Shown piece after piece: positions 1-64,000 of a stretch of DNA of 64,000 nt. The translations under genes and the position numbers were made by a program. Each line of letters begins with the position of its first letter. The first letter of the stretch is position 1. This DNA comes from Paraspadella gotoi (lineage: Eukaryota; Animalia; Chaetognatha): positions 14,328,770-14,392,769 of the forward strand of contig CM119271.1 of the NCBI GenBank assembly GCA_051294375.1, given 5' to 3'. Under the pieces are notes generated by a model. It made no database searches. It was not told the origin of the DNA and worked only from the letters and a program-made list of their open reading frames with translations.

Positions 1-281
1 TCATTTTATAAAACGAGACTTCTGTGACGATAAAAAGCTTACAAAGGTATGTTAAAAACCAAAACGTTGCCGAGTGTTTAAAATAAATAGAACATCAAAT
101 TTTATGAACCAAGCAATATTGTATTCTTTTAAAAATCATTCAAAAATATCACATTTAAAAGACTAGTTTAACATAAGAGTTTAACATAAGAGAAAAAGAA
201 AAAGTTTCCTAATCTGTTGACTAATTCTAACAAAAAACTAAATGTTCATACAATGAACGAAAGAAACTGACAATTAACTTA

Positions 282-998
282 CAGAAGGCTTCATATTATA
301 AAATGTGGTACCCTTTTTTGTGACCAGAACACGTTCCTAGAAAACTACTGAATAGAATTTAATGAAATTTTGCATGCGGAGTACCAGTAGTGATACAAAT
401 GGAACTATCGAGGCGAATTTTTATATTCCACCCCTAAACTGAGATAAGGGGCCCTAAGGGGGCAGCCCCTGAGGGCCACAAATAGTCAAAAATTTTTTTC
501 AAATTTTTTTATTATTTTTGTTTTAAACAGTTGGACTCCTCCACAAAAACGTATTTATTACCTCAAAAATATTCATTTACCTTAAGTTTTAGCTTCATGA
601 ACATCAGCAGTTAAAGTCAGATTTTTAATAATTTGGGAAAATTGGAAGTAAAACGATGAACCATGCAACTTTAACTATACTTAATTATTGCAAATTTATC
701 AATTTTAGTTCTAAAATGTTTTTTTCTTATGTTGAAAACGTCAATGCACCTGATGCTACTAAAAAATTTGGAAAAAAAAAAAAAAAAATTTAGCATTTTT
801 TGGCCCCCCAGGGGTCCACCCCCAGGGCCCTGTATCTCTTGTCAGGGGTTGAATATCAAAATTCGCCTCGATAGTTCCATTTATATAGTCATTAGCACTC
901 TAAATGTAAAATTTCATTAAATTCGATTGGGTAGTTTGGTGGGAACAGATTCTGGTAACAAAAAAGGGGTACTACATTTTATAATATGAAGCCTTCTG
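282..998. mobile_element. Non-autonomous Tc1/mariner-type DNA transposon (MITE) with ~200-bp imperfect TIRs
   Basis: Left end TA|CAGAAGGCTTCATATTATAAAATGTGGTACCCTTTTTTG mirrors right end CAAAAAAGGGGTACTACATTTTATAATATGAAGCCTTCTG|TA. Inverted similarity continues inward (AATGGAACTATCGAGGCGAATTT / AAATTCGCCTCGATAGTTCCATT). TA target duplication; no ORF. Confidence 0.85.
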
Positions 999-1118
999 TA
1001 TTTGGTAAGCTATTATATGAGGCAAAAATTAAGTTTTATAGCTTGGATTAAAATTCCATTTCTTGACGATAAGAAACGATCGAGTTTCTGGACGAAACGA
1101 GGCTTGAGAAAGGCATTG

Positions 1119-2795
<1,677 letters not shown>

Positions 2796-3309
2796 GGTTA
2801 TTGTCTCGGTTAGCAAAGATTAAAAGTTTATGAATTTTTTTTTCTTCTAAAAACTCGAAAAGGATAAAATGCTTTATAATTACGCGCTACAATTTTAAGC
2901 AACGATAATCGCTTATTATTTCAAAGTATTTTCAAATTCGGGAACCTTTAAAATCAAATAGCAGAGACCGTTGGCCGCACCAGCCGCAGTAACAGACTCG
3001 TCTAGTCGAAGCTGGAACACTGACCGACATTAAAACTGAATGACTAACGCGCTATCGCCGTTTTTTATTTAAAATTTAACTTTTCGAGAATTAATTAATT
3101 AATCCTATTAATTAATTAATCCTATCCTCATTCAGTATCCACTATCCCTATCCAGTATCTACTATACCTATCCAGTATCCAAGACAGAAAAAGGCCCATG
3201 TTCGAGGAAAGAATGATTTTTATACATGTTGGTCTTACTCTAAAGTTACTGAACTAACGGTTACCGTTACTTACCCCTGGACGTTTGAAGATGAATAGAT
3301 CATACATTA

Positions 3310-4071
3310 CTAATTCAGTGCACCATTATCATGAATAAACTTATTACTTAACAGTAAAACAATCAACGCCACAAACAAATGAAGCAACCACAACAAGAAC
3401 GACAACGTTTCCTTCGCACCAGCGACTTCTCCTCCTTTGAAGGAACGGATGTCGCCCTCCCTCAAATCGTCGATCTCGTCGTCGTCTTCGATCAAGATGG
3501 CGTCGTCGTCGTCGAGGCCGTTTCGACGATCCTCTTCGCCGAAGAGTTTCGACTCCTTTTTCGGGGAGGGGGAAGTGGAAGAGGATGCGGGGGACGGTCT
3601 TTTGCCCAAGAGCGAGGGGCGCGAGTTCAAAGGGAAATTGTTGAGAAAAACGTTTTCGGGGAAATGAGGAGGGGGAAGAGGAGGAGGAGGATGAGACTTT
3701 TCTTGAAGAGAAGAAGATGCGAGGTTGCAAGACAATTGGATGTCGTGGCCGGTGTTGCGGAGATCCCCAGAATTGTAGGCCTGCATGATGATGAGTGAGG
3801 AAGAGGTTATGGGGACTTGATGGAAAGATAAATTCCATAGTAACGTAAGCGAGAATATTTAGAAGAGATTTTAAAAAAAAAGTTAAATCACCCGACAAAG
3901 ATGATCATTGCCGACGAAGCGGCGGCCCTCGGTCGTCTCGACTAAGAGAAAGATGCCGGCGTCGGTGAGGGCGGCCAACTTCATCGCCGACTCCATCAAG
4001 ATGCTAGCGAAAGTCGTTTCCAGAGTCTGCAGCCGGGACATTAGCCCCATCAAACTCTGATAGGTATCCAT
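3310..4071 (-). CDS. Orphan protein with a degenerate MADS-box-like (helix-beta-beta) N-terminal module, 2 exons; 3' end uncertain
   Basis: Exon 1 (4071-3892) MDTYQS...TFASILMESAMKLAALTDAGIFLLVETTEGRRFVGNDHLCR splices in frame (GT 3891, AG 3781) to AYNSGDLRNTGHDIQL..., then a Pro/Ser/acidic low-complexity region. Resembles the SRF segment AYELSTLTGTQVLLLVASETG but lacks the basic N-terminus. Confidence 0.6.
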
Positions 4072-4850
4072 CGCTATGGTTTTATTTATAACGCTGCTCT
4101 AAGCTGAGATTCAAATAAGAGACTGTAAAATTAACTTTGCTTTTTCAGATGATTATGTTGATGAAGATGCTGTGGTCTGTCATAAAATCGACGACTTATC
4201 ATTCAAGGCGGAATACTTCCACCAAATTCGATCGTAATCAGGATTTTTACATATTTTTCTTTTTGATCTTTAATATTTCATTATCTTCAACGATCGCTAG
4301 AAAACGCTTCTCCTAAATTCCTCGAGTCCGATGTTTTTGGAGATATAGATACCATAAAATAGCATTTCATTCAATATACATACATGTATGACTGCTAAGT
4401 CCAAATATTATTACAAATACTTGATGCTACCTAGTTTTTTAAAAAATGTTATTGAAAGATAATTTAGTATTAAAACTAGCTGTCTTTTCCTAAAGTTAAA
4501 TAAACAAGCTCCATGAAAGGATATTAACTGAAGAATTGATATAATTAATAATTAAAAATAAAGTATACAAAGACATACAATTCCGGATTTACCTACGGAA
4601 ATAGCGGTAGTTAAAAAGAAGACAATGGTCAACGCGTTCAGACTCGATCGAGAAAAAAAAATCGACCGCAAAAATGAGGAGAAAAAAAAGATAGATAATA
4701 GATGCTACACTTATTAATGACTCGGACAAAACCAGCTATAACGAGATACAATTCTTCTACCGTAGCTACATTACGTAGGCCCTTCACCGCTCAACCTTTT
4801 TCCTTCTTTTAAATTATGTGTAAAAGAAAAACCATTCCGTGGCTCGACCT

Positions 4851-6829
4851 TCAAGCCATGAGCCAAGCATTGCTTCCGCTGATTACTTCGACGTCGTTTT
4901 CAACGATTTTCTTGACGAGGTCGCGATATTTGGTCAGGTTATCAACAGACGACGACTTTCCCGCCAAAACCCACTCGCCCGATTCGGCGTCGGCGAACGA
5001 TTCTAAAAACCAAAGCGATTGAGGTAATAATCTTGTTTGGCGTCACTTTTGGGTTCCGCTTTCCCTCCCTACCTTCCCTTACTTACTCCCTTCCCTTACT
5101 CACGACTCACCTTCCTCCTCCTTCTCCGCCATTTTTTCATCCGCCTTCTCCTTCTCCTCGTCGTCTTCCTTCTTTTCCTTCTTGCAGTTGACATCGCGAA
5201 GGCAATGACCGAAACTGTCGCAGGTTTCATTGGCCAGACAAAGTGAGGACAACTGCTTCCGTTCCGCCTCGATCCCGCGTATCAGCCAAAGAGAGGGATC
5301 ATCAGCGAGCCCGATCCCGCCGGCGGGGCCGCGACCGAACGGCGACGTCAACCTCGCCGTTATGGAATCCTGGTCTCGTCGAGGGGAAGCGGAAAGGAGC
5401 CAATCGGATTCGCGGATTTGGGATCGAATAAAGCGACCGGTAGAAAAAGAGGAGAAACTCTCTTCTTCATTAAAGAGCCACTCATTTACGTTAGACTCTT
5501 TGTTTTTGTTATGATTGGTAAGAGCTGGTGACTTTCTGTTCTCCCCTAAAAACACCCTCGCTCTTCCACCTCTCGGTTTCAACAACCAATCCGAGACCAG
5601 CTTGGACGGCGAACCCGACGCCGCTCTATCGACGCCTCGGCGTCCTGGAGACAACGATGGAGCATCTCCGGCGATGCAGGATAGGGCATCGAGGTTTTCG
5701 ATCTCCATGGCGACGGCCTCTGGCAGGGCGCGGCAACGAGAGGTGCAGGCGCCGATGTGGCGGTGATGAACATCGCGCGGCGTCGATGCCAAAGATTTCT
5801 GCGGCAACAGCCAATCGTCGACGGCGCCTCTCACGGATCGAGGCGGCGACGAAGGCGGCGGCAAATTTTTAGCGGAAATCAGCCAATCATCGGCCAACGA
5901 TCGAAAAAGCGACTCCATGTGATCGGAGAAAAAAGCAATGGCCGCTTCGCCATCCGTAGATGGATGCAACCATCTCTCCCAACCGGCGTCGGCCTCTTCA
6001 TCATCCTCAACGATCGGCGCTTCCTCCATCTTATCATCATCGACGTCCGGCGTCGGCAACCAACGGCGCCAATCGCGAGGGAATCGAGACTCGTCGAAGA
6101 ACTCGATCAGCGGCGTCGCGGGGGCGGAATTGGCAGAGGCGCTGCTGGCGGCGTCGAGCCAATCGGAGGCGTTGACGGTGGCGTCGAGGTAGGCGTGTCC
6201 GAGCGGGACCGAGGCGGCCTCCTTTTGAGCTACGATAGGGCGGCGCGGCGAGGCGGCGCCGCTTTCGTCGTCCAAAACGCTGAAATCTGAGGAAGAAAAA
6301 GATCCGACGCTATCACTTCGACGATGCATCTTGAAAGGTGAGGCAGCCTGAATGAAGTTATTTAATTAGAATATCATTCATTAACTGGCAAATTTTTGCC
6401 AGTAATTGCCAATTGCCTTTTTTTCGCCAAAATAGTCGATGGCATCGCAAAGCGGACGAAACCCTTCCTCCACGGAGCGCTTGAGGGAATCCAGCTCAGC
6501 GACGTCGTCTTCCACCATCAATGTCGCAGGATACTCCATAATCGATTCCATCTTGGCGTGTTCCAGAAATTCAACCTGGTTTTGAACGATATAAATACTA
6601 GTAACAAGTATAATAGCTTGAATTTTTATATATTTAAATGAATGTACTACTAAAACGCACGACCCTTCCCAACCTGATCGAGAAGAAAGGTTTCCCTGGA
6701 TCTAAGATGCTCGTGCAGACGGCAGGCGGCGTCGCGGACGCAACTCTTGACGACGGACGAGTTGCGCCAGAGAGACGCCTGACGGCGGATCACCTCGTCA
6801 ACCGGGACAAGCCGTGACTGCGACGACAT
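4851..6829 (-). CDS. NCOA4: Nuclear receptor coactivator 4 (ARA70 domain; ferritinophagy receptor family)
   Basis: N-terminal CVRDAACRLHEHLRSRETFLLDQ|VEFLEHAK matches the ARA70 motif (LRSREVWL.EQV). Also EIENLDALSC, CLANETCDSFGHCLRDVNC and about ten (D/E/S)WL repeats; ends SNAWLMA*. Confidence 0.85.
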
Positions 6830-7192
6830 CTTTAGCAGGGGTCAAGTCCATCCAAATATAAACAAAAACCGGAGTTTAACTAGCCTTTCAATCTAAAATA
6901 AAAACAAAAATCAACAAAAAAAATTGATAAAACGGACGTATTAATATACTCCTCTTGATCAATCAACAAAAATCAGTAGTAACAATTGATTGGAGATTGC
7001 AAAAACTAAAAAAAACGTTTCAATTCTAAATATACCACTGATTATACCAATGGATAATTGGATATGCTACTTGAGCCCCGAATCTAAGACTAATGTATAA
7101 AATAAATTTCGACTATGAAAAGGCAATGATCAAACAAAAACCTCCGGCTCATTGAAATAGGTGCGACTTCCAACAAACACAAACTCGACACG

Positions 7193-9324
7193 TCAGCCGC
7201 CGCCGTCGCCGCCGCCGCGGACGCTTTTTTCTTCGGCGTTCTCTTGATGTTGTAGTGAACAAATCTTGACGTGCTGATTGAGGTTGCTCCTATCGTTGAA
7301 GGTCCGTCCGCACTGGGCGCACGAATAATCCCGCCTACACTCGTGAATAGCGCGTACGTGTTTCTTGAGGTTGTCCTTAAGAGAGAATTTTCTGTCGCAG
7401 TGCGGACAGACAAAGTCCTGAACTCGATCGTGCACAATGCGAACGTGGTTGCGACGGTAGCATTCCTTGCCGAAGGCCTTGCCACAAATATCGCAGGTAA
7501 AATCCTTGATCTTGTCGTGGATGGCTTTTTTGTGGTCGGCGAGGACGGCGGCGTACTTGAAGCGCTTTTGACAAAGTTGGCACTCGAAAGGGCGGAGGTT
7601 GCGGTGGACGCCCTCTACGTGTTTGGACAGTTTGGGGTGGTTCTCAAATGTTTTGTCACACTGATTGCATTTGAGCCACTCATCTTCTGGACGTTTTTCG
7701 TGGACCTGGGTTTGAGAAGAGAGATTGTAATAGGAAAGACAAAGAAATTTAACTTGACAACAGAAGAAATCTTAAATTTAACTGTTAATATAGCAGGGAT
7801 GCTATGTTATAATATCACATTAATATCACATCCTCATAATCCACCAACCCACCGATTTGAGATGCATGTACATCGACTTGGCCAAGATCTTCTTTCCGCA
7901 CAATCTGCAAGAATCGGTGACCTTAAGGTGAACCATCTGATAGTGTTGTTGCAAGTAGTGCTTCAGTTTGAAAGCTTTGCCGCAATCGCCACAAACGTGA
8001 CGCCTCTCGGTCCCTTCATCGTGGGCGGTGGCCAAGTGTCGCCGCAAATTTCCTTTGAGCACAAAGGTTTTGGCGCAGACGTGACAGGTGTGGTCCCGCC
8101 TCTTGTCGTGCACCACCCAGATGTGGTTCTTAAGGCTGCCCGAGGCGTAAAAGCCGAAACCGCAGAGCGGGCAAATGTAGTTCTTGATGTTGAGGTGGAC
8201 GGCTTGGTGGTGGCGTTTGAGGAGCTGCTTCAGGGCGAACGACTGAGAGGACGATGGATTTGAGAGAAAAAGATGTAACGAAAAATAACAACGACAAAAT
8301 CAAGATAAAGCAAGGAAACCTTATCGCATTCGCAGCAAGGGAACTTCTTTTCCTTCTCGTGCCGTTCCTTGACATGAAGTCGCAAATCGGCGCGGGAAGA
8401 AAAAGTGGCGCCGCAGAGATCGCACGATGCATTGGCGAGGTGATGGTGCAAAATGTGACGCCGTAGACTGGCCAACTGGGAAAAGGATTTGCGGCAAGAG
8501 GAGCAAGGGAAGTCGGAGGCCGCGTGGGCGGATTCGTCGTCGTTCTTGTCGTCTTTCTTGTCGTCGTCACCGTGATTATCGCAGAAATGGTTCTCGAGAT
8601 TCGAGGCCAAATAAAATCCTCGATTACATCGAGAGCAGAAATGTTTCTTGGTTTTGAGGTGGAGGCTCTCGCGGTGTCGATCCAGGAAAACTCGGCGAGT
8701 GAAGATTCTGCCGCAATCGAGACATTCGTGACTTCGCTTGAAGCCCTGAGGCCTGCGTTCTGAACGAATCCGAGGAGGAAGAGAAGTTGTTATTGACGTT
8801 GTTGTTGTTTTAGTGGAGTTTTCGTCAATTAGACGAAGATTATCGGTCAATTCATCCTTGTTCGACACATTTTGAAGGACTGTCGAAGGCTCATCGAGAA
8901 TAATGAATTCCGAATCCAATTCATCAATGGCGTTGGGTGTTGCGCTCAAAGGTTCCACCGACGCAGCGTCAACGAGCGTCGCTACCGAAGAAGAAACTTC
9001 TCCTTCGTCGCCGATGCCCGGCGCCGAATACCCGAGGAGTAGTTTCGTCGGCATCGGGGAGGAATCGTCGTTTCTCCAATCAACGGCGTCAAAAGTTTCG
9101 ACCTTAAAGTGGTCATCGTCGAAGGTGGCGTCGCCGTTGTCTTCCAGCCGCAAATCAAAGGCATCGATGCGGACGGCGCCCTTGAAGGATTCGCCTTTGA
9201 GGATCCAGAGTTTCTGCTGCGACGGAGTTTCGACGCCGAGAACGAAGTTGGCGGAAGCGGCGCCGGCGATTGCACGGAGGGAGGAGATCGTCTCGAGAAA
9301 ACGCGCCTGCGCGAACGACGTCAT
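7193..9324 (-). CDS. Multi-C2H2 zinc-finger protein, copy A (terminal +1 frameshift relative to copy B)
   Basis: Many CxxC-x12-HxxxxH fingers (CLDCGRIFTRRVFLDRHRESLH, CSSCRKSFSQLASLRRHILHHH, CHVCAKTFVLKGNLRRHLATAH, CAQCGRTFNDRSNLNQH) over 3 exons. N-terminal module LETISSLRAIAGAASANFVLGVETPSQQKLWIL. Start ATG uncertain. Confidence 0.85.
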
Positions 9325-9597
9325 GGCAACCAACGCATCGTTTTTAGTTTTTACATCCGAAAATTTTAAGGGCGGTTGGAGCCATTTTATGAGCTATTTT
9401 GAAAAAATATTGGAATATTGAATAAGATTATAAACACGGGACAGATGGAACATGCGCTCATTGTTTTCGCGCTAAATAAAAGGAAAGGAGAGAAGAGCGG
9501 TGACCGGACGGTATTAATATGATATAATAATATAATATAAATAAAAGATGGCTACTAATCTGCAAATTCGAGAAAAAGAAATTCTGCAATGGTAATT

Positions 9598-11601
9598 TTT
9601 AATTCATTTATGGAATATTAATTCTATATCGGTCCGCCTCGCCACGAAATGCTCTTTTGTTCGCGGTAGTCGATAGATCGCGCGTTTATCAGAGTAAGAA
9701 AAATGAACAAAATAACATTGAGAGATGCAAAAAAGAAAAACCAGGGAATGCCATCACATGACCGGCATCGACCAATGGAAGCCCGCCGAATCCTCCTCGG
9801 GCTCCCTCTCCCTAATCCGGGCTTTGATCTTGTCAATCGTCTCCTGAAGAACCCGGAGGACGCCCCAAGCGACGCCCTGTAGAGAAACCGGAAGACGGTC
9901 CTACGCGCGCCAGGCCGAACTCCAGCGTGAAGGAAGACGCCGAGATCCACTCCGCGACGTCGATCCCGGAAACTTCAAGACCTCCGAGAAGAGATCCCCG
10001 AAGAGAGCGAAGCGCCACGTCAAGGGTCGACGGAAGGCAGAGCGGGGCGCAGAAAAGAAAATCGTGCGGCGGCGTAAAATCCAAATGGAGAACGAGCGCC
10101 GTCGTCTGAACCGGGCAGCGATCCGAGAGCGGTAAAACATCAAGACGCCCAGAAGCCCGATCCTGACGGTCTAAAAAACGTTGATGGAACCAAACGCAAG
10201 ACTGCCGCTGAGGAAGGTGGCCCGCGTCGCAGCGAAGAGAAAAACACTGAAGGGCGACATACCGATGCTAGAGCGACGAAGAAGCGCGAGCGTCGGAGAA
10301 AATCGCCTGGCGCGACCGGAAGTGGCGTCGTGTCGAAGCGTAAAACTGAGGCCGCAACCAGGGAGGAAGTGTAAGAGATACATTCTTAGAATAATACTAA
10401 ATGAGATTGAGATTTCATCAATCTCATTTGCATATAGTAGTAAATCATTTTATGTGCAATTGATTTTTGTACTGTAATATTTTTAGGCATATATTTGGAT
10501 TTTATATTACTTTTCTATATTGTTTAGTAGTTTAATTGATTCATAGATAATTTTGTTATAATTTGATAGATTAATTATGTCATTAATGATTGAGAGTTTA
10601 TCTCTATCCTGGCTGACCTTTTCATAACTCATAAATACTTTATTATTCAAAGGTGAAATCAATGGTCAGCTTGGATCAAGGGAAGTACTCTCATGTTAGA
10701 GTCCCATATCTCTGAAGTCCTTGCTCAATGTATTAAGTGTTGAATAGTTGTATTAAATAAACAATAATTATAATAATAAAGATAAATTATGTTTCTATTT
10801 GTATTTAGTTATTTAGCTATTGTAATAAATCTCAGGTAAACTAGAAAGGCAGCGTGAGCACTATCACTGAAGATATAAGTAACAAATAATATATAATTCA
10901 TAACCTGAGTCCCACTCCTATAGAAGAATTCCGAGGTGAGGGAGTGCATCTCTCAAGGACCCCCTTGAGAAGATGCCGGTCCAAGGGGCGCTCTCCAACC
11001 GGCGCTCCCTTCAGGGAGAGTCGCTAGGATTGCTGATCCGTGAAGGTTGATCGAGCTGTCGACGAGACCCTTCTCGTGAAACTACCCGTGGAAGCGCAGG
11101 ACGTCTTCAGGAGAGTCTTCAGACCCTTGAGCCACTCTATCCCGAAGGAAGACGTCAGCCAAAACGCCCAACTCCCGTGAAGCGCTCCCCGTTAGATCTC
11201 TCCAGCATCGGCACTTTGTGGGACCGAAGACGCGTAAACTGAGGCGAGACCGCTTGGCGGTCTGGGGCGGACACCGTCTGAGAGGGGCCGCCCTCTGGAG
11301 TCGGAACAGCTTGGAAATAGCTTGGAAGGAGATCGAAGCGAGTCAGAGCGGCGAAGCGTAGTGGAGAAAAACCGGACCGATATGGAATTGTCACATGTAA
11401 AAAAACCTAAGAGGTAAACAAATTAGGGCGAGGAAATAAAGGAAAAACTCCCGAACCCCCCCCTCCCTTCTCCCCCAACCCCCTTCCCTACGCCACGCCA
11501 AAGCCACAAAAAAAAAAAAAATGGTAGGAGACAAAGGGGCGGACGGTGAGATCGTGGCGAGGCGGACCGATATAGAATTAATATTCCATAGAGGAATTAA
11601 A
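9598..11601. mobile_element. TIR DNA element 1 (AATT-flanked, Sola1-like TSD), non-autonomous, inserted upstream of zinc-finger copy A
   Basis: TIRs TTTAATTCATTTATGGAATATTAATTCTATATCGGTCCGCCTCGCCACGA / TCGTGGCGAGGCGGACCGATATAGAATTAATATTCCATAGAGGAATTAAA, flanked by AATT. The paralogous site in copy C (~16315-16335, GCAATGGCAATTGCGGG) is empty. No transposase recognised. Confidence 0.75.
10370..10884 (+). repeat. AT-rich dispersed repeat beginning TGTAAGAGAT (possible solo LTR) nested in element 1
   Basis: Same 5' end and AAATGAGATTGA-n-TCAATCTCATTT hairpin as the copies at 32510-32632 (-) and 54460-54583 (+). Contains AATAAA and a candidate ...GTAACA end at 10884; no TSD seen. Confidence 0.5.
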
Positions 11602-11605
11602 AATT

Positions 11606-12595
11606 CTCATATCGGTCCGCCTCACCACGAAATGCCCCATGCCATGAAAGCGGTTATTTCAACAAAAATATTTCTATCGAAAAAGACGAAATAAAAAAAT
11701 TTGAAAATTTCCAAAAAAAGAAAAAGAAATAGAGAAACAAAAAGAAGACGAGGCGTTCAAAAAAAACGAGCTAAAATCCACTACGCCCCCAACGGGTAAC
11801 AACTCACCGCTAGAGAGCGTCAAGACGCTGGAAAGACTCGCGTAGAAAATGTCGAAATCCTTCATCCAAGCTGTTTAATGACGAGATCATCGTCGTGTGG
11901 ACAGACTCCAGTCCTCTGGCCCGGACAGAAGGCGCGGCTGCCTGTCCCGACCGGCCGCCACTTGGCCCGACAGCGGTGTAAGCAGCTGATGCGGGCGAAA
12001 CCCCCACTGCTCGGCCGGGCAACGGAACTGTAGGTTGGTACGGGCCGAGCCCCCTAAAACTGATGGAATCGGGCTGCAGAAAACCAAGGTTATAGGGGAG
12101 AGAAGGCAGTGGGGGCGGTGGCGGCACCGCTCAGGTCCTTTGACCTCTCATATCCCACTGAGGGATCTCCATTCCCTCCCTACGACCCAGAGACTGTCCG
12201 AACGTGTACGGTAGACGGGCCCCCTGCCCGAACGTTCGTCTCTGTTATAACTTAAAAATTGTTATATTGGTTGAACCAATTTTATATATATGAGTGGATT
12301 TCAGTCGTAGAAACCATGAAAAAATTCGAGAAATTCACGAAAAATCGTGAAAAACTCGAGAAAACGTGATAAAAAACGCGAAATCTAAACGGTAAGAACC
12401 GAACTCGATGAGCGTGAAAAAAAGATTGACGAGATCAAAGCCCGGATGAGGGAGCCCGAGGAGGATTCGGCGGGCTTCCATTGGTCGATGCATCTCTCGA
12501 TGTTATTTTGTTCGTTTTTCTTACTCTGATAAACGCACGATCTATCGACTACCGCGAACAAAAGGGCATTTTGTGGCAAGCCGGACCGATATGAG
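11606..12595. mobile_element. TIR DNA element 2 of the same family, opposite orientation, AATT TSD
   Basis: AATT|CTCATATCGGTCCGCCTCACCACGAAATGCCC ... GGGCATTTTGTGGCAAGCCGGACCGATATGAG|AATT. Its right ~170 bp (12424-12595) is the reverse complement of element 1's left end (9624-9838). Confidence 0.8.
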
Positions 12596-12685
12596 AATTG
12601 CAGGTTTTCAATGCTAACTAACACTATTTTTTTAAACGATTTTAATTTTCTCTTTTTGCTNNNNNNNNNNNNNNNNNNNNNNNNN

Positions 12686-13575
12686 GCTATATTAACAGTT
12701 AAATTTAAGATTTCTTCTGTTATCAAGTTAATTTTCTTTGTCTTTCCTATTACAATCTCTCCTCTCAAACCTAGGTCCACGAAAAACGTCCAGATGATGA
12801 GTGGCTCAAATGCGATCAGTGCGACAAAACATTCGAGAACCACCCAAAACTGTCCAAACACGTAGAGGGCGTCCACCGCAAACTACGCCATTTCGAGTGC
12901 CAACTTTGTCAAAAGCGCTTCAAGTACGCCGCTGTCCTCGCCTACCACAAAAAAGCCGTCCATGACAAGATCAAGGATTTTGCCTGCGATATTTGTGGCA
13001 AGGCCTTCGGCAAGGAATGCTACCTTCGCAACCACGTGCGCATTGTGCACGAGCGAGTTCAGGACTTTGTCTGTCCGCTCTGCGACAGAAAATTCTCTGT
13101 TAAGTACAACCTCAGGAAACACGTACGCGCTATTCACGAGCGTAAGCAGGATTATTCGTGTGCCCAGTGCGGACGGACCTTCAATGATAGGAGCAACCTC
13201 AATCAGCACGTCAAGATCGTTCACTACAACATCAAGAGAATGCCGAAGAAAAAAGTGTCCGCGGCGGCAGCTGTTGCTGACGAGCAGGTTCAGGACTTTG
13301 TCTGTCCGCACTGCGACAAAAAATTCTCTGTTAAGTACAACCTCAAGAAACACGTACGCGCTATTCACGAGCGTAGGCGGGATTATTCGTGTGCCCAGTG
13401 CGGACGTACCTTCAACGATAGGAGCAACCTCAATCAGCACGTCAAGATCGTTCACTACAACATCAAGAGAACGCCGAAGAAAAAAGCGTCCGCGGCGGCG
13501 GCTGCTGCTGACGTGTCGAGTTTGTCTTGGTTAGAACTCGCACATATTTCAATTGAGCCGGAGGTTTTTGTTTGA
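12686..13575 (+). pseudogene. Inverted 3' fragment (last exon plus part of the preceding intron) of the C2H2 zinc-finger gene, copy B
   Basis: Near-identical reverse complement of 14037-14924. Open ORF RIVHERVQDFVCPLCDRKF...IEPEVFV*. The 5' part is absent and the copy begins at an N gap. Confidence 0.7.
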
Positions 13576-14924
13576 TCATTGCCTTTTCTATTTAATAGTC
13601 AAAATCGATTTTTTACATTTTAGTCTTAAATTAATTTCGGGCTCAAGTAGCATATCCATCGCTTCAGAGCAAGACTTCTACGACGATTCCGAGTGAGGAA
13701 ACGGGTGTATCGCATGTCTATTTTGAAAGCATTCAACAGATGAAAATTTTTATTTTACTTGCGAGGCGGACTTTACTCGATATCTACGGGACCATCTTTT
13801 CGAGACATCTATATGTTGAAATTATAAATGATGTCCTGTGTAATTGGATCGCAAGTAAAATAAAAATTTTCATCTGTTGAATGCTTTCAAAATAGACATG
13901 CGATACACCTGTTTCCTCACTCGGAATCGTCGTAGAAGTCTTGCTCTGAAGCGATGGATATGCTACTTGAGCCCCGAAATTAATTTAAGACTAAAATGTA
14001 AAAAATCGATTTTGACTATTAAATAGAAAAGGCAATGATCAAACAAAAAACCTCCGCTTCAATTGAAATATGTGCGAGTTCAACCAAGACAAACTCGACA
14101 CGTCAGCAGCAGCCGCCGCCGCGGACGCTTTTTTCTTCGGCGTTCTCTTGATGTTGTAGTGAAGTGACGTGCTGATTGAGGTTGCTCCTATCGTTGAAGG
14201 TACGTCCGCACTGGGCACACGAATAATCCCGCCTACGCTCGTGAATAGCGCGTACGTGTTTCTTGAGGTTGTACTTAACAGAGAATTTTTTGTCGCAGTG
14301 CGGACAGACAAAGTCCTGAACCTGCTCGTCAGCAACAGCTGCCGCCGCGGACACTTTTTTCTTCGGCATTCTCTTGATGTTGTAGTGAACGATCTTGACG
14401 TGCTGATTGAGGTTGCTCCTATCATTGAAGGTCCGTCCGCACTGGGCACACGAATAATCCTGCTTACGCTCGTGAATAGCGCGTACGTGTTTCCTGAGGT
14501 TGTACTTAACAGAGAATTTTCTGTCGCAGAGCGGACAGACAAAGTCCTGAACTCGCTCGTGCACAATGCGCACGTGGTTGCGAAGGTAGCATTCCTTGCC
14601 GAAGGCCTTGCCACAAATATCGCAGGCAAAATCCTTGATCTTGTCATGGACGGCTTTTTTGTGGTAGGCGAGGACAGCGGCGTACTTGAAGCGCTTTTGA
14701 CAAAGTTGGCACTCGAAATGGCGTAGTTTGCGGTGGACGCCCTCTACGTGTTTGGACAGTTTTGGGTGGTTCTCGAATGTTTTGTCGCACTGATCGCATT
14801 TGAGCCACTCATCATCTGGACGTTTTTCGTGGACCTAGGTTTGAGAGGAGAGATTGTAATAGGAAAGACAAAGAAAATTAACTTGATAACAGAAGAAATC
14901 TTAAATTTAACTGTTAATATAGCA
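12686..14924. repeat. Long palindrome: ~1.08 kb arms (12686-13764 and 13849-14924) with an ~84-bp spacer
   Basis: Left arm ends TATTTTACTTGCGA; right arm begins TCGCAAGTAAAATA. Arms differ by only a few substitutions and indels. The spacer region is also found inverted at ~16410-16557. Confidence 0.9.
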
Positions 14925-16180
14925 GGGATGCTATGTTATAATATCACATTAATATCACATCCTCATAATCCACCAACCCACCGATTTGAGATGCATGTAC
15001 ATCGACTTGGCCAAGATCTTCTTTCTGCAAGATTCGGTGACCTTGAGGTGAACCATCTGATAGTGTTGTTGCAGTAGTGCTTCAGTTTGAAAGCTTTGCC
15101 GCAATCGCCGCAAATGTGACGACTCTCGGTCCCTTCGTTATGGGCGGTGGCCAAGTGTCGCCGCAAATTTCCTTTGAGCACGAAGGTTTTGGCGCAGACG
15201 AGACAGGCGTGGTCCCGCCTCTTGTCGTGCACCACTCGGATGTGGTTCTTGAGGCTGCCCGAGGCGTGGGCGGATTCGTCGTCATTCTTGTCGTCACCGT
15301 GATTATCGCGAAAATGGTTGTCGAGATTCGAGGCCAAATAAAATCCTCGATTACATCGAGAGCAGAAATGTTTTTTGGTTTTGAGGTGGAGGCTCTCGCG
15401 GTGTCGATCCAGGAAAACTCGGCGAGTGAAGATTCTGCCGCAATCGAGACATTCGTGACTTCGCTTGATGAAGCCCTGAGTCCTGCATTCTGAACGAATC
15501 CGAGGAGGAAGAGAAGTTGTTGTTGATGTTGTTTTAATGGAGTTTTCGTCATTTAGACGAAGATTATCGGTCAATTCATCCTCGTTCGACACATTTTGAA
15601 GGACCGTAGAAGTCTCTTCGAGATTAATGAATTCCGAATCCAATTCATCAATGGCGTTGGGTTTTGCGCTCAAAGGTTCCACCGACGCGGCATCAACGAG
15701 CGTCGCTACCGAAGAAGAAACTTCTCCTTCGTCGCCGACGCCCGGCGCCAAATACCCGCGGCGTAGTTTCGTCGGCGTCGGGGAGGAATCGTCGTTTCTC
15801 AAATCAGCGGCGTCAAAAGTTTCAACTTTAACGTGGTCATCGTCCAAGGCGGCGTCGCTGTCGTCTTCCAGCCTCAAATCAAAGGCATCGATGCGGACGG
15901 CGCCCTTGAAGGATTCGCCTTTGAGGATCCAGAGTTTTTGCTGCGACGGAGTTTCGACGCCGAGAACGAAGTTGGCGGAGGCGGCGCTGGCGATTGCGCG
16001 GAGGGAGGCGATCGTCTCAAGAAAGCGCGCATGCGCGAACGACGTCATCATGGCGACCGACGCATCGTTTTTAGTTTTTACATACGACAATTTTAAGGGC
16101 GGTTGGTGCATTTTATGAGCTATTTTGAAAAAAATATTGGAATATTGAATAAGATTATAAACACGGGACAGAAGGAACAT
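14103..16180 (-). CDS. Multi-C2H2 zinc-finger protein, copy C (paralog of copy A; frameshifts near 15075 and 14165)
   Basis: Same N-terminus as copy A (MMTSFAHARFLETIASLRAIA...). Internal fingers present in A are deleted (HASGSLKNH junction) and the last two fingers are tandemly duplicated. May be a pseudogene or contain indel errors. Confidence 0.75.
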
Positions 16181-16738
16181 GCGCTCATGCTTTTGCGCTG
16201 AATAAAAGGAAAGGAGAGAAGAGCGGTGACCGGACGGTATTAATATGAGTAAAAATAAAAAATAAAAAATGAAAGATGGCTACTAACCCACAAATCCGAG
16301 AAAAAAAAATTATGCAATGGCAATTGCGGGTTTTCAATGTTAACTAAAAAAAATTAATTTCTCTTTAATTTACACTATTTTTTTAAACGATTTTAATTTT
16401 CTCTTTTTGCTTCCAATTATACAGGACATCATTTCTAATTTCAACATATAGACGTCTCGAAAAGACGGTCCCTAGATATCGAGTAAAGTCCGCCTGCAAG
16501 TAAAATAAAAATTTTCATCTGTTGAATGCTTTCGAAATAGACATGCGATACATCCGTTCATGACGGATATAGGATATATAACGTAAGATTAAAATAATAA
16601 CAAACAAAAAAAGAGAAAAAAAAATCAACGGAGAACGAAAAACTCAACAAAACCGAAAAGCCGCGCGCGCGACGACTTTGAAAAAAGAATAAACAAAAAT
16701 CGATGACAAAGATTTGGAAAGTTTGGAAGCTTCATCCC

Positions 16739-16812
16739 CTTCTTCTTCTTCTTCTTCTTCTTCTTCTTCTTCTTCTTCTTCTTCTTCTTCTTCTTCATCA
16801 TCTTCTTCCTCC
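16739..16812. repeat. (CTT)n microsatellite immediately downstream of the STAG stop codon
   Basis: About 20 perfect CTT units followed by degenerate units. Confidence 0.9.
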
Positions 16813-19800
16813 TCACTCGGAATCGTCGTCGGAGTCTTGCTCCGAAGCGATGGACTCTCTATCCTCTTCCCCCGCGTGCTCGGCCATCACCGCCATGTTC
16901 TTCCCCGCGCGGTGTTTGGGCGGGCCGCGTCCGAACCGCTCCTGAAGCATCGTCGAGGAGAAGGCGGGTGTGCCCACGTCGCTGGTCAACTGAGATGAAA
17001 GGGAAGGAGGCTTCATTTGGAAATTGCAACAATCGTACTATAAATTATCAAATTTATTATCTTTGGAAAAAAAAAACTGTTGGAAATCATCGCTCATCAG
17101 TCGGAAAAATCATGAAGTTGATAGAAATCTATCCAAATTCTGTAATTGATTGACCCCTGACAGTAGAACAATGACTAATACTTTTATTTCAAAAGTTTTA
17201 ACTCTTAAATGAATGCTAAGCTCATGCTATCTACTATTGAAGGTGAAGCCGTCACTTGGGGACTTCCCTCGCCGCCCCCCCCCCTTTCTCACCGACGAGT
17301 GAGCGATAGACCGGATAGAGTCTTCCCCTTGCATCGACGTCGACTCGTCGCCGGCCTCGTGCACCGGCGTGGCCCCGCCCGATGCCAGGCGGCCTCGCTT
17401 CGCCGCTCCGCCGCCCGCGGAAGGAGCGGCGGGTGGTGCGGCGTACATGGCGCGTTTTACCGTCGACTTTTTCGAAGAGTACTTTGTTATCGGCGCCTGA
17501 GCCTTTTCTAGTTCTGATGGTGAGCGAAAAAAAGGAAAGTAAATTATATATAGTATCATATAATAGTACATAATTTAAAAAAATAAAACGATATGACCTC
17601 TCCAAATTTCCCACCTTCTCCCTGTAGAAGCGAGTGTCGATAAACTGACAACGAATGCCACTCGTCAGAGATTCCTTGTTGATTAAGGTTGTCGGCCAAG
17701 AGTTTGTCCAAATGGGTCACTACCTGCAATGGGAAAATCGAGATTTAATTCATTCTACGAATGATTATTTAATTCATCGAATCAATGAACGAATCGCTCA
17801 CCGTCTTCTTGTCCTGCTTCATGAGTTTGGCGGAGAACTCGGCGATGATCTCGAGAAAGGCGAAGTTGGGCGGTGGATCGTGGGGATCGAGGGCGACGTT
17901 GGCGTCAGTCCTATTTACCGCGAACACTTGACCTAAAAAGAAATAAAAGTGAATGAGGTTGTCGTTGTTGTCGTTGTTGTCGTTCGTACTCCTCTCACCT
18001 TCGATATGCAGGCGAGCGACGGCTTCTCGGTTCTTCGTCTGATCCAAACCGAAGGAGAGAGCGAATCTCCGAGCTAAGTCTTTGATGAAGCCGAATTCGG
18101 TGCTCTTCGGATCCACGCGTCCGCCTTAAAACGAAACATATACTGTGTAAATGTAATTATAAAAAGCTTAAAGCGAGACGCGAAAGAAAATGAAACGATC
18201 GGCGAACCAAAAAAATAATAAATAACAAAAAAACTTCGAATTACGGAAACGAAAATATTTAAAGTTTAAAGTTCAACGAAAAAAGAACGAACTTTTAAAC
18301 TACGGAGATTTAAAGTACACGAGTATAAATCTCTCAATTTACGATTAAAAACAAGAATTTAAAAAGAAGAGGAAAAAAGAGTAGAACGAAAAAACAGACA
18401 TCGAAACCAAAATTTTAGTATTAAAATAAAAAAAAAAGGAAACTAGTTGAGTCGGACCTCACCTTGGCTTTGAACAACATCTGAGAAGAGAGTCTGCAAC
18501 GCGAAACAGAGAGTCCGCGCGCACGTGACCTTGTTGATCTCACGCGCTTTGCTCAGCGTCGCTTTGATGATGTCACCGTAGTCGTTGTAGAACTAAAATG
18601 GGGTTTAATATTAAAAAAAATTTCTAAAAATGAAGATAAAACTAAATAACGATAAATAATCGAGAAAAGTTTTAAAAAAAACTTTAATACTCTACTTACA
18701 ATACCTTCATATAGTTCATGAACATCTGCATGGCGCATCTGATAGGAATGACGTTGTAAACGATGAGTTTGGCGAAGGAAGACAAAAGGTTTCGCCTCTT
18801 GTGTAGCTCCTCGATCTTGACGTTCTCGTCAACGTCGTCGTCGTCAACTTCGATGAAGACATACTGCTCAACGAACTTGCGCAGTTTCGTCTGAAAACGA
18901 AAGTTGAATCGAAAACTTATTCGAACAAATATCAAAAGATAAAAGGTTGAAAAAAGTTTAAAATCCTTGCAGAGACCTGCAGATCTTCATCCGTATCGTA
19001 GATCAAATGCCGAAGCCTTGGAGCACGAACGCCAAGTTGCTGCAGGATAATAAAATAAAAAAACAAATAGTTATGAAAGAAATGAAAAGAGGGCTTGCCA
19101 AACCGTTTACTTACCTTTGAAAAACAAATGAGCAGATCGCACATGATGAGGTAAGCGTCCTCCCTAATCTTATCCGACGGGTGTTCCATGAGATACTTGC
19201 ACGACCTCATGAAGAACAACTGCCTCTGGCGGAGCTCCTTCATGGGCCCCTCGGCGTTGGGGTGCGCCTCCACCTTGTGCAGACCCCAGAGCAGCTCGTA
19301 ACCGCAGCAGCCGAGGGCGAGTTTGACCATCTCGTCGCTGACCATCTCGGCCCCACGACGGGAAGGGTCCTCCGAGCAGTGGACCAAGTAGTACATCTTT
19401 CCTTCCCAGAGATTTAAGTGGCTGAAGTCGTGACAGGCGTAGAAGGCGTGGAGACGACGAAGGGATGACGTCAGGGAGAAGACCTCGTCCTCGCCCGGGT
19501 CTTGGAGAATAGTGGAAATGAACGCGGGGGAAATAAGGAAAAAATGATTAAAGAGCTCTCTAAGCGTCTGAGCCTGCCAAAGCCTGTCTGTCTGTCTCTG
19601 TCTCTCTCTCTCTCTCTCTCTCACCAGTCGCCTCCTCGAAGAACTCGTGAAAAGCGGTGTGAAACTTCTCGGCCAAAGAGTCCAAGAGGCTGCTGGTGGC
19701 GACGTCGACTTTGGTGTGGATGGCGTAGATGTCCTGGCAGAGATGCTCGTAGACTTTGGCGCAGGCGGAGAGGACTTCCTCCGAAGTGGTCTTCTCCACG

Positions 19801-20178
19801 ATGTCTCGGAGGATCCTGAGAAGATCGTCGAGCTGCTTGTCCAGACGCCTCGTAGAGTAAGTGTCCTGCTCAAAGTGGATCGGGATCTGCAGCAGGTTGA
19901 GCACTTTGTCCCCGTCGTTCTGGTATTTGTTGAGGAGACGCGGGAGAGAAATGATGAAATGCTCCGAGAGTTTATGACGATCTTCGTTAACCTTGAAGAG
20001 AGATGAATGGAAGTATTTACTGGGATTTAACGGATTCAAGTCTTCGGGTCGTCATGAAATGCTCTATGCTCGATCCTCACCGTCTTTTGTTCTTTGGCCG
20101 AAAGGATCTTGCGAGTCGGGCCGCGACCGACAGGCGTCTCTCCGGTCGCCGCTTGCTTTACTGCGCACGACCTGAGAA

Positions 20179-20213
<35 letters not shown>

Positions 20214-22541
20214 ATTATTATCCTTAGTATTTATTGCATTGTAATCGTTAGTCCCGAGTCCCTCCTCACATGATCTCGATGAGTGAACTCTCTTGCGTGG
20301 AGTCCAGTGCGGGCTCGTCTTTGCCCGGTTCTTCTATGAGCAGATCGGTCATGCATTCCCAGTCCTTTGAAAACGAAACGAAACGAGGATAAAACTAAAT
20401 ATAAACAAACAAAAAAAGAAGCGTTAAACCTTATACCTTCATCATCTCGTTAACGTCCCACATTGAGTCGACGAGATAAGCTGCGTGTTCGTGAAGTTCG
20501 CTCTCGATGAAGAACTGGATCAAATCTCTGGACGAAAAAGAAAAAGTAAAGGAGGACGGACTGAAGGACGAACGCCTATCAAGTCAAGTCAAGACGGACT
20601 GACCAGATTGAGATTGTTATATTTTTAAAAGGAAGCCACCAACCGTCACCTGATAAAGGGCGTGTTATTGGAGCGTCTCTTCCCATGCTTCGTCCGAACT
20701 TCCGGCGGTTCCTCGTCCCCTTTGTATTTAAAGAGTTTCTCGTTGAGAAATTCCGCCGCCGCTTGGGCCACCTGAGTAAAAAAAGAAAGAATGTTATAAT
20801 TAAACGTTGGATTAAAAAACGTTTAAAATGAAATGGCCGACCTGTCTGTGGGTGGAATAGACCAACTCGTAGACGTTCTCGCAGTCAGTATCAGTGAGGA
20901 TTCCCTCGTTGAAGACCAAAATGCAGCGGACGAGTTTGATGGCCTGGACGGCGACGTCGAACTCTTTGTCGACGGTCATGCTCACGATGCGATCTGCGAT
21001 GAGGATTCAAAAAAAATCAGCAAGAAAAATCGAGAAAACCTGTCTAACCAACTAGGACTCGCCTTTGAATCGATTGGTGAACAGCTCGAGCCTTTGACTG
21101 AGATCCTCTGTGGCGTAGAGAGGCTGGAGGGAGCGGAGACAGGTGAGACGCACCTCGCCGATCTTGTCATAAAGAGTCCACCCGAGATACTTGAGATAGG
21201 AGTCGTCGAGAAAGTGCGAGGGATACTTTTTCATCCACTCGCCCAACTCCACCATGCAGATACAACGGATATCCTGGAGGGATTGTCAGTCCGTATCGAT
21301 CATGCAACAGATTTCAAACGAATCTCTCTCTCTCTCTCTCTCTTAGCAACCTGCAAAATGTCTCTGTATCTGTGGACGAAAACGCCCTTGAAGATGTACT
21401 GCAACATGTTCTTGATCTCGCCCACGTTCTCCTCCAGTTCGGATCGGCGGCTCATCAATGTCTCCAATCTGCTCTCTCCTCCCCTTTTGTTCGCCTTTGA
21501 TCGCTCGGCCTCGTATTGGCGGCAAGTGTTGTCCAACTGGACGTTGAGATTGAGGGCGACGTCGACCAACGCAGTCATCAGCTTCATCGACGCTAAAGTG
21601 CTGGTGTGGCGGAAGGCACGAACCTGAAGCGAAAGACAAGGAGTAATAACAACAACAAAGTTCGTTTGAGTAAATCGCTGAAGCAACAAACTTGTGAATC
21701 CGTTAGTCCGGTGAGAAAAGAGATGACGTTGTCCATCATGTACTGATCATAAATAATGCTGTATTGACACTGCTTCACCAGCAAGACCACGAAGTCGCAG
21801 AAACAAGACCTAAACTTCTTCCAAGATTGACCTGAAATGAAAACAGAAAAACCAAACGCTTAATACCCGTATTAAATATGTATTAAGGTCAAAACAATTT
21901 AATATGTTTTCACATTACCAGGCATAATGAGAGGATAATCTCCGGAATCCTCGTCGAATTCCTCCGTCATCTTCCGGATCAACTCGGCGTGTTCCATCGT
22001 CGCGTACATTGAAGGGGTAATCGTTCCCTTGCAACCTGGAACGAAATACCAAACCAAATAGTAGGAGCGATCTCATTGCCGCCACCATCGGTCGTCCTAA
22101 TTTACGTTCTTTTTTTTTCCTCACCCCCAGATCGTTATCGTAATTAATACCATTTCCAAACCACGTCAACACTCCCCAGTCACATCCCTCTTCATTCCAC
22201 CACCACCACCCCATTCTCCCGACCCGATGAGGAGATGAAGAACTTGATCATCTCGAGGAGAGCGAGATCGCGATCGGCCTTGTAGCTCTCGATCCAGTCG
22301 TCGACGACGGAGGTGAGGGAGACGCGACCGTTGAGGACCAAACGCGTACAACTGGGAGGAGACTTCGGGGCCGCTAGAGGGGGGGGGGAAGAATTAATGG
22401 GGGTCGAAGGGTAAAGGGAGAGAGGGCGCTCTCCGAACCTGTTGGGCTGACCGGCGACGAACTGCTGCGGCGGGCGGCGCGTCGTCCGCAGGTTCTGCCC
22501 TGCGGCTCCTCCTCCTCGTGGTTCGACTCTGTCTCCATCAT
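16813..22541 (-). CDS. STAG1: Cohesin subunit SA/stromalin (STAG1/2 family), many exons
   Basis: [10 protein letters not shown]; [51 protein letters not shown]; [29 protein letters not shown]; [16 protein letters not shown]; [22 protein letters not shown]; [22 protein letters not shown]; [23 protein letters not shown]. An invertebrate gene, so STAG1 versus STAG2 is not resolvable. Confidence 0.95.
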
Positions 22542-22917
22542 TGTTAATTATTACGACGGTTTGAGTTTAGTTAATGTCGAGTTATTGACTGACAAAAAAA
22601 TGTCAACAAAAAGTTTTAAACGAAAAATGCGGACAAAAATATGAAAAGGAAATGATGACATAAAACAGAAGCAGGGGATGGGGGGGGGGAGATTGACGAA
22701 CTTAAAACGGGAAATTTAGAAATAAACCCGAAAGAAAAAAACAATTGTTTTCCAAATCTTACTAACCCCATCCGTATCCAATAACAAAAAGACACAAGAC
22801 AATAAATACATAATTGTTAACGAATAATTTCACTAGGCTCTTATTATTCTTAATGCTAGTAGAGATAATTCGGAGCTAACTGGGATTTTCAACGATGACC
22901 TCGGTTTCTCTCAGTCT

Positions 22918-24242
22918 TCAATCTCCCACGTGAAAAGTCTGAATGACTTGATCCCAATCCTCTGGGGGCCACTCTCCGTTCTCTCTCACGTTGGGTGGCG
23001 ATTTCTTCCAGTCCCACGCCTTCACCGGTTCCATCCACCTTTTACCGTAGTTGGCTGGAAAGCAAAATATTCAGGTTGTGCTAGTAACGGGATCCTCTCA
23101 TACTCTCTCATTCTCACACTCACCCTCGATGTAAGGTTCCGTCGGACAGGGAACTCTGACTCTCAACTGAAGAAATTCAGCCCAACAGAGAGAAAAGCGT
23201 TGGAAGAGATACTTGAACTTTTTCCCCGTTCGTGCTTGAGTCCCGCCGTTCCAAACCAAATCCTCTCCCTGAAATTGAGGGTGAGAAAAGGAGAAATAAA
23301 GTTGAATTTGGAAATAATCTAATTTGAAAATATTCTAAATATTATAATACTAATATACACTTTTTTTACACGTAATATACTAAAACAATAAAAAATAATA
23401 ATAATAATCCTACTAAGTGAATAATTTGAAATAATAAAATAGAATTGAGATTTGATATGAAATTGTACAACCAGTGTTTATCCATTCATTTAACAAATAT
23501 TATTATATATATTAATATATCGATATAATTTGCCATAAAATGCAAATGAGTGAAGAAGTTAAATCACATTCGAAATGAATGACAAGTTATTCAGATTTTC
23601 TCCTCCCAACATCTCACCTGTCGATAGAAGAAGAAGAGGTCGAGCTTCATCTGGCCGAACCTGAAGGAGAGTTCGAAGGAATCGGTCGTCTTCCCGAAGA
23701 GGTGGACGAGCTCGAGACCCGCGCGCTGGAACTCGGCGATGAGGCGGGCGTCGTAGTCGTGAACGAAGAGACCCACGTCGACGTCGCCAGAGTAAGTAAT
23801 CACGTCGCACTGGCGAAACCAGCCGAGGAGGGTGCCTGGAGGGACAAAGGCTTAACTTAATGGACGAGACCATTAGAAGACCTTTGTTGGTTCTTTCTGA
23901 ATCATCGGACACCCGTACAAACTACAATGACCCAAATTCACTCTTCTGTTCATTTTCATTGGTCAGTGAAATGAACTCGGGAGGTCGACGACAACGAATC
24001 TGTGAGAAAAGTGAAGATGATTTACCAGAGGAAATCCAAAAGGGAATCCCCAGAGAGTCAAGGACTCGACCGGCGGTGAGCAGCGTCTTTCTCGCCAGGT
24101 GCCGGAAGGCGGCGCCAGAGTCGGTCACGTCGCGAGGAAATCGGGAGAAGAAACTGGAGGCGCGAGTCGAGTCGCACTCAATGAAGGTGGAGGAGGGAAG
24201 TTCGTCCAGGACGCGGACAGGATCCTGAATTAGAAATAGATG

Positions 24243-24304
<62 letters not shown>

Positions 24305-25207
24305 TAGGAACAAAGACTTTAATTCCATCGAGATTCACTCTCGTCGTTTCGATTCTAGAAATGGAACCGGCGCCGTCGCCGCCGACGCGAAGTTTGAAGG
24401 AAACGGCGCCGTCATTCTCGAGGATCTCCTGAGAAATGGAACATAATTTTGTAATTTTATGAATAATTAAAAACTAAATCAATATTAAACTCATCAAATC
24501 TAATCTCACCTTCCCTTTCTCCGCCGCCCGATCGAACCAAAAACTATTCCCGCTTCTCTCGTGGAGAAAGACGAGGTGAACGAGGAATTCGCGGCGGCGG
24601 AGGCGGAGGTGGGTGGGGATGACGCCGGTCGGCGCCGAGGAGGCCGTAGAGTCGACTGCTGCAGCTGCCGCGGGCCGCGGATCCACCACTTTGAGCAGAT
24701 GGACCTTAAAACCGGCCGTTTTTAGCGTCTGCGGGGGAAATAGGGAATGAAGCTCAAGTTTGCCAACAACATTAATGGCGAACTTAAATAATATCCGCTC
24801 ACCTCCAGAGCGGATTTCCGATCCGGCCAAAAGGTAGCGGCGACGCCAAAAGTCACCACTCCGTCGGGTACGTCGCAGAAAAACTTGCACCTGGAGACGC
24901 CGTCCACGTTGAGCACGAGCAGGTGCTGCAAAATTGAAGGGTCCAGCACGAAGACTGGCACCTCCAAGTAAATCATCAAATCTATGAACGACTTGATGAC
25001 GTCGAGGATCGCGTATTTGGAGGCGGGACGAGGCGTTGGCGACGATGACGACGATGACGGCTCTTGGAACGATGAGGACGACGACGACGAACCGCCGAGA
25101 ACCGTGGAGAGCGCGTAGAATTGGAGGAGGAGAAAGAAGAGGGAGAGAAGGAGGGCGATGAGAAGAAAGCGAAGGCGGAAGGAATGGGAGCGAGGGGACA
25201 AGGCCAT
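22918..25207 (-). CDS. FKTN: Fukutin (ribitol-5-phosphate transferase, LicD family)
   Basis: N-terminal TM helix ([31 protein letters not shown]); [11 protein letters not shown]; [34 protein letters not shown] (DxD); [12 protein letters not shown]; KLDLFFFY; [18 protein letters not shown]; ANYG...[17 protein letters not shown]. Confidence 0.93.
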
Positions 25208-25563
25208 CGCGAAATAGAAAAAGGGAAAGGAAGAGAAAAAGGCGAAAAGGGGGGAAACGTCGAATATTTTATTTGTTTTTAAATGATGAGGAAACAACGA
25301 TACTGAAGCGATGATGAGGCGAGGATGTCTGTCAGTTTGTCCGTTCGGTCCCCCGGGTCGGATAGAGACAGAGTCAGTGTCCGCGACCGCCGTTGATGGC
25401 GATTGACGAAGGATGAGCCGAGAGAGAGGAGGGAACGTGGGTAAGTGACGAGGCCGAGGCGGAACGCTGGGAGGCCATTCTGAGTTGAAGGTAAGGGGCA
25501 AATGGTGAGGAAGACGAGAAAAAGAGTAAAGGAATTAAGATTCTCCAAATCCCTTGCCTTCCT

Positions 25564-25887
25564 TCACCTCGGCCGCTGCGGTTGATCTCCCGATCCCATG
25601 GATCCGCCAGAGGGAGAGTTCTCCCCGGCGCCGCGGCGGGAACCGTCGCTGCTGCCGCTGTTTCCGCGGGCGCGGCGACGACCGGGGTGAACGATGCAGA
25701 CCCTCTTCAAAACCCTGACGACGGTCGACGGATGAACGTTTAGCCGTAAGAGATCGTTGACGACCTTGAAGACCTCGGGATCCCACGTGACGCCCGCTAG
25801 TTGACAGAGTTCGTAGAGATCGGCCTCTTCCGGCGTAAACACGTTGCGGGCGTGGTGCGTCGCGCGAATCGTCGTCGTCTCCGCCAT
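25564..25887 (-). CDS. MZT2: Mitotic spindle organizing protein 2 (MOZART2)
   Basis: VFTPEEADLYELCQLAGVTWDPEVFKVVNDLLRLNVHPSTVVRVLKRVC matches the MOZART2 consensus (ELYELAQAAG..IDPDVFKILVDLLKLNVAP). Confidence 0.9.
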   Translation of the reverse strand: MAETTTIRATHHARNVFTPEEADLYELCQLAGVTWDPEVFKVVNDLLRLNVHPSTVVRVLKRVCIVHPGRRRARGNSGSSDGSRRGAGENSPSGGSMGSGDQPQRPR

Positions 25888-26245
25888 TTGACGCGCAGTT
25901 TCTCAACGTCTTTGACGACCAGGTCGGCGACGACTCCCTTCTCTGTCTGTCCGGTTCCCCGTCGGGAAATTGGCCGAGACGCCAACGAAAAACGTCAGAC
26001 GAGAAACCGAGACTTTCTTTTCGTTTTTATCTGCTTCGCGATAAAACGATGAAATAAACAGGGACTCGATATTTCAATAAATATATACAGACTTAATGAC
26101 TTCAAATTGGTGAGACCTCTATCGATTGCGCAACAAAATGACGACCGGGGAAAAAAAATTTCAGTGAAAAGGCATTTAATCCAAAATGTTTCGTCTCATT
26201 TTCTCCTTTTCAATGTCATCATCTCTCATCTTTTCTTTCCGCTTC

Positions 26246-27190
26246 TCATTTCGCTGGTTTATCCTTGGAATACCAAATGCCCTCCTCGACCTCCTCCTGG
26301 GTCGGCGTTCCGTATTTGTTGTTCCACCTAAGTTAATTAGTATGATTTATACTGTGGGTAGCAGATAAATTCGTCGTGTGTTTTGAAAGGTCTCGCAATC
26401 TCATTAGCATATTGTCGTGTCGAGTTTGGGTAGCAATTTGTTCCCATATATACTATATTTGTCCGCATTAACTAAGTTACCTCACTAGTACATTAGCATA
26501 TCCCACTACTTAGATTACTTATGCCTTTTAACCATATCCCTCCCTCCCCCACCTCCCCGCTCCTCCGCCCTCGACACGCACCTGTCGATGAACTCCTGCT
26601 TCCTCTTCTCCCGCCGTTCGAAGTAGTCGGGGTAAAAGGCCTTCTCAAGAGGATGCCACTCGTCGAGGAGCCAATCGGGCGTCGGGATGTCGTCGCGTTC
26701 GAAGGCGGCGCCGCCGTCAGAGTCGTAGTAGCAGAAGGGAACGTAGTGACGCTCGTAATCGTGCTCTTCCCATCCTGAGTGAAGAGAAAACAAATCGGTA
26801 CCATTTTCCTAGCTTCCATTCATCTTTTTTTTTCTAAAACAAATTACTTAATTCAATATTTATATTTATATTCTTAATAATCACCGTCGATCAACATCTG
26901 TTTGGCGACTCGAAAATCCTGGATGTGTCGGTTGTCGTCGAATCTTTTGCGGAGTCTCACGTTTTCCAAGCGTTGGTCGTAACGAGCCACCGTGTGCGAG
27001 TTGACCACTTTGAGACCGGCTTTGTAAAGTCTGGCATGTGGAGGAGTTTTTATATGAAAACTGTTTATACTGGGGGACCATTACGTGTGAAACGCGACCG
27101 TTAATACCTGCAAACCTCTTGCGAGTGAGACAACGGCTTCGTCACCAGATAAGGAATGACCATTCTGGTCTTGGTGTACGGGCGAGCCAT
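26246..27190 (-). CDS. NDUFB9: NADH:ubiquinone oxidoreductase subunit B9 (B22, LYR family), 4 exons
   Basis: SHSQEVCRLYKAGLK...RLRKRFDDNRHIQD (LYR motif); GGAAFER; PDWLLDEWHPLEKAFYPDYFERREKRKQEF; last exon WNNKYGTPT...KPAK*. Confidence 0.93.
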
Positions 27191-27637
27191 CGCCGCGGCT
27201 ATTTAAAGACAACTATCAATTAATCTGGGACACAAAAAAAAAATTGGTTAAAAAAAAAAAATAACACCTCCAACAACATTGTTTATATCCCGCGCGTTCG
27301 GTGTTTTGAAGGCGGGAGGGCAAAAAAATTGTTGGTTCCAAAAAGAACCGCTATTTAAAATTTTTTTTTTAATCATTTCCCCAACGACAATCGAGCTCGT
27401 CTATCAGGCTGTGTTGGCCTTCCGCTGACAAAAGCCCGATTGAGATCAGGAAAGATGACGTTACAGAATCACCGTCCACATGATTACGAGATGAACGAAA
27501 AAAATATTTTCAAACTTTTCAGAGTCATGACAAATTAAATGCGAGTTTCGCTCGACAACACGCGCCGGAAGCTGACAAAATGGCGGCGCATAAGTCTTGG
27601 TGCCGATAAATACGTCGGCGCTGTCGACGCCGGGCGA

Positions 27638-28040
27638 TCATTCCTTTTTCCGGATTCCGGCGACGACAGCGAGTTTTCCATTTCCGCCAAAGAAGCGGCG
27701 GCTTTGATTTTGGAGGCCTCGGCGTCTTCAATAGCCTAGAGAATTAAAGACAAATGGTTAAGTCACAAGATTTTTAAGTCATTAGATTTATACAAGAACT
27801 CTAATAATACTAAATTCGCCCTAAGAACAAATCATACCCAAATTTTGTCAGTTCTACCTTCTTGGCCATGTATGCCTCGCGCTCTTCCTTGGCGGGGCCT
27901 TTCAATGACCGGTAGCGCAAGGTCCCGTAAAGGACGCCGACGACGAGCGCGCCCCATCGAGCAGCGCGGATGGTGGGCGAGACGGCCACGGGCGCCTCCC
28001 AAGCGTTGACGAAGGGTTTGGCGGAAAAGAGGGAAGCCAT
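27638..28040 (-). CDS. ATP5ME: Mitochondrial ATP synthase subunit e, 2 exons
   Basis: APVAVSPTIRAARWGALVVGVLYGTLRYRSLK (GxxxG TM motif), then AIEDAEASKIKAAASLAEME. The given end assumes one missing A in a homopolymer (MEKLAVVAGIRKKE*); otherwise the frame runs to ~27536. Confidence 0.88.
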
Positions 28041-28506
28041 CGTAGTTACTTAATTCTCGGTAGGAATAAAAGGAACTTCTGGTTAAAAAAAAATTAAAAT
28101 AAATAATTCATAACTTATGAAATTAAAGTTCGTAGTAGTAAAGTAAACTAGTAAAGTAACATTAACAAAATTTCATAAAGGTTCACCATAAAAATGTTGG
28201 CAACGAGATAAATTAAAACAAATTACAAGTTTAAAAAAATAATCAGAAAATATACCAAACACTAAAATTCAGGCGATAATAAATAGATAAAATATGGGAG
28301 AAATGGGGAAAGGAAGACGGATTAGAAATCTTAAATCATTTACTCTTTCGAATGATTGTCGAGTTTCTCGCGCCGGGATGGTCGCACTCTCAAAACTAGA
28401 CGCTGCTAACTTTCGAGATAAATTCGCTCAGCTCTCTAACTGAACGAATCCACGAAAGTTTCTTCCCGAAATAACTTTGGAGCCTCGGCGGAAGATTTAA
28501 ATCCGT

Positions 28507-30470
28507 CTATTGTAAAGCTTTTTTTAATGGTCCGGCACTGATCTCTAAAGAACCAGCATTGCTCTTCAATGATCCAGCACTGTTCGGTATGGACTCAAAA
28601 TTGTTCTTTAATGATTCCGAAATTTTCTTCATCGATCCGGCATGGTTCTCTATTAATTTAACTTCGTTTTTCAATGATTCGGCATGGTTCTTTAATCGTT
28701 CGCTAATCTCTGGAGAGCCTTCTTTTCGCCATGATCCGGCTTGGCTGCCGAGAGATCGCTCACCGGAATGATACTTCCTCTCGTGCTTCTTGACTCCGTC
28801 GACTCGAGCGAAGAAGGCGTCGCAGAGTTTGCAAGGGAATCGCCTCCGCTGCGTCGCGTGCAACGTGCGCTCGTGCCGTTTGAGCGCTTGAGTGGAGACG
28901 AAATCTTTTCTACAGACGCGACACACGAATCGTCGAGTCTCGGCGGAGACGAAGAGGAGGGCGGGAGAAGAGGAAGGGGGTGGAGGTGAGGAAGGAGGAG
29001 TAACGGGATCTGGAAAGGGGATAAGTGTCTTCCTTTTCATCCCTCTTATTCTCTATACCTTCCTTCCTACATCTTCTTTACTTGGCATTCATCCCTTCGC
29101 TTCCTTCCCTCTCTTCCCCTCCTTCCCCAGTCCCCACCCTCACTCACCCGCCCGATGCAGCGGTGCTTCGATGACGAAATCGTCGAGAGCGACGGAGGGT
29201 CCAAGTTCGTGAACTCCGCGCAGATGCTTCCTCACGTTGTCGACTCGAGGAGAGGAAAGTCCGCAGATGAGACAAACGAATCTGAGTAAAAGAAAAGACG
29301 AGGATCAAGATTTTTCGACAGAAATTTTCCGGCCTTTCCGGTCTTACTTTTTCCCGGCCGAGTCCGCCACGCCGTGAGCGGATCGAACGTGCCTCTTGTA
29401 GCTGTCGGAGCGAGCGAAGATTCGGTCGCACTGGCGGCAGAGGAAGCGTTTGACGACGCCGTCGACGAAAACGTAACCGGCGTCGCCCGGGGGGTCGACG
29501 GCAAGAGGAGTCGATCCATTGACGGAACGTTGCACAGTTTCGGGTCGAGACAAAGAATCGAGGTCGTCGGCGGAAAGCGAATTCTTTTTGAGCGGAAAGG
29601 AGCGACGTTTTCGTAATAATTTCGATCGCGACGAAAGTTTCGAGGGAAAAGACGAAGATTTGGAATCCGACGCTGGGGCTGCTGCGGCTGCTGCGGCTGC
29701 GCCTTCGGAAGAGTTATGGCCGTGAGAAGAGGCGCCAGGAAAATCCTTCTCGCGAGAGAGACGCCGACGTTTAGAAGGGGAATTTTGGCGGAAATTGGGC
29801 GTCGATGCGTCGATGAAAGAAATGAGGGCTTCGCTTAAAGTCGAAGTTTTTTTCGCTGCCTCCGCCATCGTTATTTCCTCTTTTGCCTCCGACTCGGTCA
29901 TTATTATCTTGGAGGCAAAATCGTCGATGTCAACATAAAAATCGTTCACGAAATCCGAGCAAATCGATGTCGCCTGAATTATCAAAAAAAAAGCGTCCAG
30001 TAGAATGTAAAATTTTCCCACCAGGATTACTGCTTTTGTCACCTCGTTTTATTACTACTAATTCTCCGAAAATTTTATATTTTCCTTCCGTTAACTATAA
30101 TTCTTTATTTTCCTGACAACGGCTAAAGAAGTAAAATATTGATTACCTCCTCTCTGCCTTCGGCCTGTTTGGCCGATTCTTCCCAGTCTCCAGTCGAAGC
30201 GTAAGAGTCGACGACAGCGACGACGAATCCGAGTTTCGTTGTCGTCGTCATTGTCGTTGTCGTCGTCGTCGTCCTTAACTCGTCGAAAAATCGATGGAGA
30301 ACGACGCGGATCCACGCCCACGGAGAACGAAGGGGACGAGACGGCGCCGCTCTTTTTTCCGGCTTCGACGCGCCGACGCCGGATAATACGACGCCGGCCT
30401 CAGTTTTTGAATGTTTTAAGTCGACGAAAGTCGGGGACGAATTCTCGCCGAGATTCGATTTTGATTCCAT
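28507..30470 (-). CDS. C2H2 zinc-finger protein with N-terminal helix-beta-beta module and C-terminal 7-aa repeats
   Basis: Fingers CRQCDRIFARSDSYKRHVRSAH, CLICGLSSPRVDNVRKHLRGVH, CRVCRKDFVSTQALKRHERTLH, CKLCDAFFARVDGVKKHERKYH. Probable 21-nt microexon at 30022-30042 (VTKAVIL). Tail SLKNHAE/SLKNNFE/SLKSNAG-type repeats. Confidence 0.8.
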
Positions 30471-31068
30471 TTCTAAAGAGTCGCTTCGCAATTCGCACAA
30501 AAATTAATTTCGTGCCGGAAAATCTGCCAAAAAAAAAAAAAAGTTAACAACTACAACAAAATAGTATATTCTAAAAAATCAGCTCGAATCGAATACTAAA
30601 GTCTAATGGTTAAATTGGTAATAGGTTCATCTCCGTCACCCGAGAGAGAAAAAGGAGAAACGAAGGGTTGGTTTTTTTATTTTTTTATTTTGACTAGATT
30701 AGAAATTAAAATAATACCGAGTGACATGTATAAATCTGGATAGATAAAAGATAGTCACCGAGCCCAACTTCAAGAGTTGGGGACCCTCTCTAAAGCTAAG
30801 AAAAAAGAAAATCTTTTGAATAATTTTAATCTGAGAAAAGCTGACGAAAGACCGACCAGGATTTTTGGAAAAAAAAAGGCGAATTTAATATTTTTAATGA
30901 AGTTTTTCCGATTGAATGACTGTTTTTTATCAGGGAAAGAATATATAAAACCCCCAGCATCGAGAAGGGAAAAAGAGATCGGACTCGATGTCAAACAAAT
31001 ATCTTCTGTTCACGACTAACGCGTGAACATTTCACTTTTCACAGCTAAGAACCAGAACGTTTTCAGGC

Positions 31069-31595
31069 TCAATTCAAAACCGTGGGCGTAAGAACAGCGG
31101 GCGAGCCTTTCACGGTCGCGGTCGGCGTCGTCCCGATTCCCTCGTCAGCGAAGTCCCACGTTAAAAGGTCAACGACGCCGTTTTTGCTCGTGAATCCGTT
31201 GTAAACGCGGACCGGCGTCGTTTTGGAAGGCGCCGACGTCGGTATGAGCGGCAAGGACGTCGGAATGAGCGGCGCCGAAGTCGGTACGAGCGGCGCCGCA
31301 TTTGGAATGAACCACGGCGACTGCGCCGTCGACGATTTGGACGGCGTCGGGTCGGCAGAGAGTGACCTCACTTTGACCTCGGGAGGATAAGAGTCGGAGT
31401 CGTTGTGGGCGGAGTCGAGGCTTCGCGTCTCGGGAGACTCATTGACCGATTCATTGTTTAGCTCGAGAGTTAAATCTTTGTCGTCAGTACGTACGTCAGT
31501 ACTATCCTTCGTCCGATCGTTCGTCATATGATTATTCCGAGAAGCATCGCCGTCGTCCTCTTCTTCGTCCTCTTCTCGTTTCGGCGTCGAAGTCT

Positions 31596-31630
<35 letters not shown>

Positions 31631-34230
31631 TTTTTTAACGAGGAAATCGGCGAAGGAGAAAAGGCGGCGGAGAAGGAGGCGGGAGAAGAGGAGAACGAGG
31701 ACGACAGTTCCGTGGATTTGGGACGGGAGGGATCGACCGAAGACGCGGGAGTCTCGATGTCGTCAGCGACGACGTTATGATCGACCGGAGACGAAGACGA
31801 GGAGACGTCACCGCCCACAGGAGACGAAGGGGCGTGGCCCGCGAGTTTTAACGGCGACGTTCGACCGTTGAGTGTAAAAGACGCCGATTCGTCGAGGCGT
31901 CCGTCGGAAGTGGAGGAAATTGGCGCCGGTGCGACCTCGCGGAGTCTCTCCTCCAAAACTTGAACCTGGGAGGAAAGAAAATAAATGGAGAGAATAAAAT
32001 AGGGAAGCCATTAATGGGGAAGGCCAGGTACTCTGGGAGTGAATAACCTCGCTTGCAGGGACCTGCAATGTAATTGTCTTGTAAGAGTGATGGAGACCCT
32101 AAACTACAATAGTCTAGGTCAAGATTGCCCATATATTGGATGAATGGATAATTTTTTATATTTGTTGAACCAATTCAATCACATAAAGATGATTTCAACA
32201 AAGTTTTTCTCACCTTTTGGGCGAGTATTCTGTTAGTTTTCCTCTGGTGAGACAACGCCAAATTGCGGTCTTGCAGCGATTCTTGCAGCATCAAAACGAA
32301 TTTCTGTAAACGAGCAACGATTTGAGGCGTCGCGCGGTCGGGCGGCACCTGTTTAAAAAAAATTGAAAAAAATCACCTAATATATACTAAGAAATGGAGG
32401 TAATGGAAATGTTAAAGTATTATTATTAATTAATTAGTTAAAATATTACTATGACTCATGTTAATCATTAACATTGCTAAAGACTATATTTAGCTACTAG
32501 AAAACTATAAAACAGAACTAATATCAAAATCCAAAATGAAATTAGACACATTTAGATTCAACACTGCAATATGTAAATGAGATTGAGAGATTCAATCTCA
32601 TTTAAGATCATATTAAATAATCATCTCTTACAGAGGGACTCACCTTGACGAGCTTTTTGCCGAGAGCCTCGATTCCCGGCGTGAGTCCGCAGGAGACGGT
32701 GTTGGACGTTGACTTATTCGCCGTGGACGGAGACCCGGGCGGCGTCACCGACGACGCCGCCGCCTCTTCCGCCGTCATTTTTTCTAGAAAAAAAAAGAAA
32801 ACAAAAGTAAAAAAAGTAAAACAAAAGTAAACACAAGTACAACAAAAAAAAAAAAAAAAAAAAAAAAGAATCAAAATAGATTGAGACGATCCCCGCTCCA
32901 GCATACCTACTCCCTTTGATGAGTCGTCGCTCCAGCGCGACCCGGTATTTGGACAGCATCGAGGCGGCCTTCGTCTGCTCCTCTTCCAAACGCTTTAACT
33001 CCTGCTTGAGGTAGGAGTTCTCCATAACCAACGCGTCGAGGTCGAGGATACGTGAGGGATCGCCTAATGAGAAGGAAACATTTGATCGACTGTAATATAA
33101 TATAATACCATATAATAAATAATAACATTAATAATAATCCTTAATTTTAACTAAAACGTGATTGATAGTTAAATAAGTGTTTTACGCTGGTTGTGCAATA
33201 TGTATGAGTATTTATTTATTTATTTTATTTATTTATCATCTAAATTCTATACGGCGCAAAACCTTGAACCCACCGTTTTTGGTTTACCATTTTACAATAA
33301 ACCTCTCGCTAATAATAATAATTTCCTATTGTCCCACCTTTGAGCATTAAATTCATCTCCCTGTTGAGTCTCTCGTGCTTGGTCTTGAGCGCGTCCCTCT
33401 CCGTGACCAACTCTTCCTTCTGATCGAACACTTCCCTCATGTCTCGCTTCAAACTCTCGTTCTTCTTCCTCTCCGCCTCCACCGACGCCACGAGCGCTTC
33501 TCGATCCGAGGATCGCCACGCCCTCCGGTTCACCGCCTCGTCGTCGTCGCCGAGACGAAGGCGACCCAACTGTTGTCTGGGTAAAGAATGAATCATTGTT
33601 ATTTCATGTCAATATCGTTTTCATAAATTACTAGAAAATTATGACGTAATTTCCATTCTACCTCCCAATAAAACTCACCTGAGTGCCCTGCTGTCTCCCT
33701 CCGCCTCGGCCAATCGTTGTTTCAGATCTTCCACGAGCAAAGCGGCGGACTTGGCTTTGGCCTGATGGTCGGCGACCAGGCGAGACAGCTGATCCGAGTC
33801 GCCTTCCAGCCGACCTTCGTCGAGACCTTGAAAGGAAAATCAGGTGGAAAGGCAAAGTCAAAACACAGAGGATTAAACTTCTACGCGCAATATGTTAGAG
33901 GGTGATCAAATAAACAAGTCAGTTACCCGCGAGTTGTTTTTTAATGGCAACGTGACGTCGTTGAAGTTTGTTCCGCCATCAATTTGTATTGATCCCTGAG
34001 CAAAGACAACGGATAATCAAAATTGTTTGTTTCTCCTCATTATAAACTATCTTTATTCCTTATTTCCTCACCTTTCCGTCCTGCAGGCGTCCAAATCGCC
34101 CGTCAGGATGACGAGCGCCTCCGTTTTGCTGCCTCACTTCGCCGCATGATCGTCATCTCGCTCTCGAGGTGGCGACGTCGCGTTGGAGGCGAGGCGCCAT
34201 CGCCGCGTTGGTCGGCGAGGTTCGCGTCAT
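31069..34230 (-). CDS. CCDC149: Coiled-coil domain-containing protein 149 (frameshifted in the first two exons as assembled)
   Basis: SKTEALVILTGDLDACRTER|DQYKLMAEQ; QRLAEAEGDSRALR; DQKEELVTERDALKTKHERLNREMN; ILDLDALVMENSYLKQELKRLEEEQ...LSKYRVALE; LQESLQDRNLALSHQRKTNRILAQ. Ser/Thr-rich tail. Start approximate. Confidence 0.85.
32510..32632 (-). repeat. Dispersed TGTAAGAGAT repeat copy in a CCDC149 intron
   Basis: Close reverse-complement match to 54460-54583, including the AAATGAGATTGA/TCAATCTCATTT hairpin. Confidence 0.8.
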
Positions 34231-34868
34231 TGCCGACTCGTTTTGTTTCGTTTCGTTTTCAATTCATCCGTTTCGGTCTTCGTTTCTCTTCGTCAGTTTC
34301 TCGACATCAGCGCCGACATCTTTGCGGCTAATCGAAGATCTCGAACGACTTGTAGCCGCGTCCGGTGGAAAAGAGGCGACCGGCGAGGCGGAGGTTTTCC
34401 TTTTTACTAATTTCTAGAAAACATAATCAGACAAATGGCACAATGATAAGAGACCCTGGGGGATGGTGGGTCTAACCAGAGATGAGTCAACACTCAACAA
34501 GGAAACAGACGGCGATCAAGGCACGAGGATTCTATTATTTCGACTGAATAAAACCTACATACGTTGTAAATCGTTATACTTTTATCGTTTTTTTTAAAAA
34601 ACCCTAATCGCGTTTGCCTAGAAAATCGGCGTGGCCCGTTCAATCATCAATCGGAATACTGTTTCTCTCCGGAAGACTAAAGGGAATGGAATGTTTGGGA
34701 GAACAGAGAAGTAGGGAGGGTGCGTCTCTGTCAATCACAGTCATGATGTGATAAGCCAGGTGAGTTTTATCTAATGATGATCCGGTGATTCTGTGCGAGA
34801 GGAGTGATGATGAGTCAATAACACTTGGTTCGTGAACCATAAGTTTTTGCTGTTCCGTTCACAAGTTT

Positions 34869-37286
<2,418 letters not shown>

Positions 37287-37807
37287 TCAGTCAGGCTGGA
37301 GGTAATAATTTAAAATTCGAACTGGAATGGAAGATCACGTTTCAGAAAAATAAAACAAAATTATTTTAAATATGACTTATTGCTTTTTCCTATGATATAA
37401 ATAAAATCATAGAAATAATCTTTAAATACCGACAAAAATAAGTAAAAAGCACGGCATCACTAACATGAATGAGATCATACGCAACATTAAGATTATCGAC
37501 GCCATTATTTACTAATTTAAAATTGTTGCAGAATAACTAATATAGTAGGATGGTCAACTCCCATACAAAGTCATGGGAGAAATAATGGACGAAGTCACAT
37601 TATCGTTAAAAACCACGTAAATTGAAAACAATTTATGTAATCGACTAAAAGTGCCGTAATAATCTAAAAAAAATAGAAAAAAACTAATTCTACTGTAAGT
37701 AAAATAACTGGCCTTTTCAAATAAATATAACAAAATAAATAATAAATTAAAGTGTGGAAAAAAGTAATCTCCAGCGATATCCCCAAATCTGGTAAAACTT
37801 TTATCCT

Positions 37808-40231
<2,424 letters not shown>

Positions 40232-40593
40232 TCCTCTTCCCGAGCGATTTTCGTTCCCGAATTTTGTCTAAAGTCTTTTTCTTTGATTATGTATATGATT
40301 AATCCATTTAAAAAATCACGACTCTCAAAGGAAAAGTCAACAAAAAAATTGGTTGTACCAATGTCATAAATAATTTGCGCAAGGTTTTTTCAATTTAGCA
40401 GCCATATTTATATTAATAAGCCAACAGTCAATCGAATTGTTTTATTAGAAAAGCTAAATTCGACAACCGAAGAGACAAAATGAAAAAAAAATACAAATAC
40501 TGGCTAAAAGAGAGATCTGGAGACATGACTACGGGCGCTGAGCAGCGCTAAGTTCCGTTTAAAACATCGGGCGCCGCAAAACAATCGCGTGTT

Positions 40594-42394
40594 TCAGTTG
40601 CGGCGCCCCTGCAAATTTCGACCGAAGGAGTAGACGAGGGATTGGCGAGTGAATTTGCCCCAAGAACCGAAGGGAACAACGATGGCAGAGACGTCGTCTT
40701 CGCTGCCGAACTGGAGGGCCTGCAATTTTTGCAATTTTCAGTCAGAAACCTTTGACACGAAATTATTATCCCCGATATTTTCCTCCCTCCCACCTGATCG
40801 CAGAGAGTGCGCGCGGCCTCAGCGGCGTTGTCGCAGGCTGCGACGCAATTGCCCATCTCCGAATTGGACATGACGAAGGAGACGCCATCGGAGACGAGGG
40901 CGAGGAAGGCATCGGCGCCGTGTTTGATCGCTAATGAAGAAGTCTCAGGAGTAGCCGCCACGCCGTAACCCTTGAGGTCCATGTCGCCGAGGCTGCGAGT
41001 CATCGCCAGTCGACCGCCGACCAAAGGTCTGGGAAAAAGAGTTAAATCCATTGTATAGGTTACTAGTCGTGGAAACGGAAAAATCTACTTTATCTGAAAA
41101 AAAACTTTTCCTTCTCACCTGCCAAGACTAGTCCATACAATGGCGCCGCGGTCTTTCAAAACTCGCGCTTTTTCATCCCTGTCTTCTGGCTCGTGATCCC
41201 GCGTCAACACGTTTGTCTAAATAAAAGTAAAACAATAAGTTTTCTGTCACGAATTAACGACAGCCTTTTCACAAATCAAGACCACGCCAATCAAGCACCT
41301 CGCCGTTTCGAAACAGTAACGCCCTGCTGTCGCCGACGTGGGCCGTGACCAGATGGACGGAATTTCGTAACAAGGAAACCGTCGCCGTCGTTCCTGATTC
41401 GCGATCAGTTGGACAGCTCACATCTGGCACAGTGGAATCAAAGGGCTTTTTAAATTTGTTCTAACTATCTGTCTCTTTTAATCTCTTCCTACCTATAATG
41501 TGCCTGGCGAAAGCGTTATTGGCAGAGATGAAGGCGTTCCTCAAGACCTTCTCCAGATCCTTCTCCCCGCGATTCAATTGAAAACGAACGTGATGGTGAA
41601 GGCGACTCTTCATGAAGTCGGCCGCCAGCGAACCACGGTGTCCGTCGAAAACTCCGAAATACAATATACCTGAGGGATGAAGGCCTTTTTACAATTTACT
41701 TTTTTGACCATCCAATTATGACGCCGCAGACTCCCACCTTTCTCCAGCTCCATGACTTGAATCCGATCCTCTTGCTCCTGCTTTCGGCCTTGCAAGCTGG
41801 CGGAGCCAACCAAATCCAGTCCGATGGCGGGAATGGGTTTTCCCTTCTTGATGCTCTCCTCCATTAGAATCGGGAGTCGGTCTATCCGGTTGTCCCAAGT
41901 GCCGAAGGTGTCGAAGTCCTGAACGGGCACAGGCATAAAATAAAGACCTTTTGAATAAAAAATGGTTTTTATAAAACGGGAATGAAATAGCAACTTTATC
42001 AAACCAACGACAAATTATAGTTCGCATACATAATATTTTTCAATCATGACACTATCACATTTTTCAAATTTCAAGACGAGATTACAGCGTATTAAAATGG
42101 CGAGTGAGTTCTACCTACCTACCGCACCTTGAGATATTCACCCACGCTCTTTCTTCCCAGATGACGCTTGACCGAGGGGGCGTCGGCCTCTACCGCTCGG
42201 TCGGCGTCGTCGTCGTCGCGCCGAAAGTCGAAATGACGCGCGAGAATGTGGGCGTGACGGAGGCGAGAGATGGAGGATGAAGAGAGAGAAAAGTGAGAAG
42301 CTGAAGTTTTTAACGTGCGACCCAAGGCCACGCCCACTTCCGCGGGCATCGATCGACGATCGCGACGAAAAATCTTCAAAACCGACGCCGTCAT
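40594..42394 (-). CDS. PPM1K: Mitochondrial PP2C phosphatase (PP2Cm)
   Basis: DFDTFGTWDNRIDRLPILMEESIKKGKPIPAI; YFGVFDGHRGSLAADF; SGTTATVSLLRN...AHVGDSRALL; GRLAMTRSLGDMDLKGYGV; DAFLALVSDGVSFVMSN; VVPFGSWGKF. Confidence 0.93.
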
Positions 42395-42449
42395 CTCGAG
42401 GGACGAAAGACGCCGTCGGGGGGAAAAAGTTTATTTTGAACTCGAGCGT

Positions 42450-42927
42450 TCACTGGGAGACGCTTCGTGACTCTGCGGCCAAAGACGAGTCTCTTTCTTG
42501 CTTCAAGATCCGCGCGATCTCGCTCTGATCTTGAAACGACTTCACGTTTTGCTGCTTCTTCATCGCCTGTAAAATTAGCGATAATTCGTACGAGAATACG
42601 CATCTTTATTCAATTGTCAAATCGTTGCATTCCAAGACTAAACTGGAATGCGAACAATAAAACCAATTGTGGAAGCAGCGCGGTCGGTTTGGAACACAGC
42701 CATCTCGTAACAAGATCAGGCTTTATCCACTTAAGGAAGGATCGATGGGAGGGGGGGAATAAACTAAATCAATCAATCAATCAAACAATGACCTGTCTCT
42801 GTGCGTCCTTAATGACTCCCTCCCTTAGAGATTCGAGGTCGGACTTTTGTTTGCGCAAAACCCAGACGACGATGGCGGAAGAAAAGAGGAGAGACGACGT
42901 CAGCGTCAACTTGGCCGTCGTCGTCAT
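42450..42927 (-). CDS. PET117: Cytochrome c oxidase assembly factor PET117, 2 exons (not in the supplied ORF track in this frame)
   Basis: MTTTAKLTLTSSLLFSSAIVVWVLRKQKSDLESLREGVIKDAQRQ|AMKKQQNVKSFQDQSEIARILKQERDSSLAAESRSVSQ* matches the PET117 pattern (TM, then L+.GVIRD.ERQ..KK.N...L.EQ). Intron 42567-42792 is GT-AG. Confidence 0.88.
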
Positions 42928-43210
42928 CGCGGACAAAAGAGCATCGTGTGGTCGGGGACAGATGTTTATGAGGAGGATATTTTTGTGAAGATTTAAGTTT
43001 TTTGTGTTTTTTTTTAATTTTTTTTTTTTTTATTAAATTTGCGGAAAATTAGGCCTCACGAAATTATTTTCTGTAAAAAAAAAGCAACTAATTCTGAACG
43101 AAACCGAAAGGAGAAAAAGAATTGAACTTTGGAAAAAGATCGCGGAGATTTAAAACGCGGAGAAACAGGAGGAGCGAAGAGAGAAAGTTGGGAGACGCGA
43201 TTCCAAACAC

Positions 43211-46200
43211 TCAATCGTCGTCGTCGTCGTCTTCGTCAGTCTCATAATTCTCATCGATGACTTTTTCTCCTTCTTCGTCATCATCGTCATCATCGTCCTC
43301 CCGATCTTCGTCATCATCGACGACGTTTTCTTCCTCCATTTTCTTCTTTAGTTCCGACAGAACTTCTTCGATCTGCTCTTTGTCGACACCGTACGTCGTT
43401 CCTAGAAAGGGACGACGAAGATCAATGTAAAAGCAAAAAGACAGAATGAAAAAAAAAATATATATACAGGGGTGGGACCCGATATGAACGATTTGATACA
43501 CAACAATAAAATGAGTGACAAAATTTTTTGGGGGCTTTTTACTTTTATATACAATAAAAAAAAATTTTTTTAAAGCAACTACAATGTTTTAAAAAACGTT
43601 TAGTCGTTTTTATGCTTACTTTCAAATTTTTTTAACCAAAATGCAATGTACACCTTGCGAGAAGCATTATTATACTATAAATAAGTATTTCCAAATATAT
43701 TTTTAACTTTTATGTCTTAGAATGAGATTAAACAATAAGTTTTCAAACATTTTTCTTCCAAACCGCGCGGAGAAAACCGAGCAGTTGCCTTTGCTGAATC
43801 AAATAAGCACAATATGAATGAATTTCAAAACAATTAATATATCGTCTAAAAGCTAAGAGAGAGTACTATACGAATATTTATTCGAATTTGAAAAATCATT
43901 TAGAGTTTTAGAGTAATGATTTTTTAAATTTTGTCTCGATATATATCTCCTCACCAGACTGAAGGAATCCTTTTTTGCTTCCAAGAAGCAGCGCCTGTTC
44001 CAAGGAGAGTTTCGAGTTGCTGTAGTGCTCCTTCCCTTGCATGCACCCGATCCATCCCAGCAGATACCAAACGAAGATATTCTCGTCGTCTTCGTCTGTA
44101 AAAATTGAGAAGCTCAAACTTCAAAGTGTCAAGTTTTAAATAACATCTGACGAGAGTTTTCAACGGAATTCCGCTCTTTTACCGAGGACAGTGTCGAGAA
44201 CTTCTACGGCGCGGTCGGCGAGATCACCGAAGTCTGGTCGCATCATGAAAAGTTCCATGAGAATCTTAGAGGCGTTGATTCGATCTTCTAACGTCAGTGG
44301 ACAAGGAATCACGGGGTCCGCCATCGCAGCCTCCGCCGCCGCCGAGGTAGAAGGAGAATCGTGATCTTCCTCCGTCAATTTCTGGCAATGGTAACAATTT
44401 AGAATTTTAATGAACAATATTCGTTGAAAGTATGCGTAATTATCATCAATCATCGTTATATTGCCCGACTTAAAGAAGTGCCACAATCTCATTTGCATAT
44501 TGCAGTATTTTATGAATATCTGGGATACCTAATTGTTGCATCCAGGAATAAATTTTTTAATATCAAACAACGTAAAATATGTTAAATTATCACGAAAGTT
44601 AAATAACCTGGGAAAAGGCTTAGGCCCCTAGAATTTTTCTGCCGAAACATCTTACAGTATAACAACGTTAAATTTCTCGAATTTATAGTTAGGTTAATAT
44701 CGTTATTGTTATTAATAGAAAATAATAGCGTCTTTATCATCGACAATGTCTTTTTAATAAAAACAAATCTGAGCAAACATTGTCGAGTCTACCCACGATC
44801 ATTCGCGGTAATTAATTAATTAATTTGATCCGAAATATTTGTTTTTGGTCTTTCCATCACTGACCACGATAAAAGCAACGACGACTATGAGAGCGACGAC
44901 GACAATAATATCGATAACGATCGACTTGATTGATTGATTGTTTAAATAATTAATAAATTGATTAATTGACCAATTAATTAATAATTGATTAATTGACCAA
45001 TTAATTAATAATTGATTAATTAATTGACTAATTAACTGATTAAATATTTGATTAATTAATACATCTTGTATTTACACTTAATATAAAAGGAAAAAGAAGC
45101 ATAACCAATTAGTGAAACTCATTTCCACTCAGACGATTCCATCGAAACTTGATTTCCAGCTTAATCACACACTTTCCTACCTACACACACAAAATTTCAT
45201 TCAAATCCATCCATCCAATCACGAGTTTTTTGCTAAGGTGGGACGGACGGACAGACATAAATCGATGTTCTGACATGATATAAGTGAATGCCCGACAAGA
45301 TTGAGGGGGCGGACCGACGGACCGACAAAGTGACTAAAAAAATAAAACCATAAATTTTTATCATAAGAGCGAGAAAAAAACTAATGTTTAAATTTCCACC
45401 TGATACATCGGAAGCCAAAGGTCGACGCTTCTCTCGATGGCCGCCTTCGCCTCCACCAATCGATCTCCGTCTTCCTCATCTTCCCCGTCGTCGCCGTCCA
45501 CCATGGAGATGCACCACGATGCCAAAAGCTGATGGGCCTCGGGGGCGTTGGGCCGCGTCTCCACGGCCGCGTCCAGGTGACGCTTGCAGGTCGCCGCCGC
45601 GTCGGGGGATTCGCAGAGGTCGGTTAGGTAAATTTCCGCGATGGACAAGTGTCCTTGAGGTGAATATCAAAACAAACCTTTAATGCGAATTCATTCGTAT
45701 CAATTGAGGGAAGCCTCTAATCTTCCCCACCTCGACAAATGTCCGCTTGCAATTCCTCCAACTTGCTAACGCCAGTCGACGAATCCGCCGACGCCGCCGC
45801 CCCTTGCTCCTCATCTCCCAATCCTCCCCTGATCGCGACTTCTTTCTCTTTCTCCATGATTTCGATCCCTCGACGAAAGAGAGCGACGCTCTCCTCTCCC
45901 TCCTCCAACTGCGCCAGACTCATGTACTTGGCGTAACCTTCGTCCGGCTGAAGCTCCGTCGCGCGGAAGAAACGAGTTCGGGCGCCGGAAACGTCGCAGC
46001 GTTCCAAAAGAACGGCGCCCATGGTTTCTAGGGCGGGAACGTGGTTCTGACCAAAAAAGAAAACGGCGCCGGGGGGGGAGGGAAAGAATCGATTTGAATT
46101 GATCTTCGATACAAAACAACGATCTTCCTAAATTCCCGAGCACTCACTTCGTCCATCTCTAAAGCGGCGGCGCAACACCGGAATGCCTCGTCCACGTCGT

Positions 46201-46375
46201 AAGAGTCCAAGGCGGCTCTCGCTCGCTCGAGACACGCCTCCACCGTCGCCGGCGTCTCCTTTCTCTTCCGGCGTGACGACGATAGCGTCATCCCACGGAC
46301 TTCGGAATTGAGTTTTCGCAAAGCGTCGTCCCTGTTACGTTTCCCCGTTCGCGTCTTTTTCCGCGGTTTACCCAT
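43211..46375 (-). CDS. TPR protein, assembly chaperone of RPL4 (Acl4-like)
   Basis: AFRCCAAALEMDE|NHVPALETMGAVLLE...RATELQPDEGYAKYMSLAQL...ALFRRGIEIM; SIAEIYLTDLCESPDAAATC; PEAHQLLAS; RINASKILMEL; EDDENIFVWYLLGW; acidic C-terminus. Confidence 0.85.
45075..45345. mobile_element. DINE-1/Helentron-associated (HINE)-like non-autonomous element in an ACL4 intron
   Basis: CAAAATTTCATTCAAATCCATCC...ACGAGTTTTTTG core followed by (GGAC)n-AGAC microsatellite blocks (GGACGGACGGACAGAC, GGACCGACGGACCGAC), typical of DINE-1/Lep1 elements. Ends approximate. Confidence 0.5.
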
Positions 46376-46798
46376 TATTTTTTACAAGTATTTACTTTTA
46401 ATTTTTAATCATTTAAACCAAACCCACCCAATACAACTGAAAATTTAAAAAGAAAAATTACAAATTACAATAAAACAGGACAAAAAATGGTCGAGCATTA
46501 AAGAAAATACATAAGGTAGCCTAAAACATTCAACGCTCTCATCATCTGAGAATCGCAAGGAATGACAAATAATTTTCTCAAAAAAAAAAAAAAAAAAAAG
46601 TGTTACAACGCAAACGCAAAAAAATTTATTAAAGATTGGTTAAAAACAGTATATCCATTTTATGATGGCGATCAAAAAAGTAGTTGCGCGAGGGATAGGA
46701 AAGTGGACAAAAGAGTTTTTTCCACTCGATTCGATCCGCGCACTGAATCCACTCGCTCTCTCACTCTCTCTCTTCTAGCGCTCTCTCACTTTCCCCCT

Positions 46799-49730
46799 TC
46801 ACTCCAAAACGACCTCGGTGTCGTCTTCCCGATGAGGAATGAACCGAGTCTTCCTGAGCGCGCCTCTGGCCTCGGCGGCGCCCGTCTCTGTCATCTGCTC
46901 CCAGTCTTTGACCGACTGACCTACGACGAATCCGATGGCCTGTTTTCTTTCTTGGCTTCTCATCTCTTCAATGTCGGCCCATCGGACTCTGATCAGGAGG
47001 GAAGGGGAACGAAAGATGTCAGACATAAGAGGTGACGTTAACAAACTATAATTCAAATTTCAATCCCCTCTGCACCTTTTCTTGCCGTCCTTCTTCACTG
47101 GTCGATGAACAATCTCGGCCTCGAGGAAATCCTGCATGGAGATCTTCTTTTCTCTGTCTCCTTCAGCGGAAGTGTGGCGTCGACGTCTGGCGCTCAAACC
47201 GTCCAAAAGATCTGAGAAAAGTTGATGGTCGAGGAAAGATTAAAAATCGCCATCTTTGAATGGAGAAGAACGATTCAGTCGGCAAATGTTTGTTAAATTT
47301 GTTTTAAATAAATAAATATTAAAATTACACAAATCTAAAAATATTCATGAGTTTAAAATTAAAAATTACGTCTCATATTTATTTAAACAAGTGAAGACTG
47401 GATCGCAGAATAAACCACATGTGAAAAAAAAAACTGTTTAGGATAAATTTAAATGTTTTAACAGAATCTAAACGCTATCTTGGGGGTAAAATGCGTATAT
47501 CATGTCGACATTCACATTTAATGTAGAAGATCCTAATATGCGGGATGTTAATGTGAACCAAGCCACCCTCCCTCATCTAATAAAACAAAGCCCCCCCCAC
47601 CCCCCACCACACAAAGACAAAATAATTCCCTTCGCTCTCGCACAATCCCCCTTCCCCCTCGAGGCACCAGCTCTTACCGAGATTTGTCTCGGACACGTCT
47701 CCGTCCCATTTGCTGCGAATTACTTTCCTGAAATAACAACCCTCGTCCTCTTCCTCATCCTCTTCCCCATCTGCCCGTTGTCTTTTCCCTTTCCCCTTGT
47801 CCCCGTTTTCGTCGGCGTTGCCTTCGTCGTCGTCGTCCCCGTCGTCTGTGTCTCCCTTTTCCCCCTCATTAATTTTCTCTCCCTTTTTTTCCTCTTCCTT
47901 CTTCTCCTCCTCCTCCACGGCGTCCTCCATCTCCACTTCTTGGATATCGTCCTCCTGCAACAGAGTCCTGATATCGAGTTTAATCATGTGATCGGGAGTC
48001 TTTACCCAATTCGCGCAAATCTGGCTCAGCTCCTCCGCTGTTCGGCCGTGGACGTTGCGCTTGACGCAAACCCCAGCCTCGACGACCAGCTCGACGACGT
48101 AGACTTGGAATCCTTTGGATTTGGCGAAGCTCCAAAACTCTTCGAACTCGGCGACCTTTTGGAAGACGGCGTCGACGACTAGAAAAGGGAAGAACCCTTG
48201 CTCCACGTTCTTCTTGAACATCTTCAAGAGGCTCTTGTAGTAGGCGGGCTCCATGTCCGCGTCGTACTCGTAGACCATCGACGTCTTCTTCACCATCTTG
48301 CCCGTCTTAGGGTTCCGTTCCATCGTCTCAACGTCGGTGGAGAAGAAGTCATCGATGGAAAGAATCCGCGGCGCCGTCGCGCCCGACGACGACTCCGCCT
48401 GCTCCTTCTCCTTGATCAGTTTAGCCAAGTGGGACTTTCCGGCGCCGGGCGGGCCCCGCACGATGATGGCGATGTTTCTCGGACGCCGCTTCCGACCCGG
48501 ATCGCACAGGATGCTGTCTACCATCACCGTTTCGGCTTTGGGCGGTGGGGGAGGAGGTGGCGGCGTTGCCTTGGGGACGGGCGGCGTGGGTCTCGTTTTA
48601 TCGGCCCCTTTATCTCGGGAAGACGCAGGTGGAGATCGAGAACGACGATTCCGACCGGAGGTGCGGGAAGGCGAGGAGTCGCGTCGGCTATCAAAGATTC
48701 GTGGCCGGTCTTCGCACTCATTTCCTTGATCCCTCCCTCGCAAAACGCCGCGCGGGATCGGCAACGCCCTTCGCCGTCGCTCCTCTTTCTCCCGTTCCGC
48801 CTGCATCTCCCGTTCGATGTTGGCGCCATAAGCGTCGAAGGCGTCTTCGGGTCGTTTGGACACCTGAGGCGCCTGGATGTTCGGCAGAGAAGAGTTGGCG
48901 ACGTTTCCGGTGCCGGGATAATTGAGGATGTCGTTCAAAGCTCGATCCACTTGTTCGTCATTAAACTGATTCCTTCCGTGACCGTAGTCGATAGATCGAA
49001 CTGACGACGATTCCGCGACCGGCTCGGCCAGAGATGGCGGTGGCGGCGGCGGAGGCGGCAGATACGGCGCCGAGCGGGGCTGGTTTTGTTCGAACGCCGG
49101 TCCGCCGCCGCCGGAATTATAACCCGTCGAGTTCCCTTGGACAAAGCGAGGTTGATTGGCCGAGTTGGGGTTGGAGAATCTCGGGTTGTTAGGGCGGCAA
49201 GCGTTGGGCGGGTTGTTCGGATGGGAGGCGAAAGCGTTGGGCTGACTGTAAGAGTTTCCGGAGAAGCGGAAAGGTTTAGCGAAAAATTCGTCAAACGGAT
49301 TCGGGGCTTTGGCGCCGAATCGAGGGTTCGAGAAACCCCCGGCGGCGGAAGCCGATTGGACGCCGAGGAAACCGCCGACGCCTTGTGAATTCTGCGGCGC
49401 CATATGAGCATTCTGGTTTCTAAAGTTCAGGTTTTGTTGCGGCGCCATGGAAGCGCCTCCCCACGGACCCTGAAGCGGCATCATGGCTCGAGCAACGCCG
49501 AGTCCAGGCGCGCCAAATGGCGCTCCGCTCATTTGACCCACGACGCCCATGGAGCCGGAGGCGACACTCAAACCCCAATGAGATCCCATCATCCCTTGAT
49601 TGAAGCCGTGATTCATTCCTCCTCCTCCTCCTCCTTGAAGGAAAGGTAAGGAATAACCCTGAGGAAACATCCCTCCTCCTCCGCCGCCGCCGCCGCCCGG
49701 GCCCCCGCCGCGGGGAAATCCGTTGTACAT
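46799..49730 (-). CDS. YLPM1: YLP motif-containing protein 1 (ZAP3), P-loop kinase-like domain
   Basis: Gly/Pro-rich N-terminus; IDYGHG; RPRNIAIIVRGPPGAGKSHLAKLIKEKE; PRILSIDDFF; YEYDADMEPAYYKSLLKMFKK...GFFPFLVVDAV; C-terminal VRWADIEE...AIGFVVGQ..DWEQMT (PP1-binding RVxW). Confidence 0.93.
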
Positions 49731-50270
49731 AATCTTATAATTTTAAAGATTTCATTCGCCAAGACACTAAAAGTTGAAACAATGACAATGTATAAAATGG
49801 TTGTATAAAATTATGAGCGTATAACAAAAAATTGAGATCGGACAAGAATTAATCACGAGACGCCTGTGGAACTAAAAGCTACTTCCAAGACGAACGAACG
49901 AATAACAACGAATTCTGTTGAAACAACAACAACAACAAAAATTCAATTAATACGCAATCCTGACTTTTAATAAAAGCACAAGCTTCCAAGCTTAAAGACA
50001 GATGAAATGTTCTTCGAACGTTATAAAATATTGCGTGATGCGAATATTGCGAGCAGCAACTCGCTATATTGGCATCAGTCATCGATGAAAATTTTCTCAA
50101 TGTCGATGAAAGAATAAAACGTTGGCCGACATGAGTCGTTTACAAGCTAAGGCATCATTGAACGAGTAAAACGAACGACAGAATTTCCAACTCTGGTAGA
50201 CGTATAAATTAAAGTACACCATATAAAAAAAACTAAAAATTACTCCAAAGACTTTTTACTTCTCCATCTC

Positions 50271-51678
50271 TCACTCCATCAAAGCCTCCTCAAACATATT
50301 TTCCAGCTCGGAATTAATCCCTTCCAAATCGAGCGCCAATTCCCCCGTCCTGATTCTCTCCAGCAAAAAGGCTTTGATCCGACCCACTCTCTCGGCCTCC
50401 TCGGTCACTTCCGCCCCCGCTGCGCCCTTCAAACTCTTCATCCTTTTGCCGACGAGGGCGCGGAGCTTGACGTCCGCCTGGTGGACGACGTTGTTGAGGC
50501 CGACGGAGCGATCCTCCTCGCGACGCGCGTCCTCGTCAGCGTCGTCAACGAGAACGCGAGGCGCGACGACGTCGCCGGCGACGATGAGGAGATTGCGGAG
50601 AATCTTGTCGATCTCATTGGGAAGGTAGAGGTCGGAGAGGAAAAGGGCGGATGATCGCTTCTCTTCATCTTCCTCCTCTTCCAAAGGACTCTCTCTTTCC
50701 CCCGCTTCCCCATTCTCCTCTCCTCCAATCAAAATCGTCCAACTTCTTCTCTCCCAAGGATACATCTTCTGATTGGTCAGTTCCATGTTGGCCGCCATCT
50801 TTCCGATGACGTCATCGGTGACGCGCTCGGGCGAAGATCGACGAGCGTTGTGGATCTTGGCGTTGGCCATGGACACCGAGAGAAAGACCTGAAGAGGTTC
50901 GGTTACGTATCGGTGGAGATGAGAAAAAAAATTACCTCCGTGAATTAAACCTGAAGAAAACCGATGCGGTGTCGACGAGCCACTTGATAAAACTCGTATC
51001 TTTGGCTGCGAAGATGGTTGTTGTCATCGAGGATGACGAGCGTCGAATGCTGAGACGACGACGACGACGACGACAAAAAGGAAAAGTGAAAGAAGCAGCC
51101 GTTCCTGACGACGGCCTCTACGACTCGTCGAACGGCGAATGAGATCTCCTCGACGCGCGGGTTCGATTGGACGGCTTCCGCGGCGCCTTCGTGATTAACG
51201 GCGACGGAATGAAGAAAGTCGCGAATTTCGTCTCGCGATTCGAACCCGATTTCCTTTTCTTGGACGACGACGGCGTCGACGATGGCGACCACCGCTTTTC
51301 TGAAGGACTTGGTCCGTCCGGTCATCGGCTCGGAACTGCTCTCGATCGCCGGCAGAAAATCGTCATAGTGGAAATGGAAGACGTCCACTCGACCTGAAGT
51401 GATTGGAGAGAGAGGCTCTAGTTGATGTCCAATGTACAATTGTACATTTTAAACATGATAAAATTTTTTTTTTAACTACTTTAAAAGACGGTCGATTTCC
51501 TAACCTTACATAATCGCTCACCGGAAAGAGATCCTCCCGAGGACGGGAGCTTCGCCCCCAGACCCGCCCCGACATCTGCGTCCGCGATTTGCTCCAATCG
51601 CGCCAGGAGATTCTTGACAAAGGTGGTTTTTCCGGCGCCGGGAAGACCCACCAGGGGTATCAGAATCACATTAGACAT
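50271..51678 (-). CDS. PSTK: L-seryl-tRNA(Sec) kinase
   Basis: LVGLPGAGKTT; HFHYDDFLP; VILDDNNHLRSQRYEFYQVARRHRIGFLQVFL; HNARRS...VTDDVIGKMAANMEL...YPWERRS; VHQADVKLRALVG. Confidence 0.88.
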
Positions 51679-53351
51679 TTTAACAACATGGATTCTGGAG
51701 TTTGTATTTTAATAATTAAAGTTTTAACTTTTTAAAATTTTGACCGATTTTGAATATGGATACGATGACCTTTTCTGATCCAGTGTTGTTGTCATAAATT
51801 TCTTTGACTAAAAATAGAAGAGAAAAGAGAATAGCGGTAACAGGGAATCAACGTAATGGGGAAAACTCATTTTATTCAAAAATCACAAATTTTTTTACTG
51901 AGTTAAAAGTTAAAACTAACGACTTCTTGTCCCAAACCACAATAAACAACTATGTTGTAAACTTATTTAAAAGCATAACTTTTATTTGATAAATTTGAAA
52001 GTACTGGTGCAGTGGTGCACTGACGAGGGTTGTTACTCAAAAATAAAAAGTTTTGTACCCAGTTGTATAGGGACTTACATTTATTTCTAAAAGCTAATTA
52101 ACTTCTAAATCTACAGATCAACGAAAACGCGAAATGACGCGCAACAACACAAACTTTCGAAAAGCATCGCCTCAAAATTTGCGTCGATCTGTAAATGTTT
52201 CTTGTTGTCCAGCTATTGCTTTTAAAATTGAAAATACTCACCCTAAAATTTAACGGCCGATTTTGGAAAGGTTTTAAATTTATTCTTTCTGTCGCTAGGT
52301 TTTAAAATAATTTATATTTGGGCATTGCTTTTTAAATTTGGCTATTATGCATCCGAATAAGGGTGCAGAGCTTGGTGGATTTAGAAAAAAAATAATATTT
52401 TTGTGTAACAAATGCGGTAATAATTATAATAATAATCGTAAAATGCGAAGTGCAAATAGAAAATAAAAACGTCGTCAGAATATAATTCCCGACTGATAAA
52501 AGTAGAAAGGTGAATAAGGCACAATGACGAATATTCGTAGCACAGCAACAACAAAAACGAACCTTTAATTTCTCTTTTATATACATATACAGCTTAGCTT
52601 CATTCATAGTACCTCATTGAATATCTTTTTTAAGTATTACTGTATTAAGTCTGTATAGCCTTTATTAAAAAAAAAAATACAGCCTTCCAAAACTAAATAT
52701 TTTCACTGTTATTTTGGGTTCTTTTTCAAACGTCATTTATGTTTAATTTTAATAAAAAAAAGTCACATCATCGTCATTAAAACGGTAAAAAAACATAACA
52801 GAGAAAAAACAGAGAAACAACACTAAAAGAAACAGAAGTAGCCATGCAACTAGACAGACGTGAAACGAGACTAGAAGAGAAAAACTGGAGGGCAACTTGT
52901 ATCCGAGTACATGATATTGGTGTTAAAGTTGGTTGACAACGAAGGCGTAAACGGTTTCATCCTTCACATCCTAAACATGAATTCATAATAATAATAATAG
53001 TAATAATAATAATAATTTTTGGCCGAAAAAAGGAAAAAAAAAAGAATTCGCCGTGACGAAAGGAAGCCAAACAGTTTCGCAAAGCGTATCGAGGCGGCAT
53101 GCGCGTCCACGCTTTAGGCTATAATTTATTAATATCAATTAATAAACTTGACTATTTAGCAGCGAACAAACTTCCATGAATATATTATTTTTTTTAAATA
53201 TATAAGTCGTGAACGCAATGAGAGCTTCGCGCTCTTTTTTCGGACAAAAAGAACGAACATTAAATTCAATCATTGACTGTATAACAAAGTGTTAGTAGTG
53301 CGATTAATTAGTTGTTGCGACTTTATTTAACTAAAGGTTTTTCGATCGACT

Positions 53352-53415
53352 CTATCTCTTGACTTTGAGGGTGGCGCGCTCGGCCATCGGCGGCGAAGCT
53401 AGCGGGGAGATCTTG

Positions 53416-53452
<37 letters not shown>

Positions 53453-54416
53453 ATGCGGAAGACGACAAAGAGGACGAAGAGGAGATGCGCGGCGGATAAG
53501 AGGATCGAGAATCAGGTGAGGTCCGGCTTAACTGGAATTAAAAAGGATATAGAATAACGAAACGAAACGAAACGAAACGAAACGAAACGAAACGAAACGA
53601 AACGAAACGAAACGAAACGAAACGAAACCTGGTGATGAGGATACGCCCCGTTTCGAAGGCCACCGTTGGGGACGGATGTGATGTAATTTGTCGGTGGCGC
53701 TTGAAAAAAAAAAAGGATTGGGACGTCAAACAAGACGAAGCATTAAATGTTCGAGAGTTTCTACGGAGATCTTTGCTCACCATTGACGGAGTGAATGAGA
53801 GCGAGTCTGGCCATGTGGCACCCGTAGCAAAGCAGACGCCCGTCCAAAGGGTAGCAGCGTTGGTCGGGTTCGTCCGTCAACTGCATGTTGCAATCTTCGC
53901 AGTGGTAACAGTCCACATGGAAGTCCCTGTGAAAAAAACGAATGATAATCTAAATCTTTTACTAAATATAGTCTTTCTCTCTAAACTCACCTTCCCATGG
54001 AGACGACTCTGACGGTTTCCCCCGTCCCGTCGGGCACTGGGGTGATCGGTCCACCGCAGGCGTGACACTTTGGGGCAAAGACGGCGTGGTAGTCGGCGAC
54101 GCAGTAGACGCGCCCCTCGGGGTCGACGGTGAAGGGGACGCCGTCGAGGCACTCTTGACAGGTGCAGCACCTGGTGAGAGGTGAATAATGAGGACGATTA
54201 GAACAACAGTCCAAAGAGCAAGGCAGAAATGCCTTCCTTTTTACCTGAAGCATCCGGGATGATAGGACTTCCCCATGGCCTGAAGGATCCGCTCCATGAT
54301 CGGATGCTGACAAACGGCGCACTTGTCGGCAACGTGGTGAAACCCAGAGTAAAGATAATTCTTCTTCGCAGTAAACTTTGCCGCTCACGTCGTAGAAGTT
54401 TTTCCCCTGGAAGGAC

Positions 54417-54447
<31 letters not shown>

Positions 54448-55322
54448 AATAAAAATCAATGTAAGAGATGATAATTTAATATGATCTTAAATGAGATTGA
54501 ATTTCCCAATCTCATTTACATATTTCAGTATTAAATCTAAATGTGTCTTAATTTCATTTTGGATTTTGATATTAGTTCTGTTTCTATATCAATACCGTTA
54601 ATTCCATTTTCAATCCAAGTATTCTTCCGTTATACCTGAGCGTTTTGGCGCAAGAGTGGCAGACGAAGCACGATGTGTGGTAGAGGTTTCCCATCGCCTG
54701 ACACGCCTCCGAAGCGCCTGTCACTGGGAGACCGCAGGCGAAGCAATTCCCGAAAAACTCTGGCAAATAAAATGTCAAGTTCGGTCACAATTTCGATTTA
54801 CGAATCTCCCTCTTTTCCAATTATCCCTCAATCAAAGTCATTACCTCTTCCCCCCGTCTTTTACTTACCTTTTCCCATCGACATCGAGGAGGGAGCCCCA
54901 CCGGCCGCCTCCTTCTCCATCTCCTCCTCCAACTGCTTCGTCAACGCCTCTAACTTCCGCTCGGCTGCGCTCGGTCCCGGAGTCTTCGGCGGCGTCACCA
55001 TCATCGGCAACATGACGCGTCCGCGGACTTTGGGCGCGACCGCGGTGGCGACGCCGACGCTCTCCGCGCCGCCGCCGGCGGAAGTAGACAGCGCGATGGC
55101 TTTACCGGGCGTTGCACGATAAGCCGAATGTACTGTGGCGCCGTGATCCCCGGGATTTTTGTTGTTGTCATCGCTGTTGTTGTTGTTGTTAAAGTTTTTC
55201 CGAGGGTTGGGGGCGTGGGAGTGATAAGATTTATGATTGGCGGAGTGATTGGCTGGGTGATTGGCGGTGGAGAATCCGAGGATGGCGGAGCTCATATCGG
55301 TTCGATGATTTCCTTGATGCAT
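53352..55322 (-). CDS. WTIP: Ajuba/LIMD1/WTIP-family LIM protein (3 LIM domains)
   Basis: [21 protein letters not shown]; [36 protein letters not shown]; [15 protein letters not shown]; [16 protein letters not shown]...[34 protein letters not shown]; [14 protein letters not shown]. One apparent +1 indel near 54357. Confidence 0.9.
53556..53628. repeat. (AAACG)n pentanucleotide microsatellite at a WTIP intron donor
   Basis: About 14 tandem AAACG units. Confidence 0.9.
54460..54583 (+). repeat. Dispersed TGTAAGAGAT repeat copy in a WTIP intron
   Basis: Matches 32510-32632 (-) and the start of 10370 (+). Confidence 0.8.
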
Positions 55323-55739
55323 CGCTCGGAACCGCGGGAAGAAGAAAGGGACGCGTGATGACGAAAAGAACGAAGCGATTCAAAGGCAAAAGTGAATAAG
55401 TATCGCGCGGATATTAAAAGTGGAAGCTGAGGCGCTTTATTTCCAAATTAAATTTCTCGAGACGGCGACGACTGAAAAAGACTGATTCTCTCCAAATGAA
55501 ACGTCGACGCTTCTTTTTTTTTTTGCTTTAAGTCCCGTTGCTTCCCATTCAACGACAAATTTCTAACCCAAAATCCCCTTTCCGTCGATGTTATTTAACC
55601 TAAAAACGGAAGATAAACCTGAAGCAAGATTTCTTGGTATACCTAGAAAACGGGGAAACAAAAAACTTTGGAAGCTAATCTGAACAAATAAAATCGACTG
55701 CAATTTGAAAGATGAAAGTTCAAATTCTCGTCTCTTGGA

Positions 55740-56509
55740 TCAAGCCGCGGTTTCCATGGCCTCTTCTTCGTATTTGCCTTTGGCCTTCGCCATGGCCTCC
55801 AACTTGGCCTTGGCCCGTCTGTCCAAGATCTTCTTGCGATCCTTGTCCAGTTTGAGCTTGACGATCTGTAAGTTCGACGGGTGGATGCCGACCTGGTAAT
55901 AGAGGGGGGAACGAGTCATAAAATATTGAAAGAAAAGATTAAAAGTTAGTTATTTTTGTATAAACAGTCTCATTGGATAAATATAATTTAACTTTACCGG
56001 AACAGTGGCGCCATTAGCCTTTTCTCGCTGAATTCTCTCGATATAAATCACGTACTTCTTTCTGTAGACCTACAATTAAAATAAACGGATTTCAGTCATA
56101 AGTTTTTTTACATTTTAACCAATGAAATAAGTACAACCCATATAAATAGTTAATAAATATCAATTGTTTTATCAAATTTGAATTTTAAGCCTAACCAGCC
56201 TACCGACCTGAGTGACCTTGCCCGTTTGTTGACCCTTGTAATGACCCCGAGTGACGATGACCTCATCGTCCTTCCTGACGGGCATGCTGCGCACATTGTA
56301 CTTTTGTCTTAAGTCCTTCGACAAGGGGGCGCTCATGATCTTGCGGCGAATGTGCGACGGCGCTTGAAAGTGGCGTCGCCTGGAGAAGAGAAAGATATAT
56401 TAGCTTTGTTATAAACACTAGTCTACAATAAAATACATTAGCGTTATAATATAAGTAAAAGAAACCTGTTCTTTCTTCTGGACGAAGAGACGAAAGGATT
56501 GAGCTTCAT
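55740..56509 (-). CDS. RPL26: 60S ribosomal protein L26 (uL24), 4 coding exons
   Basis: [15 protein letters not shown]|[40 protein letters not shown]...|[24 protein letters not shown]|[23 protein letters not shown]...METAA*. Confidence 0.98.
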
Positions 56510-57140
56510 CTTTTTTTTTTTTTAGTTTTATTCGAAAATAAACTTATCAATAAAAATCTGTAAAAACAAATGTAGTAGTAAACGATCATGAGGGAGAAAA
56601 AAAAAATTCATTTTAAAGGAAAAAATTAAGAATTATGAGCAGTAAATCGCGATGAAAATGAAAAAAATATACGTAAACAGAATTCGTTTAAAATGAAGCT
56701 TTTTTTTAATCAGTTATTATCGTTTTTAACTAAACCATAATGCTGAATTTAAAAAAAAATCGAATAAAAACATGAAACAAAAAAAAAAAAAGTTTTTGAA
56801 TGGATGCTAATTGAGACTAGAAGTTTATAAGTTTCCGTTCACGATGCGACAGAGGAAAAACGATTTCTTCTATTCGTAAAAGTGTTTTCTTGCAATATTC
56901 CTATTACATACTATTCAATACAACGTCCTATTCAATTCAAAAACGACAGGAATTTTGAAATGTAACGAAAATGTACGGATAAGTTTCCGTACGGAATAAA
57001 AAGTGTCGATTTCGAGCTACGAAGGGACTCGAGAAAGAGAAGTAAAAGGGTTAAACTTAAACAGAGAGAGAGAGAGAGAGAGAACGAGAGGGAGTCAATT
57101 GAATACCTAACAATGAGAAAACGAGCCTTCGTACGGAGAA

Positions 57141-57251
57141 AATCCTCACGTTATCGCCCCCATATCTCCGCCCATTTAAATTAATTAATTTAATTATTAA
57201 TCAATTTAATTAATCCTCACGTTATCGCCCCCCATATCTCCGCCCATTTAA
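57141..57251. repeat. Direct duplication of a ~39-bp unit (AATCCTCACGTTATCGCCCC(CC)ATATCTCCGCCCATTTAA) separated by a TAATTAAT-rich spacer
   Basis: Two near-identical copies at ~57141-57179 and ~57212-57251, between MLEC and RPL26. Confidence 0.85.
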
Positions 57252-57805
57252 CTTCCTCGACCGAAAAGGAAAAAAAAAGGAAATAGGAGATCTGTAGCTT
57301 TGAACGACGACGCCGACGATCCATCGATCCAACAATGAATGAGTTTCTTTTCTTAACCTCACAAAGAAATCCAGAACTTTATTCCAGTTCTTCCCCATTC
57401 ATCTCGAAGCCGTCACACACCTCGAGGTGGCGTTAATATTGACTACTCGCCGTGAGCGACTTAATACTCACAAAGCGCCCGTAGTTTGATTTGCAAGGGG
57501 GGAAAAAAAAGGTAAGTATTTCAAATTTATCTATCGTCTCCCAATACGCTCAAAAAACCAAGAATAAATATTTGTAACGTGAATTTATTACGTTTTCTCG
57601 GTCGCTACGGAGACAACAGAAACTAAAACTATGACATCATCGAAAACACGAAATTAATGTTAATTCGTTTGACGCCAAAGCCAAACGGATTGGCGAAACT
57701 ATTATGATGCATTTGAAAAAAAAAATCACCTTGACCGAAATAGAGAACACAGAACCAGAATTATGAAGGAACGAACATTACTGCACGTCACAGTAGACAC
57801 ACTTT

Positions 57806-57810
<5 letters not shown>

Positions 57811-57897
<87 letters not shown>
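57811..57897. repeat. (CT)n microsatellite in the malectin 3' region
   Basis: About 43 CT units. Confidence 0.95.
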
Positions 57898-57899
<2 letters not shown>

Positions 57900-57939
57900 C
57901 AACCTCGTCACTCATTCTCCCTCTCATGTCTTTCCTCGG

Positions 57940-59769
57940 CTACAACTTGCAAAGACAAAAGAGCAAAGGGATGAAGGCGCCGATGGCGACGAGAAGAGGA
58001 AGCAGCGTCGTCGTGTCGTCGGCGGCGTAAGGATCCGCCGCTTTGGGTCCCGACGTCTTGTACTTCCGGTCGCGACGCTGCTGATCCTGGCGATGGCGTT
58101 CGGGAGTTGGCGCTTCGAAGTCGGTTTCGTCATCGGCGTCGTCGTCGTCTTCGTCGTCGGAGGATGATTGCACGTCGCGGCGACGATCGCGTTTCGCCTC
58201 TTTATTCTATTAGGGAGAGAGAGTGAGAGAGAGAGAGAGAAATGAACAACTTAATAATTTCTAAATCCAAATTCTCTTTGAAGTCGAATAAAAAAACCGA
58301 CCGCGTCGGAATGTTCCGTCTTGAAGGGTGCGAGTTGAGGGACTTGGCTCGGCGTTCCCTTGACAACCAAAATAGCGTTGATCTTGGGATTGTCTCGTGA
58401 TCCTTTGATGAACTCCACCCGCAACGTTCCATCAAACGAAGTGTCTTCGCCCTGTTATCCCAAACGGATGATCGTGAATACCATATAAGATTTATCGTAT
58501 TTATTATCTTGTGATTAATAAACAAAGATGGAACAAAATTCGAATAGGCTGTGATCGAAAAGACGCATAATCTTTACCAGAAGTTAGGATTAGTTTCTCG
58601 CATTCGCTTTTTTGTATTCTCTACGTTCTCTCTTCTACTTTTTTAAAATAATTATATTATTTAATAATATAATTTTTATATAGAAGAGTTTGAAATGAAT
58701 TTTCAACAACGATTTTATTTTAATAAAAAACGGACATATTTTTTAATGCTGATGAAGGCTTGTAGTCAAGCCGAAACATGCCCGTTTTTTATTAAAATAA
58801 AATAAAATTCATTTCAAACTCTTCTATTTATTACACAACGAAAAGAAAGGATTATACCACAATTTTTATTTATTAATTTATTACAAGTTTCATAAAATTT
58901 TCAAAATTCTTTCCTAAGTTTCTATAAAATTCCTTTGCCAAAATATTAATTTTAGGGACCTGAACTTTGAGCATTCCGTCGGCGACGGTGAAGGGGACGA
59001 GCTCGTCGTGAGCGACGCCGTGACCAACGATGGAGAAGATGTCCAAGTCGCTGACGACGACGTGTTCGCTGTTGACGACCACATCGAACACTTTCTGCCC
59101 GGGGCCGTTGAAGTACACTTCCGAGAATTTTAACACTGCATGAGATAAGAGCGATAAGAAACGAGCTCATTTCTTTCTAAGCATTCTGTATTATCTTTTT
59201 CGTTCTTGACATTCCATCTTGGCATTCTTTACATTCGTTCCTGGCATTTTTAACATCCTTTCCCATTCACTTTCCTACATACCCAAAACGTAGTCGCCGT
59301 CCTCCTTGATAGGAATGTTGTACCCAAAGGTTTGCGTGTGGTATCGCTCCGTCTGGTAGAGTACCTGGTCGTGCGGGTGGACCCTGTGGATGCTCAGTTG
59401 TTTCCCGAAGTCGGAGGCGATGCCCACGTGACTGGACAGCGGATCTCGTTTGTAGGCGATGCCGTTGACGTCGGTGTGGGCGTCGCCGCCGGCGTTGATG
59501 GCGTATATCACGTTGGACGATTCCAGGCCTTTTGTGAAATTGTCAAAAAAAAGAAGTTTGGGAACGTGAGTTTAAAACAAATTTAGCCCCGAATGTGACT
59601 CACCTCCGGCGGCGCCAGGAAGTAGCAGAGAAAAGAGATGTAAGTGAAAGAGGAGGAGGAAGAGCGAGGACGTGAGGCGGCGGCGAAACCCGAAAAGGCG
59701 GTGGGAGGCGAGAGGCGATGATGGGTCGCGAGGCGTCGTCGTCGTCGTCGTCGTCCGCGTCGAGATCAT
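57940..59769 (-). CDS. MLEC: Malectin (ER lectin)
   Basis: Signal peptide; [20 protein letters not shown]...[10 protein letters not shown]...[11 protein letters not shown]; [18 protein letters not shown]...[16 protein letters not shown]; [16 protein letters not shown]; [13 protein letters not shown]...TM...[10 protein letters not shown]. Confidence 0.96.
58680..58827. repeat. Inverted repeat flanking the hammerhead motif in a malectin intron
   Basis: ATAGAAGAGTTTGAAATGAATTTT...TTTTATTTTAATAAAAAACGGACAT / ATGCCCGTTTTTTATTAAAATAAAA...AAAATTCATTTCAAACTCTTCTAT. Confidence 0.85.
58745..58786 (+). ncRNA. Minimal type I hammerhead ribozyme remnant (Penelope-like), cleavage triplet mutated GUC->GCC
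   Basis: AATG-CTGATGA-A-GGCTTG-TAGT-CAAGCC-GAAAC-AT-GCC-CGTT: conserved CUGAUGA and GAAA cores, perfect 6-bp stem II, palindromic mini stem III and AAUG/CGUU stem I. Confidence 0.65.
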
Positions 59770-61463
59770 TTTGTAAAAAATTGTTTTACTCTTTCGAGTT
59801 TGTTTCACTAATTTTGTTCAAATTTATGAATAACGACTGTTAATTAAAAAAAAAAATTAAAAGATAAAAATTCAGGACGCGAAAAAAGGGAACGAAACAA
59901 ATAGCGAATATAAACAAAACGTAAATAATAAAATTGTTAAAAAAAAAACGATCACTTTAGATCAGGAACGAAAACTTGATTCGGCGAAAAAAAAGACGAG
60001 GTTTAATGTACGAAGCGCAATGTAAAAAAACTTTGGTTTTCAAGCGTCATCACAAATCAAGCGAAAAAAAAAACTAAACAAAAACAAAAAGAAAAAAAAA
60101 ATTAAGTGAAATATTTTCGGGCATCCGTCAAAGATTATAAATTAATCGTGAATAAATCAGCGTGCGACAAAAACGTTTTGCATAAACATTTCTATTACCT
60201 GAATTTAAAAGAAATTTAAATTTTAAACCCTGCTTAAAGTTCTCATAATAAAAACAATGTCATGCTCAAAATATTCCTCAATATCTAAACTCTTTAGGAT
60301 GCTGGAATTGTAAAAAGGACACAAAAAAGTGGCGAAAACTTTTACTGAGAGGTTAGTACGTTTTCATTTTTAAATCATACCATTTAAATGGAGTCTAATA
60401 TTCTAAAAAAAGCGCGGTATACATGGTGAGAAAAATGTGACAATTTTGAAGGCAAAGCGATACGAATCTCACAGTAAGCAATGGAGATTATATTCGCGCA
60501 AAATCTCAGGGTCAAATCGTATCAATGATCGAATCTGAGAGGAATAAAGATTAAAAAAAAAAAAAACGCCCAAAAAGCAGAAAATTTTCAAAATGAAAAA
60601 TAAATCTCTCAAGGTTTTAAAAGATTTCTCGTAGTTAAAGCGAAGATTACAATTAATTAACCTCACAAGTGAGACGGAATTTAAATGCTACAATTCACAC
60701 AAAGAAGTAGTCACGGCGAAAAAGAAAAGTACAAAAAACACGGGTTAACTTTGTTTTAAATCTAAAGCGATTGTAGTACCATGTCCTTCAAAACTAATGG
60801 ATATTTTAGCCGATGACAACCAGTTACAGTAAAGGTAAGAAAAACTAACATGACTTCAACTCAGTTTTTTTGACAAAGAAAATATATTTCCTCAATCATG
60901 TGGTACAAAGTTAATTTCATGTAGTATAATGAATAGAGACTTTCAACTCATCGTGTCATTCGATGATTTGACGCAAAAAGACTTTCGACGGTTGGCGAAC
61001 AAAGGTCGAAACTTCCTTCAAATTAATTCGATACCAACACTCGACGTTGATTTATGAAAAGTGGACTAGTAGAACATGATTAAACGAAAAAAACTTGTAA
61101 AGAAAGAAAATCTCCATATACGCCGCCATGGGTGCTTTGGATGAGATACGTTTTCATGATATATATGATAGATAATACATTAAAAAGAAGTATATATTAC
61201 AGAGTTTTATCCGTTTCTCAAATAGCTCTTGAGATCAGTCATCGGTCATTATTGCACCATCTTTTTTTTTAGCTTCAATTCGCAAAACACGAATTTTTGC
61301 AAGTTGAGAAATGCCCTCGGACTACAAACCCATTACAAGCGTTATTGTGCACTAACTATTAATTTTTTTTTCATACGAGTTGCGATAATTGGTTTAGCTT
61401 TGGAAAAGTCCGTGTCGTTTTAAATTCTTCTTCGAATCGGGCGGTGAAGCGGTTCCGTGTCTC

Positions 61464-64000
61464 TCATTGAGATTCGACGTCGATGTCGTCGTCGTCGTCG
61501 TCATCGTTTCCAATGTCTTCCTCCGTCTCCTCCACGTCAGTGTCATGAAAACGTCGACCGGGATGGCGACGCAACTGTACCTCCTTCACGTAAACATACA
61601 TAGAGAATGTTGATGATGACAAAGACGATGACACTGATGACGATGCTATCATGATTTAGGACATTTATTACCTCGTGCTCGTCCTCGTCTTCATCTTCGT
61701 TTCCTTCCCGCCAAGATTCCCGGTGCGACTTTCGTTCGCTTGAGGCCGAAGTTTGCTGACCCGACCCGCGACCTGAACCTTGACCCGATTCTTGACCCGA
61801 TGATGCGTGACCCGACGACCTACGACCTTCCGACGCTTCGCCGCCGTTGTTCCCTTCGCTCAGAGATTCCACAGCGGCGCTAGTGTCGTCGTCGTGGTCG
61901 TGATCCTTTGTGGAAGACGAATGGACAAGGGAATGTCAAATCTTATTTGCCTGTTGCAGTTAATTTCCCAACCAGATCGTGGTTGTCCATTATGAGACAA
62001 CCAGACAATACAATCTGAACAACTTTGTTTCAAATTTTGCGATTGGCAAAAGAAGAGCATTTATTTTAATGTTAGACGGCGAAGCATTTTTATTTCTCAC
62101 AAATAAATAAAACCGTAGCCACCACCCGACACTCAGACGAAAATGATATGGGAAAGAACAATAAATTAAACACAATGGCAAGTTCAAAATTAAATTTCAA
62201 TAATTGCGATTGAGGGGGTGGAATCGACCAAGCGAATATTCCATTATTTTCCCTCAAAAGTCTATGTTGACCAATGACCATATAACACGTTAAAAAGAAA
62301 AGATAAGTAAATCAGCAGATTTTTCGGGGGAGAAAAGGTAAAAAAGAAAAGAGATAAATTAAAAAGTTTATTTATTGCTTTTTTTAAATTGCATTTTCAT
62401 TCGCCGTATCTCACTGAATGACTTATCGTCAACCAACCCTCCCAAGAACTCGTCCCCCCCTCCCACCGTACCTGCATCTCCATGACGTCGACTTCTCTTT
62501 GGACCAAAGGATCGGGAATTCCCTCTCTCCCGTTTCGAGAGTCGGAGTCCGCCATCGACACCGCCGGCGCCGCTGGAGGAGGCTTCGACTCCTCCTCTTC
62601 CTTCTCATTCTCCTCTTCCTTCTCCTCGTCGGATCGACCTCCGAACGGACGACGACATCCGCCGTTCGTCACGGATGTGGTGGGCGTGTCGCCATCGGCG
62701 GTCGACGTCGGGCGGCGGCGAAGAAGAAGACGCCGCACCGCGGATTTGAGACTGCTGTTGCTGAAGCGACACCTGTTGCTGCAACAGCTGTTGTCGCTGC
62801 GACGGCGGGAGGATGGGAGATTCCTCGAGATCGGCGGAACTTCGAGAGTCGGTCGAGTCCCAAGCGAAACGACGCCCGCTGAAAAATAAAGAGTCAGAAA
62901 ATAATATATCTCTCTCTTTCTCTCTCTCTCTCTCTCACTCACCCCTTGACGCGTCCAACGGGCTGGGCGTCGCCGGACGAGGCGGGCGTGGCGCCGTTCA
63001 ACTTCCGGTCTCCTCCGGCGTTGGACGATCCTCCCGAGTTGAAGACGCTGTCGTTCTCGTAAGGACCCAAAGATCTGGACATGAACTTGGCGCTTTTGGT
63101 GACGCGCGGCGATCCGAAGCAGTGCATTGGAGAAGATGCGGACGACGCCGCCGCGCCCATCGGGTAAAAGGACGACGCCGACGCCGGGTGAGGCGCGCCG
63201 GCGGAGCCGGGAACGATGGGCGAGGAAGGAGGGGAATGGGTGACGGAAGGAGTCCGGCGATGATCTTGAGATTTTTTGGAAAAGGGAAAAGGAGAATTAA
63301 GAAGAAAAAATATGAGTCGGTAAGGGGCGAGGGCGAGACTAAGGAAGGGACAAACATCTATGAGGAAAAGTGATAAAGGATAAAGGAGGGTACATAAACA
63401 AAAAAAGTTCCTTACTCGGCAGAGAAACGCTGAGCGAATCCGCGCCGAGGGTGTCGTTCAAACTGGAATGACTCAGCCGATACATTAACTCTTCGTTCTC
63501 CATTGAAATGCGCTTTTTTGCCTGAAAGAATGGAATTAAAATTGAAATCGATTACAATAGAAGGTAATAAACTTAAAGGTTCCCGTCCCTCCTTTCGTCC
63601 TTACCTGCGCCTCCCTGTCTCGCTCGACCCTGAGCTGCTGCTTCTCCTGATGCAGCTGCCTCTCCTGATCCGTCTTGGCCGAGAGCATCGCCGTCAGATC
63701 CTCCACCTTCTGCTCGAGTCGTTGCACCGTCCTTCGAGATTCCATTAACTCTTCCTCCTTCTTGGAGACTTTGTCCAGACGTTGTCGACATTTGCGTATT
63801 TCCTCGTTCTTCATGTCTGGAGAAGACAGGATCAAATAGAAGTGAGAAGCGTTCTTTTTTATCTTTCTCTAAAATCACCATAAATTCCTCACCCAAAACG
63901 ACTTTAAGAGACTCGACCTCTTGGTCGAGGTTCCTGGCTTCGAGGCTGCAGCCGACGGCGGCGTCGACTTTGTCCTTCTTGCGGCGCGAGGCTTCGCCCG
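61464..64000 (-). CDS. MTUS/CCDC69 (toucan-like) microtubule-associated coiled-coil protein, 5'-truncated by the window
   Basis: NLDQEVESLKVVL|DMKNEEIRKCRQRL...QRLEQKVEDLTAMLSAKTDQERQLHQEKQQLRVERDREAQ|AKKRISMENEELMYRL matches the MTUS1/2 motif KRLSMENEELLWKL. Ser-rich/acidic tail; 3' end approximate. Confidence 0.8.

What the first reader, a model, noticed from the sequence alone, without database searches (positions are those of the whole stretch)
4120..59840. U-rich 3' splice acceptors just upstream of most start codons: spliced-leader trans-splicing signature
On the minus strand a strong polypyrimidine-YAG sits about 25-150 nt before the ATG of most genes: TTTTACAG (~4123), TTTTTATTTTAG (~6893, NCOA4), TTTTTTTTGTCAG (~22589, STAG), TTTTTTTTGTGTCCCAG (~27225, NDUFB9), TTTTTTTTAACCAG (~28079, ATP5ME), long T-run-GGCAG (~30524), TTACCTCCAG (~37296, RUVBL1), TTTTTTTTTACAG (~43071, PET117), AATTTTCAG (~46437, ACL4), CTTTTAG (~49767, YLPM1), CTATTTTTAG (~51808, PSTK), TTTTTACAG (~56558, RPL26), TTAATTAACAG (~59837, MLEC). 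The two ZNF paralogs keep the AG while Y varies (TAG ~9472, CAG ~16198). A TTTTTGTTGAY branch-point-like motif recurs upstream of NCOA4, STAG and ME. With such short gaps there is little room for a promoter plus a non-coding first exon, so SL addition sites are inferred.
Basis: partly seen in the sequence, partly recalled or inferred. Interest (0 to 1): 0.8.

Follow-up and report, generated by a model that had tools for sequence, protein, structure and literature searches.

The report
Arrow-worm spliced-leader acceptors in gene run
Twenty-three unrelated genes lie head to tail on one strand, most with a splice acceptor just before the start codon and no matching donor, so they are likely sites where a spliced leader is added to cut operon-like transcripts apart, a mechanism already known in arrow worms, from which this DNA likely comes.

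Summary
Observation confirmed. All 15 AGs are at the stated coordinates, 12 are the best-scoring acceptor within 200 nt of their ATG, and the 22 upstream windows beat shuffles (0/200). Donors upstream are at background level. A spliced RNA run shows no cis joint at RPL26; it crosses four gene boundaries unspliced while internal introns are removed; two contigs end 1 and 4 nt before the next gene's AG. An NDUFB9 ortholog from an unnamed relative (62% identical) begins with the 11/11 translation of the published chaetognath leader SL2.0. That places the clade among arrow worms and points to leader addition on this gene. New detail: a poly(A) hexamer lies 140-200 nt upstream of 9 of 15 AGs (scan-corrected p 0.0008), similar to nematode intercistronic spacing. 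No leader junction was seen in this organism's own contigs, so each site remains inferred. SL trans-splicing and operons are published for chaetognaths, and this scan already noted a nine-gene arrow-worm operon on other DNA of this genome. Verdict: likely right but a known mechanism; what remains of interest is the length of the co-oriented run and the spacing rule.

The parts
1119..64000 (-). Run of 23 co-oriented protein genes (GFUS, MADS-like, NCOA4, ZNF1, ZNF2, STAG, FKTN, MZT2, NDUFB9, ATP5ME, ZNF3, CCDC149, RUVBL1, ME, PPM1K-like PP2C, PET117, ACL4, YLPM1, PSTK, LIM, RPL26, MLEC, partial MTUS-like); 19 unbroken from 64000 to about 13900
Evidence: Sequence, gene models, Pfam, YLPM1 homologs.
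59837..59838 (-). Candidate SL acceptor AG, MLEC (67 nt to ATG; ATTAAA 165 nt upstream)
56558..56559 (-). Candidate SL acceptor AG, RPL26 (48 nt; ATTAAA 147 nt upstream); the upstream RNA contig ends at 56559 and no cis joint arrives
51808..51809 (-). Candidate SL acceptor AG, PSTK (12 nt; AATAAA 173 nt upstream)
49767..49768 (-). Candidate SL acceptor AG, YLPM1 (36 nt; ATTAAA 199 nt upstream)
46437..46438 (-). Candidate SL acceptor AG, ACL4 (61 nt; AATAAA 188 nt upstream)
43071..43072 (-). Candidate SL acceptor AG, PET117 (126 nt; only 140 nt after the ACL4 stop)
40324..40325 (-). Weak candidate acceptor (GAG), ME; AATAAA 117 nt upstream; TTTTTGTTGAY just upstream
37296..37297 (-). Candidate SL acceptor AG, RUVBL1 (27 nt); a rival AG at 37322 scores higher
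30524..30525 (-). Candidate SL acceptor AG, ZNF3 (53 nt; AATAAA 152 and 160 nt upstream); the upstream RNA contig ends at 30528
28079..28080 (-). Candidate SL acceptor AG, ATP5ME (38 nt); crossed unspliced by an RNA contig (by arithmetic and bin depth)
27225..27226 (-). Candidate SL acceptor AG, NDUFB9 (34 nt; ATTAAA 143 nt upstream); crossed unspliced by RNA piece 27108-27734; an ortholog in a relative carries SL2.0
26034..26035 (-).
22589..22590 (-). Candidate SL acceptor AG, STAG (47 nt); TTTTTGTTGAY just upstream
16198..16199 (-). Candidate SL acceptor AG, ZNF2 (145 nt; ATTAAA 166 and 194 nt upstream)
9472..9473 (-). Candidate SL acceptor AG, ZNF1 (148 nt; ATTAAA 126 nt upstream)
6893..6894 (-). 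Candidate SL acceptor AG, NCOA4 (63 nt); two TTTTTGTTGAY upstream
4123..4124 (-). Weak candidate acceptor, MADS-like gene at 4071 (51 nt; ATTAAA 146 nt upstream); the AG at 4104 scores higher
12686..14923 (.). Perfectly centred palindrome (97% over 2258 nt) beside a 25-N gap; likely an assembly artefact; it holds the only plus-strand Pfam hit above a curated cut-off

Best explanation
Most of these AGs, which lie 12-148 nt before start codons in a run of 23 same-strand genes, are likely spliced-leader (SL) trans-splice acceptors of an arrow worm, where a 36-nt leader from a separate SL RNA would be joined to give each gene a capped 5' end. Mechanism, steps marked. (1) Shown: the genes are co-oriented with short gaps, and spliced RNA contigs run across several gaps. 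(2) Inferred: Pol II reads through several genes as polycistronic precursors. (3) Inferred from the spacing: the upstream mRNA is cut and polyadenylated after an A(A/T)TAAA that sits about 120-200 nt before the next AG, leaving a U-rich intercistronic stretch. (4) Inferred, and seen only in a relative and only in translation: the spliceosome uses the donor of the SL RNA, because no cis donor is present, and joins the leader at the AG. Genes after long gaps may instead have their own promoter and an outron, and a few sites may be wrong.
For: Acceptor scores exceed shuffles, the reverse strand and post-stop windows. Best donors 60-300 nt upstream are at chance: 5 of 15 reach the threshold vs 3.9 in shuffles, against 89 of 103 internal acceptors (in-sample matrix). 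Run X1 is spliced RNA (15 of 15 shown joints are intron-sized skips that match modelled introns). One contig has pieces 27108-27734, 25568-26324 and 24803-25479, crossing the ATP5ME/NDUFB9, NDUFB9/MZT2 and MZT2/FKTN gaps unspliced while internal introns are removed. Another contig crosses RPL26/LIM. The joint table (3 of 3 shown) has no joint to the RPL26 AG. Contigs from the upstream gene end at 56559 and 30528, 1 and 4 nt before the AGs; 2 of 7 listed true record ends lie within 4 nt of a candidate AG (p about 2e-4, post hoc). P0066, an NDUFB9 ortholog 62% identical to the window protein, has residues 3-13 equal to published SL2.0 read with TGA=W, 11 of 11; none of 201,660 shuffled windows comes within 7 mismatches. 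A(A/T)TAAA lies 140-200 nt upstream of 9 of 15 claimed AGs (rotation null with window scan p 0.0008; blind-chosen AGs 10 of 22, p 0.004; ATG-anchored p 0.27), vs 56 of 570 decoy AGs and 8 of 103 internal acceptors. About half of Paraspadella gotoi genes are trans-spliced and 18% are operonic (PMC12460157, passages).
Against: No leader-like loose end was seen at any AG in X1. In one search, 12 of 140 loose ends were shown and 128 hidden, 6 of 8 were shown and none was leader-like, and 56531-56558 is uncovered. The contig crossing the NDUFB9 AG is unbroken, so no leader branch survives there. Only 1 of 166 fetched proteins shows a leader peptide, and it comes from another species. A contig across two genes does not show one transcript, and all RNA evidence is one run of assembled contigs whose RNA status is a guess in its record. 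At RPL26 the contig runs on past the hexamer to the AG, which does not fit cleavage right after the hexamer as the only fate. Over whole gaps (up to 1 kb), 10 of 15 sites have a donor-like sequence, as shuffles do (8.6), so a long cis intron is not excluded by sequence alone. The taxon is inferred, not shown by a named close homolog.
Confidence: 0.85

Rival explanations
1. The AGs end ordinary cis-spliced 5' UTR introns; each gene has its own promoter and a short non-coding first exon in the gap.
For: The sites score like internal acceptors and carry yUnAy at a similar rate (13 of 15 vs 77 of 103). Donors in this genome are degenerate. ZNF3 has a good donor-like site 116 nt upstream (8.9). Three gaps exceed 1.3 kb. 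By arithmetic, a 90-nt stretch before CCDC149 (34319-34409) is uncovered and has GT and AG ends, so it might be a cis intron.
Against: Donor scores equal shuffles. RNA contigs that remove internal introns cross the NDUFB9 AG unspliced, and ATP5ME by arithmetic. No joint reaches the RPL26 AG from the 1.2 kb laid upstream. Where a hexamer lies 140-200 nt upstream, a promoter, an exon and an intron of at least 62 nt (the shortest modelled) would have to fit there.
Confidence: 0.06
2. The AGs are unused by-products of U-rich 3' ends and AT-rich promoters in a compact genome; genes start transcription individually and the bridging contigs come from overlap or read-through.
For: Only 6 of 22 sites are significant alone; the sites were picked by eye; no leader junction was seen in X1; assembled contigs fuse adjacent transcripts.
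Against: Collective enrichment over three controls. Hexamer spacing is anchored on the AG rather than the ATG. Contig ends fall at two AGs. An ortholog carries the leader. 23 of 23 modelled genes share a strand.
Confidence: 0.09

Closest known systems
Chaetognath SL trans-splicing and operons (Spadella cephaloptera, PMC2481426 and PMC2566580; Paraspadella gotoi, PMC12460157)
   Same: Same leader family (SL2.0 on an ortholog); housekeeping, ribosomal and mitochondrial genes; short gaps; same-strand clustering. In the S. cephaloptera BAC table all four minus-strand rows are labelled transposon. A poly(A) site 3 bases from the acceptor in RPS14-PCNA resembles the contig ends at 56559 and 30528.
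   Different: The longest annotated P. gotoi operon has nine genes under a 250-bp rule; here 19 genes run unbroken and 23 share a strand, though one transcription unit is not shown. A 120-200 nt hexamer-to-acceptor spacing was not found in the passages read.
Nematode SL2-type operons (C. elegans, Trichinella spiralis; PMC7668243, passages)
   Same: Intercistronic distances of 74-213 nt (median 124; 129 in C. elegans), a U-rich element before the acceptor, and coupling of 3' end formation to trans-splicing through CSTF2.
   Different: Nematodes use an operon-specific leader; chaetognaths are reported to have none. The Ur motif and any CstF link were not tested here.
Ciona intestinalis operons (PMC2760879, passages)
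   Same: An upstream RNA end directly abutting the next acceptor, as two contig ends suggest here.
   Different: Ciona operons have no intergenic DNA and at most six genes; here most hexamers sit well upstream of the AG.
Trypanosomatid directional gene clusters (PMC7986045, passage; cluster sizes recalled)
   Same: Long same-strand runs of unrelated genes resolved by a leader.
   Different: There all protein genes are polycistronic and nearly intron-free (the latter recalled); here genes are intron-rich and only about half of chaetognath genes are reported as trans-spliced.

Membership tests
SL trans-spliced genes | Unpaired 3' splice acceptor upstream of the start codon | tested here: met
   Acceptor enrichment; donors at shuffle level within 300 nt
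SL trans-spliced genes | Leader joined at that AG in this organism's mRNA | tested here: inconclusive
   No leader-like loose end among those shown; 128 hidden, 2 hidden; assembled contigs only, no raw reads offered
SL trans-spliced genes | Leader on orthologous transcripts | tested here: met
   1 gene (NDUFB9 ortholog P0066), 11 of 11 residues in translation; 1 of 166 proteins scanned
SL trans-spliced genes | Leader absent from the gene's own DNA | tested here: met
   Best match of three published leaders in the window has 12-13 mismatches
SL trans-spliced genes | SL RNA gene with Sm site elsewhere in the genome | not testable with these tools
   No genome held; no Rfam match in the window; published for S. 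cephaloptera 5S clusters
SL-resolved operon | Co-oriented genes with short spacing | tested here: met
   23 of 23 modelled genes on the minus strand; median stop-to-ATG gap 459 nt; 25 plus-strand ORFs scanned, the only hit above a curated cut-off lies in the palindrome
SL-resolved operon | Polycistronic precursor from one promoter | tested here: inconclusive
   Contigs bridge 4 gaps directly and 1 by arithmetic, of 9 gaps fully inside the laid stretches; contigs do not show single molecules
SL-resolved operon | No internal promoters | not testable with these tools
   Needs CAGE, nascent RNA or chromatin data
Nematode SL2-type operon | Poly(A) site about 100-200 nt before the acceptor | tested here: met
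   By hexamer position only: 9 of 15 at 140-200 nt, 13 of 22 blind sites at 117-217 nt; cleavage sites not mapped
Nematode SL2-type operon | Operon-specific leader and Ur element | not tested
   Papers report no operon-specific leader in chaetognaths
Chaetognatha (taxon) | Closest homologs are chaetognath | tested here: inconclusive
   Closest homologs are unnamed; one carries the chaetognath leader; no named close hit and no tree built

The most novel reading that the evidence does not exclude
Arrow worms transcribe very long directional gene clusters, here 19 or more unrelated intron-rich genes over 50 kb as one or two polycistronic units, twice the longest annotated chaetognath operon. They would cut them apart by coupling poly(A) cleavage to leader addition across a fixed 120-200 nt U-rich spacer, converging on the nematode SL2 architecture without an operon-specific leader.
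Probability: 0.3. Interest if true: 0.6.

Novelty: new member of a known kind. Interest (0 to 1): 0.3.

Why it matters
The mechanism is known for arrow worms, so the sites themselves are routine. Two things could matter. If the whole run is co-transcribed, animal operons reach a size nearer trypanosome gene clusters, and distance-based operon counts for this phylum are too low. The hexamer-to-acceptor spacing gives a testable cis rule for how an animal without an operon-specific leader couples 3' end formation to trans-splicing, and a sequence-only way to call operons in chaetognath genomes.

Tried and rejected
No whole genome is held, so no SL RNA gene search was possible. Rfam gave 0 matches in the window. 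No RNA holder is listed as such on record; the one holder, X1, is an RNA guess kept as contigs. Both metagenome scans for relatives' loci (ATP5ME, YLPM1) found nothing. The profile search for ATP5ME relatives gave 74 proteins and no leader peptide. The uncovered stretch 56531-56558 is not counted as evidence. The RUVBL1 block end near 34410, within 4 nt of two AGs before CCDC149, is arithmetic in an indel-rich region and was left out of the 2-of-7 count. A sponge (Oscarella) or Xenoturbella origin was considered from recall and dropped: no close named homolog, and the chaetognath leader on the nearest clade. Gene names were not found in the three readable supplements of PMC12460157; its operon table (xlsx) is too large to read, so whether this run is already listed there as operons is unknown. 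The BAC/EST alignment files of PMC2481426 could not be read. TTTTTGTTGAY as a branch point is unproven: it fits yUnAy but lies only about 13-18 nt from the AG and was chosen post hoc. Only 24320-39470 and 55250-57790 were laid with RNA, which hold 5 of the 15 claimed sites; the other 10 have no RNA test.
Full report
Setting. The window is animal DNA, 45% GC, with GC-rich exons and short AT-rich introns (103 modelled, median 87 nt, shortest 62). I modelled genes by hand from the minus-strand sequence and snapped boundaries by script. Two of the 16 models had an intron without an in-frame solution, and several boundaries were corrected by hand afterwards. All 23 genes I could recognise lie on the minus strand. 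Pfam supports RUVBL1, MLEC, RPL26, ATP5ME, PP2C, STAG, C2H2 fingers, malic enzyme, MZT2, PET117, GFUS and CCDC149, and weakly FKTN; homolog names support YLPM1; the other names are recalled. I scanned 25 plus-strand ORFs (long or intergenic ones; the rest were not scanned). The only hit above a curated cut-off is a zinc-finger copy inside a 2258-nt palindrome next to an N gap, likely an assembly artefact. The median stop-to-ATG gap is 459 nt over 21 gaps (55-1694).

Observation. All 15 AGs are where stated. A matrix trained on internal acceptors picks 12 of the 15 as the best AG within 200 nt of the ATG. Over 22 genes the best score averages 7.3, against 5.5 in shuffles (0 of 200), 3.4 on the other strand, and, in the 12 genes with room for the control, 8.2 against 5.1 after stop codons. 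Only 6 of 22 are significant alone and several are weak, so the signal is real but collective. T falls from 0.55 to 0.35 and A rises from 0.19 to 0.32 across the AG.

Cis or trans. Within 60-300 nt upstream, 5 of 15 sites have a donor above the lower quartile of real donors, against 3.9 in shuffles; over whole gaps up to 1 kb it is 10 of 15 against 8.6. For internal acceptors it is 89 of 103 (in-sample, so somewhat inflated). The acceptors therefore look unpaired, though a long intron cannot be excluded from sequence.

RNA. One run holds the region (X1, assembled contigs, RNA by guess). Its joints match modelled introns (15 of 37 shown; 2 of 3, the third being an AT..TA joint with a 21-letter side that I take as spurious). 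One 4274-nt contig has pieces 27108-27734, 25568-26324 and 24803-25479, so it crosses three gene gaps and the NDUFB9 AG unspliced while internal introns are removed. Its remaining 613 letters and the bin depth carry it across the ATP5ME AG to about 28469. A second contig crosses RPL26 to LIM. At RPL26 no joint arrives from the 1.2 kb laid upstream, and the upstream contig ends at 56559, the A of the AG. Before ZNF3 the upstream contig ends at 30528, 4 nt short of the AG; its orientation in the table is ambiguous by 14 letters. Two of 7 listed true record ends fall within 4 nt of a candidate AG (p about 2e-4, post hoc). Against the reading: no leader-like loose end was seen (12 of 140 shown; 6 of 8), and the NDUFB9 crossing is unbroken. 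Short leader branches can be pruned in such assemblies (recalled), so this is inconclusive. Only 5 of the 15 claimed sites lay in the stretches laid.

The leader and the organism. Homolog searches gave close but unnamed relatives (65-80% identity) and no close named one. Earlier scan notes called this genome an arrow worm, which sent me to the chaetognath papers. P0066, an NDUFB9 ortholog 62% identical over 162 residues to the window's protein, begins MG-EAYNWVVSICL. The published leader SL2.0 of Spadella cephaloptera and Flaccisagitta enflata (PMC2481426 Table 3, section 12 read) translates to EAYNWVVSICL when TGA is read as W. That is 11 of 11 residues, at the very start of the protein, 61 nt before the true start by residue count. 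None of 201,660 shuffled windows came within 7 mismatches, and no other of 166 fetched proteins matched. This suggests a gene caller read through a leader-bearing transcript end. It ties the nearest clade to Chaetognatha and points to leader addition on one window gene's ortholog. The window has no leader-like DNA (12 or more mismatches).

A spacing rule. A(A/T)TAAA lies 140-200 nt upstream of 9 of 15 claimed AGs. With the window position scanned, 0 of 300 shuffles reach this and a rotation null gives p 0.0008. For 22 blindly chosen AGs it is 10 of 22 (p 0.004), and anchored on the ATG it is not significant by rotation (p 0.27; by shuffle 0.013). Decoy AGs in the gaps show 56 of 570 and internal acceptors 8 of 103. 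Six of the 15 lack such a hexamer in that range. This resembles nematode intercistronic distances (74-213 nt in Trichinella, median 129 in C. elegans), which are tied to coupling of polyadenylation and trans-splicing (PMC7668243, passages). It does not explain why the RPL26 contig runs to the AG; unprocessed precursor, or a second 3' end at the acceptor as in Ciona (PMC2760879, passages) and RPS14-PCNA (PMC2481426), are both open.

Mechanism. Likely: read-through transcription of several genes, cleavage after the hexamer, and leader addition at the next unpaired AG. Shown: co-orientation, unpaired acceptors, bridging contigs, hexamer spacing, and a leader peptide on one ortholog. Inferred: the precursor, the use of each AG, and the taxon. 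Confidence 0.85; cis introns 0.06; unused sites 0.09.

Novelty. SL trans-splicing is published for chaetognaths: nearly half of P. gotoi genes, 18% in operons, the longest with nine genes, no operon-specific leader (PMC12460157, passages and three supplements searched; operon table unreadable). The 2008 paper already remarks on clustered same-strand genes, and its BAC table has only transposon-labelled rows on the minus strand. SL trans-splicing is also reported in acoels, glass sponges and other groups (PMC9911081, PMC10282587, PMC7986045; passages). Searches for chaetognath with operon and trans-splicing, chaetognath with intercistronic, and Paraspadella with polycistronic (listings only beyond the papers named) showed no description of the spacing rule or of 19-gene units; subscription papers are not covered. 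Verdict: a new instance of a known system, interest 0.3; the long-unit reading has probability 0.3 and would merit 0.6.

Noticed in passing
window 12661-14923: A 2258-nt palindrome (97% self-match) beside a 25-N gap duplicates the end of ZNF2 on the plus strand; likely a gap-filling artefact.
   Followed up: partly
window 27376-27673 and 33967-34234: Clusters of single-base indels against the RNA contigs; one lies in ATP5ME exon 2 and shifts its C-terminus away from that of relatives, so the assembly likely has local errors.
   Followed up: partly
window 3310-4071 (minus): A two-exon gene whose first exon resembles a divergent MADS/SRF box by eye (recalled; no Pfam hit); an earlier scan note describes a MADS-like family elsewhere in this genome.
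   Followed up: no
window 42394-42450: Only 55 nt separate the PET117 stop from the first ATG of the PP2C gene, with no good acceptor or hexamer between; possibly a dicistronic mRNA or a downstream start.
   Followed up: no
window 25207-25374: Between MZT2 and FKTN the best acceptor (25303) lies upstream of an AATAAA (about 25273), so the two mRNA ends would overlap and be mutually exclusive, as in SL1-type nematode operons (recalled).
   Followed up: partly
window 35242-35320 and 20994-21063: Two GC-AG introns (RUVBL1, supported by an RNA joint; STAG, by model), and possibly a third in RUVBL1 at 37135-37202.
   Followed up: partly
window 9600-12660: A 3-kb block without a recognisable gene or Pfam hit, with short internal inverted repeats; possibly a mobile element; it breaks the gene run.
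   Followed up: partly
window 13955-16325 vs 7059-9597: ZNF2 is an 87-94% identical tandem copy of ZNF1 that lacks part of the finger array and appears frameshifted.
   Followed up: partly
window 39478-39487: A 10-N gap inside the malic enzyme gene appears to hide coding sequence.
   Followed up: no
window 32506-32632 and 54460-54588: A 129-nt element (94% identical, inverted orientation) occurs in introns of CCDC149 and the LIM gene and is highly polymorphic in the RNA contigs.
   Followed up: no
P0066: Gene callers that read TGA as W can expose spliced leaders as N-terminal peptides in metatranscriptome proteins; this could serve as a taxon and trans-splicing tag.
   Followed up: partly
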